Source: Candidatus Omnitrophota bacterium
Lineage (GTDB): Bacteria > Omnitrophota > Gorgyraeia > 2-02-FULL-51-18
DNA length: 64,000 bases
Assembly: GCA_016197155.1 (NCBI GenBank)
Contig: JACPWF010000025.1
Coordinates: 28,276 to 92,275 of the forward strand
Reading direction: 5' to 3'
Shown here: positions 1-64,000 of the stretch, one piece after another
How the letters are laid out: every line of letters begins with the position of its first letter
Position numbering within the stretch: the stretch's first letter is position 1
The notes under the pieces: generated by a model
Database searches by the model: none
Seen by the model: the letters and a program-made list of their open reading frames with translations, nothing else
What the model was told of the DNA's origin: nothing
Position numbers and translations under genes: made by a program

Positions 1-678
1 TGCTTTGCGCGCCACAAAATAGATCCCCAAAGGTCCTGGGAACGGCTTGAGCCGCATCTTTTTCAGGGCGCCAGGCTGATAGGCATAAATCTTCCAAGGA
101 TCGGTGTCATGCCGCTCCGTGTACTGAAAAATGTATGAGGTCTCAATTTTGTAACCGTTGGCGGCATAGAATTCGTAAAAAAAAGTGGGTGAATACATGT
201 AAAAGCCATGGTCCACGTGGTTAGTGGAAGGCGCACCATGAATGACGCGCCCTCCGACTTTCAGCAGGCGATGGATGTTCCTCAACGCCGCGGCCTGGTC
301 AAACACGTGTTCCAGAGTCCCGCCGTCCAAGATCACGTCATAAAAGCCATAAAGCCCCTCGGGAACCGGCAGGTTGAGATCAAGCGTATGCGTGGATTGC
401 TCATAATCCGAAACATCCAAACTGTGCACCGTCTTAAAACCCAGCGCCGAAAAAAAAGTCTGGTCGTCCATGCATCCCCTCTCCGCCAGTTCCGGATGAT
501 GGGACTTATCGACAAAGGCGAGCCCGGCCAGTTTCACCCCATGCCAAGCGGCCCATCGGATCAATTCATCCATGTTGAAGTAAACCAGTTGTCTTCCCAG
601 CTCGAGAATGGAGCCGTTGAATGGACTCTTTTGGGCTTCCGATAAAAGCAGGCGGGCCATCCCCCGCGCGATACCCAT
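1..678 (-). CDS. SAM-dependent methyltransferase (class I fold), 3' part; gene continues past window start
   Basis: Minus-strand frame read by hand from ATG ~678: MGIARGMARLLLSEAQKSPFNGSILELG...LDLNLPVPEGLYGFYDVILDGGTLEHVFD...LLKVGGRVIHGAPS; motif-I-like ILELG and motif-II-like DVILDGG...LEHV. Not in ORF track because it runs off the window edge. The forward ORF 208-645 is its antisense. Confidence 0.5.
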   Translation of the reverse strand, partial: MGIARGMARLLLSEAQKSPFNGSILELGRQLVYFNMDELIRWAAWHGVKLAGLAFVDKSHHPELAERGCMDDQTFFSALGFKTVHSLDVSDYEQSTHTLDLNLPVPEGLYGFYDVILDGGTLEHVFDQAAALRNIHRLLKVGGRVIHGAPSTNHVDHGFYMYSPTFFYEFYAANGYKIETSYIFQYTERHDTDPWKIYAYQPGALKKMRLKPFPGPLGIYFVARKA

Positions 679-2562
679 TCAGGATATGATCGCCGGTGAA
701 GACTGCCGAACCTGGTCCGCATTGATCGCATCCTTTCGAAAATGGCCTTGTATCTTCCAATATTCGAAAAATGGGCCGCGACTATCCAAAAGTTCGTCGA
801 GGGTCCCTTGCTCCACCACTTGTCCGTTTTCAATCACAACGATCTTATCCGCGTCGGCAATAGTCGAAAGCCGGTGAGCAATTACAATCGCTGTTCGACC
901 TTTGATGCTTTCCGCGATCGCGCTTTGAACTCGTTTCTCCGTCTTTGCATCCATCGCGCTTGTAGCCTCGTCCAATATCAGGATATCCGCGCCCTTTAAG
1001 AGCGCCCGGGCAATCATGACCCGCTGTCTTTCACCACCCGACAGCAAAACCCCCCTGTCTCCCATGAGTGACTCTAGTCCCAACGGCAAGCGCTCAACCA
1101 CCTTCCCAAGCTCGGCCATCCTGATGACTCTTTGAATTTCGTCCTCTGAGATCCCTCTGTCCAGGCCATAACAAAGATTATTCCGAAGCGTGTCATTGAA
1201 AAACATCGGTTCTTGGGCCACAAAGGCGACACGGTCCATGAGAGAACGCCGGCTGAAATCCCGTACGTCTTTGCCGTCCAAAAAAATACTGCCGGGCGGG
1301 CATTCATAAAAACGCATGAGAAGATGAGCAACCGTCGTCTTCCCCGCTCCGGTCGATCCAACAATCGCTGTCGTCTGCCCCTTTTTCAAAGACAGGCTCA
1401 GGTTGCGCAATACGGGAACGTCCGGCAAATAGCCGAAGTTGAGATTCCTGATTTCGATGCTCTCACGCAGAGATTGAAAGGTTTTTGTGCCTTCTGAAAT
1501 GTAGTATTTTTTCTCTTCATTCATGATATAGCGAATATAAACTAGTGTGCCCTCCGCACGGGCCACGGAAATGTTAAATTGTGTGAGAGCCCCGAAAAGC
1601 GGGATGGTTCTCATCGCTACCAAAAAAAAGACAAGATGGGAGGAAACGTTTCGGTGCCCGGAATCCGAAGAAAACTGCATCATGAGAAACGCCACAAATC
1701 CAAGCAAGGCAATTCTGGACAACTCTTGAATGGGCGCAATCAGCAACTCCTTTTTCTTCGCTTCATGATCAAGAAGGATTTGTTTGTCGCTCAATTCCGT
1801 CAGACGGCTCACCTCATCTTTTTCACAAGCATAGGCTTTAACCAGTCCGATAGCTGAAACGACGTTAAACACTCGGAGAGAAAAATCAAGATACGATGTC
1901 TCCTGGGAAAGCGAAGACTCTTTGAGCTGCTGGATCAGCCGCCCAAAGAAAAAATGGTGCACGGGGAAAGTAATCACAAGAAAGAGCGTGAGTTTCCAGG
2001 AAATCCAACACATGAAAAAAAGATAGGCGGCCAGGAGCATCACCTGGCCGAGAAATCGCCGCAGGCTGCCCAGTTGGCCAGTGATGGTTTCGGATCCCCT
2101 GATCATCGTCTTGCTGATGTCACTCACGGCAATACCATCATAAAATTGTTTTCCAAAGGCCAGACACCTGCCAATGATGAGTTTCCGGACGTTGCGGTCC
2201 ACAATTTTGCTTTGTTGATCCATGTTGAGGCTCGAGAAATAAACTAGAAAATTTTTGACAACAAGCGAAATAACGATCGTGGACAAAAGCAGGACAAGAT
2301 AAGAGGCGGGGCTGGAAAATACGCTTGGGAAAAATTTCTGGACGTGTGAAATCAGCCCCAACTTGTCATGGACCGTCGTAAAATTCCCCTCGATAAGTCC
2401 GCGCAGGAATTTGATCAAAAGAGCCATTCCCAACAGATTAAATACGACCGAGAGCGCCGTGCAACCAATGGCTAGAAAGAAATGAATTGGGACTATGCCC
2501 ATGCGGCGGAAGAAATCAACTAGCTCCCGAATTTGAGTCAACGAATTGGATTTACCTTCCAT
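679..2562 (-). CDS. ABC transporter, fused permease/ATP-binding subunit (MsbA-like exporter)
   Basis: 627-aa ORF: N-terminal multi-TM region; Walker A GSTGAGKTT, signature LSGGERQR, Walker B ILILDEAT, H-loop IAHRLST. Confidence 0.85.
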   Translation of the reverse strand: MEGKSNSLTQIRELVDFFRRMGIVPIHFFLAIGCTALSVVFNLLGMALLIKFLRGLIEGNFTTVHDKLGLISHVQKFFPSVFSSPASYLVLLLSTIVISLVVKNFLVYFSSLNMDQQSKIVDRNVRKLIIGRCLAFGKQFYDGIAVSDISKTMIRGSETITGQLGSLRRFLGQVMLLAAYLFFMCWISWKLTLFLVITFPVHHFFFGRLIQQLKESSLSQETSYLDFSLRVFNVVSAIGLVKAYACEKDEVSRLTELSDKQILLDHEAKKKELLIAPIQELSRIALLGFVAFLMMQFSSDSGHRNVSSHLVFFLVAMRTIPLFGALTQFNISVARAEGTLVYIRYIMNEEKKYYISEGTKTFQSLRESIEIRNLNFGYLPDVPVLRNLSLSLKKGQTTAIVGSTGAGKTTVAHLLMRFYECPPGSIFLDGKDVRDFSRRSLMDRVAFVAQEPMFFNDTLRNNLCYGLDRGISEDEIQRVIRMAELGKVVERLPLGLESLMGDRGVLLSGGERQRVMIARALLKGADILILDEATSAMDAKTEKRVQSAIAESIKGRTAIVIAHRLSTIADADKIVVIENGQVVEQGTLDELLDSRGPFFEYWKIQGHFRKDAINADQVRQSSPAIIS

Positions 2563-3259
2563 TCTTTTTTACTCCCACGCCAACCGCCATTAAATAATGG
2601 GCCATCGGATAAAAACCGGTGTGCACAATTTCATCGTTCATCGAGAAAACGAACACATTGTGAAAACACCGTGTCAAAAGTTTTCTCAAACCCTCCGAAT
2701 TCTTCAGATTCACGTGCGCGATCCGACTGCGGGGGCTGGCATACTTGCGAGCTTCCTTGTTGGGAGTGCCCAGAATCAAAATTCCTTGAGGTGCGAGCGA
2801 TTTACAAATATTTCTCACAAAATGCCTTTCCAAAACCCTCGGAATATGCTCGATCACATCCAATGAATACGCCGCATCGAATTTTCGACCTGTCACCCGG
2901 TTTTTTGTAATATCAAGCACCGAAAAACGGCATTTTTTGATCCCCTCATGCCACAAACGATCCTGCGCATCGTGGATCACAAACGGCTCAAGATCTACAC
3001 CATGGACAAAACCAACTGTTTGGAGCATTACCGGGATGCCTATGGCATCGCCGCAGCCCACTTCCAGCACGCGCACGCAACCCGCGAGCATCTTGGCACA
3101 AAACTTGTATCGTGCCAGCAGAAACCCCAGATGCTTTGGATCGCTTCGCCAGATGTTACTGCTCCACGGCCCCAGGTGTGCGGCACCTCTTTGCCGATAG
3201 TCGTCAAGCTGACTATCCTGGGCCAGATGCTGTTTCTGTTTCGCGTCGATCCGGGTCAT
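2552..3259 (-). CDS. class I SAM-dependent methyltransferase
   Basis: Motif I VLEVGCGDAIG; ~235 aa. Start assigned to internal Met (MTRIDAK) giving an ATGA start/stop overlap with panB at 3256-3259. Confidence 0.7.
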   Translation of the reverse strand: MTRIDAKQKQHLAQDSQLDDYRQRGAAHLGPWSSNIWRSDPKHLGFLLARYKFCAKMLAGCVRVLEVGCGDAIGIPVMLQTVGFVHGVDLEPFVIHDAQDRLWHEGIKKCRFSVLDITKNRVTGRKFDAAYSLDVIEHIPRVLERHFVRNICKSLAPQGILILGTPNKEARKYASPRSRIAHVNLKNSEGLRKLLTRCFHNVFVFSMNDEIVHTGFYPMAHYLMAVGVGVKKNGR

Positions 3260-4146
3260 TTTGGAGATTCGACGACGTATTTCCACCGGGGATCCGCCAA
3301 CATTCTCTCGAGTTCTTCGTCTTTCAATTCATAAAAATGCTCGCTTGAGGGAAATTTTCCTGTACGCACTTCGGATGCGTACTGTCTCAGCGACTGCTCA
3401 ATCACCCTGCCCACCTCGCAATAGCGCTTGACAAATTTGGACTTGAATTCAAAAAACATGCCTATCAAATCATGCAGAATCACCAGCTGACCGTCCACCT
3501 GATCGCCGGCGCCGATGCCGTAAACCGGGATTTTTAAATTTTTGGCGACATAGCCGGCCGATTCCCGCGGCATCGCCTCGAGCAATAAAAGCCGGCAACC
3601 GGCCTCTTGCAGAGCGATCGCCTGCTCCAATATCCTGTCGGTTTCTTTCTTTGTCTTTCCCTGCACACGGTAGCCGCTTAGCATGGCCCGCGTTTGAGGT
3701 GTCAGACCCAGATGGCTCATCACGACAATGCCGGCGTCGGCAATCGCTTTGACCCGGTCCACCATGGCGCCTTCGACCTTCACCGCATCGCAGCCCCCTT
3801 CCTGCAAAAACCGGCCCGCATTGCGCACGGCAATTTCGTTGGAGACCTGGTAGGACATGAAAGGCATGTCCCCGATCTGCATGGCCTTTTTGTTGGCCCG
3901 CCAAACACCTCGGCAATGGCTGATCATGTCCTCCATCGTGACGGCAATGGTCGTCTTGTAGCCAAGTGTCGTCATCCCTAGCGAATCTCCCACCAGCACG
4001 ATATCCACTCCGGCGCGGTCGGCCAACAACGCCTCCGGATAAGTGTACGCGGTAACGGCCACCACTTTTTCTTTTTCTTCTTTTTTTCTCTCAAGCGTCA
4101 CCAGCGTTGTGCGCGGCCTGTCCATCGGACCGGAATTTTCTAGCAT
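3256..4146 (-). CDS. panB: 3-methyl-2-oxobutanoate hydroxymethyltransferase (ketopantoate hydroxymethyltransferase)
   Basis: Strong similarity to PanB along its length: VTAYTYPEALLADRAGVDIVLVGDSLGMT..., HLGLTPQ, IGAGDQVDGQLVILHD. Confidence 0.8.
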   Translation of the reverse strand: MLENSGPMDRPRTTLVTLERKKEEKEKVVAVTAYTYPEALLADRAGVDIVLVGDSLGMTTLGYKTTIAVTMEDMISHCRGVWRANKKAMQIGDMPFMSYQVSNEIAVRNAGRFLQEGGCDAVKVEGAMVDRVKAIADAGIVVMSHLGLTPQTRAMLSGYRVQGKTKKETDRILEQAIALQEAGCRLLLLEAMPRESAGYVAKNLKIPVYGIGAGDQVDGQLVILHDLIGMFFEFKSKFVKRYCEVGRVIEQSLRQYASEVRTGKFPSSEHFYELKDEELERMLADPRWKYVVESPK

Positions 4147-5954
4147 AGCGTTTTACTCCCTTTTAGTCTTTCTTTCTCCACTAATGTTGAGAACGCCTTT
4201 TCAATCTCCTTTAATTCCTCGGATCCGAGCTTGGGGTCCAAATCTTCGAGCGAGCCTCCAAATTTCAGCATCGGGACAATCCTTTGGTTTGGGAATATTT
4301 CCACGTTGCACAAGACGGGCCCCTGGCTTTGAAGGGCCTCACGGATCTGCCGACTCATTTTGGCGTGATCGCAGATATTCACGGTTTTCATGCCAAACGC
4401 CTGGCCGCTTTTCAAAAAATCGGGAAAGGCCAGACCGGTCGGTTCATCCACTCCTTCATACCGGGAATCCAGCCAGGTGTCCAGCGTCTGTTTTTGAATG
4501 CCGTGCCCATGGTTATTGAAAATGAAAACCGTGACAGGCAGGTGATGCCGGACCAGTGTCGCCAGTTCAGCCAGGCACATCATGATCCCGCCGTCACCGA
4601 TGATGCACAGGACGCGGCGATGACCCGCCGCCAGCGCCGCACCGATGCTCGCCGGCAGGGAATACCCCATCGGCGAATGGTTCCAGGCCGAAAAAAGACG
4701 CTGGCCGGGCTTGACGCGCCAGGCCTGCATCGTCCAGCTTAAATTTCCCCCGGCGTCGGTGATCACGATATCGTTTTCGCCGGATTGCTTCGAAAGCTCC
4801 TCCACAAACAGGTAGGCGTCCACACTGTCCGTTTTTTCAGACAGCCCGTCTGGTGCAATTGGAAACCGGCGCCGTAAGAGGCGGATAAAATCCAGCCAAT
4901 GATCGCGTTCCGAAGCCCGCACGGAAAAATCAACGGAAGAACAGTTTTGAAAAAATTCCCGGATACCGCTTTGAATCGGCAGATCCACCTTCACGCCGCA
5001 AGGGGCAAACTTTGCAAATTCTTCGGCGTCGATATCCACCACCGCCTTGCGTGCGTCCGGGGCGAAAAGCTCCTGCCTGCCGCCCGTGATCATTTGAGAG
5101 AGCCGGGTTCCCACCGCCAAAATCAGATCCGCCCTCTGGACCGTGAAGTTGCCCGCGCGCGGTCCGCACACGCCCAGCCCTCCCGCGCTGATCGGGTGGT
5201 CATACGGTATCAAATCGGCCCCACCCCATGTCAATAGGACCGGGATCCCTAATCGGTTGGCAAAATCAATCGCTTCTCTCTCAGCCTTTGCCAAACGGAT
5301 ACCCGCGCCATAAATGAGGACCGGACGCCGGCTTTGCTTCACCAAGGCGCATAATTTCTCCGGCCAATCGAATAACGGGGTTAGGCCCTGGGTCGAAGGC
5401 CCCGGCGCCTCAAACCGCTCCAATTTTTCAGGATCCACATCCACCCGCTGAACATCATCCGGAATGTCCAAAAGCACGGGGCCCGGACGGCCCGAACGCG
5501 CCAGCCAAAGCGCTTTTTCAAGCTCGTAGCGGATCAACGCCGGATCCTCAACCAAAACGGCATATTTGGTGACCGGTTTGAAAATGGAAACCACGTCCGT
5601 CTCCTGGAAACCTTTTTGCCTCAAACACCCGTTTTTCTTCAGACGGAAACGGGCCACCTGGCCGGTGAGAAAAAGTGAAGGGATAGAATCAAAATAAGCG
5701 CAACAGACGCCCGTGAGAAGGTTGGTGGCGCCCGGGCCGCTGGTCGTGATGGCCACGCCGAGGTTACCCGTGATTCGTGAATAGGCGTCCGCGGCCATCG
5801 CGGCGGCCTGTTCGTGTTGCGGACAAATGTACCGGAGGGAAGGGTGCCTGGCCACCGAATCCACCAAATGAATCGCGGCCCCGCCGGAAATCAAGAACAC
5901 GTGCCTGACTCCCTGACGCGCGATGAAATCGGCAACGTAGTCGGACAGTTTCAT
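4140..5954 (-). CDS. thiamine-diphosphate-dependent enzyme, acetolactate synthase large-subunit family (specific reaction unknown)
   Basis: ALS/IlvB-like N-terminal Pyr domain (GVRHVFLISGGAAIHLVD, TSGPGATNLLTG), SGRPGPVLLDIP, C-terminal TPP motif IIGDGG...N. Start placed at MKLSDYVADF (ATGA overlap with SDR stop at 5951-5954). Confidence 0.8.
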   Translation of the reverse strand: MKLSDYVADFIARQGVRHVFLISGGAAIHLVDSVARHPSLRYICPQHEQAAAMAADAYSRITGNLGVAITTSGPGATNLLTGVCCAYFDSIPSLFLTGQVARFRLKKNGCLRQKGFQETDVVSIFKPVTKYAVLVEDPALIRYELEKALWLARSGRPGPVLLDIPDDVQRVDVDPEKLERFEAPGPSTQGLTPLFDWPEKLCALVKQSRRPVLIYGAGIRLAKAEREAIDFANRLGIPVLLTWGGADLIPYDHPISAGGLGVCGPRAGNFTVQRADLILAVGTRLSQMITGGRQELFAPDARKAVVDIDAEEFAKFAPCGVKVDLPIQSGIREFFQNCSSVDFSVRASERDHWLDFIRLLRRRFPIAPDGLSEKTDSVDAYLFVEELSKQSGENDIVITDAGGNLSWTMQAWRVKPGQRLFSAWNHSPMGYSLPASIGAALAAGHRRVLCIIGDGGIMMCLAELATLVRHHLPVTVFIFNNHGHGIQKQTLDTWLDSRYEGVDEPTGLAFPDFLKSGQAFGMKTVNICDHAKMSRQIREALQSQGPVLCNVEIFPNQRIVPMLKFGGSLEDLDPKLGSEELKEIEKAFSTLVEKERLKGSKTLC

Positions 5955-6739
5955 CGCAATCCCGGCTCCACAAAAAAATGCCGGCTTTGGCCGCCATCGA
6001 CTGGAATAATAGCTCCTTGGCAAAATTCAGCCAAGTCCGAACATAGAAACACAACCATCGCCGCAACGTTTTCAGGCGTTCCAAAACGGCCAAGCGGGCA
6101 ACGTTCGGATAGATATTTTTTGACGTGCGCTGGACGTTCTCTAACTGCCTTGTCCCAATAACCCCCCTCGGTGAATACCGCCCCCGGCAAAACCGCGGAC
6201 ATCACGACTCCGTCCTTGGCCAGCACGCGCCCCATGCTACGCGAGTAAGCCGCCAACGCCGCCTTCGAAGTACAATAAGTCACGGGGCCGTTATTTTCCA
6301 TCGAAGAAGTTGAGCCAATATGAACGATACGACCCCATTTTTTCTTTTTCATTGCCGGAATAAAAATCTGATCCAGTTCAATTGCGATTTCCAGATTGCA
6401 ACGTAGCACCCTCCGCCAATCGCTCATCGAGCAAAAAGGATCGGTGATCTCGAGCGTCGATCCAAGATTATGCACCACCATATCCAAAGCCCCAAAATTT
6501 TTCTTAAGCCGGTGCGACAAAATGGCCGGCGCCTTGTCGGACATAAGATCCAGGGATTCACCGTAATGACCCTCTCCATACCGGCTCATTTCGTGGACTA
6601 GTGAGTGCACATCAGATTTTGTACGGGAAAATACGGAAACCTTAACCCCTTCCCTCGCCAAAGCGATCGCAATCCCGCGGCCGATCCCGCGGCCGGCGCC
6701 CGTCACAAGAGCAAGTTTTCCTTTAATTCCCAATTCCAT
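5951..6739 (-). CDS. short-chain dehydrogenase/reductase (SDR) family oxidoreductase
   Basis: N-terminal Rossmann motif LVTGAGRGIGRGIA; 262 aa; typical SDR length. Confidence 0.8.
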   Translation of the reverse strand: MELGIKGKLALVTGAGRGIGRGIAIALAREGVKVSVFSRTKSDVHSLVHEMSRYGEGHYGESLDLMSDKAPAILSHRLKKNFGALDMVVHNLGSTLEITDPFCSMSDWRRVLRCNLEIAIELDQIFIPAMKKKKWGRIVHIGSTSSMENNGPVTYCTSKAALAAYSRSMGRVLAKDGVVMSAVLPGAVFTEGGYWDKAVRERPAHVKKYLSERCPLGRFGTPENVAAMVVFLCSDLAEFCQGAIIPVDGGQSRHFFVEPGLR

Positions 6740-6756
6740 TATTCACCTTTGGACCA

Positions 6757-7731
6757 TCAGGCGTAAACATTTGATACATCCTGGTTTTCCCCGGCAAGCC
6801 ACTGATACTCTTGTTTCCAATGCAAATTCCACCTCGCGTCAGCCTGGCCGGGCGCGGCGGACCTGCTCAAGAAGTGCGCGGCGATATCCATGAGCCGGGG
6901 ATCTTTTTCCTGAGGAGAAAGTCCGCTGAAAACCCGGGAAGCTCCGAGTCTATCCCCCAACCAGGCCAGATTGATCCCATTGCACAAATTCAAAGACTTT
7001 TCGATCGCGTCAAAAAGCCGCTTGGCCGTCGGTGAGGCGTTTCGGACCTGAGACGCGGGGACAAAACGGAAATTAAAACTCAATCGCCTCCGCGACCGAG
7101 GTTTGGTCGCGCCATGAACCGTTTGAGGATCAAACACGAGCGCGTCGCCCTGTTTCAATGCGTACTGAACGATCTCGCTTTTTAGAAGCGGGTCGACTTC
7201 ATGTGCCTTACTTAGATATTCGTTTAGATTGTAGCGGTTTTTCTCCCCTTTCAAGGGAGCCGGGACAACATCCGAGACGTGCGTGGAGAAACCGCAGAGA
7301 CCGCCTGTTGACTCATTGATCTCTTCGAGCGGGACCCATATTGAAAACCCAAAAACACCATAGGCAGTGTCGTAGTGAGGTTCGGTGTATAGGAAAGCCT
7401 TCTCATGTTCTTTGGACAAGAAAACACCTGGCTGACAAAACCTCAGATAAAACAAAGGGCAAAGCATAAAATCCTCCCGGCTTCCATGGAAATCCCTCAG
7501 CTGAGGCGCCAAATAGTCCTTGATCCTCAGCAGGATCGCCGTTGACGCAAAACGAAACGTGACAATCCTCGAAACAACGGATTCTTTCTGGTGAATGCCG
7601 TTAAACTCCTCGCGTGTCCGGTTGCTGAAGTAATCCTTGTAAACGTCCTCCGAGGTCTTGTCCGCCGCATGGCGCAGCTCTTCCACAAAACTCTGCGGAA
7701 ACACACCTTTCAATAATCGCATTTGGCCCAT
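6757..7731 (-). CDS. PhyH-like Fe(II)/2-oxoglutarate-dependent dioxygenase (putative hydroxylase)
   Basis: HxD triad candidate (EPHYDTAYG), distal His (VHGATKP) and RRRLSFNFRF tail resemble the phytanoyl-CoA dioxygenase family. Start set at the internal ATG at 7731, which overlaps the upstream stop (TGATG). Confidence 0.5.
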   Translation of the reverse strand: MGQMRLLKGVFPQSFVEELRHAADKTSEDVYKDYFSNRTREEFNGIHQKESVVSRIVTFRFASTAILLRIKDYLAPQLRDFHGSREDFMLCPLFYLRFCQPGVFLSKEHEKAFLYTEPHYDTAYGVFGFSIWVPLEEINESTGGLCGFSTHVSDVVPAPLKGEKNRYNLNEYLSKAHEVDPLLKSEIVQYALKQGDALVFDPQTVHGATKPRSRRRLSFNFRFVPASQVRNASPTAKRLFDAIEKSLNLCNGINLAWLGDRLGASRVFSGLSPQEKDPRLMDIAAHFLSRSAAPGQADARWNLHWKQEYQWLAGENQDVSNVYA

Positions 7732-8969
7732 CACCACACCCCCGCGGGTAAAAAAACGGATTTGGGTCCGAGACCAAGCAGACGCCGCATGATAGGGCGA
7801 GCGCTGTCTAACGCCGTGATCAGGATATTGGCCGACCCCCATAAAATGCCCGGCCAGGGTTTGCGTATTTTCACCGCCAACGCCGGATAACACAAACCAT
7901 CCCGCCCGGGATCATCGTCCAGAATACATTCCAAAAAACCCAAGTCGCTCTTTAGATGATAGGCCAATGTCGGAACCATTTGTGCGCCCCCGTAGCCGTA
8001 CAGCGGCCCGCCCACATTTTGAACAAAATCCACGGTTTGCTCCATTCTTTGTTTGAACAAATCATGACGATGTCTGACCTGAGCGGCACTGGGAACCGGG
8101 GAGTTCGGCGGGAATACCCCTCCCGAACCGCTTTTTCCCTTCTCGAAAGCGATCAGCAAAGTGCCGTTCCAATATTGATGATTAAAAGTGTGGGCGACGT
8201 AACGCCCCCCTACGGCCTCAATCAAGCGGCAAAAGGATGCGACGCTGAAATATTGTAAATGCTGATGAAAGACCTGATCGAACCGCGAAGCGGCCAAAAG
8301 GGTCTCAAACGCCGGCACCTCGATCACAAAGAGCGCCCGGTCTGAGGCATATTTCACCCATGCCTCCAGAACCTTCCGCGGATCGGCCATGTGTTCAAAC
8401 GTGTGCGCGGAAATCACAAGATCCGGCCGATCACCCATTTCGTTCTTCAAATCCACCTCGTCGGCAAATTTCCCCAAGACGCGGATCTTCCCTTCTTTTA
8501 AAGGCCTGTCTTTCCAGATGGGATCGATACCGACCAGCCGCTTCGCTTTTGTTTGAATTTTTTTCAAAAGATACAAATCATTGCAGCCGATTTCGGCAAC
8601 CGTATGGAACGTTCTTCTTGCGAGAAATCCCTTTAGAAATGAATAAAAGAAATCGTTGCCCTGCCTGGCGATCGCGCTACGCGAGCTTCGATGGGAGTAC
8701 GTCTGGACATACAAATATTCGGGATCAATCACGTTTGAGAGTTGCGCATGCCCGCAATCTTCGCAGAGCGCTAGCATCTGGTCAAAAACCGGATAACATT
8801 CGGGACGGGGCCGGTCCACGTAAATGCCAGTCAGAGGGAATTGGGGAAGATCCAATACGGGTTCCAGATTCGCGCCGTGGCATACCGAACAACCGTTGTT
8901 ACGTAAAAACCGGATACGCGAAGCCGCTGGCGCCGTGCCTAAAGGGGGATCAGTTTGAACAGTTATCAT
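7731..8969 (-). CDS. C-methyltransferase of the TylCIII/EryBIII-like family (zinc-ribbon + SAM MTase + C-terminal C-MT domain)
   Basis: N-terminal CxxC...CxxC (CSVCHG...CEDCGHAQLSNVIDPEYLY), motif I VAEIGCNDLYLL, 412 aa, typical of NDP-hexose 3-C-methyltransferases. Confidence 0.6.
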   Translation of the reverse strand: MITVQTDPPLGTAPAASRIRFLRNNGCSVCHGANLEPVLDLPQFPLTGIYVDRPRPECYPVFDQMLALCEDCGHAQLSNVIDPEYLYVQTYSHRSSRSAIARQGNDFFYSFLKGFLARRTFHTVAEIGCNDLYLLKKIQTKAKRLVGIDPIWKDRPLKEGKIRVLGKFADEVDLKNEMGDRPDLVISAHTFEHMADPRKVLEAWVKYASDRALFVIEVPAFETLLAASRFDQVFHQHLQYFSVASFCRLIEAVGGRYVAHTFNHQYWNGTLLIAFEKGKSGSGGVFPPNSPVPSAAQVRHRHDLFKQRMEQTVDFVQNVGGPLYGYGGAQMVPTLAYHLKSDLGFLECILDDDPGRDGLCYPALAVKIRKPWPGILWGSANILITALDSARPIMRRLLGLGPKSVFLPAGVW

Positions 8970-9714
8970 AGATCGTTACCGAGGCCTTTTTTTGCAACAG
9001 ATGGTTGTATTCGGCCTGCCAGAGTTCGCCAAATTTCACATGCTTCCATTTATCAAACCACGGGCCGCCGCGCGTGAAATGAATGGCCTTGGGAATTTCG
9101 TCCGGAACGGCCCTGCTCCAACCCTCAAGCCAATTCCAAGTCTCCGGAAGCGCGCCGATCTCGGAATCTTTGAGCCATTGGAAACGGTGTAAAAAAGCGC
9201 CTGTTTCACGATTCACGGCCTCCGGGGTCAAAACACCGTTGGATGGGTAGGCACAATTCCAAAGCACGAGGCTGGACCAATTTTTCCGCGGATAAACCGT
9301 TTGAAGCGCGCCGTCCATTTTCGTCCGCTCCGGCGGACGATGGTCATGCTGGACACACATCACGGCGCACCGCGGATCGGCCATGGCGAAAAGCTCGGCG
9401 ACATCGGCCGTGAACAAAAAATCGCAGTCCACAAACAATGCCCAACCCCGGTAGTCGGCCAAAAAAGGCGTCAAAAAGCGGGTATACGTGAACTCCGTCG
9501 AGGCCAGAGGATCCTTGGACCGCGCGTATAGTCCCCCATGCCGAAGTTCTTCCTGTTTGAGAGGGGTGACATCAAGCGGCCGGCTCGAGTACCTGCGAAG
9601 AGACGCCAGACAAACGTCGTAGGCCACTTCCTCGCGGCTGTCCCAACCGATAAAAATTCTCAGTGCCTTCTTCATCAATCCGTCCATGATATAACAGGAT
9701 CGATAAACCTGCAA
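8950..9714 (-). CDS. GT-A fold glycosyltransferase, GT8-like
   Basis: Rossmann-like N-terminus (MKKALRIFIGWD), DxD candidate FVDCDFLF, C-terminal IHFTRGGPW resembling the GT8 HxxGxxKPW motif. True start may be the internal Met at ~9675. Confidence 0.5.
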   Translation of the reverse strand: MQVYRSCYIMDGLMKKALRIFIGWDSREEVAYDVCLASLRRYSSRPLDVTPLKQEELRHGGLYARSKDPLASTEFTYTRFLTPFLADYRGWALFVDCDFLFTADVAELFAMADPRCAVMCVQHDHRPPERTKMDGALQTVYPRKNWSSLVLWNCAYPSNGVLTPEAVNRETGAFLHRFQWLKDSEIGALPETWNWLEGWSRAVPDEIPKAIHFTRGGPWFDKWKHVKFGELWQAEYNHLLQKKASVTIYDNCSN

Positions 9715-10779
9715 TCAGCTTCTCAAAACCTTGAGTATCCTTTGCGCGGCGTCTCCCGAAATTACCGTTCGACTAACCATTTGTCTTGAATTTTCAAAAA
9801 GCGGCTGATTGTCAGGGGCCTTTTTAGCCAGATGAACGAAATGAAACCAATCCTCCGTCTCCCGGATCAAAAAAAGCGGCTCGTAGCGGGATGTGTCCAC
9901 GTCGCCGGCAACCACCGCCACCGGCACTCCGGCCCGGGCCGCGTCCAAAGCGACCGTTGAAGGAGTCGTGATGATCGCGTCCGACCCGCGAAGAAAAGCG
10001 GAAAGTCCGTAACGCCCCCAAACCGGCGCATGCGGATCGGCTAAAATCAGGTTCTTTAGACCGGAAAATACTTCACGGCCGTGCCGCGTAAACCACCTTT
10101 GGTCCGGATGAGGCCGCACAAAAAAGGTGGTGTCGGGAAGGCGCCTGGCGGTTTCTTTCAAATCCGCCATGAAACGCCTCCGGTACTCGTCGGAATAGCG
10201 ATGCCAATGCAAATTCTCAAAAACTGTGACGGTGAAAGGCCGCCCCTCGACTTTACCCAGGGGTATTTCGGAAAGCCTGAGTTCACGCGGATACCCCACC
10301 GGAATACATCTTCCCTTAACTTCGGACGGGATTTGGGGATCTAGGGAGGACAACTCCCCCCAAACAAAAATCTTTTGCGAAGCAAATCGCACCGTTCCCG
10401 GCGGATCTTTCTCATCAAAATAAGTCAGGCCGACCTGCTCAAAGCCATGCTGGACCGTGAAGGTTTTAATTCCAAGACGATTGGCCCGTCGCGTCAACGC
10501 GTAAGCCGCCGCGTGCGGCCGCAGACTGGATTCCGAAGCAGTAACCAGCGCGTCAAAGCCTCGCAGGCCCGGTCCTAGCCCCAAAATGATTTTCCATCTG
10601 GGAATCACCTGAAAACGAATGGGTAGGGACTGGAAATCGGAAGCTGTGGCGGCAAACCGGCGAAACAGCCTGTCCGTGAAATAGACGGACGCTTCAAACC
10701 CCCTGCCCACACCGCCTTTCACAATGGGCAACAAAAGTTCCGTGTCCTGCACATAATCCAGAAAAAAAAGAATCTTCAC
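9715..10779 (-). CDS. putative GT-B fold glycosyltransferase / capsule-type sugar transferase
   Basis: C-terminal TPSTVALDAARAGVPV resembles GT-B nucleotide-sugar binding helix. GTG start at 10779 forms a GTGA overlap with the upstream stop; the ORF-track N-terminal 57 aa overlap the upstream gene and are discounted. Confidence 0.4.
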   Translation of the reverse strand: MKILFFLDYVQDTELLLPIVKGGVGRGFEASVYFTDRLFRRFAATASDFQSLPIRFQVIPRWKIILGLGPGLRGFDALVTASESSLRPHAAAYALTRRANRLGIKTFTVQHGFEQVGLTYFDEKDPPGTVRFASQKIFVWGELSSLDPQIPSEVKGRCIPVGYPRELRLSEIPLGKVEGRPFTVTVFENLHWHRYSDEYRRRFMADLKETARRLPDTTFFVRPHPDQRWFTRHGREVFSGLKNLILADPHAPVWGRYGLSAFLRGSDAIITTPSTVALDAARAGVPVAVVAGDVDTSRYEPLFLIRETEDWFHFVHLAKKAPDNQPLFENSRQMVSRTVISGDAAQRILKVLRS

Positions 10780-12083
10780 GCGTCCCTCACGAACGGCGCG
10801 CGCGTCAAAAAAAAGTAGGTCAGGACGGGAAAACTCTGGATCATCAACCGGTCCAACGACACGGCGAGCTGAGTCGGCAAATTCAAAGCTGTCAGACAAT
10901 AGACACCCGCGTATCCGGCGTTCAGAAAAAAAACGGTCAGGGGTATCCAAATTTTATCTCTACCAAATATCTCCCGCCGGAAGAAAACCGCCAGCACACC
11001 GAAAACGGGCCAGGCATACGCCCAGGAATTTTCTTTGCGGATTTCCGCGGCAAAAAAGGAAAAAACCGTTCCCAGCCTTGACAAAATCTCTTCGGCCGTC
11101 AACCGACTGATCGCTTCCGGCCGCAGCATGTGATTCGGCGAAAACGTGCTCAGTTTAAAAAATACTGTGAACGCCAAAAATAAAAGTCCCCCCTTCGCCA
11201 TCGCGAAGAGAAACCGCCTCTCCGTAAACAGAGCCAGCGAGAGGCAAAAGGCCGCAAAAAACAAAAGCCCTTCGTTTTTCACAAAACCGGACATCCCTGC
11301 AAACGCGCCCGATACCATCGCCCAACGCGCGTCCTCGCCACAAAGTGCCATGTCCATCGAAACGATGGCAGCCGTAAAAAAATAGGCGACCGGAATATCC
11401 GCGTACTGCGACCCGCCCATTCCAATGAAATGCGGAATCGAAATGAGAAAGAGACCGGATACCCACGCCGAACGCCTTCCATAACGGGCGGCGGCCGCCA
11501 TTACCAAACCGACCAGGCACAAGGTCATCATGAAAGCCAACAGAAAAGCGGCCGCGGCCGTCTCCCGTCCCGCAAAAAGCCATGCCCAAACCAAGGCCAG
11601 CGGATAAAAGAGCGGATAGTCCGGATGAGAAAAACGTAAACCCGGCGCGAAGATCGCCCGCCAGTCCGCGGCATGATAAATGAAACGTGCCTTTATTTTC
11701 CAAATGGCCCAGACGTCGAGGCCCGTCCCGAACGGCGATTTCAGCATGACCGCGAGCAACAACAAAGCCGCCGCCGAAAGAATGGCGAAAAAAACCACGC
11801 CTTCTTTCATTGCCGCAGGTTCCCGTTTTGTATTGCGATATGCCCCCCACAGCATGACCAGCAAAAAAAGATGCGCGGCAATCGCGAGTTCTCTGGAAAT
11901 TCGGTGAAAGAAATACAGATCGAAATATAAAAGGAAGCTGGATATAAAAAGTCCCGCTCCCGGAGCGAGAAAAAGAAGGAGAGATCCCGGACAACGGGAA
12001 TTTTTCAGAAAAACCCGAAGGGCACAGAAACCGATCGCGCCTGAAACCAGATACGACATCATCGCTAAAAAACCGGCTGTCAT
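10776..12083 (-). CDS. polytopic inner-membrane protein, GT-C-like glycosyltransferase or O-antigen polymerase/ligase-like
   Basis: 435 aa, ~10-12 hydrophobic helices throughout, aromatic-rich loops. No soluble domain recognised. Confidence 0.4.
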   Translation of the reverse strand: MTAGFLAMMSYLVSGAIGFCALRVFLKNSRCPGSLLLFLAPGAGLFISSFLLYFDLYFFHRISRELAIAAHLFLLVMLWGAYRNTKREPAAMKEGVVFFAILSAAALLLLAVMLKSPFGTGLDVWAIWKIKARFIYHAADWRAIFAPGLRFSHPDYPLFYPLALVWAWLFAGRETAAAAFLLAFMMTLCLVGLVMAAAARYGRRSAWVSGLFLISIPHFIGMGGSQYADIPVAYFFTAAIVSMDMALCGEDARWAMVSGAFAGMSGFVKNEGLLFFAAFCLSLALFTERRFLFAMAKGGLLFLAFTVFFKLSTFSPNHMLRPEAISRLTAEEILSRLGTVFSFFAAEIRKENSWAYAWPVFGVLAVFFRREIFGRDKIWIPLTVFFLNAGYAGVYCLTALNLPTQLAVSLDRLMIQSFPVLTYFFLTRAPFVRDA

Positions 12084-12505
12084 GTGAAGCGCCTGTCTTT
12101 CCGTGCGATCGCCAAACCACCTGACTGAAAAAGGACCTCAAGGGAATTGTCCCTGCAATGGGACTCGAGTGATTCCGGCGTTTCGAAATCGAGAACGAAA
12201 TGATCGGCATGCGCGTTATTGTCTGAGATGAGGTGAGGAGCCATCGCGTATTGAAAGTCGTAATACCGCTCCGCCGCTTTCCCGGGAATCCCGGAGACGT
12301 AGGAAAAACGCGAAAAATCAAAGGGTGACGAAGAAACGAAGGAAAGAATTTTGTCTTTGAGAATCCGGTAACGCGAATCCACGGCCTCATGCCGCGAAAC
12401 CAGCGCCTGAACAGATCGGCAGGCAATCTTGATCTGCCTTATGAAACCAAAGGCTATCGACAAAATCAGGACAAAGCAGAGAAGGAATTTACGAAAACGA
12501 GGCAC
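12080..12505 (-). CDS. hypothetical membrane-anchored protein
   Basis: 141-aa ORF with N-terminal hydrophobic helix (FLLCFVLILSIAFGFI). Alternative (GTG) start; 4-nt overlap with downstream gene start. Confidence 0.4.
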   Translation of the reverse strand: MPRFRKFLLCFVLILSIAFGFIRQIKIACRSVQALVSRHEAVDSRYRILKDKILSFVSSSPFDFSRFSYVSGIPGKAAERYYDFQYAMAPHLISDNNAHADHFVLDFETPESLESHCRDNSLEVLFQSGGLAIARKDRRFT

Positions 12506-12515
12506 TTCGTTACCT

Positions 12516-12553
12516 AAAAAACAAAACCCGGTTCCCTTAGCGGGGAACCGGGT
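12516..12553 (-). terminator. rho-independent terminator downstream of the OM beta-barrel gene
   Basis: Perfect 11-bp stem cccggttcccc/ggggaaccggg with 4-5 nt loop. On the minus strand it is followed by a U-run (forward aaaaaacaaaa at 12516-12526). Confidence 0.45.
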
Positions 12554-12571
12554 CGGAGTTTGAGAATTTAA

Positions 12572-13462
12572 TTACCAGCGAATGCGCCCGTTCAGCGAGA
12601 CTGCCGTCTCCGCGATAAAGCGACCTTCAACATTCACGGCCAGACGATCACCAAAAGTGATGAGTTGAAGTCCTGTGGCCACCGCGACCGAATCTTGACC
12701 ATTCCGATGACCGGTCTGAACCGTTTCCCTCGGGTTGGTGGCATCTGCCGGCAATGAGCTGGTACCGGATATATTCAGGTCCAGATCATTGTATTGGACA
12801 CCCACGTAAGGAGTAATGCTAAACCCATTGATTCCGATAAAGCCGAGGGGATTGTCAATGCGTTGGGCGATTCCGATGCCCGTCTGCCATTCATTGATTT
12901 CCACTTCCAGATCCTCAATGACCGCATCCACCACCCCAATCGACGCGGTATCAACGGCCAAATGGGTCCATCGATAGCCACCGCTACCATAGATGTTCGC
13001 TTTTGGTAGGCCCGGAAAAATTCCAGAAAGCAGGTCCACCTCAATGAGATCGACTTTCCCGCCGACACCCACAGCAAACTGCGAATCAGTTTTAAGAACC
13101 ACTTTCGTAGTGGTGTTGTTGCTGATCGGCGTATTTCCAAGTTTCAAATTGGCTGTCCCAAGGAAGACATCGAGGTGAACCTTGTCGAGAGGGTCCCAGT
13201 AAACGTTGCCACCCCACCAGGTGGCCTCGCTCACGTCGGTGGCATCATCGAGGTTTCTGTCAATCACATAATCAGCTGACGTCCCAAACCCAACCGCCCA
13301 CGGACCCCACATGCCCATCCACGGCTGATCCTTGGAAGTGAGAAGCGGCGTCATCTGATAAGTGTTCAGGTCCGCATCGGACGGCATCGCGAAAGCGCGG
13401 TCGCCGGAAAATGAGACCACAGCCAAAAGGAACGCAACCACAACGAACGTTTTTATTTTCAT
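12572..13462 (-). CDS. outer-membrane beta-barrel protein (porin-like)
   Basis: Signal peptide MKIKTFVVVAFLLAVVSFSGDRAFA, alternating amphipathic strands, C-terminal ...NGRIRW (aromatic beta-signal). Confidence 0.6.
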   Translation of the reverse strand: MKIKTFVVVAFLLAVVSFSGDRAFAMPSDADLNTYQMTPLLTSKDQPWMGMWGPWAVGFGTSADYVIDRNLDDATDVSEATWWGGNVYWDPLDKVHLDVFLGTANLKLGNTPISNNTTTKVVLKTDSQFAVGVGGKVDLIEVDLLSGIFPGLPKANIYGSGGYRWTHLAVDTASIGVVDAVIEDLEVEINEWQTGIGIAQRIDNPLGFIGINGFSITPYVGVQYNDLDLNISGTSSLPADATNPRETVQTGHRNGQDSVAVATGLQLITFGDRLAVNVEGRFIAETAVSLNGRIRW

Positions 13463-13516
13463 CCAATCGTCTCCTTTAATAGTAAGAGTCCCACAAGCAT
13501 GAATCTTTAGTTATGG

Positions 13517-13545
13517 ATTATATAAAATAACTCATTTTTAATCAA
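13517..13545 (-). promoter_or_regulatory. sigma70-type promoter for the OM beta-barrel gene
   Basis: On the minus strand: TTGATT, 17-nt spacer, TATAAT. AAGGAG SD 6 nt before the ATG at 13462. AT-rich UP-like region upstream. Confidence 0.5.
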
Positions 13546-13554
13546 GATTAATTA

Positions 13555-14421
13555 TTAAAAAAAATTTTTAGCCGTTTCCACCAGTTCTTCGGCGGAAAAA
13601 ACGTTTTCGGAGTCCGCGGCGGCCGCGGCGGCGGTCAATTCCAACCGATAAAACTCCGCCACGTTGTCGTTGTAAAATTTGAGGTTGTCGCGGAAGCGCT
13701 TGGCGATGACTTCCAGATTTGCCCAGACGGCGTCGATCGCGCACACCGCGAACGCGTCGCCGCCGTAGCGGCAAAGAACGTCGGATCGCCGAAAGGAAGT
13801 CTTTAAAATCTCGGCGGCGCGGGTCAAGGCCCGGCTACCCTCCTTGTAACCGAGGCCTTCGTTCATTTTGTTGAGATTGGCGACCTGAAAATGAAAGAAG
13901 AGATGCCCCTTTTTCGTGCGCGGTAAAAGTTTGAGCTGCTGCTCGGCCACGATCGAGAACCCTCTGCGGTTGTACAGGCCCGTGAGATCGTCGAGCAAAA
14001 GATTTTCGCACAGTTCCCGGTGAGCCCTGTTTCTCGCCACGGCGCGGCGCACCAGGCGCGCGATCCGCCCGGCGTCGCGCTCGGATTTGAAGAGACCGTC
14101 GTCGGCGCCGAAGCGAACGGCCTTTTCAATGAGAGGTTCCTCGGTCTCGCCGGCGAGAACGAGGATGGGGATGCCGCGCGCGCGGGAACGAAGCGAAAAA
14201 AAGGCGTCCATCCCCTTGGCCTCGGGCAGAGCCAAATCCACAAGTACCGCGTCCGCGCCGCCGCGCTTCAAAAATTCGAGGCCGTCCTTCAGCGAGCCGG
14301 TGTGCTCGAGACGACAGTCAGGGGCGTGTTTTTTAAAAATATCGTTTAGGAAAAGCGGGTAGTCGGGATCGGCCGTGATGAGAAAAACGCGGACCGATGG
14401 GTTTTCGTGAGCGGCGGACAT
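13555..14421 (-). CDS. response regulator: receiver domain + degenerate GGDEF domain
   Basis: Receiver (VLVDLALPE phospho-Asp context, ...LFKS). GGDEF domain starts DLTGLYNRRGF, but the signature reads RYGGDAF and the upstream metal-binding DxD is absent. Confidence 0.75.
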   Translation of the reverse strand: MSAAHENPSVRVFLITADPDYPLFLNDIFKKHAPDCRLEHTGSLKDGLEFLKRGGADAVLVDLALPEAKGMDAFFSLRSRARGIPILVLAGETEEPLIEKAVRFGADDGLFKSERDAGRIARLVRRAVARNRAHRELCENLLLDDLTGLYNRRGFSIVAEQQLKLLPRTKKGHLFFHFQVANLNKMNEGLGYKEGSRALTRAAEILKTSFRRSDVLCRYGGDAFAVCAIDAVWANLEVIAKRFRDNLKFYNDNVAEFYRLELTAAAAAADSENVFSAEELVETAKNFF

Positions 14422-14473
14422 CTGGATTTAATCTAACGGGTCACGGCGATAAAATCAATATTAAAAACAAAAA

Positions 14474-14562
14474 CGGAGAGGTAGGGATTCGAACCCTAGG
14501 ACCCGTTTTACCAGGTCAGTCACTTAGCAGGCGACTGCAATCGGCCTCTCTGCCACCTCTCC
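14474..14562 (-). tRNA. tRNA-Ser (anticodon GCU)
   Basis: Reverse complement GGAGAGGUGGCAGAG...: 7-bp acceptor stem, anticodon loop CUGCUAA, long variable arm, T-arm UAGGGUUCGAAUCCCUA, 89 nt, no encoded CCA. Confidence 0.8.
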
Positions 14563-14696
14563 TAAAATTAAAACTATCCATCTTTACTCAGCCTCTCCCT
14601 GCCTGCCGGCAGGCAGGTGCCACCTCTCCTAAAATTAAAACTATCCATCTTTACTCAGCCTCTCCCTGCCTGCCGGCAGGCAGGTGCCACCTCTCC
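14563..14696. repeat. perfect tandem duplication of a 67-bp unit containing a 20-bp GC palindrome and a copy of the tRNA-Ser 5' end
   Basis: Unit taaaattaaaactatccatctttactcagcctctccctgcctgccggcaggcaggtgccacctctcc occurs twice back-to-back (14563-14629, 14630-14696). Each copy ends with tgccacctctcc, the complement of tRNA nt 1-12, followed by taaaatt. Confidence 0.9.
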
Positions 14697-14740
14697 TAAA
14701 ATTTTAAAAAATGTTTATAGATTTTAAATTTATCCGATCC

Positions 14741-14829
14741 TGGCGGAGAGGGTAGGATTCGAACCTACGGTCGCCAGTGGCGACAGCGGTTTTCAAGACC
14801 GCCGCATTAGACCACTCTGCCACCTCTCC
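14741..14829 (-). tRNA. tRNA-Ser (anticodon UGA), CCA encoded
   Basis: Reverse complement GGAGAGGUGGCAGAGUGGUCUAAUGCGGCGGUCUUGAAAACCGC...: anticodon loop CUUGAAA, long variable arm, T-arm UAGGUUCGAAUCCUA, terminal CCA present. Confidence 0.8.
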
Positions 14830-15059
14830 CTGATCCACTTCCGTCCTTGACCTGATTTTAAAAAGTTTTCTCTCTGTCTGGCACGGGTGTAATCAGACAA
14901 TTCTTCCTCATAGAACAAAACCCAGGGACGATAAGGCTTGGTGGATTTCACCTTGCCTGAGTTATGAGATTGAAGTCTGGTGAAAGACATTCCTTCTCGG
15001 CTTGAGCCAATATAGAAACCTTTTTTTGATTCACTGTAAAGGATATAAACACAAGACAC
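14793..15059 (-). CDS. GIY-YIG nuclease-family small protein (YhbQ/UPF0213-like)
   Basis: VYILYSESKKGFYIGSS...RLQSHNSGK...STKPYRPWVLFYEEE...RARQRENFLKSGQGRKWI matches the GIY-YIG / YhbQ pattern. The last ~13 codons overlap the 5' half of tRNA-Ser(UGA). Confidence 0.7.
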   Translation of the reverse strand: MSCVYILYSESKKGFYIGSSREGMSFTRLQSHNSGKVKSTKPYRPWVLFYEEELSDYTRARQRENFLKSGQGRKWIRERWQSGLMRRS

Positions 15060-15095
15060 TCTTATCCCTTTCCCTTAAAGCGGTTTTTCCGCCAA

Positions 15096-15195
15096 AGGCG
15101 CCCGCCTGCCGGTCGGGCAGGGACTCGCCTCCGGCGGGCAAGACCGCCGCATTAGACCACTCCCTGCCTGCCGGCAGGCAGGTGCCACCTCTCCT
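15096..15195. repeat. tRNA-fragment / GC-palindrome repeat block
   Basis: 15139-15162 copies nt 14793-14816 of tRNA-Ser(UGA) (caagaccgccgcattagaccactc). A third copy of cctgcctgccggcaggcagg lies at 15163-15182 and of tgccacctctcc at 15184-15195, overlapping the serS stop codon. A related palindrome cctgccggtcgggcagg lies at ~15104-15122. Confidence 0.7.
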
Positions 15196-16465
15196 ATTTC
15201 TTAATCACCGCCATTCCGCCCAGGTACGGCCGCAGGACTTCCGGCACGCGCACCGAGCCGTCGGCGTTTTGATTGTTTTCCAAAATCGCGATGACGACGC
15301 GCGGCAGAGCCAGTCCCGAGCCGTTCAGCGTGTGGACGAATTCCGATTTATTCGAATTTTTTCTTTTGAAGCGGATATTCGCGCGCCGCGCCTGAAACGC
15401 CTCAAAGTTGGAAACCGACGACACCTCGAGCCATCGCCCCAGGCCCGCGGCCCAGGCCTCGATGTCGTAGCACTTGGCCGCCGCGAAGCCCATGTCGCCG
15501 CTCGAAAGCTGGATCACGCGATAGGGAATTTCCAAAAGATCTAAAATTTTCTCCGCGTCTTTCAGAAGCGACTCGTGCGCCTTGTAGGAATCCTCCGGCT
15601 TCGTGAATTTGACGAGCTCCACTTTGTCAAACTGGTGCACGCGCACAAGGCCCTTGGTGTCTTTTCCGTAGGAACCCGCTTCGCGGCGGAAACACGGCGT
15701 GTAGGCCGTGTATTTCAAAGGCAGGTCCTCTTCTTTCAAAATCTCGTCGCGGTGAAGGTTCGTCACCGGCACCTCGGCCGTGGGGATGAGAAAAAGGTCG
15801 TCGTCCTTCAGGCGGTAGAGGTCTTCTTCGAATTTCGGAAGCTGTCCCGTGCCCGTCATGCTCGCGCGGTTCACGAGAGACGGCGGCCAGATTTCCGTGT
15901 AGCCGTGCGCGGCGTGCCGGTCGAGCATGAAATTGACCAGCGCGCGCAGAAGGCGCGACCCCGTCCCCCAAAAAAGCGGAAAAGCGCTTCCCGTAATCTT
16001 GGCCGCGCGCGCCATGTCGAGGATCCCGAGGGTCTGGCCGATTTCCGTGTGTTCCCGGGGTTTGAAACTGAATTTGGGAATGTCCCCGCGATGCGAAACT
16101 TCCGTGTTGGCACGGCTGTCGGCGCCGATCTTCACGGATTCGTGAGGCAGATTGGGGATGAGAAGGAGTTCTTCTCTAAATTTTATTTCAATCTCCTCCG
16201 CCTTCGCTTCGAGCGCGCCGATTTTTTGCGAGGCCTCTTTCATGGAGGCGATGAGGGCCTTGGGGTCTTTTTTTTCTTTTAGGACCCGCGAGATCTCGTC
16301 GTTTTTTCTGTTTTTTTGACCGCGGAGTCCGTCAAGCTCGGTTTGGACCGCACGGCGTTTGGCGTCGAGCGCCAGGAACGCGTCGAATGGAAATTTCGGA
16401 GCCCTGGTTTTCAGGAGCTCCTTCACTTTTTCCTGATTGTCACGAATAAACGATACATCCAGCAT
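15194..16465 (-). CDS. serS: seryl-tRNA synthetase
   Basis: Class II aaRS motifs and SerS N-terminal coiled coil. Start at [11 protein letters not shown]; the ORF-track upstream extension overlaps tRNA-Lys and is discounted. Confidence 0.9.
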
Positions 16466-16537
16466 GGGGAGATTATAGCGAATACGCCGATGGTGAGCAA
16501 GGCGGATGGCCAAAAGGCCATCCGCCGCGTCGAACCA

Positions 16538-16610
16538 TGAGGCGCCCGGGACTTGAACCCGGCACACCTTCCTTAAAAGGGAAGTGCTCTACCAGATGAG
16601 CTAGCGCCTC
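16538..16610 (-). tRNA. tRNA-Lys (anticodon UUU)
   Basis: Reverse complement GAGGCGCUAGCUCAUCUGGUAGAGCACUUCCCUUUUAAGGAAGGUGUGCCGGGUUCAAGUCCCGGGCGCCUCA; anticodon loop CUUUUAA; 73 nt. Confidence 0.8.
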
Positions 16611-16621
16611 GTGAACTTGTT

Positions 16622-17188
16622 TTAAACTTGGGTGAGATCTTTTTCTTTGGCGGCCTCGGCCTGATCGATCATTTGGATATAGCGATCGGTCAGCTTCTGA
16701 ATATCCGTCTGGCCCTTAAAACTTTCGTCTTCGGTGGCGGTCTTTTCCTTTTCGAGCTGTTTCGTCTTTTCATTGGCCTCGCGGCGGATCGAGCGGAGCG
16801 CCACGCGGCCCTCTTCGGCCAGTTTGTGGACGATCTTGACCAGATCCTCCCGGCGTTCGCGCGTGAGCGGCGGAATGACGAGCCTCACCATCTTGCCGTC
16901 AATCACCGGCGCGATGCCCAGGTCCGACTCGCCGATCGCCTTTTCGATCGCCTTCAAAACCGACGGGTCCCACGGGTGAAGGAGCAACATGCGCGGCTCA
17001 GGGACCGTGATATTGGCCACCTGCCGCAGGGGCGTCGGCGTGCCGTAATAGTCGACGCGGATATTTTCCACCATCCCGGCCGAGGCGCGGCCCGAGCGCA
17101 CCGCCGCGAAATGCTGGTAGACGATGTCCACGGACTTTTTCATTTTTTCTTCGGATTCGCGGATGAGGTTCTGCGCGCCGCCCGCCAT
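16622..17188 (-). CDS. frr: ribosome recycling factor
   Basis: Characteristic RRF sequence (VRSGRASAGMVENIRVDYYGTPTPL...); 188 aa. Confidence 0.9.
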   Translation of the reverse strand: MAGGAQNLIRESEEKMKKSVDIVYQHFAAVRSGRASAGMVENIRVDYYGTPTPLRQVANITVPEPRMLLLHPWDPSVLKAIEKAIGESDLGIAPVIDGKMVRLVIPPLTRERREDLVKIVHKLAEEGRVALRSIRREANEKTKQLEKEKTATEDESFKGQTDIQKLTDRYIQMIDQAEAAKEKDLTQV

Positions 17189-17189
17189 C

Positions 17190-17909
17190 TTAATTGGTCA
17201 CGATCGTGCCGATATTCTGGCCCGACACCACGCGCTCGATGTTGCCGTGTTTCAAAAGGTCAAACACGATGATCGGAAGGTTGTTGTCCATGCAGAGACT
17301 GATCGCGGTGGCGTCCATCACTTTCAATTTCTTTTTCAAAACGTCCATGTAGCGCAGGCGCGTGAAACGCTTGGCGTCCTTCACGGCCTTGGGATCCGCC
17401 GAATAGATCCCGTCGACCTTCGTCGCCTTTAGGATCACCTCGGCCCCGAGCTCGATCGCGCGCAAGGCCGCCGTCGTGTCGGTCGTGAAATAAGGATTCC
17501 CCGTGCCGCCGGCCAAAATCACGATGCGGCCTTTCTCCAAATGCCGGATCGCGCGGCGCCGGATGTAGGGCTCGGCCAGCGCCTCCATCGTGATCGCGGT
17601 GAGGACCCGCGTGAAAACCCCTTTTCGTTCGAGCGCGTCCTGGAGCGCCATGCCGTTGATGACCGTCGCCAGCATCCCCATGTAATCGGCCGTCGAACGG
17701 TCCATCCCGCGCGAGGCGGCCTCGAGGCCCCGGAAAATATTTCCCCCGCCGATCACCACGGCCAGCTCCACGCCGCGGTCTTTTATTTCCTTCAGCTGAA
17801 GGGCGATCGAATCCACCACGCGCGGGTCGATGCCGTAATTCTGCCGCCCCTGGAGCGCCTCGCCGCTCAGCTTTAAGAGCACCCGTTTGTACGCTTTTAT
17901 TTTTTTCAT
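17190..17909 (-). CDS. pyrH: UMP kinase
   Basis: [19 protein letters not shown]...[11 protein letters not shown]. Start at an internal Met with ATGA overlap with the tsf stop (17906-17909). Confidence 0.9.
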
Positions 17910-18742
17910 GCCGTCACCGTCTCCCCCACCTCGAAACGCACGAACTGTCTCACCTCCACGGCGCTCCCCCATTTTTTTCCGGCGCCGTCCAACAGCGCCT
18001 GAACGGATAGTTTATCATCTTTGATGAACGGTTGCTCCAAAAGACAGTTGGTCGCGTAAAATTTTTCGAGTTTGCCCTGCACGATCTTTTCGATGATATT
18101 TTCGGGCTTGCCCTTCACCTCTTCGCGGAAGATGGCCTTCTCGCGTTCCAAAACGCCGGGCGGGACTTCGCTTCTTTTAAGGCAAAGGGGATTGGCCGCG
18201 GCCACCTGCATCGCGATATTTTTTCCGAGCTCGTGAAACCCGGCTTCCCGTGCGGCCTGCGCCCCGGCCGAGGCGATCTCCACGACGACGCCCAATTTAT
18301 GATTGGAATGAATGTAGGTGAAAAGGGCCCCGCCCCGGGCCTGGATAATTTTCGCGCGGCGCACGACGATCTTTTCCCCGATCTTGCCGGAGAGCTCGGT
18401 CACGGCCTGGGTGATTTTGGGAGACTTGATGGCGGACTCGCCGTGCGCGAGCGTTTCGTTCGCGGCGAGTGTGGTGAGATTTCTGAATTCATCCGTGCGC
18501 GCGACAAAATCGGTTTCGGAGTTCACCTCGACGATCACGGCGCGGTTGCCTTCGACGCGCGACCACACGAGACCTTCTTTGGCCTGGCGGCCCGCGCGCT
18601 TGGCGGCCTGGGCCACTCCTTTTTTCCGCAGAAAATCGATCGCCTTTTCGAGGTCGTTCCCGGAAGACGCGAGCGCGGCCTTGCAATCCATGATCCCCGC
18701 GCCCGTCCTCTCACGCAGGTCCTTGATCAAATCAAATGACAT
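17906..18742 (-). CDS. tsf: elongation factor Ts
   Basis: [24 protein letters not shown]... UBA-like N-terminus and EF-Ts core. The R/S-rich 78-aa ORF-track extension is rejected. Confidence 0.85.
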
Positions 18743-18749
18743 CGGGCTT

Positions 18750-19466
18750 TTAGACCTCGACCGTTTCCTTGGCGGGGTGCTTGGCCTTCTCGAGTCCCTC
18801 GAGCAAACTCTCGGTAATAATGCCCGTGATGAGCTTGATCGAGCGGATCGCGTCGTCGTTTCCGGGGATCGGGTACTGGACGGTGTCCGGATCCGAATCC
18901 GTGTCCACCAGCGCCACGACGGGAATCCCGAGGCGGTTGGCCTCTTTGATCGCGATCTCTTCTTTTTTGGCGTCAATCACGAAAAGCGCGCCGGGCAGTT
19001 TTCCCATTTCCGTCACGCCGGCGAGATTCCTCTCGAGTTTTGAAACTTCTTTTTCGATCTCGGAAATTTCTTTTTTCGTCAAAACCTCAAAGGTGCCGTC
19101 CTCCCGCATCAAAAGCAGGCTCTTGTAGCGGCGCACGCTGTTGCGAATGGTCTGGTAATTGGTGAGCATCCCGCCGAGCCAGCGGTGATTCACGTGATAC
19201 ATTCCAGAGCGCTTGGCCTCGGCCTCGATGATGTCCTGCGCCTGGGGCTTGGTCCCGACGAACAGGATCGGCTGGCCCTGGGCCGCGGTGTCGCGGATGA
19301 ACGCGCAGGCGCGCGAGAGGCACTCGACCGTCTTTTCAAGGTCGATGACGTAGATGCCGTTTTTTTCTCCGAAAATGTACGGCTTCATTTTGGGATTCCA
19401 CTTCTTGGTCTGATGACCGAAGTGGACGCCCGCTTCGAGCAGATTCTGGATCAGTTCCTTAGACAA
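18750..19466 (-). CDS. rpsB: 30S ribosomal protein S2
   Basis: [27 protein letters not shown]...; 238 aa. Confidence 0.9.
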
Positions 19467-19634
19467 TTGGACACTCCTATCGGTTTTAAGAGAACGCCTA
19501 ACTTATTAAAAATGAATCCGTTAGGCACGGCGCTACCGTTACTCTCTCCCCCGTAGCTTTCCTGCGAAAGCAAGAAGCGGGGGTGGTTTCAGTTTAAGAG
19601 CCCTAAATTATACCAAAGATCGGGGCCCAGGCAA
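19467..19634 (-). promoter_or_regulatory. rpsB-tsf promoter and structured 5' leader
   Basis: On the minus strand: TTGCCT, 16-nt spacer, TATAAT (forward 19607-19634), followed by a ~140-nt leader with two strong hairpins (ccccgcuucuugcuuucgcaggaaagcuacggggg; gccuaacggauucauuuuuaauaaguuaggc) and an AGGAG SD. Confidence 0.3.
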
Positions 19635-19658
19635 GGGATTTCGGAGTGGAGTTTAATG

Positions 19659-20021
19659 TTAAGGCCGGTGTGAAAGCTTAAGCCGATCTGCCGCCAAAAT
19701 AAGGCTGTGATCGAGGGTCCATAATGAAGCTTCTGCAATCGCTGCCGAGGCCAACAAGTGGGCATCAATAAAACCGATCCCGAGATTATTGAGAGATTGA
19801 GCATCTATAAAATCAAGAATTTCTTCCTGAGTCACAAGGGGCGCGTGAGGAAGGGCCTTTAAAAGAGAGAGGATTTCTTTGCGATTTTTCAGGGATCCGC
19901 AGGCCAGCTCACCGATAACAAAATCGTGAGTGATCACCCGCCCCTCCGTCAAAAGCACGGACAATCGCCGATCCCCTTCCCTCAAATGGGCAACCCACAC
20001 GGACGTGTCAACCAGAACCAC
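19659..20021 (-). CDS. vapC: PIN-domain toxin, VapC family
   Basis: MVLVDTSVWVAHL... with the acidic residues of a PIN fold; 120 aa; 6 bp downstream of the vapB-like gene. Confidence 0.75.
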   Translation of the reverse strand: MVLVDTSVWVAHLREGDRRLSVLLTEGRVITHDFVIGELACGSLKNRKEILSLLKALPHAPLVTQEEILDFIDAQSLNNLGIGFIDAHLLASAAIAEASLWTLDHSLILAADRLKLSHRP

Positions 20022-20027
20022 TTTGGG

Positions 20028-20216
20028 CTAGTCTCTTCGACGGGGAATTCTGCGCAAAGATTTTTCCGTGCCCCCCAAGCGGGCCAGACGTTTTTCGCTT
20101 TCGAGAGTGATCAAGGCCTCGAGCCCCCGCCTCACCAAAGACGTCTTTTCCCGGATGCCGGTTAAGCGGGCGGCCTCATCCACAATGTGGTCATCGAGAT
20201 TGAGTGTTGTTCTCAT
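20028..20216 (-). CDS. vapB: VapB-family antitoxin (ribbon-helix-helix type)
   Basis: MRTTLNLDDHIVDEAARLTGIREKTSLVRRGLEALI; 62 aa; immediately upstream of vapC. Confidence 0.65.
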   Translation of the reverse strand: MRTTLNLDDHIVDEAARLTGIREKTSLVRRGLEALITLESEKRLARLGGTEKSLRRIPRRRD

Positions 20217-20252
20217 GCATCATAGTATGCATGTTTTATGCATCAAAGTCAA
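20217..20252 (-). promoter_or_regulatory. vapBC promoter with ATGCAT-gtttt-ATGCAT operator-like repeat
   Basis: On the minus strand: TTGACT, 17 nt, CATACT ~7 nt before the ATG (near-leaderless). Two palindromic ATGCAT hexamers 5 nt apart overlap the -10/start region. Confidence 0.4.
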
Positions 20253-20280
20253 GGGGTTATTTGAAATTTCGGCGGGATCA

Positions 20281-22098
20281 CTATTCCCTAAACTGCAGTT
20301 CGTACAGCCTCCGGTAGAGGCCGTTTTTGGCCAGAAGCTCCTCGTGACTGCCGGACTCGAGCACGCCCGCCTTATCGAGAACAAGAATCCGGCTGGCGTC
20401 CTTGACGGTCGAGAGCCGGTGCGCGATCACAAAAACCGTGCGGCCCTTCATGAGGTTGTGGATCGCCTCCTGAACCAAAAGCTCGCTCTCGGAGTCGAGC
20501 GCCGAGGTCGCCTCGTCCAAAATCAGAATCGGCGGATTTTTGAGGACGGCGCGCGCGATCGAGATCCGCTGGCGCTCGCCGCCCGACAGGCGAAAGCCGC
20601 GGTCGCCGACGACGGTTTGGTATTTGTGGGGAAGTTTCGAGATGAACGCGTGGGCGTTGGCGATCTCGGCGGCGCGCTCGACGTCTTTTTGCGGCGTGTG
20701 CGAGCGGCCGTAGGCGATATTCGCGGTGACGGTGTCATTGAATAAAACCGTTTCCTGCGTCACGACGCCGATCTGGTCGCGGAGCGACCGGAGGGTCACG
20801 TCCCGGACGTCCGTGCCGTCGATGCGGACCGCGCCCTTCCTCGGATCGTAAAAACGCGGGAGGAGATTCACGAGGCTCGTCTTCCCCACCCCGCTCGGCC
20901 CCACGATCGCGAGGATCTCGCCGGGGCGGACTTTGAAATCGATATTTTCCAAAATGAGTTTCTCGGTGTTATAGCCGAAGGAAATATTTTCAAAATGGAT
21001 TTCGTTCTTTAATGGCAAAAGGGCCTTCGCATTTTCTTTTTCCCGGATCTCATTCGGCATGTCGAGGATGTCAAAAATTCTTTCCGCCGCGGCCAGCGCG
21101 TGCTGGTTGATCCCGTGCACGCGCGAGAGGCGCTTGAAGGGCCTTAGCAGCGAAAAAAGCGCGACCAAAAATGCGATGAACGCCCCCGGCGACATCTGGC
21201 TTTCGATGACGGTCTTGCCGCCGATCCACAACACCACTCCCAAACAGACAAATCCGATGAACTCCGTGAGCGGGCTCACGAAAATCATCCGGCTGATCGA
21301 GAGCATCATCGTCCGGTAAAGCCCCTCGTTCTGCCGGCGGAAACGGTCGGTTTCGTATTTTTCCATTCCGAAACCCTGAACGATCCGGATGCCCGAGATG
21401 GATTCAAAGAGCGTCGAATTGATCTCGGCGACCTGCTCCTGGCTCGAGCGGCTGATTTTTTTGAGGAGCCTTCCCACGCGCAGGACGGGAAAAACGACTA
21501 ACGGCAATAAAATGAAGATCACGAACACGAGCGACCAGGGGATTCCAAAGATGAACTTGATCGACAAGAGCGCCACCAGATGCACCGCGATCTGAACGGG
21601 CTGAAACAAAAAATCGGTGAGGCCCTCGGAGATCGCGTCGCGGATGACGCCGGTGTCGTAGGTGATGCGTGACACGAGCGCCCCGGTCTGGGATTTTCCG
21701 AAAAAACTCAAGGGCAGTCCCACGATTTTTTCATAAAGCTCATTCCGCAGATCGCGGATCACGCGCTGGCTGGCGTCATTCATGAGGTACGACTGCCAGT
21801 ATTCGAAGAAGAGCCTGAAAAAGGCCAGGCCCACCGTCCACACGATCAGGATATTCAAAAGGTCCCAGCGCGACAGCGCGTTCACGCGGTAAACCAGGTC
21901 CACGAGGAACGCGGGCAGGCGGGTTTGATTGGGGATCGCGATCGGTTTGCCGGCCAGGATCGAATCTACGAACGGGATGATGAGCCCGATGATGGGCAGT
22001 CCCCCCAGAAGCGAATTCATCACCATCGCGCCAAAGGCCAGATACAGCCTCGCCGAATGGGGCTTCACAAAACTGATCATGCGTCTATAATGGCTCAC
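20281..22098 (-). CDS. ABC transporter permease/ATP-binding protein, MsbA-like (lipid A/lipid exporter family)
   Basis: 605 aa, six-TM N-terminal domain; Walker A GPSGVGKTS, LSGGERQR, ILILDEATSALD. Divergent from the Gfo/Idh/MocA oxidoreductase-lpxB gene pair. Confidence 0.85.
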   Translation of the reverse strand: MSHYRRMISFVKPHSARLYLAFGAMVMNSLLGGLPIIGLIIPFVDSILAGKPIAIPNQTRLPAFLVDLVYRVNALSRWDLLNILIVWTVGLAFFRLFFEYWQSYLMNDASQRVIRDLRNELYEKIVGLPLSFFGKSQTGALVSRITYDTGVIRDAISEGLTDFLFQPVQIAVHLVALLSIKFIFGIPWSLVFVIFILLPLVVFPVLRVGRLLKKISRSSQEQVAEINSTLFESISGIRIVQGFGMEKYETDRFRRQNEGLYRTMMLSISRMIFVSPLTEFIGFVCLGVVLWIGGKTVIESQMSPGAFIAFLVALFSLLRPFKRLSRVHGINQHALAAAERIFDILDMPNEIREKENAKALLPLKNEIHFENISFGYNTEKLILENIDFKVRPGEILAIVGPSGVGKTSLVNLLPRFYDPRKGAVRIDGTDVRDVTLRSLRDQIGVVTQETVLFNDTVTANIAYGRSHTPQKDVERAAEIANAHAFISKLPHKYQTVVGDRGFRLSGGERQRISIARAVLKNPPILILDEATSALDSESELLVQEAIHNLMKGRTVFVIAHRLSTVKDASRILVLDKAGVLESGSHEELLAKNGLYRRLYELQFRE

Positions 22099-22151
22099 AG
22101 TTTTCGCATCATAACATAGCCAACTCCCCTTGTCGATTCACCAGAAATCCC

Positions 22152-22264
22152 GGGGACTGTCCCTTTTTGCCCAAAAAGGGACAGTCCCCTCCTTTGTGAT
22201 GTCAGACAGCCCAACAAGCCTCCCCGGTCGCCGCGGCGACCACCCCTCCTTAAACAAGGAGGGG
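22152..22264. repeat. cluster of three perfect hairpins in a divergent intergenic region
   Basis: The hairpins are ggggactgtcccttttt-gccc-aaaaagggacagtcccc (17-bp stem, 22152-22189), ggtcgccgcggcgacc (22226-22241) and cccctcctt-aaaca-aggagggg (22243-22264). The arm motifs recur at 54837-54874. Confidence 0.6.
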
Positions 22265-22309
22265 AATGTTTCTTGTGGTGCCTGACACCATCGGTTAAAA
22301 TACTGCTCT

Positions 22310-23242
22310 ATGAATAGCCCCCTTAAAATTGCCGTAATTGGCGCGGGGAAATTGGGCGCGCGGCACGCCGAAGTCTATGCCAAACTGCCGGGTGTAACCC
22401 TCGTGGGCGTGTGCGACATCCTCGAATCACGCGCCAAAGAGGCGGCCCTCCATCACCGAACGCGGGCCTTCACGGACTACCGCGATCTCCTGGGGCAGGT
22501 GGACGCGGCCAGTATCGCCGTCCCCTCTCACAAACACTACGAGATCTCAAAGGAATTCCTCGAAAAAAACAGCCATCTCCTCATCGAGAAACCCATCACG
22601 ACGGACCTCGCGCACGCCGACGAACTGTTGATGCTCGCCCGCGAAAAAAATCTCACGATCCAGGTGGGCCACATCGAGCGGTACAACTCCGCGATCCGCA
22701 CGATCAAAAACATCATCAAGGTCCCCCGCTTCATCGAATGCCACCGCCTGGGTTCGTACGATCCGCGCGTGGCCGACGTGGGCGTCACGCTCGACCTCAT
22801 GATCCACGACATCGACATCGTCCTGGACCTCGTGCGTTCGCCGATCAAAAACGTGGACGCCGTGGGCGCTTTTATCCTGTCCAAGACCGAGGACATCGCC
22901 AACGCGCGCATCCGCTTCGCGAACAACTGCGTCGCGGATCTCACGGCCAGCCGCGTGACGCAGGACACGACGCGGAAAATCCGGATCTTTCAGGACGACG
23001 CTTACATTTCCCTCGACTACGTCACGCAGGAGGCGCTGATTTACAAAAAAGAAAACGGACGCATTGATTTTAAAAAAATTGACATTCAAAAATCGGATTC
23101 GCTGAAAGAGGAACTGGCGGATTTTATCGATTGCGTGCGCACCGGCAGACAGCCTTTGGTTTCCGGAGCGGAGGGGCGCGAGGCCCTGGCGCTGGCGCTC
23201 CAGATCTCAAAACAGATCCGCGAGCAATCTCATCCGGGCTAG
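22310..23242 (+). CDS. Gfo/Idh/MocA-family NAD(P)-dependent oxidoreductase (possible UDP-GlcNAc 3-dehydrogenase GnnA-like)
   Basis: Rossmann motif IAVIGAGKLGARHAEVYAKLPGVTLVGVCD and the EKP motif LLIEKPIT; 310 aa; stop 3 nt before the lpxB start. Confidence 0.75.
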   Translation: MNSPLKIAVIGAGKLGARHAEVYAKLPGVTLVGVCDILESRAKEAALHHRTRAFTDYRDLLGQVDAASIAVPSHKHYEISKEFLEKNSHLLIEKPITTDLAHADELLMLAREKNLTIQVGHIERYNSAIRTIKNIIKVPRFIECHRLGSYDPRVADVGVTLDLMIHDIDIVLDLVRSPIKNVDAVGAFILSKTEDIANARIRFANNCVADLTASRVTQDTTRKIRIFQDDAYISLDYVTQEALIYKKENGRIDFKKIDIQKSDSLKEELADFIDCVRTGRQPLVSGAEGREALALALQISKQIREQSHPG

Positions 23243-23245
23243 CCG

Positions 23246-24361
23246 ATGACGAAGAAAATATTCGTGATCGCGGGCGAGGCGTCGGGGGATCTGCACGGAG
23301 CCGCGCTCATCCGCGCGCTTCGCGAGGCCGGACGAGAGGGTGTTGAAATTTACGGCGTGGGGGGCGAGCGGATCCGCGAAACGGGGGCGCTCGAATTTTT
23401 TGACCTCGCCCGTTTTCACACGACAGGCTTTACCGAAGCGATCAAAAAACTGCCCCAGTACCGCCGGGCCGCGCGGGCCATTCTCTCCAACGTCGAAAAA
23501 GCCGAGCCCGACACGGTGGTCCTCATCGACAATCCCGGACTGAACCTGTATCTGGCCGAAAAAATCCACGCGCTCGGGATCCCCGTGGTTTACTACATCG
23601 CGCCCCAGGTCTGGGCCTGGGCACCCAAACGCGTTTTGAAAATAAAAAAATTTATCCGAAAAGTACTCGTGGTCTTTGAGTTTGAGAAAAAAATTTACGA
23701 GGAAAACGGCATCCCTGTCGCGTGGGTGGGACACCCGCTGAAAGACCGGATCGGCGCGCCCTCTCCCCCGCTCCCCCCGGGACTTCCGAAAGACGAGTGG
23801 CGCGTCTCGCTCCTGCCGGGATCGCGCGAGACAGAGGTCAAAACACTTCTGCCGATTCTCCTGGGCGCGGCCGAAATTCTCTCGGGAAAAAATCAGGCGC
23901 GGTTCTCGCTCATCCAGTCCCCCACTCTCCCGCGCGCGTTTTACGAGCCGTTCCTTTGGAAAAGCCGCTTGCGGATCGAGCTTGTGGAAAAAAACGCCTA
24001 CGACGCGATCGGCAAAAGCGATTTGGCTTTGGTGTGTTCGGGCACCGCCACGCTCGAGTGCGCGATCCTGGGGACGCCGATGATCATCACCAATAAGGGG
24101 AGCTTCCTCACGTATCTGGCGGCCAAATGCCTCATCCGCGTGCCGTGCCTTGGACTGCCGAATCTGATTTTGGGGGAGAAAAAAATTCCGGAGTTTCTGC
24201 AATACGACGCGACACCGGAGAAGATCGCCCGCGAGGCGGAGGAAATTTTAAGGAATGAGGAAAGGCGATCGGAAATGAAAAAGGCGCTTCAAAAAGTTTC
24301 CGAAAACTTGGGGGCCCCGGGCGCTTCCCGGCGCGCGGCGCTGGAAATTTTTAATTTATAA
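23246..24361 (+). CDS. lpxB: lipid-A-disaccharide synthase
   Basis: MTKKIFVIAGEASGDLHGAALIRAL... GT19 family pattern; 371 aa. Confidence 0.85.
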   Translation: MTKKIFVIAGEASGDLHGAALIRALREAGREGVEIYGVGGERIRETGALEFFDLARFHTTGFTEAIKKLPQYRRAARAILSNVEKAEPDTVVLIDNPGLNLYLAEKIHALGIPVVYYIAPQVWAWAPKRVLKIKKFIRKVLVVFEFEKKIYEENGIPVAWVGHPLKDRIGAPSPPLPPGLPKDEWRVSLLPGSRETEVKTLLPILLGAAEILSGKNQARFSLIQSPTLPRAFYEPFLWKSRLRIELVEKNAYDAIGKSDLALVCSGTATLECAILGTPMIITNKGSFLTYLAAKCLIRVPCLGLPNLILGEKKIPEFLQYDATPEKIAREAEEILRNEERRSEMKKALQKVSENLGAPGASRRAALEIFNL

Positions 24362-25696
24362 AACCGGCAAATATTTCTCGAGCTCGTAATTTGTGATCTC
24401 CGCGCAGGTCTTCGACCACTCGATCTTCTTATTTTCAATGAGCGAATGGAAGATGTGCTCGCCGAGCGCCTCTTTCAGGAACTTGCTCTCTTCGGCAATC
24501 GCGATCGCCTCGCCCAGGCTTTGAGGCAATAGCGCGATCCCGCGCTTTTTTCTTTCGGGGTCCGACATCTCATGCACGTTTTCCTCGACGGGATCCGCGA
24601 GGTCCCAACCGTGCCTGATGCCCTCGAGACCCGCCGCCAGCATCACGGAAAAAACCAGGTACGGATTGCACGCCGCGTCGGGCGAGCGCAGTTCCGCTCG
24701 GGTGCCGTTTTCGTTGCCGGGCCGGTAGGCCGGGACCCGCACGAGAGCCGAACGGTTCTTTTTCGCCCACAACACGTAAACCGGCGCCTCATAACCGGGA
24801 GTGAGACGTTTGTAGGAGTTCACCCATTGATTCGTGACGATGCAGATCTCGGGCGCGTATTTGAGGAGCCCCGCGATGTAGTGCTTGGCGAGTTTTGAAA
24901 GGTGGTTCTTGTCGTTTTTGTCAAAAAAGGCGTTTTTGTCTCCCTCAAATAAAGACTGGTGAACGTGCATGCCGCTGCCGTTTTCGTTTTTGAGGGGCTT
25001 GGGCATGAACGTCGCGTAAACGCCGTTCTTCATCGCGATCTCTTTCACGACCAGGCGATAGGTCATCGCGTTGTCGGCCATCGTGAGCGCGTCGGTGTAG
25101 CGCAGATCGATCTCGTGCTGGCTGGGAGCGACCTCATGGTGGCTCGACTCGACGCCGATGCCCATTTCTTCCAAAGTCAAAACCGTTTCGCGGCGCAGGT
25201 CACTGCCCGCGTCCAGGGACGTGAGGTCAAAATAACCGCCCTGGTCGAGGGGTTTGGTTCCTTGCGAATCCTGAAAATAAAAATACTCGATCTCCGGCCC
25301 CACGTAAAACGTGTAGCCCATCTCCGAGGCCTTTTTCACATGCCGCTTCAAACACTGGCGCGGATCGCCCACAAACGGCGCGCCGCTCACACTGCGGATG
25401 TCCGCGAACATGCGCGCGACGGCGTTTTCGCGCGGCCGCCACGGCAGGATCTGAAAAGTCTCCGGATCCGGAAACGCCCGCATGTCCGATTCGTCGCTCC
25501 GCGCGAAACCCTCGATGGAGGAACCGTCAAAACCCTTGCCCTCTTCCATCGCTTCTTTTAATTCATCGATCGTGATCGCGAAACTTTTTAAGAACCCCAG
25601 AATATCCGGAAACCACAGCCGGATAAACCGCACGTTGTTATCGGCGGCCTTTTTCAACACAAACTCTTTACTTTGTTTGTCGGGACTTTTCCGCAT
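24356..25696 (-). CDS. glnA: glutamine synthetase, type I
   Basis: GS beta-grasp and catalytic motifs (GPEIEYFYF, MHVHQSLF, NPYLVFSVMLAAGLEG); 446 aa. Confidence 0.9.
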   Translation of the reverse strand: MRKSPDKQSKEFVLKKAADNNVRFIRLWFPDILGFLKSFAITIDELKEAMEEGKGFDGSSIEGFARSDESDMRAFPDPETFQILPWRPRENAVARMFADIRSVSGAPFVGDPRQCLKRHVKKASEMGYTFYVGPEIEYFYFQDSQGTKPLDQGGYFDLTSLDAGSDLRRETVLTLEEMGIGVESSHHEVAPSQHEIDLRYTDALTMADNAMTYRLVVKEIAMKNGVYATFMPKPLKNENGSGMHVHQSLFEGDKNAFFDKNDKNHLSKLAKHYIAGLLKYAPEICIVTNQWVNSYKRLTPGYEAPVYVLWAKKNRSALVRVPAYRPGNENGTRAELRSPDAACNPYLVFSVMLAAGLEGIRHGWDLADPVEENVHEMSDPERKKRGIALLPQSLGEAIAIAEESKFLKEALGEHIFHSLIENKKIEWSKTCAEITNYELEKYLPVL

Positions 25697-25700
25697 TTTT

Positions 25701-26387
25701 TTAATCTTCCTCAGAGGTGAATTTGTAACCGATGTTCCTCACCGTTTCGATAAACGTGGAGGACTTGCCCTCGATCTTGGCCCGCAGGCGCCGGATGTGC
25801 ACGTCCACGGTGCGCGTCCCGCCGTAATATTCGTACCCCCACACTTTGTTCAGAAGCACCTCGCGCGTGAAAACCGTGCCGGGATGCCCGCATAAAAATT
25901 TGAGCAGTTCAAATTCGGTGAAGGTGAGATCGATCTTTTTATCCCCCACCCTCACCTCGTATTTGGCGATGTCGATGGTGATCCGGCCGCGCTGGATCAG
26001 ATTTTTCTGATCCACCTTGTGGATCCGCTTAAAGAGAAGCTGGACCCGCGCCAGCGCCTCGGCCAGGCGAAGCGGCCGGTACAGCACTTCCTGAATCCCC
26101 GACGGCAGATCGGCCGATTTCATCTCACTTTCGTCCATGAGGAGAATAATGGGCGTGTCCTCGATCTGCGGCTCTTTTTTCAGGCTGTAATAAAAATCCA
26201 TGCATTCGACATAACTGTTTTTGGGATTGAGGACGACCAGGTCCGGCTCCTTATCGGCCACAGTGTTCAGGGATAAGCCGTTCCGGGAAACGAGTTGCGC
26301 CGTGAAATGCGTCTCTTTTTTGAGCGCGTCCCTCAGCTCGAAGCCGTTTTTATTTTGATCCCCGATAATTAAAATACTGCCGACCAT
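25701..26387 (-). CDS. OmpR/PhoB-family DNA-binding response regulator with atypical receiver domain
   Basis: C-terminal winged helix (LTFTEFELLKFLCGHPGTVFTREVLLNKVWGYEYYGGTRTVDVHIRRLRAKI). In the receiver the phospho-acceptor Asp is Asn (DLVVLNPKN) and the conserved Lys is Arg (LYRP). Confidence 0.7.
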   Translation of the reverse strand: MVGSILIIGDQNKNGFELRDALKKETHFTAQLVSRNGLSLNTVADKEPDLVVLNPKNSYVECMDFYYSLKKEPQIEDTPIILLMDESEMKSADLPSGIQEVLYRPLRLAEALARVQLLFKRIHKVDQKNLIQRGRITIDIAKYEVRVGDKKIDLTFTEFELLKFLCGHPGTVFTREVLLNKVWGYEYYGGTRTVDVHIRRLRAKIEGKSSTFIETVRNIGYKFTSEED

Positions 26388-26388
26388 T

Positions 26389-27219
26389 TTATAACCCCAC
26401 GATTGTCATGTTTTCGCGATCGGCCTTTTCGATGAGTCTTTCCTTAAAAAGCATGATCGTCTTCCCGGCCTCGACGCCGAGCACCCGCGACGAGACGCCT
26501 TTGAGCGCGTCCAGCGTCGCCTCCCCGACACACGGCAGATCAAAGCGCAGGTCCTGATTGGGTTTTGAAACCTTCACGACGACGACCCCGCCCTGGCCCA
26601 GCTCGCCGCCGCGGCGGATGGTCTCATTGGTCCCTTCGAGCCCCTCGACGGCGAGCGCCACGCCGTGCTTGACCGCCACGGTTTGGCCGATGTCCATTTT
26701 GCCGATTCCCTTGGCCACTTTCCAGCCAAATCTCAAATCCCTCCACTCGCCCTCGGACGGTGCGCGGCGCGTCAAAACCCCCTTCGGGGCCAGCGTCTCC
26801 TTCAGAAAAAACCGCGAGTCCACCACCGACACGCCGCACTTGGCCTTCAAAAAAATCTGAAACGCCCTGAGCAAATGGTCGTCGCCCTTATTGGCCGCCC
26901 CGCCGATCAGGCCCCTGGCGGCCTCATCCATCCGCGTGCCGGGATTGTAAATTTCCTTTTTGGGGATGCCTCCCGCAAAGACGACCTCTCTCACCCGCGA
27001 AGCCTGAAGGAGCTCCACCAACCTCCCGAGCGATCCGAGCTCCACGTAATGGGCCTCGCGCACAAACCGGTCGAGACGCCTGTCCGTCAATCCTTCGACG
27101 CCAAAGGCGATCACGTCCCTTTTTAAGGAAAGGGCGGCCTGGGCGAATAAAAGGGGAAACTCACCCTGGCCCGCAATGAGCCCGATAACCTCCGAGGGAT
27201 TTGACCGGCGCCACCACAC
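26389..27219 (-). CDS. lpxI: UDP-2,3-diacylglucosamine diphosphatase LpxI (DUF1009 family)
   Basis: GVLTRRAPSEGEWRDLRFGWKVAKGIGKMDIGQTVAVKHGVALAVEGLEGTNETIRRGGELG...VVVKVSKPNQDLRFDLP closely matches Caulobacter LpxI. Located lpxA-adjacent as in alpha-proteobacteria. Confidence 0.8.
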   Translation of the reverse strand: MWWRRSNPSEVIGLIAGQGEFPLLFAQAALSLKRDVIAFGVEGLTDRRLDRFVREAHYVELGSLGRLVELLQASRVREVVFAGGIPKKEIYNPGTRMDEAARGLIGGAANKGDDHLLRAFQIFLKAKCGVSVVDSRFFLKETLAPKGVLTRRAPSEGEWRDLRFGWKVAKGIGKMDIGQTVAVKHGVALAVEGLEGTNETIRRGGELGQGGVVVVKVSKPNQDLRFDLPCVGEATLDALKGVSSRVLGVEAGKTIMLFKERLIEKADRENMTIVGL

Positions 27220-27222
27220 GCG

Positions 27223-28020
27223 TCACTCCTCCCCGGTCTCGACGGCGCCGGCGCGGCAGATGCCTCTCTTGGAATTTTCGATAAAAGAAAGAATGTGCCG
27301 GATATTTTCGTTGTCTTTAAACTCGGTTTGAACTTTTTTAACCGCCCTGGCAAGATTCGATTTCGAGGCAAACAGGGTTTTGAGCGCCTTTTTAATTTTA
27401 AAAATTTCCTCCGCCTTAAAACCGGCGCGTTTCAGGCCGATCGCGTTGACACCGTAGAAACTCGCCGGGTGGCCGTCACAAACCGAAAAGGGCGGGATGT
27501 CCATCACGGCCTTCGACAGGCCGCCGATCATCGCGAATTTTCCGATCCGGACGAACTGGTGAACGCCCACCAGGCCGCTGATCACCGCGTGGTCCTCCAC
27601 GGCCACGTGGCCGGCGAGCACCGTGTTGTTGGACATCGTGATCTCATTCCCCAAAACGCACTCGTGCGCCACGTGACAGCCGATCATGATAAAATTTTTG
27701 TTCCCGATCACCGTCGGCGCGTGCGGAGAATGGCCGCCGTTCACGGTGACATGCTCGCGGAAAATATTGTCGTCCCCGACGACCAGGACCGAACGCTCCT
27801 CTTTCATTTTTTTGTCCTGAGAGAGCGTCCCCAGGCACGCGCCGTGGCCAATCCGGCAGCGCGCGCCGATCCGCGTCGCGCCCTCGACCACGACGTGACC
27901 GCCGATCCGTGTCCCTTCGCCGATTTTCACCTCCGGGCCGATCACCGAATAAGGCCCGATCTCGACGCCGGGGGCGATTTCGGCCTTTTCCGATACGATC
28001 GCCGTCGGGTGAATGCTCAT
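27223..28020 (-). CDS. lpxA: acyl-ACP--UDP-N-acetylglucosamine O-acyltransferase
   Basis: Left-handed beta-helix hexapeptide repeats; MSIHPTAIVSEKAEIAPGVEIGPYSVIG. ATGA overlap with the lpxC/fabZ stop. Confidence 0.85.
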   Translation of the reverse strand: MSIHPTAIVSEKAEIAPGVEIGPYSVIGPEVKIGEGTRIGGHVVVEGATRIGARCRIGHGACLGTLSQDKKMKEERSVLVVGDDNIFREHVTVNGGHSPHAPTVIGNKNFIMIGCHVAHECVLGNEITMSNNTVLAGHVAVEDHAVISGLVGVHQFVRIGKFAMIGGLSKAVMDIPPFSVCDGHPASFYGVNAIGLKRAGFKAEEIFKIKKALKTLFASKSNLARAVKKVQTEFKDNENIRHILSFIENSKRGICRAGAVETGEE

Positions 28021-29309
28021 TCGCCGCCCATGCTGAACATGATTTCCGCGTCGCACACCTCTTCACCATTCACCTTGGCCACGCCTTTGATGAGGCCGAC
28101 GCGGGATTTCACTTTCAAAATCTCCACTTCCAGGCGAAGCGCGTCGCCGGGCCTCACCATCTTGCGGAAGCGGGCGCTGTTCACCGACACCAGATACGCC
28201 ATTTTTCCCCGGTTTTCCGGTTTGGAAAGAATGAGAACGCCGCCCGTTTGGGCCAGTGCTTCGATCATGAGCACCCCGGGCATGATGGGTTTCCCGGGAA
28301 AATGGCCTTTGAAATGGGGCTCGTCCGCGCGCACGTCTTTGACGCCCACGATGAAGTGGTCGTTCATCTCCAGGATCCGGTCCACCATCAGAAAAGGGTG
28401 CCGGTGCGGCAAAATTTTCATGATCGCTTCGGAATCCATCAACGCCGACTTCGGCCGGGAATGTGCCATCTGCAGTTCCTTTCTCTGTTTTTGGATCGCC
28501 TCAATCAGCGCCCGGTTCAGGGAATGGCCGCTTCGCAAACCCACCACGCGGCCCGCGACCGAAAACTCCAAAAGGTTCATGTCCCCCAAAATATCCAGCA
28601 CCTTGTGCCGCGCGCATTCGTCGGGAAAGCGAAGGGTATTTTGGACAACCCCCTTTTCGGAAATAACGAGCGTGTTCTCGTGCGTGGCGCCCAAACCAAA
28701 ACCCTGTTTTTGCAGGACGCGCGCCTCCTCGTCCGTGCAGAACGTGCGCGCCGGCGCGATCTGGGATTCAAACGTCTCGGGCGTCAGCGTGAAATCCACC
28801 TTCTGGTCCCGGAGAGAGGCCATGGGATAATCGAGCGTGTAGGCCACGCTGAATTCCCCGGCGGGATAGATCGCCAGGGCCTTGCCCGGTTCGTGACAAA
28901 AAATCGGCGATTGAATTTGAAAAGTCTCGCGCGTCTCGGCCTGCTCGACGATCCCCAGATTTTTTATCCATTTCACAAACGGCAGGGCGCTCCCGTCCAT
29001 GCCGGGAATCTCGGGCCCGTCCACCTCGATGCGCAGATTGGAAATTCCCAGACCAAAAAGCGCGGCCAGGAGATGCTCCACTGTTTTGATATTCAATTCT
29101 TCGGAGACAATGGAGGTACAGCGAAGGCTCTCTTCGGCCGGTGCGGCCGGTGCGCGGCCGTTCGTTTCGGAAGAACCGGGTACTTGAGAAAAACGGATCC
29201 CGTGTCCGGCGGGCGCGGGCCGAAGCGTCACCTTCACGCGCGCGCCGGTATGAAGACCGACGCCTTCGAGCGAGCCTTGGCGAATGATCGTTTTCTGCCG
29301 GCTAACCAT
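28017..29309 (-). CDS. lpxC/fabZ: bifunctional UDP-3-O-acyl-GlcNAc deacetylase / 3-hydroxyacyl-ACP dehydratase (LpxC-FabZ fusion)
   Basis: N-terminal LpxC (GVGLHTGARVKVTLRPA..., HKVLDILGD). C-terminal FabZ hot-dog (ILPHRHPFLMVDRILE..., GHFPGKPIMPGVLMIEALAQ); 430 aa. Confidence 0.85.
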   Translation of the reverse strand: MVSRQKTIIRQGSLEGVGLHTGARVKVTLRPAPAGHGIRFSQVPGSSETNGRAPAAPAEESLRCTSIVSEELNIKTVEHLLAALFGLGISNLRIEVDGPEIPGMDGSALPFVKWIKNLGIVEQAETRETFQIQSPIFCHEPGKALAIYPAGEFSVAYTLDYPMASLRDQKVDFTLTPETFESQIAPARTFCTDEEARVLQKQGFGLGATHENTLVISEKGVVQNTLRFPDECARHKVLDILGDMNLLEFSVAGRVVGLRSGHSLNRALIEAIQKQRKELQMAHSRPKSALMDSEAIMKILPHRHPFLMVDRILEMNDHFIVGVKDVRADEPHFKGHFPGKPIMPGVLMIEALAQTGGVLILSKPENRGKMAYLVSVNSARFRKMVRPGDALRLEVEILKVKSRVGLIKGVAKVNGEEVCDAEIMFSMGGE

Positions 29310-30375
29310 TTTCTTTTAATGGAACCGGCGATTTTTTCTTTAAATCCAAAATTTCCTTGAAGAGCTCGGGAAGCCGCGCGGTCGCCGCGAGAATTCTTTT
29401 TTGCTCGGATATCGGGCGCGCGGGTTCGCCGAGGAGCACGCTGTTGTCCGGAGCGGATTTGGTGACGCCGCTCCGCGCGCCCACGACCACCCGGTCGCCG
29501 AGCGTGATGTGCCCGACCAGCCCCGCCTGTCCGGCGATCACGACATTTTTCCCGAGTTGGGTCGAACCCGAGATCCCCGCCTGCGAGACGATGAGCGCAT
29601 TTTCCCCCACGACCACGTTGTGCGCGATCTGCACGAGATTGTCGATTTTTGAGCCTTTTTTGATCCAGGTTTTTTGGAAACGGCCGCGGTCCACGCACGT
29701 GTTGGCGCCGATCTCGACGTCATCTTCGATCACGACGGAACCGATCTGCGGGATCTTCACGTGCTCGTCCCCGACCGTCTCGTAGCCAAAACCGTCACTG
29801 CCGATCACGACCCCGCTGTGAAGGATCACGTTGTCGCCGATCAGGGTTTCCTCGCGGATGGACACCTGAGGATAGATGGTCGCGTTCCGGCCGATGCGGG
29901 TGTTGCGTCCGATATAAACCTGCGTGCCGATCGATCCCCCGTCGCCGATTTCAACCCCCTCTTCGATCACCGCGTGCGGGCCGACGGCGACGCCTTTTCC
30001 CAATTTTACGCCCTTTTCAATGACGGCCGTGCGGTGGACCCCCTTGGCCTTCGCCGATTTCCCCGAGGAGGCAAAAAAATCGACCACTTGGGTGAAAGCC
30101 CGTGAAGGGTTTTGCGTGCGGATAAGCGGTTTTTGTGAAGAGTGGATATCGCGGGAAGTAATGACCGCCGCGGCGCGGGTCTGGTCTAAAAATGGCAGGT
30201 ACTTCGAATTGGATAGAAACGTGACTTCGTTTTCTTGGGCTTCTTTTATTCCCGCGACACCGGTGACGACGAGCCCGGGATCGCCGATGAGCTCTCCCCC
30301 TACAAGTTTCGCGATGTCTTGTAGCTTTAGGCTTTTCCGGTCTCCCCTATTTTTTCTTTGCGGTGTAGGAGTCAT
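29302..30375 (-). CDS. lpxD: UDP-3-O-(3-hydroxyacyl)glucosamine N-acyltransferase
   Basis: N-terminal LpxD domain (LQDIAKLVGGELIGD) followed by long hexapeptide-repeat beta-helix. Start codon uncertain (ORF start overlaps skp by 29 nt). Confidence 0.85.
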   Translation of the reverse strand: MTPTPQRKNRGDRKSLKLQDIAKLVGGELIGDPGLVVTGVAGIKEAQENEVTFLSNSKYLPFLDQTRAAAVITSRDIHSSQKPLIRTQNPSRAFTQVVDFFASSGKSAKAKGVHRTAVIEKGVKLGKGVAVGPHAVIEEGVEIGDGGSIGTQVYIGRNTRIGRNATIYPQVSIREETLIGDNVILHSGVVIGSDGFGYETVGDEHVKIPQIGSVVIEDDVEIGANTCVDRGRFQKTWIKKGSKIDNLVQIAHNVVVGENALIVSQAGISGSTQLGKNVVIAGQAGLVGHITLGDRVVVGARSGVTKSAPDNSVLLGEPARPISEQKRILAATARLPELFKEILDLKKKSPVPLKENG

Positions 30376-30874
30376 TCAAAACCTTGATCACCTGCGGCGT
30401 CAGGTCGTTCCCTTCGCTCTTGTAAACCAGCACGCGGTCGTTGAAAATAAATGAATAACCCTGGGATTTGCCGAAGCCGTCTATCACGGTCTCGATCTCT
30501 TTCAAAATGTCCCGGACGATCCCGTCTCTCTCTTTCCGGAGCGCGTCGCGTGTGGCGCGGTCAAACTCCTGAAGTGATTTGATCCTCTCGTCGATGACCG
30601 CCTGTTTTTCGTCCTTGGCCTTCGCGGATAGAAGCTCGGCCTCGTCGCGCAGTTTTTTGATCTCGCTCACCATCTTGTCCCGATCGCCCTGCTTCGCCGT
30701 CCCTTTCGCTTCGAGTGACTTGTCGAAATCTTTCGTTTTCAGGTATTCGTCGAAAACCCTCGCCAGGTCCACGTAACCGATCTTGAGTTCCTGAGCGAAA
30801 GCGGACGGGACCTGCGACAGGCCCATCGCGGCGAAGACAAACACGGCCGAGGCGAATGACACGATCTTTTTCAT
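30347..30874 (-). CDS. skp: periplasmic chaperone Skp/OmpH
   Basis: Signal peptide, coiled-coil K/E-rich 175-aa protein in canonical position between bamA and lpxD. Confidence 0.75.
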   Translation of the reverse strand: MKKIVSFASAVFVFAAMGLSQVPSAFAQELKIGYVDLARVFDEYLKTKDFDKSLEAKGTAKQGDRDKMVSEIKKLRDEAELLSAKAKDEKQAVIDERIKSLQEFDRATRDALRKERDGIVRDILKEIETVIDGFGKSQGYSFIFNDRVLVYKSEGNDLTPQVIKVLNDSYTAKKK

Positions 30875-30890
30875 TTCTAATGCTCCTTTT

Positions 30891-33200
30891 TTAAAATCCC
30901 TGACTGATATTAAAATAAAATCTCAATTTTTTCTTGTCGTTCTCCACGTCATCGAGCGGGTAACCCGCGTCGAGCCGAACGGGGCCGATCGGAGTCTTGA
31001 TCAGCACCCCCATGCCGATCCCCGAGACCACGCCGCCCGATCCAAAATTCTGGACTTGATCAAACACGTTGCCCGTGTCAAAAAACACCGCGCCCTTGAT
31101 CAGATCCGGATAGATCGGAAAACTTTCTTCGACGTTGGCGATCCAGTATCCCTCGCCGCCGGTGGGCTCGAGATTCCCGGTGTCGCGCGGACCCACGCGG
31201 CGCTCGCGGTAGCCGCGGATCGTGTTGGCGCCGCCCGCGTAAAACCGCTCGTAGATCGGCACGCGCGGAGAGCCTGAAATTTCATCAACGATGCCCCCAC
31301 GGAGTTTGAGCTCCAGAACCATGTCCCAGAAATTTTCAAAGTACGTGCTGCCAATGCCGGAGAGACGGTAAAAATCCTTGTCACCGGCAAGCGGTCCCCC
31401 GGCCAATTCCGCCGTGCCGGAAAGGAGGTACCCGGTGGTTGGGTTGTACACATTGTCCCGCTGGTCGTGGCTGAGCGTCAGCGCGAGGCTGGACGTGGTG
31501 TTTTTTCCCTCTTCATCCTTCAGGGCCTGCGAGGCGCTGGTGGGGATGTCGGAAATTTTCACCTGCTCGAGCTTGTACACCGCCAGTCCCTTGTCATACT
31601 CGCTAAACTCTTTTCCCAGCCGGATATCACCGCCGGTTTTCTGCTGGTCAAAGAAATAACCCGCGGTCCCGGAACGGTTAAATTCCTTTCGGTAAAGGTC
31701 AAAGCCCAGAGAATAGGGGTGGCCAAACGCCCACGGCTCGGTGAAACTGAGCTCCGCGTTCTGCCGGACACTGCCGAGCTCAAACCGCAGGCCAAAATCC
31801 TGCCCCGCGCCGGTGAATGTCTTCCAATTCTGCCAGTCAAAGTTTTTCTGCCGGATCTGCGCGAATCCCACCACCGCGTCCACCGAGCTGTACCCGCCGC
31901 CGAAGCTGAACTCGCCGGTCTTGGCCTCTTTGACCGATACGAGGAGGTCACGCGCGTTCGGCAGGGGACCCGGTTCGGTGTCAAAACGCACGTCGTCAAA
32001 AAATCCCAGATTGTAAAGGCGTTCCTTGGAGCGCTTGAGCTTGGCGCCGCTGAAGGATTCGCCCGGATAGGCGCGTAGTTCGCGGCGGATCACGATGTCC
32101 TTGGTTTTGGTGTTGCCCTGGATCTTCACCTTTCCGACGTAGGTGAGCTCGTTCTCCACAATCGTGTAGGTCAGATCCACGCGGTCGGTGGTTTCGTTGT
32201 AGACGGATTCGGAACGGATCTGCGAGGACAGATACCCTTTCTCGAAATAAAGGTCCTGAATATTCCCCACGTCTATCCGGAGTCCCCGGCGGGAAAAGGG
32301 TTTTTGGCTGGTCATCTTGACGGCCTTTAAAATGTCCGCCGAAGAAAGGATGGCGTTTCCCTTTAATTCAATGCCGCCGACGATGTATTTTTTTCCTTCC
32401 TTCACGATGACTTTCAAAATAATGTCGCCGCTGCCTTTGACCGGTTCGGTCTCGGTGGTCACCTCCACGTCGCTGTAGCCGGCCTCGTCGTAAAGCGCTT
32501 TCACGCGCTCAACGTCCTCGAGGAGGTCATCTTCCTTTAAGTAACCGGAATGGAAAAACCCCCACCAGGAAAGCATCTTGGTTTTCATCACTTTCCGGAT
32601 CTGGCCCGAGTCGATCGCGTGATTGCCCTCGACGCGGATGTCGCGGATGCGGACATTGACTCCCTCGTCCACGAGTACCTTCAAAACCGCCTGGTTGGTG
32701 TCGGGATTCACCTCGAGCGCGCTGTCGACGCGCGCGCCCGAAAAACCCTTCTTTTCGTAAAGCGCCCGCACGGCCTCGAGGTCGTCGTGGACCCTTTTCT
32801 GGTCCACAAAATCGCCGATCACCGACTGCATTTCCTTTTTGATCTGCTCTTTGTTCAGCTTGTGATTGCCTTCGATGGCGATTTTGGAGAGAACGGGTTT
32901 TTCGACGACGAGGAAAACGACCTTCACCCCGCCCTCAAAATCCTCCTGCTCGATGCGCACGTCCGTGAAAAATCCCAGGCCATAAAGCCGCTTCAGATCT
33001 TCATTGAGCACGGTCGAAGACAGGGGCTGGCCGATCTGGGTTTTGACCTTCGCGAGAACCGTGAGCGAGGAGACGGTTTTATTGCCTCTCACGTCGACGG
33101 CCTTGACAACCTTGGCGGCGTCTTCGGCGCGGAGGAAGGACGGAAAAGAGAAATAAAAGCCCAAAAGAAGGACGGATAAAAAAAGAATTTTGCGGGTCAT
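30891..33200 (-). CDS. bamA: outer membrane protein assembly factor BamA
   Basis: 769 aa: signal peptide, repeated POTRA domains, C-terminal Omp85 barrel ending ...YFNISQGF. Confidence 0.85.
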   Translation of the reverse strand: MTRKILFLSVLLLGFYFSFPSFLRAEDAAKVVKAVDVRGNKTVSSLTVLAKVKTQIGQPLSSTVLNEDLKRLYGLGFFTDVRIEQEDFEGGVKVVFLVVEKPVLSKIAIEGNHKLNKEQIKKEMQSVIGDFVDQKRVHDDLEAVRALYEKKGFSGARVDSALEVNPDTNQAVLKVLVDEGVNVRIRDIRVEGNHAIDSGQIRKVMKTKMLSWWGFFHSGYLKEDDLLEDVERVKALYDEAGYSDVEVTTETEPVKGSGDIILKVIVKEGKKYIVGGIELKGNAILSSADILKAVKMTSQKPFSRRGLRIDVGNIQDLYFEKGYLSSQIRSESVYNETTDRVDLTYTIVENELTYVGKVKIQGNTKTKDIVIRRELRAYPGESFSGAKLKRSKERLYNLGFFDDVRFDTEPGPLPNARDLLVSVKEAKTGEFSFGGGYSSVDAVVGFAQIRQKNFDWQNWKTFTGAGQDFGLRFELGSVRQNAELSFTEPWAFGHPYSLGFDLYRKEFNRSGTAGYFFDQQKTGGDIRLGKEFSEYDKGLAVYKLEQVKISDIPTSASQALKDEEGKNTTSSLALTLSHDQRDNVYNPTTGYLLSGTAELAGGPLAGDKDFYRLSGIGSTYFENFWDMVLELKLRGGIVDEISGSPRVPIYERFYAGGANTIRGYRERRVGPRDTGNLEPTGGEGYWIANVEESFPIYPDLIKGAVFFDTGNVFDQVQNFGSGGVVSGIGMGVLIKTPIGPVRLDAGYPLDDVENDKKKLRFYFNISQGF

Positions 33201-33248
33201 GATGAAGGTTTACTTTAACACAGCCGGTTTAATTAATAAATTAAAATT

Positions 33249-34613
33249 CTACGCCATTTCCTCGCGGCGGACCAGTTCCATATTCTCAAAACGCGTGTAT
33301 TCGTGAATGAAGGTCAGTTTCAAATTCCCGACCGGGCCGTTTCGCTGTTTGGCGATCATGATGTCGGCCTTCCCGCGGTTTTCCTCGCTGGGGTTGTAAT
33401 ATTCCTCTCGCAAAAGCAAAACCACCACGTCCGCGTCCTGTTCAATCGCGCCCGATTCGCGAAGATCCGAAAGCTGGGGCCGGTGATCCACGCGCGACTC
33501 GACCGCGCGCGACAGCTGGCTCACCGCGATGACGGGAATGTTCAGCTCGCGCGCCAGTTCCTTAAGCGACCGGGAAATTTCGGAAATTTCCTGCTGGCGG
33601 CTTTCACTGCCGGCACTGCCCTGCATGAGCTGAAGATAATCCAGGATCAAAAGTTTGATGTCAAACTGGGATTTGAGGCGCCGCGCCTTGGCCTTGAGCT
33701 CGAGGACGCTGATGCCCGGCGTGTCGTCGATGTAGATCGGCGCCTCCGAAAGTTTGGCCGCGGCACTGGTCAGATTCGGCCAATCCGACTGCGCGAGAAA
33801 TCCGGTCCGGACTTTATGCGCGTTCACCCGCGCGCGCGAGCAAAGCATTCTTTGAATGAGCTGTTCTTTTGACATTTCGAGGCTGAAAATCGCCACGGGA
33901 ATTTTGAGCGTCACGCCGGCGTGTTCGGCCACACAGGTGACGAAGGCGCTCTTCCCCATCGACGGGCGAGCGGCCACGACGATGAGGTCCGAGGCCTGGA
34001 GGCCCGCGGTCTGCGTGTCAAATTCGTGAAAACCCGTCGCGATGCCGGTGATGTGTTCCTTGCGCTGGTAAAGCCGGTCGATCACCTCGATCTGGTTGCG
34101 CACGATGTCTTTCAGGGGAACGACGCCGCCCGTGAATTTTTGATTGGAGATGTCAAAGATGAGTTTTTCCGCGCGGTCCAAAAGCGTGTCCACGTCATGC
34201 GAGGCGTCGTAGCTGTCGGTCACGATCTGCGTGGCGTGGCTGATGAGGTGGCGCAGGATGTATTTTTCTTTGACGATCTTCGCGTAATGCGTGATGTTGG
34301 CGGCCGTGGGCACGACCGTGGTCAGGTACGCCAGATAATCCGCGCCGCCCACTTCCTCGAGGCCGCCTTCCTTTAGGAGGACGTCGGTGAGGGTCACCAG
34401 GTCCACGGCTTTATTTTCGTTGAAAAGATGGATGATGCCCTGAAAGATTTTTCGGTGGGCGTCTTTGTAAAACGACTCGGGGCTTAAAAGCTCGATGGCC
34501 TGCGGGACTGCGTCTTCCTCGATCAACACCGATCCGAGGACCGCGGTCTCGGCGTCGAGACTCTGCGGGGGAAGTTTTTCTTTCTGAAGAAACGCTTCGA
34601 GATTTCTCATCAC
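33249..34613 (-). CDS. dnaB: replicative DNA helicase
   Basis: DnaB N-terminal domain plus RecA-like core, Walker A GARPSMGKSAF, LILDYLQLM; 454 aa. Confidence 0.9.
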   Translation of the reverse strand: MMRNLEAFLQKEKLPPQSLDAETAVLGSVLIEEDAVPQAIELLSPESFYKDAHRKIFQGIIHLFNENKAVDLVTLTDVLLKEGGLEEVGGADYLAYLTTVVPTAANITHYAKIVKEKYILRHLISHATQIVTDSYDASHDVDTLLDRAEKLIFDISNQKFTGGVVPLKDIVRNQIEVIDRLYQRKEHITGIATGFHEFDTQTAGLQASDLIVVAARPSMGKSAFVTCVAEHAGVTLKIPVAIFSLEMSKEQLIQRMLCSRARVNAHKVRTGFLAQSDWPNLTSAAAKLSEAPIYIDDTPGISVLELKAKARRLKSQFDIKLLILDYLQLMQGSAGSESRQQEISEISRSLKELARELNIPVIAVSQLSRAVESRVDHRPQLSDLRESGAIEQDADVVVLLLREEYYNPSEENRGKADIMIAKQRNGPVGNLKLTFIHEYTRFENMELVRREEMA

Positions 34614-34614
34614 T

Positions 34615-35070
34615 CTAATTTTTTTTCTTCACCACTGACAATTTCAATACGGCGCTCACCTCGGGGTAGAGTTTCACCGATACAGTGTGCATCCCCAGTT
34701 TCCGGATCGGCTCTTCGAGCTGGATCGATTTCTTGTCTATTTTAATCCCTTGAGCGGCCAATTGTTGAGCGATTTCTTGGGTGGTCACCGCTCCGAAAAG
34801 TTTATCTCCCTCGCCGGCGAGCACCTCCACGCTGAGCGGATTTTTTTCCAGTTTCTCCGCGACGGCGCGGGCCTCGGCGATTTCCGCGGCCTCGCGTTTT
34901 TGGCGGCGGCTTTTTTCTTCGTTAAAACGTTTTAAATTGGAAGGGGTCGCCGGCACCGCTTTCCCGCGCGGCACGAGGTAATTCCGCGCGTGACCGTCGG
35001 CGACTTTGATCAACTCTCCGCGGCGGCCGAGTTTCGGATCGTCCTGAGTCAGAATAACCTCAATATCCAC
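34615..35070 (-). CDS. rplI: 50S ribosomal protein L9
   Basis: MDIEVILTQDDPKLGRRGELIKVADGHARNYLVPRGKA...; 151 aa. Confidence 0.9.
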   Translation of the reverse strand: MDIEVILTQDDPKLGRRGELIKVADGHARNYLVPRGKAVPATPSNLKRFNEEKSRRQKREAAEIAEARAVAEKLEKNPLSVEVLAGEGDKLFGAVTTQEIAQQLAAQGIKIDKKSIQLEEPIRKLGMHTVSVKLYPEVSAVLKLSVVKKKN

Positions 35071-35100
35071 TATCTACCATCCACGATCCACCATCCGTTC

Positions 35101-35364
35101 TTATTCCGCGACGTACGGCAAAAGGGCCAGGTGCCGCGCGCGCTTGATCTGGCGCGTCAGGTACCGCTGGGCCTTGGCGCCGGCGCCGGAGATGCGGCTG
35201 GGGATGATCTTCCCTCTTTCCGTGACGAAGTAGCGCAGGCGGCTGATGTCCTTGTAATCGATGGTGGCGATCTCTTCGGGTTTGAATTTGCAGACTTTTT
35301 TCTTGATGAATTTCTTTTTCTTCAGGTCGTCTTTCTTTTTTTTCATTCTCTTTTTTTCGAACAC
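35101..35364 (-). CDS. rpsR: 30S ribosomal protein S18 with lysine-rich N-terminal extension
   Basis: Core [50 protein letters not shown]. Preceded by [23 protein letters not shown]. Confidence 0.85.
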
Positions 35365-35398
35365 GGATCTCTCCTTGGATTAATCAATCATTAAAAAA

Positions 35399-35857
35399 TT
35401 AAAACGGCGCCTCTTCGGAGGATTTGGCTCCCGCTTCGGGGGCCTCTTCCAACTGGATCTCCGGCATTTCCTCGCGCGGGGCCTGCGCGGAGATGTCCGG
35501 CGCGTCCCCCCGGTCCTTGGTTTGGCCCGCGCCGCGCAAAAATTGCACGCTCTGCGCGATCACCTCGAGCGTGCTGCGCTTCTGGCCGTCGGGGCCGTCC
35601 CAACTGCGGCTCTGGAGGCGCCCCTCGACGAACGCGGGAGAGCCCTTTTTCATATATTCCCCGCAAGTTTCGGCCATGCGGCCCCACACCACGACGCGGA
35701 CAAAACTGACTTCCTCTTTTTTCTCGCCGGTCTGAAGTTTGTAAACGCGGTTCATTGCCAGCGTAAAACTCGCCACCGCCGAGCCGCTCGGGATGTACCG
35801 GAGCTCGGGGTCCCGCGTCAGGTTTCCGATGAGCAACACTTTATTGAGATTGGCCAT
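35399..35857 (-). CDS. ssb: single-stranded DNA-binding protein
   Basis: OB-fold MANLNKVLLIGNLTRDPELRYIPSGSAVASFTLA..., Gly/Pro-rich linker, acidic C-terminal tail ...EEAPF. Confidence 0.9.
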   Translation of the reverse strand: MANLNKVLLIGNLTRDPELRYIPSGSAVASFTLAMNRVYKLQTGEKKEEVSFVRVVVWGRMAETCGEYMKKGSPAFVEGRLQSRSWDGPDGQKRSTLEVIAQSVQFLRGAGQTKDRGDAPDISAQAPREEMPEIQLEEAPEAGAKSSEEAPF

Positions 35858-35872
35858 GTGAAGCGTCCTCCT

Positions 35873-36163
35873 TTAGAGCGCGTCCTTGTTCACCAAGAGA
35901 AAACGGAGCAGCCCGTCGTTCAGCCGCAGGGACTGCTCGAGTTTCTTGGTCTGATTGGAATCCATCTGAAAATTGAAAAGCACGTAGTGGCCTTCATGCT
36001 TTTTTTTGATCTTGTAGGCCAGCCGGCGCTTGCCCCATTCCTGCAGGCCGTCGACATGCCCGCCGTTTTTGGAAATGAGTTCCTGCACCTGCGCGACCAA
36101 CGATTTTGAGGCCTCGCCCGACAGATCGGGACTCAGGATGAAAACGCCTTCGTAATTTCTCAT
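35873..36163 (-). CDS. rpsF: 30S ribosomal protein S6
   Basis: MRNYEGVFILSPDLSGEASKSLVAQVQELI...; start at internal Met after the pth stop. Confidence 0.85.
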   Translation of the reverse strand: MRNYEGVFILSPDLSGEASKSLVAQVQELISKNGGHVDGLQEWGKRRLAYKIKKKHEGHYVLFNFQMDSNQTKKLEQSLRLNDGLLRFLLVNKDAL

Positions 36164-36177
36164 GAAAAGGACTCTCC

Positions 36178-36705
36178 TTATTCTTTTTCCTTCACCGATT
36201 GCAATTGACTCAAACGCTTCATCGCCGCGTCCCAACCGTCTTTCGCCCAGCTTTCGCAAACCGACGCGGCGTTTTTCACGATCCCCGGCAGTTCTTTTTT
36301 TTCGCCGGCGTCAAAACCTTCGAGCACGAAAGGGACGAGGTCCTTCGGCATGCGTTCATTTTTCACGCCGAGGCGCAGGCGCGCGAACGCCTCGGACCCG
36401 AGCGACTCGATCACCGACAAAAGCCCGTGATGCCCGCCCGCGCCCCCCGACGCGCGGAGCCGCATCTTTCCGAACGCGAGATTCACGTCGTCGCAGACCA
36501 CGAGAAGGTCTTTCAGGTCCGGCTTTTTCCGTTCGACGATCTCGCGGACCGCGCGGCCGGTGTCGTTGACAAAGGTGCCGGGCCTCACAAGCACCGTGTC
36601 TTTGGGCCCGAGTTTTTTCAGTTCATCGAGGACCCGGAAACCGATATTGTGACGCGTCTTCTCGTACTTTTTACCGGGATTGCCGATGCCAATGATAAAC
36701 TTCAA
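36178..36705 (-). CDS. pth: peptidyl-tRNA hydrolase
   Basis: (M)KFIIGIGNPGKKYEKTRHNIGFRVLDEL...; apparent TTG start codon. Confidence 0.9.
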   Translation of the reverse strand: MKFIIGIGNPGKKYEKTRHNIGFRVLDELKKLGPKDTVLVRPGTFVNDTGRAVREIVERKKPDLKDLLVVCDDVNLAFGKMRLRASGGAGGHHGLLSVIESLGSEAFARLRLGVKNERMPKDLVPFVLEGFDAGEKKELPGIVKNAASVCESWAKDGWDAAMKRLSQLQSVKEKE

Positions 36706-36727
36706 GAGAAAAAACCCACGAGAAAAC

Positions 36728-36850
36728 GGCTACCAGGATACCAGGAGACCGGGGCGCAGGACATCAGGAGACCAGATTATCAGGAATGTTTTGTCCCTGA
36801 TACCCTGATCATCTGATACCCTGCCTCCTGATAACCTGATCATCTGATTC
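36728..36850. repeat. dispersed intergenic hairpin repeat, copy 1 (ATCAGGA-array / CCTGATAACCTGAT element)
   Basis: The left arm carries 5-6 degenerate (A/C)YCAGGA(G/A) units, then a central T-run. The right arm carries complementary cctgataccctgatcatctgataccctgcctcctgataacctgat. It lies between rplY stop and pth start. Confidence 0.6.
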
Positions 36851-36856
36851 CCGCCC

Positions 36857-37549
36857 TTATGTTTGTTTCTTCTCCGCTTTGGGCTCTTCCTTTGGCTTCT
36901 CCGCGGCGGGAGCGCCCTCCTCTTCCTTCTTCTCGCGGATCACTTCGACTTCCGGCGTCTCGGCGGCGGCTTCCTCCGCTTTTTCTTCGATGTGGACCTG
37001 GACCTGGAACAAAAGCGCTTCGGGGTCGTTCAAAACTTTGAGCGTCTCCGGCAGGCGCAGGTCCTTCACGTGGATGGACTGATTGAGCTTGAGCCCGGAG
37101 ACGTCGACATCGATGTGTTTGGGGATGTCCGTCGGCAGGCACTGGATTTTAAGCTCGCGCAGGGGATGATCCAAAACGCCGCCTTCCTGTTTCACGCCGG
37201 CCGGCTCGCCCACCGCGCGGACCTCGACTTCGAGGGTGATCTTTTCCGTGAGCGAAATTTCGTTGAAATCGACGTGCAGGATCCCGCGCGTCACCGGATG
37301 ATGCTGGACTTCCTTGATGAGGACGGTGCGCGATTTCTTGGCGTTCTCAACGGATAAATGGATCAATAAATTTTCGGCGCCGGCGCCGCGGATGATTTTT
37401 GAAATTTCCCTTTCCGACAACGCCACCGAAACCGGCTCTTCGCCGCGGTGATACACCGTGCCCGGCACCGTGCCCTGCCCGCGGAGTTTTTTAACCGCCT
37501 GCTTGCCTTTGTCCTGTCTCACCGTCGCTTTTAATTTGATCTGTTCCAT
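36857..37549 (-). CDS. rplY: 50S ribosomal protein L25 / general stress protein Ctc
   Basis: MEQIKLKATVRQDKGKQAVKKLRGQGTVPGTVYHRGEEP...; acidic/lysine-rich C-terminal tail; 230 aa. Confidence 0.85.
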   Translation of the reverse strand: MEQIKLKATVRQDKGKQAVKKLRGQGTVPGTVYHRGEEPVSVALSEREISKIIRGAGAENLLIHLSVENAKKSRTVLIKEVQHHPVTRGILHVDFNEISLTEKITLEVEVRAVGEPAGVKQEGGVLDHPLRELKIQCLPTDIPKHIDVDVSGLKLNQSIHVKDLRLPETLKVLNDPEALLFQVQVHIEEKAEEAAAETPEVEVIREKKEEEGAPAAEKPKEEPKAEKKQT

Positions 37550-37568
37550 TTCTTTTCCTTTTTCTGTG

Positions 37569-38507
37569 TCAATTGAATAAACTGCTCACCGATTCTTCGT
37601 CGTGAATTCTCCGGATCGCCTCTCCCAGAAGCGGCGCCACGGACAACACTTTAAAAATGGGGTCTTTTTTATCCCCGAGCGGAATGCTGTCGGACACGAT
37701 GAATTCCTCGATCACCGATTTTTTAATCCGCTCGATTGCCGGGCCCGACAACACCGCGTGCGAAACCGCCGCGAAGATCCTGAGGGCGCCCGCTTTTTTG
37801 ATCGCCGCGGCCGCCTCGCAGATGGAGCTGGCGGTCGCCACGAGGTCGTCGATGATCACGATATTTTTCTTTTTCACGTCGCCCAAAATGTTCATCGCCT
37901 CGATGCTGCGGTCGTCGATGCGCCGTTTGTCGACGATCGCCAGATTCGCGTTCAGCCGTTTGGCGTACGCGCGCGCCATCTTGATCCCGCCCACGTCGGG
38001 CGAGGCGACGACGAGATTTTTTATTTTTTTCTTCTCAAAATAATCCATCACCGTGTTCACCGCGAACAGGTGATCCATCGGGATGTCGAAAAATCCCTGG
38101 ATTTGGCTGGCGTGCAGATCCATCGTGAGGATCCGGTCGGCGCCGGCCGTCGTCAAAAGGTTTGCGACAAGCTTCGCGGTGATCGGCACCCGCGGCTGGT
38201 CTTTGCGGTCCTGGCGCGCGTAGCCGAAATACGGGATCACCGCCGTGATGCGCCGCGCCGAGGCGCGCCTCATCGCGTCGATGAGGATGAGAAGCTCCAT
38301 CAGGTTGTTGTTCGTCGGCGGACAGGTGGGCTGGACGATGAACACGTCGCGGCCCCGCACGTCCTCGTTGATCTTGACGCGGATCTCGCCCTCGCTGAAC
38401 GTCGACACGAGCGCGTCGCCGAGCGGCGTTTTTAAAACCTTCGCGATCTTTTGGGCCAGTTCCGGATTCGCGTTTCCCGAAAATATTTTAAGTTCGCCGT
38501 TATGCAC
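37569..38507 (-). CDS. prs: ribose-phosphate pyrophosphokinase
   Basis: PRPP synthetase pattern (KIFSGNANPELAQKIAK..., DLHASQIQGFFDIPMDHL, PRPP-binding loop VDDLVATASS). Confidence 0.9.
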   Translation of the reverse strand: MHNGELKIFSGNANPELAQKIAKVLKTPLGDALVSTFSEGEIRVKINEDVRGRDVFIVQPTCPPTNNNLMELLILIDAMRRASARRITAVIPYFGYARQDRKDQPRVPITAKLVANLLTTAGADRILTMDLHASQIQGFFDIPMDHLFAVNTVMDYFEKKKIKNLVVASPDVGGIKMARAYAKRLNANLAIVDKRRIDDRSIEAMNILGDVKKKNIVIIDDLVATASSICEAAAAIKKAGALRIFAAVSHAVLSGPAIERIKKSVIEEFIVSDSIPLGDKKDPIFKVLSVAPLLGEAIRRIHDEESVSSLFN

Positions 38508-38523
38508 GCTTCTCTCCCAGCTT

Positions 38524-39828
38524 CTAGCTTCTAACTTTTAACTTTCTCGCCGGCACTCCCACAACCACCACACGGTCCGGCACGTTTTTTCCCTTCGTGA
38601 CCACCGCCCCCGCGCCGGTCTTGGCGGAGCGGCCCACCGTCACCGGCGCCACGAGCACCGTGCCGCTTCCGATTTCGGCGCCGTCCTTGATGACGGTTTT
38701 GTGTTTTTTCCGGCCGTCGTAATTGGCGGTGATCGTGCCCGCGCCGATATTGACCGACGAACCGATCGCGGCGTCGCCCACGTAGCTCAAATGTTTCACA
38801 AGCGTCTTTTTGCCGATCACCGAGCGCGTCACTTCCACGAAATTTCCGATCACGCTTCCGTCGCCGATCCGCGAGCCGCCGCGGACGCGCGCGAACGGGC
38901 CGATCACGCAGTTTTTGCCGATCACCGAACCTTCCTCGATCACCACGTGCGGTAAAACGACCGTGCCCGCGCCGATCACCACACCCTCGTCGATCCATGT
39001 GGTCTTTGGGTCGCGGATCCGCACCCCGTTTTCGATGTGTCTATTCAAAATTTTTTGTTCCATCATCGCCTCGATCCGGACCAGGTCGCTTGGCGTGTTC
39101 ACCCCGAGTGTTTCTTCCCGGTCGGAGGCGACCACCGCGCGCACCTTCCCGTTTTTAGCCAAAATTCCGACCGCGTCCGTCAAATAATATTCATGCTTCG
39201 CGGCATTGACCGAAACCTCGCCCAGCGCCCGGAAAAGCGGGGCGGCCTTAAACACATAACAGCCGACGTTGATCTCGCGGATCTTTTTTTCTTCGGCGGA
39301 GGCGTCGTTTTCTTCGATGATCTTTCGCACCGAGCCGTCCGCGGCCCTTTGAATCCGCCCATACCCCAAGGGATTTTCGCTCTCCACCGCCAAAAGCGTG
39401 CAATCCGTCCCGTGCCGGCCGTGATCCGCGACGAGCTCTCCCAGGGTCTTCGCGGTAACCAGAGGCGTGTCGCAGTACAAAACAAGCACCGAACCGTCAA
39501 ATCCGGAGAGCGCCGCGCGGGCCTGACTCACGGCATGCCCGCTGCCGAGCTGTTTTTTTTGATGGACAAGGGCCGTCGAGCCGTTCAAAAAATTCCTCAC
39601 TTCGCCGATCCGGTGGCCCGCGACCACCACGGTTTTTCGCGCGCCAAACGCGCGCGCGGCGTTCAAAAGAAATTCCACCATCGGCCGCCCGCAGATCGGT
39701 TCGAGCGCCTTGGGGCCGTCCGACTTGAGACGCGCGCCGCGCCCCGCGGCCAAAATGACCGCCGCCAGCGGTGAGCGCGGTCGAACCGCCAGCCTAGGCG
39801 ATCTTTTTCTCTTCAACTTTTTTTTCAA
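38524..39828 (-). CDS. glmU: bifunctional UDP-N-acetylglucosamine pyrophosphorylase / glucosamine-1-phosphate N-acetyltransferase
   Basis: [16 protein letters not shown] nucleotidyltransferase N-terminus and C-terminal hexapeptide-repeat acetyltransferase. Start may be a GTG near 39786 rather than the ATG overlapping clpX. Confidence 0.85.
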
Positions 39829-41041
39829 TGAACAAAGGCTTCTGCCGTCCGAGAACGACGGGGCCGTCGATCACGCATTCGGCGATCCCCTCCATCGACG
39901 GCAGGTCGTACATCACGTCGAGCATCAGCGTCTCCAGGATCGCGCGCAGGCCCCGCGCGCCCGTTTTCTTTTTCATCGCCTCGCGGACGATTTCCAAGAG
40001 CGCCTCGTCGGTGAAAGTGAGCCGCACGCCCTCCATTTCAAAAAATTTCTGAAATTGCCGGACGAGCGCGTTTTTTGGCTTCACCAAAATGTCCAGAAGG
40101 TCTTTTTCACCGAGCGGCCGGAGCGCGGCGATGACCGGAAACCGGCCGACGAATTCCGGGATCATTCCAAACTGCACGAGGTCCTCGGTCTGGACCAGAT
40201 CCGTGAGAAATCGGCCGGGTCCGACGGCCGGCGCGGGCCCGTGATGGGCCGAAAAACCGATACTGCGCTTGCCGAGCCTTTTTTCAATGATTTGATCGAG
40301 GTGACTGAAGGTCCCGCCGCAGATGAAGAGGATGTGGGTCGTGTCCACCTGGACGGTTTCGGTCTGGGGGTGTTTGCGTCCGCCCTGGGGCGGGACGCTG
40401 GCCTTGGTGCCTTCCAAAATTTTTAAAAGCGCCTGCTGGACGCCTTCGCCCGAGACGTCGCGCGTGATGGAGACATTGTCGGAAGTTTTGCCGATCTTGT
40501 CGATCTCATCAATGTAAACAATGCCGGCCTGCGCGCGCTCGACGCTGTGCTGGGCATCCTGGAGGAGTCGGACGATCACGTTCTCGACGTCCTCCCCGAC
40601 GTAACCGGCTTGGGTGAGCGTCGTCGCGTCGCAGATCGCGAACGGCACCTTTAAAATCCGCGCGAGTGTGCGCGCCAAAAGCGTTTTTCCGGAGCCCGTG
40701 GGGCCGATCAAAAGGACGTTTGATTTTTCAAGCTCCACGTCGCGCGCGTCGACGGGCGAAAACACACGCTTGTAGTGATTGTACACGCTCACCGAAAGCT
40801 GTTTTTTGGTCTGGTCCTGGCCGATGACGTATTCATCGAGAATTTTTTTGATTTCGGCGGGCTTGGGCAGGTTCACGACCGGCTCGGGGGCTTTTTTGGC
40901 GCCGTCTTTTTCGCGGGAGATCACCTGACCGCAAAATTTGACGCATTCCTCGCAGATAAAAACGTCCGGCCCCGAAAAAAGCTTCTCATCGCTTTTCACG
41001 AGCTTCTGGCAGAACGAACACTTTTGAATCGTCGGTTTCAT
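39794..41041 (-). CDS. clpX: ATP-dependent Clp protease ATP-binding subunit ClpX
   Basis: Zinc-finger CSFCQK...CEEC, Walker A GPTGSGKT, sensor and LGF-loop context; 415 aa. Confidence 0.9.
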
Positions 41042-41376
41042 TAGTTTTTATCTTTAATGACTAAAATCTGTTTTTTTAAAATGGGTAATTTATGCCTGAC
41101 AATGTCCCACACTACTTCCAAATCAATCCCGAAATATTCATGGGCCAAAATGTCTCTCAGACCGCCGATTTTTCTCCACTCCACCTCGGGATGTTTCTTC
41201 CGGGTCTGTTGGGGAATGTTTTTCGACGCTTCGCCCAAAATCTCGAGATTACGAACAACCCCGTCAATAACCAATTCGTCTCTTTTTAACTGCCGGAGGG
41301 TCTTGCCTCCAGTATATTTTTCAATCCGTTGGATGGCCTCCAGCATGTCATCCAAATATAAATCATGATCACGCAT
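41041..41376 (-). CDS. hepT: HepT-like (DUF86) RNase toxin of a HepT/MntA toxin-antitoxin pair
   Basis: Rx4HxY motif RDILAHEY; 111 aa; overlaps mntA-like gene by 8 nt. Confidence 0.7.
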
Positions 41377-41662
41377 ACTGAACTTCGGACAGCACCTGTT
41401 TTTTGATTTTCTGTTTCAGGGCCTCCTTGATGACCAGGTCGACTTTCCTGTGAAAAACCTTCTCCAAATAAAATTTAAGCCCGATATAGTTGTCAAACGT
41501 CTTTGTGCCTTTGTTGAATTCCACGATCACGTCAATATCGCTCCCGGGACGCTGATCCGAGTGAGAAAATGAACCAAAAATGCCCATTTTTTTGACGCCA
41601 AAAGCCCCGATTTCTTCAGAGCATTGTTTTATCGTTTTTAATATTTTATCTTTTGTAAGCAT
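41369..41662 (-). CDS. mntA: MntA-like minimal nucleotidyltransferase antitoxin
   Basis: GSX10DXD motif [18 protein letters not shown]; 97 aa. Confidence 0.7.
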
Positions 41663-41694
41663 TTTCGCTTGTTCCTTGTAAATGCAAAGAAGAA

Positions 41695-41765
41695 CTGCCC
41701 CGCTAGGATTCGAACCTAGACAATCGCCTCCAAAGGGCGGTGTGCTACCATTACACCACAGGGCA
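41695..41765 (-). tRNA. tRNA-Gln (anticodon UUG)
   Basis: Reverse complement UGCCCUGUGGUGUAAUGGUAGCACACCGCCCUUUGGAGGCGAUUGUCUAGGUUCGAAUCCUAGCGGGGCAG; U1-A72 acceptor start typical of tRNA-Gln; anticodon loop CUUUGGA. Confidence 0.7.
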
Positions 41766-41770
41766 ATGCG

Positions 41771-42625
41771 TCAGTAAGTTGATGTTACAAACACCTGCCA
41801 CCCTTTGCGTTTTCTAAAAAAACGAGAGGCTCGAAACGCGGCGGCCATGGAACCGAAAACTCCAAAAACCGAAGAACCACTGCCGGACATGAGGCTGGCC
41901 ATGGCGCCCTGGTTTTTCAAACTTTCCTTTATTTCAAAAATTGTCTTAACTCTTTTATTAAGAGAGAGTTCCAGACTATTGGCCAAGAGTTTGGAGAGCG
42001 TCCCCACATCACCCTTTTGAATAGAATGGAGGAGCATTTTAGCATCGGGTTTTTGGGGTGTCAAGTGCCGCGTCTTTAAGGCCCCGTATGCCGCTTTCGT
42101 GGAAATCCCGAATGGCGGTTTCACCAGACAATGCCAAATCCGCCGGCCATGCGCGGGGATGCGTTTTAAAATTTCCCCCCTCCCCCGGCCGAGCGCGAAG
42201 GAAGTCTCGAGCACAAAAAAAGGAACGTCACTGCCCAGCTCGAAAGCCAGTTCCCGAAGTTTCTTTTTTGAAAGATGAAGCCGCCAAAGACGGTTCAGGC
42301 CCAAAAGCACGGCCGCCGCGTCGCTCGAGCCGCCGCCAAGGCCCGCCGCGACGGGGATTTTTTTTTCAAGTTTAATGAAAACGCCTTTTCGGACGCCGGT
42401 GTGTGCGCGCAAAAGCGCGGCCGCGCGAAAGGCGAGATTTTCCGGGCCGCTTGGAATTTTGGGATCGGAGCATTCGAGTTTGATCCCGGATTTCCGCGGC
42501 GAAAGGGTGAGGGTGTCGCAAAGCGACACGCGTTCAAAGAGGGTTTCGATCTCGTGGGTGCCGTCCGGCCGCCGGCGTCTCACGTTTAAAAAGAGGTTGA
42601 TCTTTGCCGGGGCCCGGATTTTCAA
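41771..42625 (-). CDS. ispE: 4-diphosphocytidyl-2-C-methyl-D-erythritol kinase
   Basis: GHMP kinase motif PVAAGLGGGSSDAAAVL, N-terminal KINLFLNV; 284 aa. Confidence 0.85.
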   Translation of the reverse strand: MKIRAPAKINLFLNVRRRRPDGTHEIETLFERVSLCDTLTLSPRKSGIKLECSDPKIPSGPENLAFRAAALLRAHTGVRKGVFIKLEKKIPVAAGLGGGSSDAAAVLLGLNRLWRLHLSKKKLRELAFELGSDVPFFVLETSFALGRGRGEILKRIPAHGRRIWHCLVKPPFGISTKAAYGALKTRHLTPQKPDAKMLLHSIQKGDVGTLSKLLANSLELSLNKRVKTIFEIKESLKNQGAMASLMSGSGSSVFGVFGSMAAAFRASRFFRKRKGWQVFVTSTY

Positions 42626-43530
42626 TTCTTCTCGGCCGCGGCCTCGGTGGCGGACGGGGAGACGCCAAAAAGTTTAAAGGCGTCCCGGACCGACTGCGAT
42701 TCGGTGAGGTACCGGTCGAGAATTTCCTGATCGGTGATCCGCTTGGCCTGATAATTCAGAACCGTCTCTTTGTCCAGAGTGAGTTTTTGCCGGTTCAGGT
42801 AATCCTGGATTTCGATCGCGCCGTAGTCCGTAAACCCGTAATCCTTCAGAACGCCCGAGGCCGTGTGAAAAATGTCGAGCATGGTTTTGTGCGGATTCTC
42901 CTCCTGCAGGGACAGGGTCGAAAAACGGAACACGCGCTCTCCATGAGAGGCGTCGAACGATCCCTCGATCAATACAAACCGGCTGCTTGTCTCCTCGGCG
43001 TCCTCGCGGGATTCCCTGGCAAAACCCAGCCGCACGCGCTGGGCGATCTGTTCGGCCAAAAAATCTTCAAGCTTCACTTCCTTCAAAATAAAATTGCCGT
43101 TTCCGCGCCCGACCGGCCGGTACTTGCCCTGGCGGAACACGGTGCGGTTGATGGATTCCTCGATCCCGATCGCGTCGGCGTTCGCGCGTTTGGTGTCGTC
43201 GAGAGACCGGAGGATCACCAGTTCATTCAGATACTTTCGGTCGCGCACGATCACTTCGCAGAAATCGATCGCCAGGTCCGTCGAGAGCGCCACGCGCGTC
43301 ACCGCCTGCATCACCTGCCCCATTTTTTCGTGGACCGCGCGCGGAATCTGGCCCTTGGCGTCGAGGAGGTCGTTGATGGACAAAAGCGCCCCGACGGTTT
43401 TGCCCGCCACTCGCGCTTTGACGGCAAGATTATTTTCCTTTAGACAAATGTCCTGAATCGACTGGGGAACGGTGTTCGCGGGGTAGGTGTAATCCGGGCC
43501 GCAACCGGAGACAAAAAACGCGCCCGCGAG
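42622..43530 (-). CDS. hypothetical lipoprotein
   Basis: Lipobox LAGAFFVSGC near the N-terminus. Start codon uncertain (no in-frame ATG after the ftsH stop; probable TTG). ATGA overlap with ispE start. Confidence 0.4.
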   Translation of the reverse strand, partial: LAGAFFVSGCGPDYTYPANTVPQSIQDICLKENNLAVKARVAGKTVGALLSINDLLDAKGQIPRAVHEKMGQVMQAVTRVALSTDLAIDFCEVIVRDRKYLNELVILRSLDDTKRANADAIGIEESINRTVFRQGKYRPVGRGNGNFILKEVKLEDFLAEQIAQRVRLGFARESREDAEETSSRFVLIEGSFDASHGERVFRFSTLSLQEENPHKTMLDIFHTASGVLKDYGFTDYGAIEIQDYLNRQKLTLDKETVLNYQAKRITDQEILDRYLTESQSVRDAFKLFGVSPSATEAAAEKN

Positions 43531-43570
43531 AAATGACCGCAAAAGAAAAAGGCGCGTTTTTGAACAAAAA

Positions 43571-45217
43571 TTACTTATTGGGACCGCCCTTGGGAACGTA
43601 TTTCGACGCGACGCGGGGATTGGATTTCCCGTATTCCTTGAAGATCGCTTCGATCTCGTCATAATCCAGCTCTTTTTTCTCAATGAGTTCCTGCGCGAAC
43701 CGATCAAAGATCACGTGTTCTTTTTTGAGGAGATCCTCGACCTGCCTCATGCAGGACTGGATGATCTCGTGCGTCTCCGCGTTCAGTTTGTCCTTCACAC
43801 TGCCCGAGAGCTGATCGGCCGGAATGCTCGTGTAGTCTCCGAGCGACTCGGTCTTGCCCATGCCGAGGCTCCACACCATGTAATGCGCGAGTCTCATCGC
43901 GTGCTGGAAGTCGCTCGAGACACCGCTCGAGGTCACGCCGAATTTCACCTTTTCGGCCACGTAACCGGCGATGAGGACGCAGATCTGCGCGACAAACCAG
44001 TCGCGGTTGCGGAACATCTCGTCCTCTTTCGGCAGGGAATACGTCACCCCGCCCGCGGGACCCCGCGGGATGATCGACGCCTTGAAGACATCGTCGGTCG
44101 GATGCATGAGATAGGTCACGATCACGTGCCCCGTTTCGTGGTAGGCGGTGATCTGCATTTCTTTTTCGCTGACTTTGCGGTTTTTCTTTAACCCCAGATC
44201 GATGCGTTCCATCGCTTCGGAGAGATGCTGGGCCAAGACCTTGTCCTGCTTCGAGCGCGTGGCGATGAGGGCGGCTTCTTTGGTGATATTGGCGATGTCC
44301 GCGGGGCTTTTGCGGACGGCCTTTCGCGCGAAACGCGCGACATCGATCGATTCGTCAAATTTGATCTTGGATAAATAATAATGGAAAAGCGCCTCGCGCT
44401 CCTCGAGGTCCGGACGGTCCACGAAAATTTTACGGTCGAACCGGCCGGGACGCAGGAGCGCCTCGTCCAGCGTGTCCTCGGCGGCGTTCGTGGCGCCGAT
44501 CACGATCACGTTTTCGTCTTTTTCTTTCAGGCCGTCCATCTCGGCGAGCAATTGGTTCTGGGTGGAGTTGGTTTCTTCGGTCCCGCCGAACGCGGAAAAA
44601 ACGCGCTTGCGGCCGACCGCGTCGATTTCATCGAGGAACACGATGCACCCGCCCTCGGCATAGGCCAGGCGGCGCGCCTTTTGAAAAAGCTGTCTCACGC
44701 GCGAGGCGCCGACGCCGACAAACACCTCCACAAACTCCGAACCCGACATGGAAATGAAGGGGATCCCCGCCTCGGTCGCGACTGCCTTCGCCAGATACGT
44801 CTTCCCGCATCCGGGAGGGCCCATCATGAGCATCCCGCGGATGATGTTGCCGCCGATTTTTTTGATGCGCGCGCGGTCTTGAATGAGTTCGACGAGCTCC
44901 CGCGCCTCCATCTTCGCGGCCTCCATGCCGATGACGTCCTTCCAATGGATATTGACGCCCTCGCTTTTGACCTGCCTTTTCTTCAGTTTTTGAAGGCCGC
45001 CCTGAAGCACCCAGGCGTAGAGCACGACGAAAATGACGGCACTAATGGTCGCCTGGAGTCCCATCGTCGACAGCCAGGCCACCATGTACGAACGCTGGTA
45101 CGAATCAATGGAGCGCAGGGCCGCGACCGGGATCCAGAAAATGAAGACGACCCAGGCGACCACCACGATCTTGACCCAGTGATTCCACCAAAATAATTTT
45201 AACTTTCTCCAGAACAT
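43571..45217 (-). CDS. ftsH: FtsH-family ATP-dependent zinc metalloprotease (compact form)
   Basis: Two N-terminal TM helices with almost no periplasmic loop, AAA module (GPPGCGKT, DEIDAVG), zinc motif HETGHVIV; 548 aa. Confidence 0.85.
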   Translation of the reverse strand: MFWRKLKLFWWNHWVKIVVVAWVVFIFWIPVAALRSIDSYQRSYMVAWLSTMGLQATISAVIFVVLYAWVLQGGLQKLKKRQVKSEGVNIHWKDVIGMEAAKMEARELVELIQDRARIKKIGGNIIRGMLMMGPPGCGKTYLAKAVATEAGIPFISMSGSEFVEVFVGVGASRVRQLFQKARRLAYAEGGCIVFLDEIDAVGRKRVFSAFGGTEETNSTQNQLLAEMDGLKEKDENVIVIGATNAAEDTLDEALLRPGRFDRKIFVDRPDLEEREALFHYYLSKIKFDESIDVARFARKAVRKSPADIANITKEAALIATRSKQDKVLAQHLSEAMERIDLGLKKNRKVSEKEMQITAYHETGHVIVTYLMHPTDDVFKASIIPRGPAGGVTYSLPKEDEMFRNRDWFVAQICVLIAGYVAEKVKFGVTSSGVSSDFQHAMRLAHYMVWSLGMGKTESLGDYTSIPADQLSGSVKDKLNAETHEIIQSCMRQVEDLLKKEHVIFDRFAQELIEKKELDYDEIEAIFKEYGKSNPRVASKYVPKGGPNK

Positions 45218-45328
45218 TTTACCGCTCTCTTTTCTTATGCCTGTCGCGACGCCGTCTCTTTTTCCTTTTATGGACGGCCATCTTGTGGCGCTTTCGTTTT
45301 CGACCGCAAGGCATGCGTCAGTCTCCTC

Positions 45329-46213
45329 TTAGTAAATCACTTTATTGAGCGGATACTCAATGATCCCCTCGGCGCCCGCTTCCTTCAGCTTCGGAATGAG
45401 CTCGCGGACCACTTTTTCATCAATGATCGTGTCCACGTCAAACCACCCTTTTTGCGCCAAATTGGAAACAGTGGGATTTTTCATCGCCGGCAAAAGGGAA
45501 ACCACTTTTTTCAAATTTTCTTCGTTCACGTTCATCTTGAGGCCGACCTTGGCCTCCGCGTGAATGGCGCCCTCGAGCAGCATCGCGATGTGTTGCATCT
45601 TCTCTTTTTTCTTCGCGTCTGTCCATGCTTTTTTATTGGCGACGAACTGCGTGGTCGAGCGGCAGAGCGTCTCGACGATCCTTAAATTGTTCGCGCGGAG
45701 CGATGAACCGGTCTCCGTGAGCTCGACGATCGCGTCGACGAGGCCCGACCCGACCTTCACCTCGGTGGCCCCCCAGCTAAACTCGACGTCGGCCTCGACG
45801 CCGCGCTCCTTCAAATATTTCTCGGTGAAACCTTTGAGCTCCGTCGCGATCCGCTTGCCTTTCAGGTCCTTCACCGCCCGGATCGGCGAATCATTCGGCA
45901 CCGCCAGCACCCAGCGCACGGGATTGGTGCCGGTCTTCGCGTACACCAGTTCCTTCACGCGCACGACGTCGGAGCCGTTTTCCTGGATCCAGTCCTCGCC
46001 CGTGATCCCGCAGTCGAGCGCCCCGTCCTCGACGTAGCGCGACATCTCCTGCGCGCGGATGAGGACGCACTCGATCTGGTCGTCGTCGATATAAGGAAAG
46101 TACGAGCGGGAACCCACCGTGATGTTGAAACCCGCCTTCTTGAACATCTTAAAGGTGGATTCCTGCAAACTGCCTTTCGGCAGGCCTAATTTTAATTTTC
46201 CCGATTGAGCCAA
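45329..46213 (-). CDS. hisG: ATP phosphoribosyltransferase (long form)
   Basis: [23 protein letters not shown]... with C-terminal regulatory domain; 294 aa. Confidence 0.9.
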
Positions 46214-46330
46214 TGAATGAATCCCCTCATGAATTCCCTTAAAGAGCGAAAAATCCCGCCCTTTCTTCCTCTTTCAGGCGGGATTGGCAGAGTATAACAC
46301 AGCCAAAAGCGGGATGTCAATTTTACCCCG

Positions 46331-46359
46331 CTTGCATTTTCACCCTCCCTTCCTTATAA
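46331..46359 (+). promoter_or_regulatory. sigma70-type promoter for the ppiD/surA-like gene
   Basis: TTGCAT, 17-nt spacer, TATAAT ending ~10 nt before the ATG (short or no leader). Confidence 0.4.
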
Positions 46360-46369
46360 TGCCCTTCTT

Positions 46370-47803
46370 ATGCTCAAATTCCTCCGCGCCAAGAAGGTTC
46401 AACACCGGATCTACCTCATTCTCGCGGCGGTCATCATTCCCCCGTTTCTTTTCTGGGGGGTCACCGTGTCCCAAAAGGAAGGCAAAAACCCGTCGTCGCT
46501 GGGCCTCATCGACGGCCGTCCGGTTTCCGTTCAGGACTACCTCGGCAGTTACAAGGCCGTTCAGCGCCAGGCGACGTTCCTTTTCGGAGAGAGGCTCAAA
46601 TCCCTCCAAAACCGGATCAATTTCAAAGGCGAGGCCTGGGACCGGCTACTTTTGGTTCACGAGGCCAAAAAAGAAAACATCCGCGTCTCCGACGAGGAGG
46701 TGGTGGACTGGATCGGCCGCCAGCCGGTTTTTCTGAGCAAGGGCCGCTTCGACGACCGGTACTACCAACTGTACGTGGACCGCGCCCTGCGCATGAGCGC
46801 GCGTGATTTCGAGGAAGAGATCCGCCAGACGCTCCTCATTCAAAAACTCCAGGAAAAAGTGCGCTCCACGGCCACGCTGTCCGATGAGGAATTGAAGGAT
46901 CTCTACCGCCGCAAAAAGGGCGGGCTCGACCTCGTGTACGCGGTCCTCCCCTGGGAATCCGAAAAAGAAAATGTGAAAGCGGACGAGAAATCGCTCGAGG
47001 CCCGCTTCGCCGCGGCGCCGGACAAATGGAAAACTCCGGAGAAAGTGAAGATCCGCTACCTCTTTGTGCCCAAAGAAAACACCGGGGCCGCGGCGATCCG
47101 CGACGAGAAGCAGTTGGACCTCGACGCGCTTGCCAAAAAATACGGCCTTTCGGTAAAGGAGACCGCCGCCTTCTCCAAAAACGACGCCGTGCCGGACCTG
47201 GGCGGCTATGAGGAACTTTTGAGTTTAAGTTTTCTTCTCAAAACCGGCGAAGAATCCGGCTGGATGTCCGTGGACGAGGGGATGTTCAAATTGAAATCCG
47301 CCGGCCGCGAAAGCGCGCGCGATCTGACATTCGAAGAGGCCAAAGAAGACCTGCGCCGCGATTTCGTGAAAGAAAAAGCGACGGCGCTCGCCGTTAAAAA
47401 ATTGGACGAACTGGCCAGGCCCATGCCGGCCGGAGAAGACTTTGCCGCGTTCTTTAAAAATAAGGGGATCGAAACGAAAACGATCGGGCACTACACCTCC
47501 GCGGCGGACCTGGCGCCTCTCGGAAATCCCGAAAGGGCCGAAAAAAATATCTCGAGCTTAAAACAGGGCGAGCGAAGCGCGGCGTTCGCGGTGCCGCAGG
47601 GCGCGGCCGTCGTGAAAGTGGTGAAAGAATCCGCGTTTGACGCGAAAAAATTTGAGGAGGAAAGGGACTCCTTCCGGAAAGAGGCCTTGATTCAAAAAGG
47701 CCGCGAGGCGATGCAGGCCCTTTTGGAAAAACTGCGGAATGCCCTCAAACTCAACCTGGAAATGATGAAGGACCTTTTTCCCGCCGAAGACGCTAAGCCC
47801 TAA
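46370..47803 (+). CDS. periplasmic chaperone, PpiD/SurA N-domain family
   Basis: N-terminal TM anchor ([18 protein letters not shown]) followed by SurA-N-like chaperone region; 477 aa. No clear parvulin motif recognised. Confidence 0.55.
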
Positions 47804-48266
47804 ACGTCCTCTCCTTCTTTCCCAAAAGTTCCTTTAGTTCCTTCATGAACTGATTGATGTCCTTGAACTGCCGGTACACCGAGGCGAAGCGTACGTACGC
47901 GACCTGGTCGAGTTTGTGCAGGTGGTCCATCACCAGCTCCCCGACGACCTGGGCCTTCACTTCCTTGTCGAAACTTTTTTGAAGTTCCTTTTCCACCCGG
48001 TCGACGACGGCCTCCACTTTTTCCATCCCGACCGGGCGCTTTTCGCAGGCCTTTAAAATCCCCGAGATGATCTTGTTGCGGTCAAACGGCTCGCGACGGC
48101 CGTCTTTTTTCACGACCATGAGCGGGATCTCCTCGATGTACTCGTAGGTCGTGAAGCGCTTCTTGCATTTCAGGCATTCGCGGCGGCGGCGGACACTTTT
48201 GTCTTCGTTCGACGAGCGCGAATCGATGACCTTGTCTTCGGTGTGAGAGCAGAACGGGCATTTCAT
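47793..48266 (-). CDS. nrdR: transcriptional repressor NrdR
   Basis: [42 protein letters not shown] zinc ribbon + ATP-cone; 157 aa. Confidence 0.9.
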
Positions 48267-49528
48267 TTTTGGGCCTTTAAGTTTTTTAAAAGTTCGGGGT
48301 ATAAGGGAAACTGCTCCGCGAGCGCACGGACTTTTTCGCGCACGGCCTCGATCTTCGAGGGATTCGAAAGGTCCGATAAAACGGAATCAATGCATCCGGC
48401 GATTTCGCCCATTTCTTTTTCCTTCATGCCCCGTGTCGTGACCGCCGGGGTGCCCAGACGAACGCCGCCGGCCTTGAACGGGCTTTGCGTGTCAAACGGG
48501 ATCGCGTTTTTGTTCACCGTGATCGCCGCGTGATCGAGCGCTTCGGCGCAGTCCTTGCCGGTGAGGCCCTTTTCATTCACGTCGACGAGCATCAGATGAT
48601 TGTCCGTGCCGCCCGAGACGAGGCGAAAACCCTTTTGGATGAGCGCGGCGGCCAGGACCTGCGCGTTTTTCACGATTTGATTCTGATAAATTTTGAATCC
48701 GGGCTCGAGCGCCTCTTTTAGGGCCACGGCCTTCCCCGCGATCACGTGCATGAGCGGGCCGCCCTGGAGGCCGGGAAAAACTTCGGCGTCGATTTTTTTC
48801 GCGAAGTCTTTTTTGCAAAACACGAGTCCGCCGCGCGGGCCGCGGAGCGTTTTGTGCGTGGTTGTGGTGACAAATTCGGCGTGCGGCACGGGACTCGGAT
48901 GAAGCCCCGCGGCGACGAGACCCGCGATGTGCGCCATGTCGACGAAAAAAAACGCGCCCACCTTGTCGCAAATTTTCCGGAAGCGCGCGAAATCGATGAC
49001 GCGCGGATAGGCCGAGGCCCCCGCCAGGATCATCCGGGGCCGGTGCTCGAGCGCCAGCGACTCGATCTCGTCGTAATCGATGCGCTCGTCTTTTTTCGAG
49101 ACGCCGTACGGCACGATCTTGAAAAATTTGCCCGAAAAATTCATGGGGTGCCCGTGCGTCAGGTGCCCGCCGTGGGAGAGATTCATCGCCAGCACCGTGT
49201 CGCCGGGCGCGAGGGCCGAAAAATAAACGGCGGCGTTCGCCTGGGAACCCGAATGCGGCTGGACATTCACGTGCTCGGCGCCGAAAAGTTTTTTCGCTCT
49301 TTCGATCGCGAGGTCCTCCGCCACGTCCACGTTCTGACAGCCGCCGTACCAGCGCTTGGCGGGATAGCCCTCGGCGTATTTGTTGGTGAGCGACGAGCCC
49401 ACGGCTTCCATCACCGCGGGGCTTGTGAAATTTTCGCTCGCGATGAGCTCGATATTGTCGTTCTGGCGCTGGGTCTCTTTTAAAATCGCCCTAAAAATTT
49501 CCGGATCTTCTTTTGAAAGCGCGCTCAC
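48263..49528 (-). CDS. glyA: serine hydroxymethyltransferase
   Basis: SHMT pattern including PLP-Lys region [15 protein letters not shown]; 421 aa. Confidence 0.9.
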
Positions 49529-49995
49529 TTTTTCTTTTTTCCCTTTTTAAGGAGACCCACTTTTTTCTCGATTTGCGCGATCTGGCTCACGCGCCGTTTG
49601 TGCCGCCCGCCCTCAAACCGGGCCCCCAGCCAGCTTTTTAAGATGGTTTCGGGGTCGTCAAAAAGGTGCTCGGAGCCGAGGACCAGAATATTCGCGTCGT
49701 TGTGCTGGCGCGACAGGACTGCGACGTTCTTGTCAAAGCAGATCGCCGCGCGCACGCCGGGAAGTTTATTGGCCACCATCGCCATTCCGTTGCCGCTTTT
49801 GCAGATCAGGACCCCGAGGTCCGCTTTTTTTTCGGACACGGCCTTGGCCACCTTGTACGCGTACTTCGGGTAATCGCAGGGCTCGGGTCCGTTCGTCCCG
49901 TAGTCCGCCGTCTGATAGCCGGCCTGCGCCAGAAAATCCTTTATCTCGCTTTTTAAACGGAAACCGCCGTGATCCGCGCCGAGCGCTATTTTCAT
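49525..49995 (-). CDS. rpiB: ribose-5-phosphate isomerase B
   Basis: [15 protein letters not shown]...[14 protein letters not shown]; 156 aa. Confidence 0.85.
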
Positions 49996-50008
49996 TTCGT
50001 GGGCCCTT

Positions 50009-50452
50009 TCAAATTTTCTTCACCAGGTTCGTGACACAGTCCCGAATCGTCGCGAGCGTGTTTTTGTAAAAATAGTCGGACATCCGGATCGGGTCCGGAA
50101 TGCCCTCTTTGCCCTCCGAGGAAAACTCCGTCAGGAGAAAAACTTTTTTTTCGGAATCCGGCGCGATCCGCAAGATCCAGTCCTTGTGCATTTTTTCCAT
50201 CACGAGGATCCTGTCAGCGGCCTTGATCCTCTCGGGCGTGAGCCGCCGCGTGCGGTGACCGGAGACGTCGACCCCTTCCTCTTTCATCGCGCGCACAGTC
50301 TCGTCGGTCGGCGGAAATCCGTCCACCGCGGCCACGCCCGCCGATCCGACCGCGAACTCCCCCGCCCGGCCTCCGGCGATTTTTTTAAACAAACCCTCCG
50401 CCATGACCGAGCGGCAGCTGTTGCCGGTGCAGACAAAGAGAATGTTTTGCAT
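50009..50452 (-). CDS. low-molecular-weight protein tyrosine phosphatase / arsenate reductase-fold protein
   Basis: P-loop CTGNSCRS (CX5R) at the N-terminus; 147 aa. Confidence 0.75.
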   Translation of the reverse strand: MQNILFVCTGNSCRSVMAEGLFKKIAGGRAGEFAVGSAGVAAVDGFPPTDETVRAMKEEGVDVSGHRTRRLTPERIKAADRILVMEKMHKDWILRIAPDSEKKVFLLTEFSSEGKEGIPDPIRMSDYFYKNTLATIRDCVTNLVKKI

Positions 50453-50463
50453 AAAGAATCAAA

Positions 50464-50586
50464 AAGGCTATCAGGATATCAGGAGATCAGGAGGTAGAAC
50501 ATCGGGAGACCAGGAGATCAGGAGTTTTCCTGATAACCTGATAGTCTGGTGTCCTGCCCCCTGATGGCCTGATAGCCTGATAGCCG
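50464..50586. repeat. dispersed intergenic hairpin repeat, copy 2
   Basis: ctatcaggatatcaggagatcaggaggtagaacatcgggagaccaggagatcaggag-tttt-cctgataacctgatagtctggtgtcctgccccctgatggcctgatagcctgatagcc; between the LMW-PTP gene start and the purE stop. Confidence 0.6.
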
Positions 50587-50598
50587 CCTTAACAAGAT

Positions 50599-51084
50599 TC
50601 ACAAAACCACTCTCTTCTTCAATATTTTCTCTCGATTTTTTTCCCTATAATCTACCAGCGCCTTAGCAAGTTTGGTGTCTTGAAGAGCCAGCATGCGCGC
50701 TGCCAAAAAAGCGGCATTGCGAACCCCGCCGGATCCCACCGCAACGGTGGCCACTGGGGTGCCTGCGGGCATTTGCACCGTAGATAAAAGAGAATCCATT
50801 CCTTTAAAAGAAGGGCTTTCGATAGGAATTCCGATAACGGGCAGTTCTGTGTGCGCCGCCACAACACCGGCCAAATGCGCCGCGCCGCCCGCCGCGCAAA
50901 TAAAAACCCGTATCCCGTTTTTCTTCGCCGCTTCCACGTAGCTCACCGTCTCTTTGGGGGTGCGGTGAGCCGAAAGCACGCGAACCTCGTAGCCAAGACC
51001 CAATTCTCTCAAAACTTCTCCGCAAGGTTTAAGCTGTTCTGCGTCGGAGTCACTTCCCATCAAAATGGCAACTTGTGGCTTCAT
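50599..51084 (-). CDS. purE: 5-(carboxyamino)imidazole ribonucleotide mutase
   Basis: [10 protein letters not shown]...SAHRTP...AGGAAHL; 161 aa. Confidence 0.9.
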
Positions 51085-51097
51085 GATTTATCCTTTG

Positions 51098-52375
51098 TTA
51101 TTTCATCACCCTGACCGCTTTGTGTCCGATGTCTTTCCGGTAAACCATTTTATCAAAAAATATTTTATCCACCGCGGAATAAGTCTTGGACAGCGCCTCG
51201 AACATGCTGCGCGCGCAGGCGACGACGTTCAACACGCGCCCGCCAGCCGTCACGAGCCGGCCGCCTTCGATTTTTGTCCCCGCGTGAAAAATGTGGACGT
51301 CCGGATTTTCCTTCGCGGTGGAAATCCCCGCTATCTTTTTTCCCATTTCAACCGTCTCGGGATAGCCGTGCGAGGCGATGACCACGCACACGCAAGTTTC
51401 GTCCGCCCATTCCAGTTTGACGCGCGAAAGGTTCCCCTCCACCGTCGCCAGGATCACATCCAACAGATCGTTTTTCAGGCGCGGAAGAATGGCCTGCGCC
51501 TCGGGGTCGCCGAGACGGACGTTGAATTCAAGCACGCGAAATCCGTCGAGGGTCACCATGATACCGGCGTAGAGAAAACCTTTAAAGGGATGCCCTTCTT
51601 CCTTTAGTTGCCTGACAATCGGCATAAAAACTTTCTGAAGCAGTTCCTTTTCGAGCTCGTCGGTCACGACCGGCGCCGGCGAATAAGCGCCCATCCCGCC
51701 GGTGTTGGGCCCCGTGTCTCCCTCGTGAATGCGCTTGTGGTCCTGGCTCGACGCCAAAAGCCGCACCGCCTCGCCGTCGGTGACGGCGATCACCGAGGCC
51801 TCCTCGCCCTCGAGACATTCCTCGATCACGATTTTCTCGCCGGCCTTTCCGAAAACTTTTTTCACCATGTCGCGATGGATCGCCTCCATCGCCTTGGGTT
51901 TGGATTGGGCCACCGTGACGCCCTTGCCGCCGGCCAGGCCGTCGACCTTTACCACGATGGGCACGCCCTTTTTCGCGACGTAATCCATCGCCTTGTCCGC
52001 GGAATCAAATACCTCAAATTCGGCGGTCGGGATCGAGAGTTTTCGCATGATCTCTTTTGAAAAAACCTTGGATCCCTCGAGCTGGGCCGCGTATTTGGAG
52101 GGGCCGAAAATTTTAATTTTCTCTTTTTCAAAACGGTCGACGATGCCCTCGACAAGCGGCGCCTCGGGGCCGACCACGACGAGGTCAATCGCCTTTTTTT
52201 TGCAAAATTGAAGGAGCCGCTCCTGGTCTTTGGCGGCGATGTCCACACACTCGGCCACTTCGGCGATGCCTGCGTTTCCGGGGGCCGCGTAAAGTTTTGT
52301 CAATTTCGGCGAAAGCGAAAGCTTCCAGCACATCGCGTGTTCGCGGCCGCCGTTTCCAATTACCAATACTTTCAA
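51098..52375 (-). CDS. purD: phosphoribosylamine--glycine ligase
   Basis: [14 protein letters not shown]...ATP-grasp; 425 aa. Confidence 0.9.
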
Positions 52376-52400
52376 TTTAATTCTCCTGTGCTACCACGTA

Positions 52401-53402
52401 CTACTGAATAACCACTCCTTCTTCCTTAACTACTTCCCCGATCACCCACGCGCGCTCTTTGAATTTTCCCAAACGCGAAATGACTTTGAGCGCGCGCTCC
52501 TTCGGCGTCACGAGGGCCATGCCGATGCCCATGTTGAACGTGCGGTACATCTCGGTGAGCGACGCCCTCCCCGCCTCGCCGATCCACCGGAAAACCCGCG
52601 GCACCGGCCAACTGCCCGTGTGAATGCGGGCGCCACAGCCCTTGGGCAGGACGCGCGGGATGTTGTCAAAAAATCCGCCGCCGGTGATGTGCGCCATCGA
52701 AAAAACGGGTTCTTTTTGAATCAGGGAAAGGATGGGCTTCACGTAAATTTTTGTGGGTTTTAAAATTTCATCCGCGTGCGAACGGATGAATGCGCTTTTC
52801 AATACTTTTCTCACGAATGAAAAACCGTTCGAATGGATCCCGCTCGAAGCGATCCCGATGATCGCGTGCCCCGCGCGCGCGTTTTTCCCGTCAATGATTT
52901 TTTCCCGGTCCACCACGCCCACGCAAAATCCCGCCAGGTCAAAATCCCCCCTCGCGTAAAGCCCGGGCATCTCGGCCGTCTCGCCGCCGATCAAAGCGCA
53001 ACCGGCCTCCTTACAGCCCCTGGCCACGCCGCTCAGGATCGCGCGCATCATCCCGGGGCTCAGCTTTCCCACCGCGAAATAATCCAGAAAAAAAAGAGGC
53101 TCCGCGCCCAAAGTCAAAATGTCGTTCACGTTCATCGCCACGAGGTCCACGCCGAGCCCCTCGTAACGGCCGGTCTTTTTTCCCAAAACCAGTTTTGTCC
53201 CGACGCCGTCGGTGGAACTGACAAGGATGGGCTCTTTGTATTTTTTGTCCGGCAGGCGGCACAGCGCCCCGAAGCCGCCGATCCCGGCCAGGACCTCCGG
53301 GCGGGCCGTCGCGCGCGCGTAGGGCTTGATGGTCTCAATGAAAGCGTTGGCCCTATCAATATCGACGCCGGATTTTTTATAGGTGAAACTTTTTGTCCTC
53401 AC
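52401..53402 (-). CDS. purM: phosphoribosylformylglycinamidine cyclo-ligase (AIR synthetase)
   Basis: YKKSGVDIDRANAF..., GIGGFGAL..., DGVGTKL. Start assigned to GTG (VRTKSFTYKKSGVDI) abutting the purF stop. Confidence 0.85.
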   Translation of the reverse strand: MRTKSFTYKKSGVDIDRANAFIETIKPYARATARPEVLAGIGGFGALCRLPDKKYKEPILVSSTDGVGTKLVLGKKTGRYEGLGVDLVAMNVNDILTLGAEPLFFLDYFAVGKLSPGMMRAILSGVARGCKEAGCALIGGETAEMPGLYARGDFDLAGFCVGVVDREKIIDGKNARAGHAIIGIASSGIHSNGFSFVRKVLKSAFIRSHADEILKPTKIYVKPILSLIQKEPVFSMAHITGGGFFDNIPRVLPKGCGARIHTGSWPVPRVFRWIGEAGRASLTEMYRTFNMGIGMALVTPKERALKVISRLGKFKERAWVIGEVVKEEGVVIQ

Positions 53403-54832
53403 TGGCCTTTTTCCGTGTGAAACTTGTCGATGCCGTCGAAACGGACCGGATAATCCCCGCTCCAACAGGCCGTGCAGTAGCTTTCTTTCGGGTATTTCAC
53501 GCACGAGAGCATCCCCTCGAGCGAGAGGTAGCCCACCGAATCGCAGTCGAAATATTTCCGGATCTCGTCGGGCGAATACTTGTTCGCGATGAGCTCTTCC
53601 CGCGTCGGAAAATCAATGCCGTACGCGCAGGGGTACTTGTGCGGCGGACAGCTGATCCGGAGATGCACCTCTTTGGCGCCCGCCTGCCGCAGGCTCTTCA
53701 CGCGCACCTTGGAGGTCGTGCCGCGCACGATCGAATCGTCGACGATCACGACGCGCTTGCCGCTCAAGACCTCGCGGACAAAATTGAATTTGAGCCGCAC
53801 CTTAAAATCGCGCATGCCCTGGCTCGGCTGAATGAACGTCCGGCCGACGTAGTGATTGCGGATGATGCCGGCCTCGAGAGGGATCCCGGACTCCTGGGAA
53901 AATCCGAGCGCGGCCGAATTGCCCGAATCCGGCACGGGGATCACGATGTCCGCCTCGACCGGTTTTTCCTTGGCGAGCTGTCTGCCGAAACGTTCGCGCA
54001 CCAGGTGGACCGACTCCCCGAAAATTTTCGAATCGGGCCTCGCGAAATAAACATGCTCAAAGACGCAGTGCGCGTGGCGCGTGCCGGGATCGACGGGAAG
54101 TTTCTGCGACTTCACCCCTTTTTCGGAAATGAATAAAACCTCGCCCGGCTCGATCTCGCGGACGGCCTGGGCGTCCATGATGTCAAAGGCGCAGGTCTCC
54201 GACGAAACCACGTGCGCGTTTCCGATCTTCCCGAGCCACAAAGGCCGAAACCCCTGCGGGTCGCGCGCCGCGACGAGATACTGGTGCGTCAAAAACACGA
54301 GCGAATAGGCGCCCTTCACGCGCGCGAGCGCCTCGACCACGCCCTCTTCGACATTGCGGAGCGAGGGCTTGGCCATTAAATGGATAATGATTTCACTGTC
54401 CGTGGTGGTTTGAAAGATGGAGCCGTAGGCCTCCAGTTCCGAGCGCAGGATGTCGGCGTTGACGATATTTCCGTTGTGGCCGATCGCGATCTCGCCGCGC
54501 GAATAATCGACCAAAATCGGCTGGGCATTTTTCAAAAGGCTTGAGCCGGTCGTCGAATAACGCACGTGCCCGATCGCGCGATCGCCGGTAAGATTAGCCA
54601 GATCCGCGTCCTGAAAAATCTCCTGCACGTGGCCCATGCCTTTGTGGACGCGCATCTTTTTGCCGTCGGAGGTGACGATGCCGGCCGATTCCTCGCCGCG
54701 ATGCTGGAGCGCGTAAAGCCCGAGGTACGTCAGGTACGCCGATTCTTTATGGCCGTAGATCCCGAAAACGCCGCATTTATCCTTCAACTCATGAGGCATA
54801 AATTCCTTTTTGAATTCAACCTGCCTCCCCAT
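53399..54832 (-). CDS. purF: amidophosphoribosyltransferase
   Basis: Ntn CGVFGIYG after a short propeptide (MPHELKDK), PRTase motif; an upstream in-frame ATG at 54832 may or may not be used. Confidence 0.9.
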   Translation of the reverse strand: MGRQVEFKKEFMPHELKDKCGVFGIYGHKESAYLTYLGLYALQHRGEESAGIVTSDGKKMRVHKGMGHVQEIFQDADLANLTGDRAIGHVRYSTTGSSLLKNAQPILVDYSRGEIAIGHNGNIVNADILRSELEAYGSIFQTTTDSEIIIHLMAKPSLRNVEEGVVEALARVKGAYSLVFLTHQYLVAARDPQGFRPLWLGKIGNAHVVSSETCAFDIMDAQAVREIEPGEVLFISEKGVKSQKLPVDPGTRHAHCVFEHVYFARPDSKIFGESVHLVRERFGRQLAKEKPVEADIVIPVPDSGNSAALGFSQESGIPLEAGIIRNHYVGRTFIQPSQGMRDFKVRLKFNFVREVLSGKRVVIVDDSIVRGTTSKVRVKSLRQAGAKEVHLRISCPPHKYPCAYGIDFPTREELIANKYSPDEIRKYFDCDSVGYLSLEGMLSCVKYPKESYCTACWSGDYPVRFDGIDKFHTEKGQ

Positions 54833-54836
54833 TTTC

Positions 54837-54874
54837 CTCCCCTTACCAAGGGGAGGTGGTCGCCAAAGGCGACC
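54837..54874. repeat. two adjacent hairpins sharing arm motifs with the 22152-22264 element
   Basis: cctcccctt-acc-aaggggagg followed by ggtcgcc-aaag-gcgacc. On the minus-strand mRNA the first hairpin sequesters a GGGGAGG SD-like sequence just upstream of the purF region. Confidence 0.5.
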
Positions 54875-54881
54875 GGAGGGG

Positions 54882-55124
54882 TCAATTATTTTTTAATTTT
54901 TCAATCCAATGACTCACGTGCCTGGCCATCCCCTCGCGGCCGACGGGTTCCTTTAAAATGACGTCTAATTTTTTCTCCCACACGGACAATTCTTCCGCCA
55001 GATCCGGCACGGGCGCCAATTTCCGCGCCGCCTTCACCGCCGCTTCGATTTTCCCGCGCTCCGCCGAACCCCTGACCAGGTCCGCGATCGCCTCCAAAGC
55101 CCGAATGGTTTTTTCGTCAGCCAC
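54882..55124 (-). CDS. hypothetical small protein (80 aa) embedded in pur operon
   Basis: [60 protein letters not shown]...; helical, no recognised motif; 8-nt overlap with the purL start. Confidence 0.4.
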
Positions 55125-57396
55125 GCATCCTCCTTCCGATGGCGTTCCGCCAGGTGTGGGACAACACCCTGACCGGTATCGGGGTCAGACCCCTGTGGAT
55201 AACTTGGATTGCCAAATCCTCTCCCCCCGTCTTCCCGATCACTTCATACGGAGTGGCGGATGATTGTATCACCTCTTCGGCCTTTTTTAAATTTTTAGGG
55301 CTCACGGAGATCACGACGCGCGATTGGGATTCGCCGAATAAAAGGGCCTCGGTCGACACATCCGTAGGGGCGACGCGACGCCCGCCTGCCGGACGGGCAG
55401 GCGTCGCCCCTACATTAATGGCCGCCCCCATTTCGTAACCTTTGTTTGAAATACAGGATTCCGCCAGCGCCACGGCGAGCCCCCCCTCCGCGCAGTCGTG
55501 CGCGGAGGCCAATAAATTTTCTTTCGCCAGACGGATCATGAGATCATTCAGCGCCTTCGCCTCTTTCAAATCCAGCCGCGGGCAAACGCCCGCCTTCACT
55601 CCAAAAATCGTTTTTAAAAATTCCGAGCCGCCGAGTTCCTCGCGCGTTTGGCCCAGCAAAATCACGACGTCCCCTTCATTTTTGAAATGCGACGTCACGG
55701 GCTCGCGGCCCTCGATGAGCCCCACCATCCCGATTGTCGGCGTGGGATCGATCGCCCCTTTGGGATTTTGATTGTACAAAGAAACGTTTCCGCCCGAGAC
55801 GGGCGTCTCAAAGGCCAGGCAGGCGTCCCGAATCCCCTCGATGCATTTTTTCAGGGTCCAGAAAATCTCGGGATTCATCGGATTCCCGAAATTGAGGCAA
55901 TTGGTAATGGAGAGCGGCACAGCCCCCGCGCACGCGACGTTCCGCGCGGCCTCGGCCACCGCGATCTTGGCGCCTTCATAGGGATCCAGATAACAATACG
56001 TCGAGTTGCCGTCCGTCGAAATCGCAATCGACTTATTCGTGCCTTTGATGCGAATGACGGACGCGTCCGATCCGGGCAGGACCACGGTGTTCGTGCGCAC
56101 CATGTGATCGTACTGCCCGTAGACCCATTCTTTCGAGGCGATCGACGGCGCGTCCAACAGTTTCAACAACACCGCGTTCAAATCGCCGGCGCTCCCGAGA
56201 GATTTGGGATCAAAATTTCCCGCGCTTTTCAAATACGCGGGTTCTTTTTCCTCCCGAATGTAAACCGGCGCGTCGTCGGCGAGTTTTTTGGCGGGGATTT
56301 CGGAAACCGTGACCCCGTTTTCTTTCACGCGCATGAGGCCGTCATCCGTCACAAGGCCGATGGCTTCGGCGTGCAGGTCCCATTTCTCAAAAATCCGTTT
56401 TGCCTCGGCCTCGCGGCCTTTTTTCAAAATGACGAGCATCCGCTCCTGCGATTCGGAGAGCATGATTTCGTAGGGAACCATCCCCGTCTCGCGCTGGGGG
56501 ACCTTCGCGACGTCAATCTCGACCCCTGTATTTCCGCGCGAGGCGGTTTCACAGGTGGAACACGTGAGCCCCGCCGCCCCCATGTCCTGGATCCCGACCA
56601 CACAGCCGGATTTCAAAAGTTCCAAAACCGCTTCGAGCAAAAGTTTTTCAAGGAACGGGTCCCCCACCTGAACGGCGGGCCTGTCTTTTTCGGAGGCTTC
56701 GCTCAAATCTTTTGAGGCAAAGGCCGCGCCGCCCATCCCGTCGCGGCCGGTCGCCGCGCCCAGATAAAAAACGGGATTGCCCGTTCCCTCGGCCTTGGCC
56801 TTCACAATTTCTTCACGGCGCGCCAGTCCCAAAGCAAACGCGTTCACGAGAGGATTGCCCTCATAAGATTCATCAAAATAAATTTCGCCGCCGATCGTCG
56901 GCACGCCGATGCAATTTCCGTAGTGCGAGATGCCGGCCACGACCCCGGACAAAAGACGTTTCGTGTTTCCATTGTCATCCAATTTCCCGAACCTGAGCGA
57001 ATTCATCGACGCGATCGGCCGCGCGCCCATCGTGAAAATGTCTCGCAGGATCCCGCCGACGCCGGTGGCCGCGCCCTGAAAGGGCTCGATCGCCGAGGGG
57101 TGATTGTGGGACTCCATTTTAAAAACAACGACGAGCCCGTCGCCGATGTCGACGACCCCCGCGTTTTCCTCGCCGGCTTTCACGAGCATGCGCGGGCCGT
57201 CCTTCGGCAAAAGTTTCAAAACATTTTTGGAATTTTTGTAGGAGCAGTGCTCGCTCCACATGACGCTGAAAATTCCCAGCTCCGTGAGGTTCGGCTCGCG
57301 GCCGAGGATTTTTTTAATGGAGCCGTATTCGGCCGGCGTGATGCCGTGTTTTTGGATAATTTCCGGCGTTAATTTAATTTCTTCCGCTGTTTTCAT
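55117..57396 (-). CDS. purL: phosphoribosylformylglycinamidine synthase subunit PurL
   Basis: 759 aa, PurL (small-form FGAM synthase II) AIRS-like domains; [14 protein letters not shown]. Confidence 0.9.
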
Positions 57397-57422
57397 TTTT
57401 TCTTCTTTTCCCTAACTTCTAA

Positions 57423-58079
57423 CTACTGACTTACAATCGACTCAAATATTTTCCGCCCGTCGACGGAGCCCAATTCCCGCTCCGAAGCCCGCTCCGGATG
57501 CGGCATGAGCCCAAAGACGTTCCGCTTTTTATTGCAGATGCCCGCGATGTCTTCGACCGAACCGTTGGGATTGTCCGCGTAGCGCAAAAGGATCTGGTCG
57601 TTTTTTTTCAAATCCGCGAGCGCCTCGTCGTCGGCGAAATAATTTCCCTCCCCGTGCGCGACGGGCAGGCGGAGCCTCTGGCCTTTTTTGGTTTTCTTCG
57701 TGAATGCGGAATCGGCGCTTTCGACGCGGAGCTCGACAAACTTACAGACAAATTTTAAAGAGGCGTTTCGGAGCATGGCGCCCGGCAGAAGACCCGATTC
57801 GAGAAGGATCTGAAAACCGTTGCAGATGCCGATCACGAGCTTCCCGCGCTCGGCGTGTTTTTGCACGGCCTCCATCACCGGCGAGAAACGCGCGATGGCC
57901 CCGGTGCGCAGGTAATCGCCGTAGCTGAAACCGCCCGGAAGCACGACGCAGTCGTAGCGCGAGAGGTCGCGGTCCTTGTGCCAGACAAAATCCGCCTCCT
58001 GGCCCATCACGTTTTTTAAAACGTGACGGCAGTCCTCGTCACAATTCGAACCGGGGAAAACCACGACACCAAATTTCAC
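57423..58079 (-). CDS. purQ: phosphoribosylformylglycinamidine synthase glutaminase subunit PurQ
   Basis: (V)[15 protein letters not shown]..., [12 protein letters not shown] triad. GTG start assigned; the upstream in-frame ATG lies inside the repeat element. Confidence 0.85.
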
Positions 58080-58099
58080 AGAAAACCTCGTGTGAGAGC

Positions 58100-58195
58100 G
58101 GGTATCAGGATACCCGTTGATCAGGAAGCAGGACATCAGGAAACCAGGAAATCAGGATTTTTTTGACCTGATAACCTGATCCCCCGATACCCGCC
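58100..58195. repeat. dispersed intergenic hairpin repeat, copy 3
   Basis: gggtatcaggatacccg ttgatcaggaagcaggacatcaggaaaccaggaaatcaggat-ttttttg-acctgataacctgatcccccgatacccgcc; between the purS stop and purQ start. Confidence 0.6.
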
Positions 58196-58201
58196 TTCTC
58201 A

Positions 58202-58444
58202 CTAATTTTGTATTTCCCACCGATATTCCTCAATCACGGTATTCGCCAACAATTTTTCACACATCGCTTTGATATTTTTCTCAGTCCCCGCCCTGTCCGC
58301 GCCGTTCATTTCCAGTTCAATGTATTTGCCCATCCGCACGTCCCTGACGCCGCCAAAACCCATCGACGAGAGCGCCTGCCCCACGGCCTTGCCCTGCGGG
58401 TCGAGCACGGATTTTTTGAGCGTGACGTAAATTTTGGCTTTCAT
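58202..58444 (-). CDS. purS: phosphoribosylformylglycinamidine synthase subunit PurS
   Basis: MKAKIYVTLKKSVLDPQGKAVGQAL...; 80 aa. Confidence 0.85.
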   Translation of the reverse strand: MKAKIYVTLKKSVLDPQGKAVGQALSSMGFGGVRDVRMGKYIELEMNGADRAGTEKNIKAMCEKLLANTVIEEYRWEIQN

Positions 58445-59739
58445 TATTTCAGAACCCGCTTAAAAATCGTCCCCACGTGTTTCAGGTAATCGTCCAGTTT
58501 GAAAATCCCCTCAATCTCTTTCCGCGAAAGCCGCGAGGTCACGGCCGTCTCCCGCAAAAGAAGGTCCTTGAGAAGAAGCCGTTTGTCCCGCCACACCTTC
58601 ATCGCGTTTTTTTGGACAATTTTGTAGGCCGCTTCCCGCGAAAGTCCTTTGTCAATGAGCGCGAGTAAAACTCTCTGCGAAAAAATGAGCCCGCGCGTGC
58701 GCGCGATATTTTCCATCATGTTCTCGGGGTAAACGGCAAGTCCTTTCAGGATCGCGGTCATTTCCGACAACATGAAATCGGCGAGGGTGAATGAATCCGG
58801 CAAAATCACGCGCTCGACGGACGAATGCGTGATGTCCCGCTCATGCCAGAGCGCGATGTTTTCGAGCGCCGCGACGGCGTTTCCCCGGAGGACGCGCGCC
58901 AGGCCCGCGACGCGCTCGGCGTTCACGGGATTTCTTTTGTGGGGCATGGCGCTTGAGCCGGTCTGCCCCTCGGAAAAAGGTTCCTCGAGCTCGAGCGTCT
59001 CGGTTTTCTGGAGATGCCGGATCTCGGTGGCGAGTTTCTCGAGCGACCCGCCGAGGATCGCCAGCACCGCGACGACCTGCGCGTGGCGGTCGCGCTGGAG
59101 GATCTGCGTCGAAACGGGCGCCGCCTTGAGATTCAAAATCCGCATCGAGCGCCCTTCCACGCGCGGATCGATATTCGCGTAAGTGCCGACCGCGCCCGAC
59201 AGCTTCCCGACGGAAATCGCCTCCCGCGCGCGCTCGAGCCGCGCGAGATTCCGTTTAAATTCTTCGTAAAAAAGGAGAAATTTGAGGCCCAGCGTCGTGG
59301 GCTCCGCGTGCACGCCGTGCGTTCTACCCATCATCGGGGTGTTTTGGTGGCGAAGCGCCTGGGTTTTTAAAAGGGAAACCAGACCGGCCGTTTTGCCGCG
59401 CAAAAGGTCGATGGCCCGGCGGATCTGGAGGGAAAGGGCCGTGTCGAGGACGTCGCTTGAGGTGAGGCCTTTGTGAATGAAACGCGCCTCGGGCCCGACG
59501 GATTTTCCGACGCTCTTCAAAAACGCGGTGACGTCGTGTTTTGTAACCTTCTCAAATTGATTAACTTCGGATAATTTAAAACGGGCTTTCTTTTGGATCT
59601 TCCGGGCGGCGGCCTTCGGGATGAGGTGAAGCTCCGCCATCGCGAGGCAGGCGGCAATCTCCACATCGAGCATGGTTTGGAACCGGCTTTCCTCGGTCCA
59701 AATCTGTCCCATTTCGGGCAGGGTGTAGCGGCTAATCAA
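58444..59739 (-). CDS. purB: adenylosuccinate lyase
   Basis: MISRYTLPEMGQIW..., fumarate-lyase signature GSSAMPHKRNP; 431 aa. Confidence 0.9.
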   Translation of the reverse strand: MISRYTLPEMGQIWTEESRFQTMLDVEIAACLAMAELHLIPKAAARKIQKKARFKLSEVNQFEKVTKHDVTAFLKSVGKSVGPEARFIHKGLTSSDVLDTALSLQIRRAIDLLRGKTAGLVSLLKTQALRHQNTPMMGRTHGVHAEPTTLGLKFLLFYEEFKRNLARLERAREAISVGKLSGAVGTYANIDPRVEGRSMRILNLKAAPVSTQILQRDRHAQVVAVLAILGGSLEKLATEIRHLQKTETLELEEPFSEGQTGSSAMPHKRNPVNAERVAGLARVLRGNAVAALENIALWHERDITHSSVERVILPDSFTLADFMLSEMTAILKGLAVYPENMMENIARTRGLIFSQRVLLALIDKGLSREAAYKIVQKNAMKVWRDKRLLLKDLLLRETAVTSRLSRKEIEGIFKLDDYLKHVGTIFKRVLK

Positions 59740-59822
59740 CGGCGGCTCCCTTGAAAGGAAAGGATATTATAACAGAATAGATCTAGGGGCGCAATGGACC
59801 AGCGCCCACAAGGGGTGGGGTT

Positions 59823-60206
59823 TTAGGGTTTCCCTTTGATGGGAAAATACCGTACACCCGGCAGGTTTTTAAAATCTTCGTCGCTGGTCACCAACGTCGC
59901 GCCATATTCACAGGCGGTTGCATAAATAATGGAATCTGCCATGGCCAACCGGTGTTTTAAAGAAATATCAGCGGCCCTGTAAGCAATCGTATCGGTAAGA
60001 AGCGCCAATTGCGTTCTCTGAATCTCGCCGGTCGCCAGAAGAGCCATTTCCTCCCCCGCTTCTTTTTTTAATTTTTTATACACTTCGTAAAGAACGATGG
60101 TTGGGGTCAAAAGCTCATCCATTTTATGAAAATAACCGGCGTAGCTTTTGGCTAAATTTCCATTCAGAAAATATTCCAGCCATCCCGAAGAGTCAATCAT
60201 CATCAT
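59823..60206 (-). CDS. vapC: PIN-domain toxin, VapC family
   Basis: MMMIDSSGWLEYF... PIN fold with acidic residues; 127 aa; 4-nt overlap with the upstream antitoxin gene. Confidence 0.7.
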   Translation of the reverse strand: MMMIDSSGWLEYFLNGNLAKSYAGYFHKMDELLTPTIVLYEVYKKLKKEAGEEMALLATGEIQRTQLALLTDTIAYRAADISLKHRLAMADSIIYATACEYGATLVTSDEDFKNLPGVRYFPIKGKP

Positions 60207-60418
60207 AAAATTCTATCTTTCTTCTCGCGCAAATCATGCAAAGACATGGGTTTTTTTATAAACCCGCGCATTTCACTCATGGGTTTGACGGGAATAAGAC
60301 GCATGACGCCGTCTTTTACGATACACACCATTCTCTGACCTGCCTTGATATGAAGGTCTGTTCGAATGGCTTTAGGGATCACCACTTGATACTTGGTCGA
60401 AACCAATACCTCTGACAT
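60203..60418 (-). CDS. vapB: AbrB/SpoVT/MazE-fold antitoxin (VapB)
   Basis: VSTKYQVVIPKAIRTDLHIKAGQRMV swapped-hairpin AbrB-type domain; 71 aa. Confidence 0.65.
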   Translation of the reverse strand: MSEVLVSTKYQVVIPKAIRTDLHIKAGQRMVCIVKDGVMRLIPVKPMSEMRGFIKKPMSLHDLREKKDRIL

Positions 60419-60458
60419 GATCGCTCCTCCGTTTTACGTTTTACTCATCGATAGTGAA

Positions 60459-60488
60459 ATTGTACACCACATCACAAAAAGTGTCAAT
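60459..60488 (-). promoter_or_regulatory. sigma70 promoter of the second vapBC module, with GTAAAAC direct repeat
   Basis: On the minus strand: TTGACA, 17 nt, TACAAT, then GTAAAACGTAAAAC direct repeat and GGAGG SD 6-7 nt before the ATG. Confidence 0.55.
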
Positions 60489-60528
60489 ACGAAAGCGGGT
60501 GCGGGTAGGTTTGCTGATCCTTCGCCGG

Positions 60529-63500
60529 TTATGCCGCCTGGCGGACGGCCTGGCGGGAGGTTTGGGTGGTCTTGAGGCTGAGGCTAGTAAGCGGCATGGG
60601 CCTCATGATAAAGACGTAAACGGTCCCGCCGTCCGCCGTTGTCATGGGAAGAACGGAGACGTAATCTTTCAGCGAAGAAGGAATATTTTGAATGGAGGAA
60701 TCCTGTCTCATCCCCAAAATGGCGAGTAGCATCGCGGAGCTGTAGCTCTCTCCGGACTTGGCATCGGGGACGCGAATGTAGCGCACGCCGTCCTTGTAGC
60801 CCACGACCCCTTCGAAACGCTCGGGAAAACTGACGGCCAAATGCGCCACCGCGCGACTCAAAGATTTTTCCAAAATAGAGGTCAGGCCCTGGGAGCGAAT
60901 ATCGTTTTCATTGACCAAAACGGCGCTAAATTCGATACCGGGCGCCAGGATCCGAAGGCTGTCGATGGTTTGTTTGGCGGATGCGAGACTCGATTCGCTC
61001 GTCACATAAAATTTCACTTCCAATTGGCCCGACACGCCGGCGGTTTTGGCAAACTCATCGAGCGTTTGAACCGTCGCGGACAAATCGGGAGAGGCCAAAA
61101 GTCTTTCGTCGAACGCCATCACACCCGTCTGCCCTTCGATACTTCCTGCGAATTCTTTCAGGGACCGGATCACCTCATTCCGGAACCCGTTTCTGGCATT
61201 CAAAAGATGAATGGCTTCGAAATCAGCCTCTGAACGAGAAACAGCCGACGCTGATAATCGCGAAACACTTTCGCCGATCGGGAAACGGGCGATGGGTCTC
61301 ACGACCGCGGTAGCGGGATTAAATTGTCCGATCTGGACCTCGTCTGCGTGGGCGTCGGGAATGAAAGACAAGGCCGCCACTTTTGTCGCTAAAAGCAGTG
61401 GGATAATGACTCGACGTGCTCCACGGAAATTCGGCGCCAGACGAGCCGCAGTCTGGCGAAGCTCGTCCCGTTCCGAGGCCGTAAACGGTTCGCTGGAAAT
61501 GCCTAGCCTGTCATTCTGCGAAGCCGAGCCGTAAGGACTCGGCGAAGCAGAAAGCCGCGCACCTCTGGCGGAGTCGGTGAATTCCGGTGCCGCAAGAGAA
61601 GCTCTCAGCCGCGGGCCTTCTAGGCTCGCTTCGAGCGCCAGGCGAGCGCCGGCCGTGGTTTCATTTTTCCTTAGAAATTCCCGGGCTTCTCGGATAGCAT
61701 CAATATCGAAAGGCTCCCGGGTTAATGTATTGATAAAACCTTGGGCATGGTCATGCAAAGGTCTATTTGTTTCAACAGTGCTTCTCCCTAGCGTCAATGA
61801 ATCAATGTAGCTTCGTAGCCGCCTCAAAAGCCCGTCTTTTTCCTCAATGTCATTAGCCGCATCCAGCGTAAATTGAAATGATAAATCCCCGCCGACGTGA
61901 GGCTGGGACACCCGGATACCTTCGTTTCCAATCATTGTCTCCACTTGCGACAGCGGCAGAAAAACTGTCCGTTCGGGCTGACCTAAAGCGCTAAAACGAA
62001 CCGGCACTTTCAAAACGCCAGGGTTGGCCTCAACAAATTCGTCAAAGGCCTTGGAGACCTGCGCGGCATTCAAAAACCGGACTTCCGCGAGGCGCGCGAC
62101 CTGGTTGAGTGCGCCCACTTTCCTTTGAATAATGTCCGTGAGCCTTGCATCCTCTTCCGGAGTCCCGCCGACAACCACCCAATCCGGATAAACGGGCCGG
62201 TGAGGATCGATACCACGAGCCCCCTCAAAACCAGGCTGGCCATAAAGGGGGATTAAAAACGAGCGGGCGGCCATTTCAAAATCACGGGCGCCTTTGGCAT
62301 CAAGCGCCAAACGCAGATCGCTTCCATCCTGAACGGTGGGACGAAGCGCCTGATAAATCTCACTCGCATTTAGTCGGCTTGGATCACTTTCTGTAATCAT
62401 CAAAAAATGAAGCCCGCGTCCGCTTTGGCCGCGAGACAGAAGGACACCCGAGAGACCCGAACCTTTCTTTTCTACGACCACAGTCCGGACCTTCTCAATT
62501 TCCTCCGGTGAAATCCGCCCAGTTGCCGCCGCCGGCCCCGCCACCGAACTGTCGGCGCCTGCCTGACCGGCAGGCAGGGACAGGCGCGCCGCGCGGGGTG
62601 GATGAATGACAATGTTGACCGATGAAACTTCACATTTGGGATTATAATAAATCTCAAAGTCACTGCCAACGGGCGATAAACCAGCCAGTTTTTTAGACAA
62701 ATCCTGAATATCTTTAACATTGTCTCCCAGGATAAAAGTTTTTGTTGTCCTAACAATTTCAAGTTTGAACCATCTCAAACGAGCACGAGAATAAGTCACA
62801 TAAAAGGTTGTGAGCTTGTTCCTATTGATGTCTTCCAGATTAGTGATTGCTTGTTCCAGTTCTCCAATTTTCCAAAACTTGGGGCCATTTTCGGCAACCG
62901 CCAGCCGCGCGGCCTGATGATAGGCGGGTCGGAATTTATCGACAAAGCCTTTTGTGCCGACGATAACCGGTGTCTGCTGATGCATTTTTCGATACCGCAC
63001 ATCCAAAGTCTCTATCTCACCGGCTATCGAACTGCCACCAGCAGCCTCCAAGATAAATGCACCCGGAGCTTCCTCATAGGCAAAACGTATTCTCCCCGGC
63101 CTCTTGGGATCCGCTACATAAACGTAACCGCCATCTTTCATCCGCGGGTCTTTTCCCAATAAAACTCCCACCACATCCGCCCAGTAAGCGCCATTATAGG
63201 CATCAAAAGCTCCGCCCTCGTCCTGCATCTGTGTAATAACGGTATTAACACCCTCCGGCCGTATTTGAAGTCTTTTGCCGCCGGCGGCCATACGAATGTC
63301 CTCCCCCAAGCCCTTAATTTGGCGGATGATGCCTATTCGTCTGAAAGTTTTGGTATCCGGATTCATGCGGAAAACCATGACGCCGTCGGTTTTTTTGGAA
63401 GCGTAGAAAAGCAGGGTTTGAACGCCGTACAGGAAAATGAAAGAGGAATAGAGAGCATCTCTGCCTGTTCTTCCTTTCAAATCTCTCGCAAATATTTCAT

Positions 63501-64000
63501 CTTCCCCGGCGCTGATGACGCCGACCGGAGGTTCATGCGCAGCCCTTTCCGTGCGATGCACGGCGATGATCGTAGCCACATCTCCGTTGGGGAAATACCT
63601 TGATGACCCATCAAGGCTGTCTCCCATGACGCCAAACTTCGCCGAGCGGTTACCCGGCCACATCCCATTGGGCTCTTCCTCGCCGCCCCATCCGCTGATA
63701 ACCGCTTTCGGGACATCGTCGGAATGTACTTTTTGACCTTTTTTGGCAGCGCCGATAAGTTTTGCAGAAATGCCAGGATCTTGATAGGGGTTCAACAGTC
63801 GATCTCGAATCACTTGGTTCGTAAGATCGTCGGCGGGAAGCTGTTCATCTCCCGTTAAATTGGTCGTCCCCTGATGCTCCGCTGTGGTGCCGGACTGTTT
63901 TAAAATAGGTAGAATGTCTTCAAGGACTGTATTCGTTACATTAAGAACAATTCCTGAGGCCTCCGGATCTTCCCCTATTTCATCCAAAACCCTTCCAAGC
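60529..64000 (-). CDS. large multidomain protein: N-terminal class-I fructose-1,6-bisphosphatase domain fused to ~800 aa of unknown function; 5' end may lie beyond the window
   Basis: FBPase motifs GGEEEPNG, GDSLDGSSRYF, KDGGYVYVADPKRPGRIRFAYEEAPGAFILEAAGG in the first ~370 aa. Uninterrupted ORF of >1150 codons. The track start is a TTG, and the frame stays open to the window edge. Confidence 0.6.
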   Translation of the reverse strand, partial: LGRVLDEIGEDPEASGIVLNVTNTVLEDILPILKQSGTTAEHQGTTNLTGDEQLPADDLTNQVIRDRLLNPYQDPGISAKLIGAAKKGQKVHSDDVPKAVISGWGGEEEPNGMWPGNRSAKFGVMGDSLDGSSRYFPNGDVATIIAVHRTERAAHEPPVGVISAGEDEIFARDLKGRTGRDALYSSFIFLYGVQTLLFYASKKTDGVMVFRMNPDTKTFRRIGIIRQIKGLGEDIRMAAGGKRLQIRPEGVNTVITQMQDEGGAFDAYNGAYWADVVGVLLGKDPRMKDGGYVYVADPKRPGRIRFAYEEAPGAFILEAAGGSSIAGEIETLDVRYRKMHQQTPVIVGTKGFVDKFRPAYHQAARLAVAENGPKFWKIGELEQAITNLEDINRNKLTTFYVTYSRARLRWFKLEIVRTTKTFILGDNVKDIQDLSKKLAGLSPVGSDFEIYYNPKCEVSSVNIVIHPPRAARLSLPAGQAGADSSVAGPAAATGRISPEEIEKVRTVVVEKKGSGLSGVLLSRGQSGRGLHFLMITESDPSRLNASEIYQALRPTVQDGSDLRLALDAKGARDFEMAARSFLIPLYGQPGFEGARGIDPHRPVYPDWVVVGGTPEEDARLTDIIQRKVGALNQVARLAEVRFLNAAQVSKAFDEFVEANPGVLKVPVRFSALGQPERTVFLPLSQVETMIGNEGIRVSQPHVGGDLSFQFTLDAANDIEEKDGLLRRLRSYIDSLTLGRSTVETNRPLHDHAQGFINTLTREPFDIDAIREAREFLRKNETTAGARLALEASLEGPRLRASLAAPEFTDSARGARLSASPSPYGSASQNDRLGISSEPFTASERDELRQTAARLAPNFRGARRVIIPLLLATKVAALSFIPDAHADEVQIGQFNPATAVVRPIARFPIGESVSRLSASAVSRSEADFEAIHLLNARNGFRNEVIRSLKEFAGSIEGQTGVMAFDERLLASPDLSATVQTLDEFAKTAGVSGQLEVKFYVTSESSLASAKQTIDSLRILAPGIEFSAVLVNENDIRSQGLTSILEKSLSRAVAHLAVSFPERFEGVVGYKDGVRYIRVPDAKSGESYSSAMLLAILGMRQDSSIQNIPSSLKDYVSVLPMTTADGGTVYVFIMRPMPLTSLSLKTTQTSRQAVRQAA

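What the first reader, a model, noticed from the sequence alone, without database searches (positions are those of the whole stretch)
1..13462. Translationally coupled 13-gene operon mixing three glycosyltransferase folds, three methyltransferases, PanB, an ALS-like TPP enzyme, an SDR, a 2OG dioxygenase, an ABC exporter and an OM beta-barrel
Seen in sequence: every gene from the window start to 12505 is on the minus strand, and adjacent genes abut or overlap. ATGA/GTGA/TGATG start-stop overlaps lie at 3256-3259, 5951-5954, 7731-7733, 10776-10779 and 12080-12083, and the operon continues past coordinate 1.

The gene content is atypical for an O-antigen or capsule locus. No NDP-sugar dehydratase, epimerase or nucleotidyltransferase is in view, yet there is a TylCIII-type C-methyltransferase. 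Two enzymes normally confined to primary metabolism (PanB, acetolactate-synthase-like) sit in the middle of the glycosyltransferase genes.

Inference: this encodes synthesis, decoration and export (MsbA-like transporter, beta-barrel) of a heavily modified glycoconjugate or glycolipid carrying branched/methylated/hydroxylated substituents. I do not recognise this gene combination as a described pathway.
Basis: partly seen in the sequence, partly recalled or inferred. Interest (0 to 1): 0.8.

Follow-up and report, generated by a model that had tools for sequence, protein, structure and literature searches.

The report
Branched-sugar glycan operon with dedicated PanB
An uncultivated Omnitrophota bacterium carries a tightly packed 12-gene operon that most likely builds and exports a surface glycan containing a carbon-branched, methylated sugar; its vitamin-pathway look-alikes (PanB, acetolactate-synthase-like enzyme) belong to a sugar-branching gene pair found in hundreds of environmental genomes and not described in the papers I could search.

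Summary
Twelve minus-strand genes (1-12505) overlap, abut or lie at most 39 nt apart, and the run continues past base 1. The 13th gene, the putative outer-membrane barrel (12572-13462), has its own promoter-like site. The strongest terminator-like hairpin of the region separates it from the rest.

The source is a Candidatus Omnitrophota MAG. Lipid A genes and a better MsbA candidate lie elsewhere in the window.

- **TPP enzyme:** it is not acetolactate synthase. It falls below every AHAS cut-off, and its best solved relative is JanthE, a YerE-like ThDP carboligase.
- **PanB:** it keeps the canonical catalytic residues but belongs to a separate subfamily (62-89% identical across phyla, at most 47% to ordinary PanBs). 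In 72/80 metagenome loci and 79/80 IMG/VR loci this subfamily sits next to a JanthE-like enzyme, among NDP-sugar genes and never among ilv or pan genes.
- **Recurrence:** the C-MT-SDR-TPP-PanB order recurs in three other loci. SDR, TPP, MT, GT-B-like, ABC and GT8-like genes recur together in another MAG.

Best reading: a YerE/YerF-type acyl-branched-sugar pathway in which PanB makes the 4-hydroxy-2-oxo-acid donor. That step is inferred. No NDP-sugar core genes are visible, and the product is unknown. I rate it a new variant of a known kind.

The parts
1..678 (-). Class I SAM methyltransferase (MT0). Only the N-terminal 226 aa are in view; the gene runs off the window start.
   Evidence: The ATG at 678 directly follows the ABC stop codon. 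Weak Methyltransf_11/12/23 hits. Homologues of 47-50% identity follow a Zn-ADH in L153 and L154.
679..2562 (-). ABC exporter with fused transmembrane and ATPase domains; HepA/PglK/MsbA-type, probably the flippase or exporter of the glycan or its lipid-linked precursor.
   Evidence: ABC_membrane plus ABC_tran. HepA family 439 bits and MsbA 363 bits, both below their cut-offs. A 48% homologue lies next to the GT8-like gene in L153.
2552..3259 (-). Class I SAM methyltransferase (MT1, 235 aa), probably an O-methyltransferase.
   Evidence: Methyltransf_23/31/25/11 hits. ATGA overlap with the PanB stop. It is the most frequent neighbour of the TPP enzyme, in about 23 of 56 genome loci at 40-56% identity.
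3256..4146 (-). PanB-subfamily hydroxymethyltransferase (296 aa). Proposed maker of the 4-hydroxy-2-oxo-acid donor.
   Evidence: PF02548 331 bits; TIGR00222 290.7 bits against a cut-off of 207.55. Catalytic residues align with E. coli 1M3U. Conserved C-terminal tail. 100% identical to MBI3252524.1 of Candidatus Omnitrophica. A TPP enzyme is adjacent in 72/80 metagenome and 79/80 IMG/VR loci.
4140..5954 (-). JanthE/YerE-like ThDP carboligase (604 aa). Proposed sugar-branching enzyme.
   Evidence: Three TPP domains. Below all AHAS equivalog cut-offs (395.5 against 538.35). Best solved relative is 8rph, JanthE, at E 1.9e-100 and 340 bits, against about 272 bits for AHAS (JanthE identity from PMC12188165). 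GDG...NN motif present.
5951..6739 (-). Classical SDR (262 aa). Proposed YerF-like reductase of the branch carbonyl.
   Evidence: adh_short_C2 at 1.4e-41. ATGA overlap with the TPP start. Co-located with TPP and C-MT in 9 genome loci and in L071 and L074.
6757..7731 (-). PhyH-type Fe(II)/2-oxoglutarate oxygenase (324 aa).
   Evidence: PF05721 31.5 bits. Weak hit to TIGR04324, 'sporadic carbohydrate cluster 2OG-Fe(II) oxygenase'. HYD...H...R motifs are visible in the sequence. Homologues of 36-38% identity in L041 and L071.
7731..8969 (-). TylC3/TcaB9-type NDP-sugar C-methyltransferase (412 aa).
   Evidence: PF08421 zinc domain 47.3 bits plus Methyltransf_23. Solved 3-C-methyltransferases 4rv9 (E 2.7e-20), TcaB9 and 5t6b.
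8950..9675 (-). GT8-like retaining glycosyltransferase, GT-A fold (241 aa).
   Evidence: No Pfam hit. AlphaFold pLDDT 87. Foldseek hits GlyE, WbbM, GT8 3tzt and LgtC at E down to 8e-10. Homologues of 61-77% identity are named LPS glycosyltransferase and a few carry PF01501.
9715..10779 (-). DUF6716 / 'surface carbohydrate biosynthesis' protein (354 aa), probably a GT-B-like transferase.
   Evidence: Only sub-threshold hits. A 43% homologue lies beside the ABC gene in L153.
10776..12083 (-). GT-C membrane glycosyltransferase (PMT_2/ArnT-like, 435 aa). It would use a polyprenyl-phosphate-linked donor on the periplasmic side.
   Evidence: PF13231 27.9 bits against a cut-off of 26.1. Polytopic hydrophobic sequence.
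12080..12505 (-). 141-aa protein with one N-terminal hydrophobic helix and unknown function. First gene of the coupled run.
   Evidence: ATGA overlap with the GT-C start. No family hit.
12525..12554 (-). Intrinsic-terminator-like hairpin between the barrel gene and the operon.
   Evidence: 12-bp stem with 8 GC pairs, followed by TTGTTTTTT; the strongest such site in 1-15200.
12572..13462 (-). Putative outer-membrane beta-barrel protein (296 aa). A separate unit, and its membership of the system is unproven.
   Evidence: Signal peptide, C-terminal W and alternating hydrophobic pattern. Promoter-like site at 13545-13517. No family hit, no usable structure model, and no homologue in related loci.

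Best explanation
Window 1-12505 (minus strand, continuing past base 1) is one translationally coupled operon of a Candidatus Omnitrophota bacterium. It makes, decorates and exports a cell-envelope glycoconjugate containing a C-branched sugar.

**Proposed core chemistry**
1. The PanB-subfamily enzyme hydroxymethylates a 2-oxo acid using methylene-tetrahydrofolate. With 2-oxoisovalerate the product is ketopantoate; a smaller 2-oxo acid would give another 4-hydroxy-2-oxo acid.
2. The JanthE/YerE-like ThDP enzyme decarboxylates that donor and adds the hydroxyacyl carbanion to the carbonyl of an NDP-keto-sugar. This creates a tertiary-alcohol branch point.
3. The SDR, overlapping the ThDP gene by 4 nt, reduces the side-chain ketone as YerF and ErwF do.
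4. The TylC3-type C-methyltransferase, the PhyH-type oxygenase and two class I methyltransferases add a C-methyl, a hydroxyl and O-methyl groups.
5. GT8-like, DUF6716 and GT-C transferases assemble the glycan on a lipid carrier or acceptor, and the ABC exporter moves it across the inner membrane.

**Shown:** gene order and coupling, family assignments, and the co-conservation statistics.

**Inferred:** the identity of donor and acceptor, the order of steps 1 and 2, the final product and its cellular destination.
For: **Coupling**
- Nine of eleven junctions overlap or abut; the other two have gaps of 17 and 39 nt.

**TPP enzyme**
- It is below every AHAS equivalog cut-off.
- Its best solved relative is JanthE, 340 bits against about 272 for AHAS.
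- JanthE is a YerE-like ketone-accepting carboligase that tolerates bulky and 4-hydroxy 2-oxo-acid donors. Its physiological substrates are unknown (PMC12188165, PMC12247030).

**Published precedent**
- ErwI aldolase makes a gamma-hydroxy-2-oxo acid, the ErwE ThDP enzyme couples it to a CDP-4-keto-sugar, and ErwF reduces the branch (PMC9306805).
- E. coli PanB acts as a 2-oxo-acid aldolase, giving 3-substituted 4-hydroxy-2-oxo acids (PMC10127515).

**PanB subfamily**
- It is 62-89% identical across Omnitrophota, Nitrospirales, Marinimicrobia and Oligoflexia. Canonical PanBs in 645 plasmid records are at most 47% identical.
- W288 and K289 in the C-terminal tail are invariant in 31 members.
- A TPP ORF is present in 72/80 metagenome loci. 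In 63 of 74 cases it is on the same strand within 150 nt. In IMG/VR loci it is adjacent in 79/80.
- A representative of the partner TPP enzymes in the marine loci (L121) also best-hits JanthE, 344 against 215 bits.
- The neighbours are NDP-sugar epimerases or dehydratases, DegT aminotransferases, RmlC-like epimerases, kinase/nucleotidyltransferase genes and glycosyltransferases. None are ilvN, ilvC or panC.

**Module recurrence**
- C-MT-SDR-TPP-PanB occurs in the same order in L031, L071 and L074.
- TPP-PanB-C-MT-SDR-MT occurs in Nitrospirales next to GmhA- and HldE-like heptose genes.
- L153 shares SDR, TPP, MT0, GT-B-like, ABC and GT8-like genes.

**Envelope context**
- lpxA, lpxB, lpxC-fabZ, lpxD, lpxI, bamA and an MsbA candidate are in the same window, so the organism has an outer membrane with lipid A.
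Against: - No nucleotidyltransferase, 4,6-dehydratase or other NDP-sugar core gene was found in the 64-kb window (all large ORFs annotated; no tblastn hit to representative NDP-sugar enzymes). L153 shows none in the Pfam table of its called genes either. The keto-sugar acceptor is therefore assumed.
- PanB passes the housekeeping equivalog cut-off and keeps all catalytic residues, so it could also be the cell's only PanB.
- Seen from the TPP side, PanB is accessory. Only 3 lineages among 56 loci of the 45-67% identity clade carry it, and most have an E1 alpha/beta pair and a Zn-ADH instead.
- The order of the PanB and TPP steps cannot be told from co-occurrence.
- The second solved YerE-like chain (5ahk; that it is PpYerE is my recollection, not checked) scores no better than plant AHAS (274 against 272 bits).
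- The SDR is a generic FabG-like enzyme.
- No biochemical or glycan-structure data exist for any member.
Confidence: 0.5

Rival explanations
1. Same operon and same kind of product, but PanB acts after the ThDP enzyme. The carboligase adds an acetyl or acyl branch from pyruvate or another simple 2-oxo acid. PanB then hydroxymethylates the enolisable carbon next to the new ketone on the NDP-sugar, or on another keto-sugar position.
For: - The co-occurrence asymmetry fits this as well as the main model: PanB is almost always with TPP, while TPP is often without PanB.
- In the window and in 38 of 74 metagenome cases the TPP gene precedes PanB.
- The conserved C-terminal tail could reshape the active-site lid for a larger substrate.
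Against: - PanB-type catalysis chelates the 2-oxo-carboxylate on Mg2+. The subfamily keeps all canonical residues and scores above the PanB equivalog cut-off, with no added nucleotide-binding segment.
- Gene order is reversed (PanB before TPP) in 25 of 74 cases.
- In the only characterised analogous system the aldolase acts first, and ErwE rejects pyruvate (PMC9306805).
Confidence: 0.2
2. The PanB/TPP/SDR trio makes a small non-sugar substituent, such as a pantoate-like or other branched hydroxy acid or polyol. This is then attached to the glycan as an ester, amide or phosphodiester rather than forming a C-C branch on the sugar ring.
For: - PanB plus a ketoreductase is the route to pantoate.
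- No NDP-sugar core genes are found in the window, and none appear in the Pfam table of L153's called genes.
- Related loci often carry a kinase plus cytidylyltransferase-like pair and a Zn-ADH, as polyol-phosphate pathways do.
- The DUF6716 / surface-carbohydrate protein could be a phosphotransferase-type enzyme.
Against: - No acyltransferase, ligase or ATP-grasp enzyme is in the operon to attach an acid.
- This route gives the ThDP enzyme no obvious role, since no IlvC- or IlvD-like genes are present.
- The TylC3-type C-methyltransferase family acts on NDP-keto-sugars.
- NDP-sugar epimerases or dehydratases and DegT dominate the neighbourhoods of the pair.
Confidence: 0.13
3. PanB and the ALS-like enzyme are ordinary pantothenate and branched-chain amino-acid enzymes that merely lie inside a glycan operon.
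For: - PanB exceeds the TIGR00222 and NF001452 cut-offs with intact catalytic residues.
- PanB is more conserved than its neighbours (85% to the Nitrospirales copy, against 64% for TPP and 57% for SDR), as housekeeping enzymes tend to be.
Against: - The TPP enzyme is below every AHAS cut-off and nearest to JanthE.
- No ilvN, ilvC, ilvD, panC, panD or panE was found among the annotated ORFs of the window or among the recurrent neighbour families annotated in the 160 PanB-subfamily loci.
- PanB-TPP adjacency inside sugar clusters holds across phyla (72/80 and 79/80 loci).
- There is a clear identity gap to canonical PanBs (at most 47%).
- PanB is translationally coupled to a methyltransferase and to the TPP gene.
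Confidence: 0.05

Closest known systems
Erwiniose pathway of Pectobacterium atrosepticum (ErwI/ErwJ aldolase-dehydrogenase, ErwE ThDP enzyme, ErwF reductase; PMC9306805)
   Same: - An aldol-type enzyme that makes a gamma-hydroxy-2-oxo acid is encoded next to a YerE-like ThDP carboligase and an NAD(P)H reductase.
- The product is an acyl-branched sugar of a cell-surface polysaccharide.
   Different: - The donor-forming enzyme here is a PanB-type methylene-THF hydroxymethyltransferase (TIM-barrel, ICL/PEP-mutase superfamily), not a BphI-type pyruvate aldolase.
- No CDP-3,6-dideoxy-4-keto-hexose genes are in view.
- A C-methyltransferase, a 2OG oxygenase and O-methyltransferases are added.
- The host is an uncultivated Omnitrophota bacterium.
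YerE/YerF of Yersinia pseudotuberculosis (yersiniose A)
   Same: A three-domain ALS-like ThDP enzyme plus a reductase, in a surface-glycan gene cluster.
   Different: - YerE uses pyruvate and needs no donor-forming enzyme.
- Sequence closeness to YerE itself could not be tested, because no YerE sequence was at hand.
JanthE (PDB 8rph), YerE-like ThDP lyase of Janthinobacterium sp. HH01
   Same: - It is the closest solved relative of the window enzyme and of a representative (L121) of the marine PanB-partner enzymes (340 and 344 bits).
- It accepts bulky and 4-hydroxy 2-oxo-acid donors and ketone acceptors.
   Different: - JanthE has a CDG ThDP motif. The window enzyme and the 66 PanB-partner enzymes in which the motif was found have the canonical GDG.
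- JanthE's physiological role and gene context are not reported in the papers read.
Canonical PanB (ketopantoate hydroxymethyltransferase; E. coli 1M3U, M. tuberculosis 1OY0)
   Same: - Same fold family.
- The D-S, D, K-x-E, H and E active-site residues all align.
- It scores above the curated equivalog cut-off.
   Different: - Only about 45% identical.
- It has a conserved roughly 25-residue C-terminal tail.
- It is encoded with a ThDP carboligase and sugar genes instead of panC and panD.
E1 alpha/beta-type (alpha-KADH2) sugar-branching enzymes of aldgamycin, avilamycin and kibdelomycin pathways (PMC12247030)
   Same: Related loci of the same TPP clade carry an E1_dh plus Transket_pyr pair beside the ALS-like enzyme (26-32 of 56 loci). 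This points to multiply branched sugars.
   Different: No such pair is visible in the window. Those systems belong to actinomycete antibiotics, not envelope glycans.

Membership tests
YerE-like ThDP carboligases (acyl-branched sugar pathways) | Three-domain decarboxylase-family ThDP enzyme that is closer to characterised YerE-like enzymes than to AHAS | tested here: met
   JanthE (8rph) scores 340 bits and E 1.9e-100, against about 272 bits for AHAS. The protein is below all AHAS equivalog cut-offs. Caveat: 5ahk, which I recall to be PpYerE, scores no better than AHAS.
YerE-like ThDP carboligases (acyl-branched sugar pathways) | Adjacent NAD(P)H-dependent reductase (YerF/ErwF role) | tested here: met
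   The SDR at 5951-6739 overlaps the TPP start by 4 nt. The pair is co-conserved in at least 11 loci.
YerE-like ThDP carboligases (acyl-branched sugar pathways) | Genes for the NDP-keto-sugar acceptor in the same cluster | tested here: not met
   None was found in the 64-kb window. They are present in orthologous loci: L001-L004, L071, 32/56 genome loci and 59/80 metagenome loci. The operon continues beyond base 1, which could not be retrieved.
YerE-like ThDP carboligases (acyl-branched sugar pathways) | Carboligation onto a ketone acceptor to give a tertiary alcohol | not testable with these tools
   This needs an enzyme assay.
PanB / ketopantoate hydroxymethyltransferase (TIGR00222, PF02548) | Score above the curated cut-off and catalytic residues present | tested here: met
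   290.7 bits against a cut-off of 207.55, and 331 bits on PF02548. The residues aligned to E. coli D45/S46, D84, K112/E114, H136 and E181 are conserved (the residue roles are from my knowledge of 1M3U).
PanB / ketopantoate hydroxymethyltransferase (TIGR00222, PF02548) | Pantothenate-pathway gene context (panC, panD, panE) | tested here: not met
   No pan genes were found among the annotated ORFs of the window or among the recurrent neighbour families annotated in the 160 subfamily loci. The neighbours are a ThDP carboligase and sugar genes.
Biosynthetic acetolactate synthase large subunit (IlvB/IlvI/IlvG) | Score above the equivalog cut-off; small regulatory subunit and ilvC nearby | tested here: not met
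   395.5 bits against 538.35 for TIGR00118, and far below every NF00xxxx AHAS cut-off. No ilvN or ilvC was found in the window.
NDP-hexose C-methyltransferases (TylC3/TcaB9 type) | N-terminal four-Cys zinc domain plus SAM methyltransferase domain, with similarity to solved members | tested here: met
   PF08421 47.3 bits (cut-off 31.3) and Methyltransf_23. 4rv9 at E 2.7e-20, plus TcaB9 and 5t6b. The C-terminal domain family was not detected, and regiochemistry cannot be tested.
MsbA (lipid A flippase) | Score above the MsbA equivalog cut-off; lipid A gene context | tested here: not met
   The cluster ABC scores 363.5 bits against a cut-off of 602, and its best family is HepA. The ABC at 20281-22098 scores 522.5 bits and adjoins lpxB.
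GT8 (GT-A fold retaining glycosyltransferases) | GT-A fold with DxD motif | tested here: met
   AlphaFold pLDDT 87. Foldseek hits GlyE, WbbM, 3tzt and LgtC with probability 1.00. D83-C84-D85 is invariant in 25 homologues. Pfam PF01501 hits only some homologues.
GT-C (PMT_2/ArnT-like) | Polytopic membrane protein matching the PMT_2 profile | tested here: met
   PF13231 scores 27.9 bits against a cut-off of 26.1, a marginal pass.
Outer-membrane beta-barrel | Signal peptide, amphipathic beta strands, C-terminal aromatic beta-signal, barrel fold | tested here: inconclusive
   Sequence features fit. There is no family hit, and the AlphaFold single-sequence model was unusable (pLDDT 32).

The most novel reading that the evidence does not exclude
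A distinct PanB subfamily has been recruited from vitamin B5 synthesis into glycan synthesis. There it supplies ketopantoate-type (hydroxymethylated 2-oxo-acid) donors to JanthE-like ThDP carboligases. The result would be a so far unobserved class of sugars carrying hydroxy-(dimethyl)propanoyl or dihydroxyalkyl C-branches.

The pair is widespread in uncultivated marine and groundwater bacteria and is present on more than 140 contigs filed as viral. If the reading is right, it would also identify the missing physiological donor type of the JanthE enzyme group.
Probability: 0.4. Interest if true: 0.72.

Novelty: new variant of a known kind. Interest (0 to 1): 0.62.

Why it matters
- **New role for PanB.** PanB is treated as a pure pantothenate-pathway marker. 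Automatic annotation and metabolic reconstructions therefore miscall both genes, as pantothenate and valine capacity, in many uncultivated lineages.
- **A testable proposal.** The pairing suggests how long, hydroxylated C-branches on bacterial surface sugars get their donor. It also suggests what JanthE-like enzymes, already used as biocatalysts for tertiary alcohols, do in nature.
- **Surface chemistry.** It points to unknown surface sugars in Omnitrophota, Nitrospirales, Marinimicrobia and other abundant environmental bacteria.

Tried and rejected
- **Extending past base 1 failed.** The window ABC protein and the NCBI PanB (P0121) are not in the contig index. An exact 45-mer from bases 82-126 of the window found nothing in JGI metagenomes. 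Logan holds only 4-5 kb fragments that lie inside the window (L151, L152). The MAG is not among the GTDB representatives.
- **Housekeeping PanB/ALS reading rejected.** See the fourth rival explanation.
- **Cluster ABC as MsbA rejected.** A better candidate lies at 20281-22098.
- **Barrel gene as part of the coupled operon rejected.** A terminator, its own promoter-like site and the lack of co-conservation argue against it.
- **Barrel structure not obtained.** The single-sequence prediction failed.
- **Direct PDB sequence searches were uninformative.** The GT8-like protein gave nothing, the oxygenase one weak hit (CurA, E 0.074), and the GT-B-like protein one weak hit. A profile search of the GT8-like family gave only WbbM at E 0.14; the fold search settled it.
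- **Rfam found only tRNAs**.
- **Literature searches found nothing specific.** Searches for PanB plus YerE, O-antigen or branched sugar returned only a general review. The library lacks most subscription journals, so prior description cannot be excluded.

Full report
**1. What is in the sequence**

Every credible gene from base 1 to 19466 is on the minus strand. From 12505 down to base 1 there are twelve genes:
- a 141-aa protein with one hydrophobic helix (12080-12505)
- a PMT_2-type GT-C (10776-12083)
- a DUF6716 / 'surface carbohydrate' protein (9715-10779)
- a 241-aa protein without a Pfam hit (8950-9675)
- a TylC3/TcaB9-type C-methyltransferase (7731-8969)
- a PhyH-type 2OG oxygenase (6757-7731)
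- a classical SDR (5951-6739)
- a three-domain ThDP enzyme (4140-5954)
- PanB (3256-4146)
- a class I methyltransferase (2552-3259)
- an ABC exporter (679-2562)
- a second class I methyltransferase that runs off base 1

There are four more overlapping or abutting junctions. The only gaps are 17 and 39 nt. Gene calls made independently on two Logan contigs of the same organism agree with mine.

**2. Correction to the observation**

The 13th gene (12572-13462) is not coupled to the others. It is followed by a 66-nt spacer holding the strongest terminator-like hairpin in 1-15200. It is preceded by the best sigma-70-like site in that stretch.

The hairpin's T run ends about 10 nt before the ribosome-binding region of the 141-aa gene. 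So the operon is transcribed either by read-through or from a promoter inside the barrel gene. This cannot be decided here.

The barrel assignment rests on a signal peptide, a C-terminal W and an excess of alternating hydrophobic patterns. There was no family hit, and the single-sequence model was unusable.

**3. Organism and setting**

PanB is 100% identical to MBI3252524.1 of a Candidatus Omnitrophica/Omnitrophota MAG, on a 116-kb contig. The GT8-like protein is likewise 100% identical to a protein from that contig.

The rest of the window is housekeeping:
- upstream: serS, frr, pyrH, tsf and rpsB
- downstream: a lipid A block (lpxB, lpxI, lpxA, lpxC-fabZ, lpxD), bamA, glmU, pur genes and glyA

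An ABC protein at 20281-22098 next to lpxB scores 522 bits on the MsbA model. The cluster ABC scores 363 bits on MsbA, and its best family is HepA-type polysaccharide exporters. No NDP-sugar dehydratase, epimerase or nucleotidyltransferase other than GlmU was found in the 64 kb.

**4. The two 'primary metabolism' enzymes**

*ThDP enzyme.* It falls below every acetolactate-synthase cut-off (395 against 538 bits). Its best solved relative is 8rph at 340 bits, against about 272 for AHAS. 8rph is JanthE, a YerE-like enzyme that couples 2-oxo-acid donors, including bulky and 4-hydroxy ones, to ketones. Its physiological substrates are unknown.

*PanB.* It passes the PanB equivalog cut-off and keeps the catalytic residues of E. 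coli PanB. It nevertheless belongs to a separate subfamily:
- The best 120 database relatives are 65-100% identical and come from different phyla.
- Thirty-one members share an invariant C-terminal tail.
- All 645 plasmid-borne and 13 phage-record PanBs are below 60% identity, the best at 47%.

**5.

*Starting from the ThDP enzyme* (67 genome loci, 56 of them at 45% identity or more), the recurrent neighbours are:
- an SDR (36 loci)
- NDP-sugar epimerase/dehydratase (32 loci)
- E1 beta and E1 alpha of a second ThDP system (32 and 26 loci)
- methyltransferases (32 and 24 loci)
- Zn-ADH (25 loci)
- GT2 (24 loci)
- a kinase/nucleotidyltransferase fusion (17 loci)

The window-type SDR plus C-MT occur in 9 of these loci. 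PanB occurs in only three lineages: a Logan contig, Nitrospirales NPIRA01 (listed as Ca. Nitrospira salsa) and Neomarinimicrobiota.

*Starting from PanB* (80 best of at least 562 JGI metagenome loci):
- A ThDP enzyme ORF is present in 72 loci.
- It lies on the same strand within 150 nt in 63 of 74 cases.
- The exceptions are mostly short contigs.
- A representative of these partner enzymes (L121) is also JanthE-like.
- The neighbours are NDP-sugar epimerases (59 loci), DegT aminotransferases (44), B12-radical-SAM enzymes (18), RmlC-like epimerases, and kinase, nucleotidyltransferase and glycosyltransferase genes. None are ilv or pan genes.

*Recurrence of the window's own module:*
- C-MT-SDR-TPP-PanB occurs in the same order in L031, L071 and L074. 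L071 also has the PhyH homologue.
- L002 has TPP-PanB-C-MT-SDR-MT next to GmhA- and HldE-like genes.
- A different MAG (L153) has SDR, TPP, MT0, the GT-B-like protein, the ABC exporter and the GT8-like transferase within 20 kb.

So the transferases and exporter are also linked to the module, though much less widely.

**6. Mechanism**

Steitz et al. (PMC9306805) showed for erwiniose that three steps occur in order. An aldolase encoded in the cluster makes a gamma-hydroxy-2-oxo acid. The YerE-like enzyme ErwE couples it to a keto-sugar analogue and rejects pyruvate. A neighbouring reductase finishes the branch.

E. coli PanB is used preparatively as just such a 2-oxo-acid aldolase, giving 3-substituted 4-hydroxy-2-oxo acids (PMC10127515).

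The simplest reading of the PanB-TPP-SDR triplet follows: PanB makes the donor, the JanthE-like enzyme attaches it to an NDP-keto-sugar, and the SDR reduces the side-chain ketone. The C-MT, oxygenase and O-methyltransferases decorate the sugar. The GT-A, GT-B-like and GT-C transferases and the ABC exporter build and move the glycan.

If the donor is ketopantoate itself, two things are explained. PanB would stay canonical in sequence. Many clusters could do without their own copy, because the housekeeping enzyme would serve. This part is inference.

The rivals are:
- PanB acts after the carboligase.
- The trio makes a non-sugar substituent.
- The genes are plain housekeeping; the co-conservation data argue strongly against this.

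**7. Other checks**

The 241-aa protein is a GT8-like GT-A fold.

**8. Comparison with what is known, and novelty**

ThDP-dependent acyl branching of surface sugars is established (yersiniose, erwiniose, caryophyllose). [quoted passage not shown]

I found no paper that links PanB to such clusters. The searchable library is incomplete, so this is not proof of absence.

I therefore rate the finding a new variant of a known kind. The operon is a member of the YerE-type branched-sugar systems by analogy. One defining feature is unmet in the visible sequence (acceptor-sugar genes), and one component appears new (a dedicated PanB subfamily).

**9. Limits**

- The sequence beyond base 1 could not be obtained.
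- Donor, acceptor and product are unknown.
- All functional statements beyond family assignment and gene linkage are inferences.

Noticed in passing
L155-L234 (IMG/VR contigs): The PanB subfamily occurs on at least 145 stretches of contigs filed as viral in IMG/VR (62-70% identity, contigs up to 186 kb, GC 26-43%). A JanthE-like TPP gene is adjacent in 79 of the 80 fetched, with the same sugar-gene context (DegT in 67/80). No deposited phage genome has a subfamily member. Whether these are true viruses or misfiled host glycan islands is unresolved.
   Followed up: partly
window 20281-33200: A lipid A and outer-membrane block lies here: an MsbA candidate (20281-22098), a GnnA-like UDP-GlcNAc 3-dehydrogenase (22310-23242, which suggests GlcN3N-type lipid A), lpxB, glnA, an OmpR-type regulator, lpxI, lpxA, a fused lpxC-fabZ gene (28017-29309), lpxD and bamA.
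   Followed up: partly
window 60529-63987 (-): A 1152-aa ORF whose only recognisable part is a fructose-1,6-bisphosphatase-like domain at about residues 100-355. The remaining roughly 800 residues have no family hit.
   Followed up: no
window 13555-14421 (-) and 14474-14829: A response-regulator/GGDEF diguanylate cyclase lies directly upstream of the barrel gene. It is preceded by two tRNA-Ser genes and serS. A c-di-GMP link to the envelope genes is possible but was not examined.
   Followed up: no
L002-L004, L071 and 26-32 of 56 genome loci: Relatives of the TPP enzyme usually sit beside a second ThDP system (an E1 alpha/beta pair). Zn-ADH, B12-radical-SAM and SPASM enzymes and GmhA- and HldE-like heptose genes are also frequent. 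This large, sporadically distributed 'super-cluster' (Chlamydiota, Planctomycetales, Omnitrophota, CPR bacteria, Woesearchaeota) probably makes a multiply branched higher sugar. I could not match it to a described pathway.
   Followed up: partly
L036 13479-15002 and the 17-locus family it represents: In the representative scanned (L036), the kinase/nucleotidyltransferase fusion has the cytidylyltransferase-like domain at the N-terminus and the PfkB kinase at the C-terminus. As I recall, E. coli HldE has the reverse order.
   Followed up: no
window 42622-43707 (-): A 361-aa ORF between an ispE-like kinase gene and ftsH has no Pfam hit.
   Followed up: no

What the first reader, a model, noticed from the sequence alone, without database searches (positions are those of the whole stretch)
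3256..6739. PanB + acetolactate-synthase-like TPP enzyme + SDR trio embedded among glycosyltransferases
Seen: panB (3256-4146), a 600-aa IlvB-like TPP enzyme without a small regulatory subunit (4140-5954) and an SDR (5951-6739) are contiguous and start/stop-coupled.

Established: ALS-family enzymes perform TPP carboligation or decarboxylation. PanB transfers a hydroxymethyl group from methylene-THF onto a 2-oxoacid. SDRs reduce ketones.

Inference: together they could assemble a pantoate-like branched hydroxy acid or, by analogy with YerE/YerF in yersiniose biosynthesis, install a carbon branch on a keto-sugar and reduce it. Either would be an unusual building block for a surface glycan.
Basis: inference. 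Interest (0 to 1): 0.7.

Follow-up and report, generated by a model that had tools for sequence, protein, structure and literature searches.

The report
PanB-fed branched-sugar pathway for surface glycan
A dedicated copy of the vitamin-B5 enzyme PanB sits fused in an operon with a YerE-like thiamine enzyme and a reductase, and across dozens of uncultured microbes this pairing recurs inside sugar-modification clusters, suggesting an undescribed way of building carbon-branched sugars for the cell surface.

Summary
On the minus strand, SDR (5951-6739), a 604-aa ThDP enzyme (4140-5954) and PanB (3256-4146) are translationally coupled. They lie inside a longer glycan operon (1-12505).

These do not look like housekeeping genes, although I could not search the rest of the genome for a second panB or ilvBN.
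- **ThDP enzyme:** it fails every acetolactate-synthase equivalog cut-off. Its best solved relative is JanthE, a characterised YerE-like ketone-accepting carboligase. It lacks the AHAS acceptor residues (Arg377 to Met, Trp574 to Thr).
- **PanB:** it keeps all catalytic residues but belongs to a derived clade, only 39% identical to E. coli PanB. In 36 of 37 informative metagenomic loci a same-strand YerE-like ThDP gene lies immediately next to it, usually among NDP-sugar dehydratase and DegT genes.
- **SDR:** this SDR subfamily lies within 1.5 kb of the ThDP gene in 58 of 80 genomes, with or without PanB.

Best explanation, from comparative evidence only: this is a variant of the known "aldolase + YerE-like enzyme + reductase" scheme for acyl-branched sugars. 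PanB replaces the aldolase and makes a 4-hydroxy-2-oxoacid donor (ketopantoate or an analogue). The ThDP enzyme adds it decarboxylatively to a keto-sugar, and the SDR reduces the new ketone. I found no paper describing this pairing.

The parts
3256..4146 (-). PanB-like hydroxymethyltransferase, member of a ThDP-enzyme-linked clade. Proposed maker of the 4-hydroxy-2-oxoacid donor.
   Evidence: PF02548 E 4.5e-99; TIGR00222 290.7 bits, above its cut-off. Asp45, Ser46, Asp84, Lys112, Glu114, His136 and Glu181 (E. coli numbering) are all conserved. 39% identical to E. coli and M. tuberculosis PanB, but 65-89% to 120 environmental homologues. Has a clade-specific C-terminal extension ending in RWKY.
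4140..5954 (-). YerE-like ThDP-dependent carboligase. It has the ALS fold but is not an ALS.
   Evidence: Three TPP domains. TIGR00118 scores 396 bits against a cut-off of 538, and every other ALS equivalog is also below cut-off. Best PDB hit is JanthE 8rph, 340.8 bits. AHAS Arg377 is Met and Trp574 is Thr. Family is monophyletic in 100/100 bootstraps, with JanthE nested among its relatives.
5951..6739 (-). Classical SDR, the proposed YerF-like reductase of the acyl-branch ketone.
   Evidence: adh_short / adh_short_C2. The same SDR subfamily lies within 1.5 kb of the ThDP gene in 58/80 genome loci and directly adjacent on the same strand in 35. 4-bp ATGA overlap with the ThDP gene.
7731..8969 (-). 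Homologue of NDP-sugar C-methyltransferases (Zn-binding Methyltransf_13 domain plus a class I MT domain).
   Evidence: Pfam. Its only PDB relatives are NDP-sugar 3-C-methyltransferases: 4rv9 mycarose 3-C-MT, TcaB9 and 5t6b. It co-occurs with the SDR in 9 of the 10 loci that carry a close SDR homologue.
6757..7731 (-). PhyH-like 2OG/Fe(II) oxygenase; role unknown, possibly hydroxylation.
   Evidence: PF05721 E 4e-7; weak TIGR04324 'sporadic carbohydrate cluster 2OG-Fe(II) oxygenase' hit. No PDB relative. Absent from all 160 related loci.
2552..3259 (-). Class I SAM methyltransferase (Methyltransf_23), coupled to PanB.
   Evidence: Pfam. ATGA overlap with the PanB stop. Homologues in 19/80 ThDP-family loci, often lying between the SDR and ThDP genes.
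679..2562 (-). MsbA/HepA/PglK-like ABC exporter; probable flippase for a lipid-linked glycan.
   Evidence: ABC_membrane + ABC_tran. HepA_fam 439 bits and MsbA 363 bits, both below their equivalog cut-offs.
1..678 (-). 5' part of another class I methyltransferase-like gene that runs off the window. The operon continues beyond position 1.
   Evidence: Six-frame translation shows an open frame starting at the ATG directly after the ABC stop codon, with a methyltransferase-like DGGTLEHV motif. This assignment is by eye only.
8950..9714 (-). 254-aa protein of unknown family with a DxD-like DCD motif; possibly a glycosyltransferase.
   Evidence: No Pfam, NCBIfam or PDB hit. Assigned to the operon by position only.
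9715..10950 (-). Putative glycosyltransferase (DUF6716 / 'surface carbohydrate biosynthesis protein'-like).
   Evidence: Weak hits, all below cut-off: PF20471 22.5 bits, TIGR04396 25.9 bits.
10776..12083 (-). PMT_2 / ArnT-like GT-C membrane glycosyltransferase.
   Evidence: PF13231 27.9 bits against a cut-off of 26.1; polytopic hydrophobic sequence.

Best explanation
The trio is the core of an acyl-branched-sugar pathway. It resembles the YerE/YerF and ErwI/ErwE/ErwF pathways, but a dedicated PanB paralogue supplies the donor instead of an aldolase.

Proposed steps:
1. PanB uses its unchanged Mg2+-enolate chemistry to transfer a hydroxymethyl group from 5,10-methylene-THF to C3 of a 2-oxoacid. 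The default substrate is 2-oxoisovalerate, which gives ketopantoate; 2-oxobutyrate or another 2-oxoacid is possible. The product is a 4-hydroxy-2-oxoacid.
2. The YerE-like ThDP enzyme decarboxylates that acid. It adds the resulting acyl-anion equivalent to the carbonyl of a nucleotide-activated keto-sugar, creating a tertiary alcohol with a hydroxyacyl branch.
3. The SDR reduces the branch ketone.
4. The co-transcribed C-methyltransferase homologue, 2OG oxygenase and methyltransferases tailor the sugar further.
5. The glycosyltransferases and the ABC exporter install the sugar on a lipid-linked surface glycan.

What is shown here: gene identities, catalytic residues, operon coupling, the conserved PanB-ThDP and SDR-ThDP linkages, and the nucleotide-sugar context of homologous loci.

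What is inferred: the order of steps, the identities of donor and acceptor, and the final glycan.
For: - **The ThDP enzyme is YerE-like, not ALS.** It is below every ALS cut-off. JanthE is its best solved relative. JanthE nests among the PanB-linked ThDP enzymes in 100/100 bootstraps. The AHAS acceptor residues are replaced.
- **The precedent exists.** An aldolase makes a gamma-hydroxy-2-oxoacid, which ErwE, MyGE or MMAR_2332 then use as donor, and a reductase follows (PMC9306805). ErwE and MyGE accept 4-hydroxy-2-oxobutanoate.
- **PanB and ThDP genes are linked.** In 36/37 informative metagenome loci with PanB at least 60% identical, a same-strand ThDP gene lies within 600 bp. The same holds for 13/26 of the more distant PanBs. 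The controls that lack a ThDP gene include a panB-panE-panC operon.
- **The linked PanBs form a derived clade** with invariant catalytic residues.
- **The layouts are parallel.** The JanthE locus reads NTP-transferase, 4,6-dehydratase, DegT-like, JanthE, reductase, BphJ-like, BphI-like. The marine locus L119 reads Gmd, DegT-like, an unassigned gene, dehydratase/epimerase, MT, ThDP, PanB, reductase, GT. BphI/J are absent from all 54 PanB-linked loci.
- **The SDR follows the ThDP gene, with or without PanB** (58/80 loci).
- **The same five-gene set recurs across phyla.** C-MT, SDR, ThDP and PanB occur together in Nitrospirales, Patescibacteria and Neomarinimicrobiota, with the MT in the first two.
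- **The window's own operon encodes a homologue of NDP-keto-sugar C-methyltransferases**.
Against: - No biochemical data exist for any member of this PanB clade or this ThDP subfamily.
- The window contains no nucleotidyltransferase or 4,6-dehydratase next to the operon, so the acceptor sugar is not identified here. The operon does run off the window.
- Ketopantoate has a quaternary carbon next to the keto group and would be a bulky donor for a ThDP enzyme.
- Identity to JanthE and PpYerE is only 31-35%, similar to the identity to plant AHAS. The bit-score margin of PpYerE over AHAS is small (276 vs 272).
- PanB is present in only 3 of 80 representative genomes that carry this ThDP subfamily, so it is an accessory, not a core, component.
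- One clade member, L110, sits in a housekeeping context without a ThDP gene.
Confidence: 0.55

Rival explanations
1. The three enzymes build a free branched hydroxy acid, which is then attached to the glycan as an ester or amide substituent and not as a C-branch. Two routes are possible. In one, the ThDP enzyme condenses pyruvate onto the PanB product in an AHAS-like reaction. In the other, PanB plus the SDR make pantoate.
For: PanB passes the panB equivalog cut-off and keeps its whole active site. AHAS-family enzymes naturally use 2-oxoacids as acceptors. No sugar-activating gene is visible in the window.
Against: The SDR tracks the ThDP gene even where PanB is absent (58/80 loci), so it is not a PanB-coupled ketopantoate reductase. 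The AHAS residues that bind the acceptor 2-oxoacid are replaced: Arg377 to Met and Trp574 to Thr (the roles of these residues are from my own knowledge of AHAS mutagenesis). No acyl-activating ligase or acyltransferase is in the operon. Homologous loci are built around NDP-4-keto-sugar genes.
Confidence: 0.15
2. The order is reversed. The ThDP enzyme first installs an acetyl (or other simple acyl) branch on the keto-sugar from pyruvate. PanB then hydroxymethylates the enolisable alpha-hydroxy-ketone branch while it is on the sugar nucleotide.
For: The ThDP subfamily works without PanB in most genomes (77/80), so it must have a common donor such as pyruvate. An alpha-hydroxy-ketone could chelate Mg2+ much as a 2-oxoacid does.
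Against: The residues that hold the substrate carboxylate in E. coli PanB (Ser46, Lys112) and the rest of the pocket are invariant in 53 linked PanBs, apart from a conservative Ser46-to-Thr change in 11 of them. Only two core positions are clade-specific. This argues for an ordinary small 2-oxoacid substrate. In the characterised ErwE system the side chain is built before branching, and pyruvate is rejected.
Confidence: 0.1
3. These are ordinary housekeeping genes for pantothenate and branched-chain amino acid synthesis that happen to lie in a glycan operon.
For: PanB scores above the TIGR00222 equivalog cut-off. I could not check whether the genome has another panB or ilvBN.
Against: The ThDP enzyme is below all ALS equivalog cut-offs, and no ilvN, ilvC, ilvD, panC, panD or panE was found among the window ORFs scanned. 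Canonical PanBs in the control loci sit in panB-panE-panC operons, whereas this clade sits next to YerE-like genes in 36/37 loci. The same module occurs in Patescibacteria (L070), a group with very reduced biosynthetic capacity (established knowledge of the candidate phyla radiation). ATGA-type coupling to an SDR and a methyltransferase has no rationale in pantothenate synthesis.
Confidence: 0.03

Closest known systems
ErwI/ErwJ-ErwE-ErwF (erwiniose, Pectobacterium atrosepticum), with the MMAR_2331/2332 (caryophyllose) and MygI/MyGE/MygF systems: the 'unifying scheme' for acyl-branched sugars (PMC9306805)
   Same: Same logic. A metal-dependent enolate enzyme builds a gamma-hydroxy-2-oxoacid. 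A YerE-like ThDP enzyme transfers it decarboxylatively to an NDP-keto-sugar. An NAD(P)H reductase then reduces the branch ketone. The genes are clustered with glycan genes.
   Different: The donor-building enzyme here is a PanB-type methylene-THF hydroxymethyltransferase, not a BphI/HpcH-type pyruvate aldolase. BphI/J are absent from all 54 PanB-linked loci. The expected side chain therefore carries a C1-derived CH2OH, and a gem-dimethyl group if 2-oxoisovalerate is used. The reductase is a classical SDR. The acceptor sugar is unknown.
JanthE (Janthinobacterium sp. HH01, PDB 8rph), YpYerE and PpYerE (PDB 5ahk): YerE-like ketone-accepting ThDP carboligases
   Same: Best solved relatives: 340 and 276 bits. 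Same three-domain fold, with the catalytic Glu and the GDG motif. JanthE nests within the PanB-linked radiation, and Thr replaces AHAS Trp574 as in JanthE.
   Different: Only 31-35% identical. The window protein has the canonical GDG motif, not JanthE's CDG. JanthE's own locus uses a BphI/BphJ-like pair, not PanB.
Canonical PanB / ketopantoate hydroxymethyltransferase (E. coli 1m3u, M. tuberculosis 1oy0)
   Same: Full-length PF02548, above the TIGR00222 cut-off, all catalytic and metal-binding residues conserved.
   Different: 39% identity. A separate derived clade with a C-terminal extension ending in RWKY and clade-specific Lys64 and Lys235. Linked to a ThDP gene and nucleotide-sugar genes, not to panC/panE.
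Acetohydroxyacid synthase large subunit (IlvB/IlvI/IlvG)
   Same: Same fold and domain order; about 32% identity to plant AHAS.
   Different: Below every equivalog cut-off. No regulatory subunit gene found among the window ORFs scanned. The acceptor-binding Arg and the specificity Trp are replaced. The conserved partners are an SDR and sugar-modifying genes.

Membership tests
PanB / ketopantoate hydroxymethyltransferase (TIGR00222, PF02548) | Full-length match above the curated equivalog cut-off | tested here: met
   TIGR00222 290.7 bits vs 207.55; NF001452 326 vs 272; PF02548 E 4.5e-99 over profile positions 2-258 of 259.
PanB / ketopantoate hydroxymethyltransferase (TIGR00222, PF02548) | Mg2+ ligands and catalytic residues (E. 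coli Asp45, Ser46, Asp84, Lys112, Glu114, His136, Glu181) | tested here: met
   All are conserved in the window protein. They are invariant in 53 ThDP-linked homologues, except that 11 have Thr at Ser46. The residue list is from my own knowledge of the 1m3u structure.
PanB / ketopantoate hydroxymethyltransferase (TIGR00222, PF02548) | Physiological role in pantothenate synthesis (linkage to panC/panD/panE) | tested here: not met
   No pan genes were found among the window ORFs scanned. The clade is linked to a ThDP gene in 36/37 loci, whereas the control PanB L156 sits in a panB-panE-panC operon.
PanB / ketopantoate hydroxymethyltransferase (TIGR00222, PF02548) | Substrate is 2-oxoisovalerate plus 5,10-methylene-THF | not testable with these tools
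   Needs an enzyme assay.
Acetolactate / acetohydroxyacid synthase large subunit | Score above the ALS equivalog cut-offs | tested here: not met
   TIGR00118 396 bits vs 538; all PRK-type ALS models are far below their cut-offs.
Acetolactate / acetohydroxyacid synthase large subunit | Regulatory small subunit (ilvN/ilvH) and ilvC/ilvD linkage | tested here: not met
   None found among the ORFs of the 64-kb window that I scanned; short ORFs were not all scanned. The rest of the genome could not be examined.
Acetolactate / acetohydroxyacid synthase large subunit | Acceptor 2-oxoacid-binding Arg (A. thaliana R377) and specificity Trp (W574) | tested here: not met
   Met and Thr in the window protein. 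Thr is invariant in 21 family members. The roles of these residues are from my own knowledge.
YerE-like ThDP carboligases (sugar-branching) | Closer to characterised YerE-like enzymes than to other ThDP subfamilies | tested here: met
   JanthE 340.8 bits is the top PDB hit, then PpYerE 276.3, then AHAS 272.4. JanthE nests among the PanB-linked ThDP enzymes in 100/100 NJ bootstraps. The margin of PpYerE over AHAS is small.
YerE-like ThDP carboligases (sugar-branching) | Adjacent NAD(P)H reductase (YerF/ErwF role) | tested here: met
   The SDR is coupled by an ATGA overlap and conserved next to the ThDP gene in 58/80 loci. It is a classical SDR; I did not test homology to YerF because no YerF sequence was available.
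YerE-like ThDP carboligases (sugar-branching) | Cluster encodes synthesis of an NDP-keto-sugar acceptor | tested here: inconclusive
   No dehydratase or nucleotidyltransferase is adjacent in the window, and the operon runs off position 1. A sugar C-methyltransferase homologue is present. Homologous loci do carry 4,6-dehydratase, heptose-activation or DegT genes.
YerE-like ThDP carboligases (sugar-branching) | Accepts ketones or keto-sugars as the electrophile | not testable with these tools
   Needs an enzyme assay.
Acyl-branched sugar gene clusters of the 'unifying scheme' (Steitz et al. 2022) | Pyruvate aldolase (BphI/HpcH type) that supplies the functionalised 2-oxoacid | tested here: not met
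   No BphI/BphJ homologue in the window or in any of the 54 PanB-linked loci. HpcH-type aldolases were not searched for, because no query sequence was available. PanB occupies the corresponding place.

The most novel reading that the evidence does not exclude
A large, phylogenetically scattered clade of PanB paralogues exists solely to feed YerE-like ThDP enzymes. It spans marine bacterioplankton, Omnitrophota, Nitrospirales and Patescibacteria. If so, folate-derived C1 units are built into a so far undescribed class of surface sugars carrying hydroxymethyl-bearing, possibly neopentyl-type (gem-dimethyl), C-branches. On this reading, many 'panB' annotations in metagenomes are not evidence of pantothenate synthesis.
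Probability: 0.4. Interest if true: 0.75.

Novelty: new variant of a known kind. Interest (0 to 1): 0.6.

Why it matters
**New chemistry.** It would add a third way of making the side chains of C-branched sugars: methylene-THF hydroxymethylation of a 2-oxoacid, alongside the use of pyruvate directly and aldolase-built donors. It predicts sugar structures that have not been reported.

**Annotation.** Members of this clade pass the panB equivalog threshold. Metabolic reconstructions of uncultured lineages (Omnitrophota, Patescibacteria, marine groups) may therefore wrongly credit them with the first step of pantothenate synthesis, and with an 'acetolactate synthase' as well.

**Biocatalysis.** PanB (KPHMT) and YerE-like enzymes are each already used separately to build quaternary centres and tertiary alcohols. 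A natural pair that may have evolved to work in tandem would be a ready-made two-step cascade.

Tried and rejected
- **Source contig beyond the window.** I tried to fetch it to see the rest of the operon and look for a second panB. Exact-protein look-ups of the ABC exporter and of the NCBI PanB call were not on record. Only a 5.1-kb Logan contig carries the trio.
- **YerE, ErwE and RhopE sequences.** I looked for them in the supplement of PMC9306805, but none is held. Krug et al. 2024 (>200 YerE-like clusters) is also not held. The comparison with YerE-like enzymes therefore rests on JanthE and PpYerE alone.
- **R. palustris homologue.** I tested whether the 52%-identical homologue is the published O-antigen 'RhopE' cluster with an aldolase. 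It is not. It sits in a heptose / E1-alpha-beta cluster next to a flagellin gene.
- **Phage or plasmid origin.** I checked whether the marine PanB-ThDP loci are phage-borne or plasmid-borne. No clade member (at least 60% identity) occurs in either collection.
- **PEP-mutase / phosphonate reading of the PanB-like gene** (same superfamily). Rejected, because the PanB match is full-length and above the equivalog cut-off.
- **Literature.** Searches linking PanB or ketopantoate with YerE, O-antigen or ThDP carboligation found nothing relevant.
- **Not attempted.** Structure prediction and fold search, because the sequence-level assignments were unambiguous.

Full report
**Observation.** The three genes are real and lie at the stated coordinates, all on the minus strand.
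- ORF 3256-4146 is a full-length PanB: PF02548, E 4.5e-99, and TIGR00222 at 290.7 bits against a cut-off of 207.6.
- ORF 4140-5954 (604 aa from its ATG) has the three ThDP-enzyme domains.
- ORF 5951-6739 is a classical SDR.
- The junctions show translational coupling. SDR and ThDP share ATGA. The ThDP stop overlaps the PanB ATG by 7 bp. PanB and the next methyltransferase share ATGA.

**Operon anatomy.** The trio lies inside a longer co-directional operon. In order of transcription:
- a PMT_2 GT-C glycosyltransferase (10776-12083)
- a weak DUF6716-like putative GT (9715-10950)
- a 254-aa orphan (8950-9714)
- a Methyltransf_13 C-methyltransferase homologue (7731-8969)
- a PhyH-like oxygenase (6757-7731)
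- SDR, ThDP enzyme and PanB
- a class I methyltransferase (2552-3259)
- an MsbA/PglK-like ABC exporter (679-2562)
- another methyltransferase-like gene that runs off position 1

The rest of the window, as far as I scanned it with Pfam, is housekeeping: serS, frr, pyrH, tsf, lpxABCDI, bamA, dnaB, glmU, glyA and pur genes. It contains no ilvN/C/D, no panC/D/E and no nucleotide-sugar dehydratase. The source is a Candidatus Omnitrophica MAG.

**The ThDP enzyme is not an acetolactate synthase.**
- It scores 396 bits on TIGR00118 against a cut-off of 538, and it is far below every other ALS equivalog.
- Its best solved relative is 8rph (340.8 bits). This is JanthE, a YerE-like ThDP enzyme that couples 2-oxoacid donors to ketones.
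- Next comes 5ahk at 276 bits. I take this entry to be the PpYerE structure mentioned in the review PMC12247030, from my own knowledge. Plant AHAS follows at 272 bits.
- In an NJ tree rooted on AHAS, the window's subfamily is monophyletic in 100/100 bootstraps. JanthE is never outside the environmental sequences (0/100).
- The two AHAS residues that I know to bind and select the acceptor 2-oxoacid are Met and Thr here (A. thaliana Arg377 and Trp574). Thr is invariant in the subfamily and is also found in JanthE.
- Limits: identity to JanthE and PpYerE is only 31-35%, and the tree has a single outgroup.

**PanB keeps its chemistry but has changed company.**
- All catalytic and metal-binding residues of E. 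coli PanB are conserved. They are invariant in 53 related sequences, apart from Ser46-to-Thr in 11 of them.
- The protein is nevertheless only 39% identical to E. coli or M. tuberculosis PanB. It is 65-89% identical to the best 120 environmental homologues listed.
- These homologues share a C-terminal extension ending in RWKY.

I fetched 80 metagenomic loci with this clade's alignment and scanned them by tblastn.
- PanB at least 60% identical: 36 of 37 informative loci have a same-strand ALS-fold ThDP gene within 600 bp.
- More distant PanBs: 13 of 26 do.
- ThDP-linked PanBs form a derived clade, with unlinked ones basal.
- One unlinked control, L156, is a textbook panB-panE-panC operon.
- The linked ThDP enzymes belong to several YerE-like subclades, so the pairing is not a single recent transfer.

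**The SDR belongs to the ThDP enzyme, not to PanB.** In 80 genome loci of the window's ThDP subfamily, an SDR of the same subfamily lies within 1.5 kb in 58. It is directly adjacent on the same strand in 35. PanB occurs in only 3 of the 80. The 80 loci come from Chlamydiota, Planctomycetota, Omnitrophota, DPANN archaea, the candidate phyla radiation, Rhodopseudomonas and others.

The close SDR homologue co-occurs with the C-methyltransferase homologue in 9 of 10 loci, and PanB appears only in that subset. The set C-MT, SDR, ThDP, PanB recurs in Nitrospirales (L002/L007), Patescibacteria (L070), Neomarinimicrobiota (L035) and metagenome locus L122. The small MT accompanies it in L007 and L070. 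The order ThDP then PanB is kept in all of them.

**Context is nucleotide-sugar modification.**
- Loci of the ThDP subfamily commonly carry the following:

| Gene family | Loci of 80 |
|---|---|
| GDP-mannose-dehydratase-family genes | 42-49 |
| HldE-like kinase/nucleotidyltransferase | 33 |
| GmhA-like isomerase | 11 |
| Zn-dependent alcohol dehydrogenase | 45 |
| E1-alpha / E1-beta pair | 43-46 |

- The marine PanB locus L119 reads Gmd, DegT-like, an unassigned gene, dehydratase/epimerase, MT, ThDP, PanB, extended-SDR reductase, GT.
- A DegT-like gene is present in 32 of 54 PanB-linked loci.
- In the window itself, the only solved relatives of the C-MT homologue are NDP-sugar 3-C-methyltransferases, which act on NDP-keto-sugars.

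**Comparison with what is known.** Steitz et al. (PMC9306805) proposed a common scheme for acyl-branched LPS sugars and supported it with in-vitro assays on substrate analogues. An aldolase (ErwI, MygI or MMAR_2331) builds a gamma-hydroxy-2-oxoacid. A YerE-like enzyme (ErwE, MyGE or MMAR_2332) uses it as donor on CDP-4-keto-3,6-dideoxyglucose. A reductase finishes the branch. ErwE rejects pyruvate and accepts 4-hydroxy-2-oxoacids.

I retrieved JanthE's own locus. It has this layout: NTP-transferase, 4,6-dehydratase, DegT-like, JanthE, reductase, BphJ-like dehydrogenase, BphI-like aldolase. The PanB-linked loci have the same layout with PanB in place of the aldolase pair, and none of the 54 has a BphI/J homologue.

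PanB is mechanistically the same kind of enzyme: an Mg2+-stabilised 2-oxoacid enolate attacks an electrophile. Its product is a 4-hydroxy-2-oxoacid, the class of donor these ThDP enzymes prefer.

**Proposed mechanism.**
1. PanB hydroxymethylates a 2-oxoacid. 2-Oxoisovalerate, giving ketopantoate, is the default, because the pocket is essentially unchanged. One clade member, L110, still sits in a housekeeping context.
2. The ThDP enzyme decarboxylates the product and adds it to an NDP-keto-sugar carbonyl.
3. The SDR reduces the branch ketone.
4. The C-MT homologue, the oxygenase and the methyltransferases tailor the sugar.
5. The GTs and the ABC exporter place it on a lipid-linked glycan. The operon's position beside the lipid A genes hints at LPS.

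Gene identities, residues and linkages are shown here. Substrates, the order of steps and the final product are inferred. I put this at 0.55.

**Rivals.**
- **Free branched acid used as a substituent (0.15).** This is disfavoured by the PanB-independent SDR-ThDP linkage, the replaced AHAS acceptor residues and the absence of an acyl-activating gene.
- **PanB acting after branching, on the sugar-bound acyl group (0.10).** This is disfavoured by the invariant carboxylate-binding pocket.
- **Housekeeping genes (0.03).** This is disfavoured by everything above, but not strictly excluded, because I could not see the rest of the genome.

**Novelty.** The general scheme is known. I found no description of a PanB-type donor-forming enzyme, or of the breadth of this PanB-ThDP pairing, in the searchable literature. 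Krug et al. 2024 surveyed more than 200 YerE-like clusters, but I could not read it. I therefore rate the finding a new variant of a known kind, resting on comparative evidence only.

Noticed in passing
window 1-678 (minus strand): A further class I methyltransferase-like gene starts directly after the ABC exporter's stop codon and runs off the window start. The glycan operon is therefore truncated by the window, and sugar-activation genes may lie just beyond it.
   Followed up: partly
L083 1-17134 (Rhodopseudomonas palustris XCP); also L080, L082: A 52%-identical ThDP enzyme with its adjacent SDR ends a cluster of GmhA-like, two epimerase/dehydratases, E1-alpha/E1-beta, Zn-ADH, HldE-like and NTP-transferase genes. 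An 885-aa flagellin gene (DUF1522) lies about 2.7 kb further on. This looks like a flagellin-glycosylation island making an unknown branched heptose-derived sugar, not the published O-antigen cluster.
   Followed up: partly
L007-L086 (genome loci of the ThDP subfamily): An E1_dh + Transket_pyr pair co-occurs with the YerE-like gene in 43-46 of 80 loci. The pair resembles the alpha-KADH2 sugar-branching enzymes AviB1/B2 and KbDH. A conserved Zn-ADH accompanies it in 45 of 80. Two different ThDP branching systems in one cluster suggests doubly branched or chain-extended sugars.
   Followed up: no
L167 12798-14724 (Janthinobacterium sp. HH01): JanthE's physiological substrates are described as unidentified. 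Its gene is followed by a reductase and a BphJ/BphI-like acetaldehyde dehydrogenase / 4-hydroxy-2-oxovalerate aldolase pair, and preceded by NTP-transferase, 4,6-dehydratase and DegT-like genes. This points to 4-hydroxy-2-oxovalerate plus an NDP-4-keto-deoxyhexose, as for ErwE.
   Followed up: partly
L110 7368-8318: One PanB of the ThDP-linked clade (67% identical to the window's) has no ThDP neighbour. It sits among UbiA, CN-hydrolase and class IV aminotransferase genes. It may be a housekeeping member, or the lineage from which the glycan paralogue was recruited.
   Followed up: partly
window 3256-3330 (C-terminus of PanB) and alignment A2: The ThDP-linked PanBs share a roughly 25-residue C-terminal extension (consensus FYEIKDEELEKLLADxRWKY) that E. 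coli and M. tuberculosis PanB lack, plus clade-specific Lys64 and Lys235. Its role is unknown; it may be a partner contact or an active-site lid.
   Followed up: no
L087-L166 and L119 3976-5385: A DegT/E1-like PLP/PMP enzyme is present in 32 of 54 PanB-linked loci but in only 3 of 77 PanB-free loci of the window's ThDP subfamily. This suggests that most PanB-linked pathways act on a 3-deoxy or amino 4-keto-sugar.
   Followed up: no
window 1-14000 compared with the rest: The glycan operon has lower G+C (0.505-0.563, mostly 0.51-0.53) than most of the window (mostly 0.55-0.60). Its PanB is 85% identical to a Nitrospirales homologue, while the adjacent ThDP enzyme is only 64% identical. Both points are consistent with horizontal acquisition.
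   Followed up: no
window 28017-29309 (minus strand): A single 430-aa ORF carries both an LpxC domain and a FabA/FabZ-like dehydratase domain, within an lpxD ... lpxC-fabZ, lpxA, lpxI gene string. This is a fusion of lipid A and fatty-acid steps.
   Followed up: no
window 60529-63987 (minus strand): An 1152-aa ORF has only a small FBPase-like region near its N-terminus that Pfam recognises (residues about 100-355). The remaining roughly 800 residues are unassigned.
   Followed up: no

What the first reader, a model, noticed from the sequence alone, without database searches (positions are those of the whole stretch)
7731..8969. TylCIII-family zinc-ribbon C-methyltransferase suggests a C-branched (methyl) sugar
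Seen: N-terminal CxxC...CxxC (CSVCHG...CEDCGHAQLSNVIDPEYLY) followed by an EIGCNDL SAM motif in a 412-aa protein. This is the architecture of NDP-hexose 3-C-methyltransferases (established for TylCIII/EryBIII-like enzymes).

Together with two further SAM methyltransferases (partial gene at 1-678; 2552-3259) and a PhyH-like hydroxylase (6757-7731), the locus encodes an unusually rich set of tailoring enzymes.
Basis: partly seen in the sequence, partly recalled or inferred. Interest (0 to 1): 0.5.

Follow-up and report, generated by a model that had tools for sequence, protein, structure and literature searches.

The report
Divergent sugar C-methyltransferase in branched-sugar operon
The gene is real and folds like the known zinc-ribbon sugar C-methyltransferases, but it belongs to a distant, uncharacterised branch that always travels with enzymes that graft carbon side-chains onto keto-sugars, so the locus probably makes a multiply branched surface sugar and not just a 3-C-methyl hexose.

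Summary
The 412-aa ORF at 7731-8969 exists, on the minus strand, with the quoted motifs. Pfam finds Methyltransf_13 and a class I methyltransferase domain. The C-terminal Methyltransf_14 domain is below threshold. A family profile still aligns full length to MtmC, TcaB9 and KijD1 (E about 1e-35), and an AlphaFold model (pLDDT 90) superposes full length (TM 0.75-0.81).

It is not a close TylCIII orthologue (19-23% identity). In this clade the residues matching TcaB9 Glu224 and Tyr222 are invariantly Gln and Phe. The equivalents of Tyr76, His181 and His225 and the zinc cysteines are kept.

In 92 related loci the gene sits with a FabG-like reductase and a thiamine enzyme, either YerE-like or a split transketolase. 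Pyruvate-dehydrogenase E1-like subunits, a 4,6-dehydratase-like gene and heptose-type activation genes are usually present too. The window holds the methyltransferase, a PhyH oxygenase, the reductase, a YerE-like enzyme (best solved match JanthE) and a dedicated PanB, but no sugar-nucleotide genes.

Best reading: it C-methylates a nucleotide-linked keto-sugar within an acyl-branched-sugar pathway. The methylated position and the sugar are unknown.

The parts
7731..8969 (-). Zinc-ribbon SAM-dependent C-methyltransferase of a divergent clade ('MT13'), 412 aa. Domains: Methyltransf_13 at aa 27-87, class I methyltransferase at aa 118-257, and a diverged Methyltransf_14-like nucleotide-binding domain at about aa 295-410.
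   Evidence: ORF and motifs. Pfam. Solved structures by sequence and by profile. AF2 model, pLDDT 90.2. Foldseek TM 0.80-0.81 to MtmC. Conserved residues.
6757..7731 (-). PhyH-family Fe(II)/2-oxoglutarate oxygenase, 324 aa from the ATG at 7731. Probably a tailoring hydroxylase.
   Evidence: Pfam PhyH E 4e-7, and a weak match to TIGR04324 'sporadic carbohydrate cluster 2OG-Fe(II) oxygenase'. Start overlaps the methyltransferase stop. Homologues at 34-38% identity in related loci L022, L087 and L061. No solved relative by sequence.
5951..6739 (-). Classical FabG-like short-chain dehydrogenase/reductase, 262 aa. It is the constant partner of the methyltransferase and the thiamine enzyme, and is proposed to be the YerF/ErwF-type ketoreductase.
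   Evidence: Pfam adh_short_C2 E 1.4e-41. Best solved matches are FabG. 48-77% identical copies lie next to the methyltransferase and thiamine-enzyme genes in related loci.
4140..5954 (-). YerE-like thiamine-diphosphate carboligase with the acetolactate-synthase fold, about 604 aa from the ATG at 5954. The listed ORF starts at a TTG at 6023. The GDG motif is present (IIGDGG).
   Evidence: Pfam TPP_enzyme_N/M/C. All acetolactate-synthase equivalog models score below their cutoffs. Best solved match is 8rph (JanthE, a YerE-like enzyme) at E 7e-101 and 341 bits, against about 272 bits for true AHAS. 8rph identity from PMC12188165. Sequence.
3256..4146 (-). PanB (3-methyl-2-oxobutanoate hydroxymethyltransferase) paralogue embedded in the operon. 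Proposed supplier of a hydroxymethylated alpha-keto-acid donor.
   Evidence: Pfam E 4.5e-99; TIGR00222 290.7 bits against a cutoff of 207.6. 61-79% identical PanB genes lie directly after the YerE-like gene in L019, L022 and L028. No panC, panD or panE in the window.
2552..3286 (-). Small class I SAM methyltransferase, 244 aa from the GTG. Probably an O-methyltransferase.
   Evidence: Pfam. Weak UbiG-like match. 51-54% identical genes in L007 and L019. A small methyltransferase is present in 19 of 22 well-flanked related loci.
679..2562 (-). ABC exporter of the MsbA/HepA type, 627 aa.
   Evidence: Pfam and NCBIfam. 37-39% identical ABC genes stand at the head of related clusters L054 and L022.
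1..678 (-). 3' part of another class I methyltransferase gene. It runs off the window edge.
   Evidence: Weak Pfam methyltransferase hits. 35-40% identical genes in L009 and L031.
8950..9714 (-). Conserved protein of unknown function, 254 aa, with no Pfam family.
   Evidence: No family at E<=0.01; weak Glyco_transf_8 at E 0.048. 65% identical and syntenic in L017.
9715..10950 (-). Protein resembling 'surface carbohydrate biosynthesis' and DUF6716 putative glycosyltransferases. The start is uncertain because the ORF overlaps the next one.
   Evidence: DUF6716 E 6.5e-5, TIGR04396 E 5e-6, both below cutoff. 41% identical and syntenic in L017.
10776..12083 (-). PMT_2-type membrane (GT-C) glycosyltransferase. 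Likely transfers the finished sugar from a lipid carrier.
   Evidence: Pfam PMT_2 E 3e-6. 37-38% identical in L005 and L017.
12080..13462 (-). Two conserved unknown ORFs at the head of the operon: 12080-12505 (141 aa) and 12572-13462 (296 aa).
   Evidence: No Pfam family. Homologues in L017 (31%) and L005 (44%).

Best explanation
ORF 7731-8969 (-) encodes a SAM-dependent C-methyltransferase of the zinc-ribbon sugar C-methyltransferase superfamily (TylCIII, TcaB9, MtmC, KijD1), but of a distant, uncharacterised clade.

Proposed mechanism:
- The C-terminal Rossmann-like domain holds the nucleotide of a nucleotide-activated keto-sugar.
- His237, the equivalent of TcaB9 His225, abstracts a proton alpha to the keto group.
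- The resulting enolate attacks the methyl group of SAM, giving a C-methyl branch.

The enzyme works inside a conserved module. A YerE-like thiamine enzyme (4140-5954) adds an acyl branch to the keto-sugar from an alpha-keto acid, here probably one made by the adjacent PanB. The FabG-like reductase (5951-6739) reduces the branch ketone. PhyH and the small methyltransferases tailor the product further. An ABC exporter and a GT-C glycosyltransferase deliver it to a surface glycan of this LPS-bearing Omnitrophica bacterium.

Shown: fold, domain order, conserved residues, and gene association.
Inferred: substrate identity, position of methylation, order of steps, and the PanB role.
For: Homology and fold:
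- Phmmer matches MtmC at 3e-20 and TcaB9 at 5e-16.
- The family profile matches them at about 1e-35 across all three domains, including the GYGA loop.
- The AF2 model has pLDDT 90.2 and superposes at TM 0.75-0.81 on MtmC, TcaB9 and KijD1 only.

Active site:
- The equivalents of TcaB9 Tyr76, His181 and His225 are Y91, H193 and H237. All three are invariant in 35 homologues.
- The four zinc cysteines and SAM motif I are conserved.

Gene context:
- Of 22 related loci with at least 8 kb on both sides, 20 have the reductase and 20 have a YerE-like enzyme or a split transketolase. 18 have E1 alpha/beta, 18 an epimerase/dehydratase, and 10 each HldE-like and SIS genes.
- The reductase lies within 131 bp of the methyltransferase gene in 32 of the 62 loci where both are seen.
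- In L005 and L020 a dTDP-glucose-4,6-dehydratase-like gene overlaps the methyltransferase start.
- The methyltransferase stays constant while the thiamine enzyme type and the donor-supply genes vary. This argues that it acts on the common sugar scaffold.

Thiamine enzyme and published scheme:
- Its best solved relative is JanthE, a YerE-like ketone-accepting carboligase.
- The published scheme is aldolase, then YerE-like enzyme, then reductase, for acyl-branched sugars (PMC9306805; PMC12247030).

The organism has lipid A genes in the same window.
Against: - The 64-kb window has no sugar-nucleotide synthesis, 4,6-dehydratase or E1 genes, so the substrate link rests on other genomes.
- Pfam Methyltransf_14 is below threshold and NCBIfam has no family.
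- Identity to characterised enzymes is only 19-23%.
- The TcaB9 Glu224 and Tyr222 equivalents are invariantly Gln and Phe, so the chemistry or substrate contacts may differ.
- Two homologues (L008, L009) lack the zinc cysteines.
- No member of this clade has been assayed.
- The 80 metagenome loci were retrieved with a motif that includes FHQH and are not phylogenetically independent.
Confidence: 0.68

Rival explanations
1. It is a straightforward TylCIII/EryBIII-type NDP-4-keto-6-deoxyhexose 3-C-methyltransferase, and the product is a simple 3-C-methyl deoxyhexose of the mycarose or virenose type.
For: Same architecture and fold. A dTDP-glucose-4,6-dehydratase-like gene sits next to homologues. 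There is precedent in LPS from Coxiella CBU_0691 (PMC3539893).
Against: - Identity is 19-23%, against 42-44% among true orthologues.
- Glu224 is replaced by Gln and Tyr222 by Phe invariantly. The low-identity homologues L011, L014 and L015, which lack reductase and thiamine-enzyme neighbours, keep YHEH.
- The gene is regularly linked to YerE-like or transketolase-type, and usually also E1-type, C-C ligases.
- Related loci carry HldE-like and SIS genes, not RmlA/RmlB.
- The position of methylation is untested.
Confidence: 0.15
2. The enzyme methylates the acyl side-chain and not the ring. After thiamine-dependent carboligation the branch carries a ketone, and the carbon alpha to it is methylated before the adjacent reductase reduces that ketone.
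For: The methyltransferase gene is tightly adjacent to the reductase and thiamine-enzyme genes. The review notes that branch ketones are methylated in some natural products, for example everninomicin (PMC12247030). The altered Glu-to-Gln and Tyr-to-Phe pocket could reflect a different acceptor.
Against: In many loci the methyltransferase gene overlaps the 4,6-dehydratase-like gene and is separated from the reductase by aldolase genes, which suggests it acts early on the ring keto-sugar. There is no direct evidence either way.
Confidence: 0.12
3. It does not act on a sugar nucleotide. Either it methylates a free alpha-keto acid, preparing the donor for the thiamine enzyme, or it is an O- or N-methyltransferase that merely shares the fold.
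For: The window contains alpha-keto-acid enzymes (PanB and an ALS-like enzyme) but no sugar-nucleotide genes. Enolate methylation of alpha-keto acids is chemically analogous.
Against: - The methyltransferase is equally present in the 33 transketolase-type loci, which have no aldolase or PanB donor-supply genes.
- The C-terminal domain and its GYGA loop, which align to the nucleotide-binding domain of TcaB9 and MtmC, are conserved.
- Every solved full-length structural neighbour is an NDP-sugar C-methyltransferase.
Confidence: 0.05

Closest known systems
MtmC (PDB 4rv9), TcaB9 (3ndi) and KijD1 (5t64): solved dTDP-sugar 3-C-methyltransferases of actinomycete antibiotic pathways, with their relatives TylCIII, EryBIII and AviG1
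   Same: - Three-domain architecture: four-Cys zinc ribbon, class I SAM domain, and C-terminal Rossmann-like domain.
- Full-length profile alignment at E about 1e-35 and TM 0.75-0.81.
- The equivalents of Tyr76, His181 and His225 are conserved.
   Different: - Only 19-23% identity.
- Pfam Methyltransf_14 is below threshold.
- Glu224 is replaced by Gln and Tyr222 by Phe, invariantly.
- It is found in surface-glycan operons of uncultivated Gram-negative phyla.
- It is linked to thiamine-dependent branching enzymes and heptose-type activation genes, not to dTDP-deoxyhexose (RmlA/RmlB) pathways.
The YerE/YerF and ErwE/ErwF/ErwI/ErwJ pathways for acyl-branched LPS sugars such as yersiniose, erwiniose and caryophyllose: the 'unifying scheme' of Steitz et al. 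2022 (PMC9306805)
   Same: - An ALS-fold thiamine carboligase whose nearest solved relative is the YerE-like JanthE.
- A reductase gene directly upstream of it.
- An alpha-keto-acid-forming enzyme next to it.
- Many sister loci carry exactly the BphI/BphJ-like aldolase and dehydrogenase pair (DmpG/DmpF) of the erwiniose cluster.
   Different: - In the window the aldolase pair is replaced by a PanB hydroxymethyltransferase.
- A zinc-ribbon C-methyltransferase is an integral, constant member of the module.
- Sister loci usually add a second thiamine enzyme (E1 alpha/beta).
- Sister loci have HldE-like and SIS genes where the known clusters have CDP-3,6-dideoxyhexose genes.
- The acceptor-sugar genes are missing from the window.
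Coxiella burnetii CBU_0691, the TylCIII-like enzyme proposed for virenose in LPS
   Same: A sugar C-methyltransferase of this superfamily used for a Gram-negative surface glycan (PMC3539893).
   Different: CBU_0691 is a close TylCIII orthologue (44% identity) in a GDP-mannose or dTDP-glucose 6-deoxyhexose pathway. The window protein is a remote clade with different neighbours.

Membership tests
Zinc-ribbon NDP-sugar C-methyltransferases (TylCIII/TcaB9/MtmC; Pfam Methyltransf_13 + class I methyltransferase + Methyltransf_14) | N-terminal four-cysteine zinc ribbon (PF08421) | tested here: met
   PF08421 E 2.4e-12, 47.3 bits against a cutoff of 31.3. C27, C30, C69 and C72 align with the TcaB9 cysteines and are conserved in the clade. 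L008 and L009 are exceptions.
Zinc-ribbon NDP-sugar C-methyltransferases (TylCIII/TcaB9/MtmC; Pfam Methyltransf_13 + class I methyltransferase + Methyltransf_14) | Class I SAM-binding Rossmann domain with motif I (E-I-G-C-N-D) | tested here: met
   Methyltransf_23 E 9e-12. EIGCNDL aligns to EIGCNDG of TcaB9. G128 and D131 are invariant.
Zinc-ribbon NDP-sugar C-methyltransferases (TylCIII/TcaB9/MtmC; Pfam Methyltransf_13 + class I methyltransferase + Methyltransf_14) | C-terminal C-methyltransferase domain scoring above the Pfam PF08484 gathering threshold | tested here: not met
   PF08484 E 0.063, 13.5 bits against a cutoff of 23.5, covering aa 302-371 only. Roughly a third of the listed homologues do carry a precomputed PF08484 hit.
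Zinc-ribbon NDP-sugar C-methyltransferases (TylCIII/TcaB9/MtmC; Pfam Methyltransf_13 + class I methyltransferase + Methyltransf_14) | The whole three-domain fold superposes on solved members | tested here: met
   The profile of 35 homologues aligns positions 13-387 to TcaB9 13-395 and MtmC 10-380 at E about 1e-35. The AF2 model (pLDDT 90.2) gives TM 0.80-0.81 to MtmC, 0.77 to TcaB9 and 0.75 to KijD1 over about 420 columns. The next hits reach TM about 0.33.
Zinc-ribbon NDP-sugar C-methyltransferases (TylCIII/TcaB9/MtmC; Pfam Methyltransf_13 + class I methyltransferase + Methyltransf_14) | The active-site residues mutated in the solved TcaB9 entries: Tyr76, His181, Tyr222, Glu224, His225 | tested here: inconclusive
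   Y76 maps to Y91, H181 to H193 and H225 to H237, all invariant. Y222 maps to F234 and E224 to Q236, both invariant substitutions (mutant list). MtmC and the low-identity homologues L011, L014 and L015 keep Y-H-E-H. The catalytic role of each residue is recalled from the literature and was not re-read here.
Zinc-ribbon NDP-sugar C-methyltransferases (TylCIII/TcaB9/MtmC; Pfam Methyltransf_13 + class I methyltransferase + Methyltransf_14) | Encoded with genes that make an NDP-4-keto-6-deoxy sugar substrate | tested here: inconclusive
   Not met in the window: there is no dehydratase, nucleotidyltransferase (other than GlmU) or epimerase in 64 kb. Met in relatives: 18 of 22 well-flanked loci have epimerase/dehydratase genes, and the one overlapping the methyltransferase start is dTDP-glucose-4,6-dehydratase-like. 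The cluster runs off the window edge.
Zinc-ribbon NDP-sugar C-methyltransferases (TylCIII/TcaB9/MtmC; Pfam Methyltransf_13 + class I methyltransferase + Methyltransf_14) | SAM-dependent transfer of methyl to C3 (or C5) of the keto-sugar | not testable with these tools
   Needs an enzyme assay and NMR of the product.
YerE/YerF-type acyl-branched-sugar pathway (Steitz et al. 2022) | A ketone-accepting ALS-fold thiamine carboligase distinct from true acetolactate synthase | tested here: met
   The best solved match is JanthE (8rph) at 341 bits, against 279 for 5ahk and about 272 for AHAS. All AHAS equivalog models score far below their cutoffs. 8rph is JanthE, a YerE-like enzyme. Ketone acceptance itself was not tested.
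YerE/YerF-type acyl-branched-sugar pathway (Steitz et al. 2022) | An NAD(P)H-dependent reductase encoded next to the thiamine enzyme | tested here: met
   The SDR at 5951-6739 overlaps the thiamine-enzyme start as ATGA. The same pairing is seen in related loci.
YerE/YerF-type acyl-branched-sugar pathway (Steitz et al. 2022) | A pyruvate aldolase (with or without acetaldehyde dehydrogenase) supplying a gamma-hydroxy-alpha-keto-acid donor | tested here: not met
   No DmpG/DmpF/HpcH homologue in the window. PanB occupies the equivalent position. Aldolase genes or PanB occur in 16 of 23 YerE-like loci and 0 of 33 transketolase loci (Fisher p 6e-9).
YerE/YerF-type acyl-branched-sugar pathway (Steitz et al. 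2022) | Genes for the nucleotide-activated 4-keto deoxysugar acceptor in the same cluster | tested here: not met
   Absent from the window. Present in sister loci. The window edge cuts the operon.

The most novel reading that the evidence does not exclude
The methyltransferase clade marks a widespread, undescribed pathway in largely uncultivated phyla: Omnitrophica, Verrucomicrobia, Planctomycetes, Patescibacteria and Candidatus Adiutrix. The pathway would build a multiply carbon-branched higher sugar, carrying a C-methyl group plus one or two thiamine-installed branches, on a heptose-like nucleotide scaffold. In the window's variant a dedicated PanB paralogue replaces the aldolases of the published scheme and supplies a hydroxymethylated alpha-keto acid (ketopantoate-like) as donor for the YerE-like enzyme. 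That would give a new kind of sugar side-chain and a new role for PanB.
Probability: 0.3. Interest if true: 0.65.

Novelty: new variant of a known kind. Interest (0 to 1): 0.45.

Why it matters
C-branched sugars are rare determinants of LPS and glycan antigenicity, and the enzymes that make them are sought as biocatalysts for quaternary and tertiary carbon centres.

If the reading is right, three things follow:
- This clade extends sugar C-methyltransferases well beyond actinomycete antibiotic pathways, into the cell envelopes of candidate phyla.
- It provides a sequence signature (F-H-Q-H in place of Y-x-E-H) that predicts a different genomic and biochemical context.
- It reveals a conserved gene module combining C-methylation with up to three classes of thiamine-dependent C-C ligases.

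The PanB association suggests an unexplored source of alpha-keto-acid donors for YerE-like carboligases, which could be tested directly with published assays.

Tried and rejected
- Extending the locus beyond window position 1 failed three ways. Exact-protein look-ups of P0001 and of the ABC transporter found nothing on record. A 54-nt exact search of metagenome contigs found nothing. The genome-contig scan returned only relatives at 39% identity or less.
- NCBIfam gave no family for the methyltransferase.
- The TcaB9, MtmC and KijD1 mechanism papers are not in the held library. The catalytic roles of Tyr76, His181, Glu224 and His225 therefore rest on memory plus the PDB entry titles.
- A search for literature linking YerE-like enzymes with heptose found nothing.
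- PhyH has no solved relative by sequence, and the SDR matches only generic FabG, so neither refines the chemistry.
- I rejected the idea that the ALS-like enzyme, PanB and SDR form a housekeeping valine or pantothenate segment. There is no ilvC, ilvD, panC, panD or panE in the window. The ALS-like protein fails every AHAS equivalog cutoff. The same PanB recurs after the same YerE-like gene in three other phylogenetically distant loci, including a Patescibacteria MAG.
- I rejected a non-sugar methyltransferase clade, because every full-length structural neighbour is an NDP-sugar C-methyltransferase.


Full report
**Observation**

The ORF at 7731-8969 is real and lies on the minus strand. It encodes 412 aa. 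The quoted strings are all present: CSVCHG at aa 27-32, CEDCGHAQLSNVIDPEYLY at aa 69-87 and EIGCNDL at aa 126-132.

It sits in a run of same-strand, mostly overlapping ORFs from about 13462 down to the window edge at position 1, so it is part of an operon. Its ATG lies inside the end of ORF 8950-9714. Its TGA overlaps the ATG of the PhyH gene.

A 100% identical protein is annotated in a Candidatus Omnitrophica MAG on a 116-kb contig. That gene call is 374 aa and starts after the first CxxC.

**Domain and fold tests**

Pfam results:
- Methyltransf_13, the zinc ribbon: E 2.4e-12, above the gathering score.
- Methyltransf_23: E 9e-12.
- Methyltransf_14, the C-terminal domain that defines the TylCIII type: only E 0.063, 13.5 bits against a cutoff of 23.5.

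NCBIfam has no model for the protein.

Against solved structures the single sequence matches MtmC (3e-20), TcaB9 (5e-16) and KijD1 (2e-13), but only over aa 26-259. A profile built from 35 homologues (A1) extends the alignment over all three domains. It aligns profile positions 13-387 to TcaB9 13-395 at E about 1e-35, and includes the G-Y-G-A loop of the C-terminal domain.

An AlphaFold2 model from A1 has mean pLDDT 90.2. Foldseek places it full length on MtmC (TM 0.80-0.81), TcaB9 (0.77) and KijD1 (0.75) at 19-23% identity. Every other solved hit covers only the methyltransferase core, at TM about 0.33.

So the architecture claim is correct at the fold level.

**A distinct clade**

The protein heads a family of more than 500 metagenomic proteins at 44-64% identity. 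They come from Omnitrophica, Verrucomicrobia/Opitutae, Patescibacteria and others.

I mapped the residues mutated in the solved TcaB9 entries: Y76F, H181N, Y222F, E224Q and H225N (titles). The PDB chain index is the residue number plus 2.

| TcaB9 residue | Window residue | State in A1 |
|---|---|---|
| Tyr76 | Y91 | invariant |
| His181 | H193 | invariant |
| His225 | H237 | invariant |
| Tyr222 | F234 | invariant substitution |
| Glu224 | Q236 | invariant substitution |

The best-scoring TcaB9 entry for the profile is in fact the E224Q mutant.

The motif tracks the gene neighbourhood:
- Homologues found by independent peptide patterns that carry the reductase, and usually a thiamine enzyme, as neighbours (L007-L010) keep the Gln.
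- Low-identity homologues from Hyphomicrobiales, Burkholderiales and Rhizobium (L011, L014, L015; 22-26% identity) have none of those neighbours. They read Y-H-E-H, as MtmC does.

True TylCIII orthologues are far closer to each other; Coxiella CBU_0691 is 44% identical to TylCIII (PMC3539893). I therefore file this protein in the superfamily but not as a TylCIII orthologue.

**Neighbours in the window**

Reading the minus strand in the direction of transcription:
- two conserved unknown ORFs (12572-13462 and 12080-12505);
- a PMT_2 GT-C glycosyltransferase (10776-12083);
- a protein resembling 'surface carbohydrate biosynthesis' and DUF6716 proteins (9715-10950);
- an unknown 254-aa protein (8950-9714);
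- the methyltransferase;
- PhyH;
- a FabG-like SDR (5951-6739);
- an acetolactate-synthase-fold thiamine enzyme (4140-5954);
- PanB (3256-4146; 290.7 bits against an equivalog cutoff of 207.6);
- a small methyltransferase;
- an MsbA/HepA-like ABC exporter;
- a truncated methyltransferase at the window edge.

The thiamine enzyme fails all AHAS equivalog cutoffs. Its best solved relative is 8rph at E 7e-101 and 341 bits, against about 272 bits for plant and bacterial AHAS. 8rph is JanthE, a YerE-like ketone-accepting carboligase (PMC12188165).

The rest of the window is housekeeping, including a lipid A gene block (lpxB, lpxI, lpxA, lpxC-fabZ, lpxD, skp, bamA). It contains no sugar-nucleotide dehydratase, HldE, E1, panC, panD or panE.

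**Comparative context**

Nine look-ups of homologues, one genome scan and one metagenome scan gave 92 usable loci. I annotated them by tblastn against Pfam-labelled reference genes.

The typical gene order is: epimerase, HldE-like, SIS, epimerase, E1 alpha, E1 beta, 4,6-dehydratase-like, methyltransferase, optionally DmpF-DmpG-HpcH, SDR, then either a YerE-like enzyme or a split transketolase, then a small methyltransferase and a zinc alcohol dehydrogenase. GT2 and GT-C transferases are often present.

Counts among the 22 loci with at least 8 kb on both sides:

| Neighbour | Loci |
|---|---|
| SDR | 20 |
| YerE-like enzyme or split transketolase | 20 |
| Small methyltransferase | 19 |
| E1 alpha and beta | 18 |
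| Epimerase/dehydratase | 18 |
| HldE-like | 10 |
| SIS | 10 |

The SDR lies within 131 bp of the methyltransferase gene in 32 of the 62 loci where both are seen.

The gene overlapping the methyltransferase start in L005 is most similar to dTDP-glucose 4,6-dehydratase: 6bi4 at E 2.5e-41, and TIGR01181 at 186 bits, below its cutoff.

The HldE-like and GmhA-like proteins score well below their equivalog cutoffs, and the HldE-like protein has its two domains in reversed order. 'Heptose' is therefore a tentative label.

**Link to published biochemistry**

Steitz et al. (PMC9306805) showed that acyl-branched LPS sugars such as erwiniose, caryophyllose and gastriose are made in three steps:
- An aldolase, with or without an acetaldehyde dehydrogenase (ErwI/ErwJ, which are BphI/BphJ-like), supplies a gamma-hydroxy-alpha-keto acid.
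- A YerE-like thiamine enzyme adds that acid to a CDP-4-keto-3,6-dideoxyhexose.
- An adjacent reductase (ErwF) reduces the branch ketone.

The review PMC12247030 adds that E1-type enzymes and split transketolases are alternative branch-forming enzymes.

The sister loci reproduce this scheme gene for gene, as DmpF-DmpG-HpcH-SDR-YerE-like. Aldolase genes or PanB occur in 16 of 23 YerE-like loci and in none of 33 transketolase loci (Fisher p 6e-9; the loci are not independent). This is what is expected if these genes supply decarboxylatable alpha-keto-acid donors.

PanB stands directly after the YerE-like gene in the window and in L022 (78.5% identical), L028 (72%) and L019, a Patescibacteria MAG (61%). 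In those loci the aldolases are absent. PanB chemistry, the hydroxymethylation of an alpha-keto acid at C3, is an established function of the family. Its use here as a donor supplier is my inference.

**Mechanism proposed**

The methyltransferase is present regardless of which thiamine enzyme or donor system a locus uses, and it is often translationally coupled to the dehydratase-like gene. It most likely acts on the common nucleotide-linked keto-sugar. His237 would act as base, an enolate would form alpha to the keto group, and that enolate would attack SAM, as proposed for TcaB9 (from memory).

The YerE-like enzyme then adds the acyl branch at the carbonyl carbon, or does so beforehand. The SDR reduces the branch ketone. 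PhyH and the small methyltransferases decorate the product. The ABC exporter and the PMT_2 GT-C enzyme deliver it to the envelope.

Fold, residues and gene linkage are shown. Substrate, regiochemistry, order of steps and the PanB role are inferred.

Rivals, in decreasing likelihood:
- a plain TylCIII-type 3-C-methyltransferase;
- side-chain methylation alpha to the branch ketone;
- a non-sugar or non-C-methyl activity.

**Verdict**

This is a signature-bearing clade embedded in a conserved, apparently undescribed multi-thiamine-enzyme branched-sugar module, with a PanB-containing variant in this window. No paper in the held library links YerE-like enzymes with heptose or with this methyltransferase type. 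An in-silico survey of more than 200 YerE-like clusters exists (Krug et al. 2024, cited in PMC12247030), but it is not held and I could not check it.

I rate this a new variant of a known kind, with moderate interest.

Noticed in passing
window 3256-6739 (-): A YerE-like thiamine carboligase (best solved match JanthE, 8rph), its upstream FabG-like reductase and a PanB paralogue form an overlapping three-gene block.
   Followed up: yes
L019 4977-5816; L022 13894-14745; L028 13874-14728: PanB genes 61-79% identical to the window's PanB lie directly after the YerE-like gene in three other loci, one from a Patescibacteria MAG. The L019 copy was not in that record's gene calls. In these loci the DmpF/DmpG/HpcH aldolase genes are absent.
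   Followed up: partly
L001-L101 (92 loci with a gene of this methyltransferase clade): Aldolase or PanB genes accompany only the ALS-fold (YerE-like) thiamine enzyme (16 of 23 loci) and never the split transketolase (0 of 33). Most well-flanked loci also carry a second thiamine enzyme (E1 alpha/beta), which implies two thiamine-dependent C-C bond formations per pathway.
   Followed up: partly
L008 9980-11155; L009 9872-11155: Two Verrucomicrobia/Opitutaceae homologues (37-38% identical) have lost all four zinc-ribbon cysteines but keep the F-H-Q-H motif and the GYGA loop.
   Followed up: no
L020 3767-5317 (and equivalents in L001, L003, L008, L010): The HldE-like bifunctional protein in sister loci has its domains in reversed order, with the nucleotidyltransferase N-terminal and the kinase C-terminal. 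It scores far below the HldE cutoffs, so the activated sugar may not be a standard ADP-heptose.
   Followed up: no
L003 167-2055: In Actomonas aquatica (CP139781) the cluster lies immediately downstream of two flagellin genes, which hints at flagellin glycosylation in that cultivated organism.
   Followed up: no
window 22310-33200: A lipid A and outer-membrane block: a GFO/IDH/MocA oxidoreductase next to lpxB, then (beyond glnA and a response regulator) lpxI, lpxA, a fused LpxC-FabZ protein (430 aa), lpxD, skp and bamA. A second MsbA-like ABC exporter lies at 20281-22098. The host is therefore diderm with LPS.
   Followed up: partly
window 8950-9714 (-): A 254-aa protein with no Pfam or NCBIfam family is 65% identical to a syntenic gene in L017. 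There it also follows PMT_2 and a surf_polysacc-like gene. It is a conserved unknown of the glycan-transfer part of the locus.
   Followed up: no
window 7731-8969 (-), compared with P0001: The public gene call for this protein (374 aa) starts about 38 codons too late and removes the first CxxC of the zinc ribbon.
   Followed up: yes
window 13555-14421 (-): A response-regulator/GGDEF diguanylate cyclase gene separates the glycan operon from serS-frr-pyrH-tsf-rpsB.
   Followed up: no
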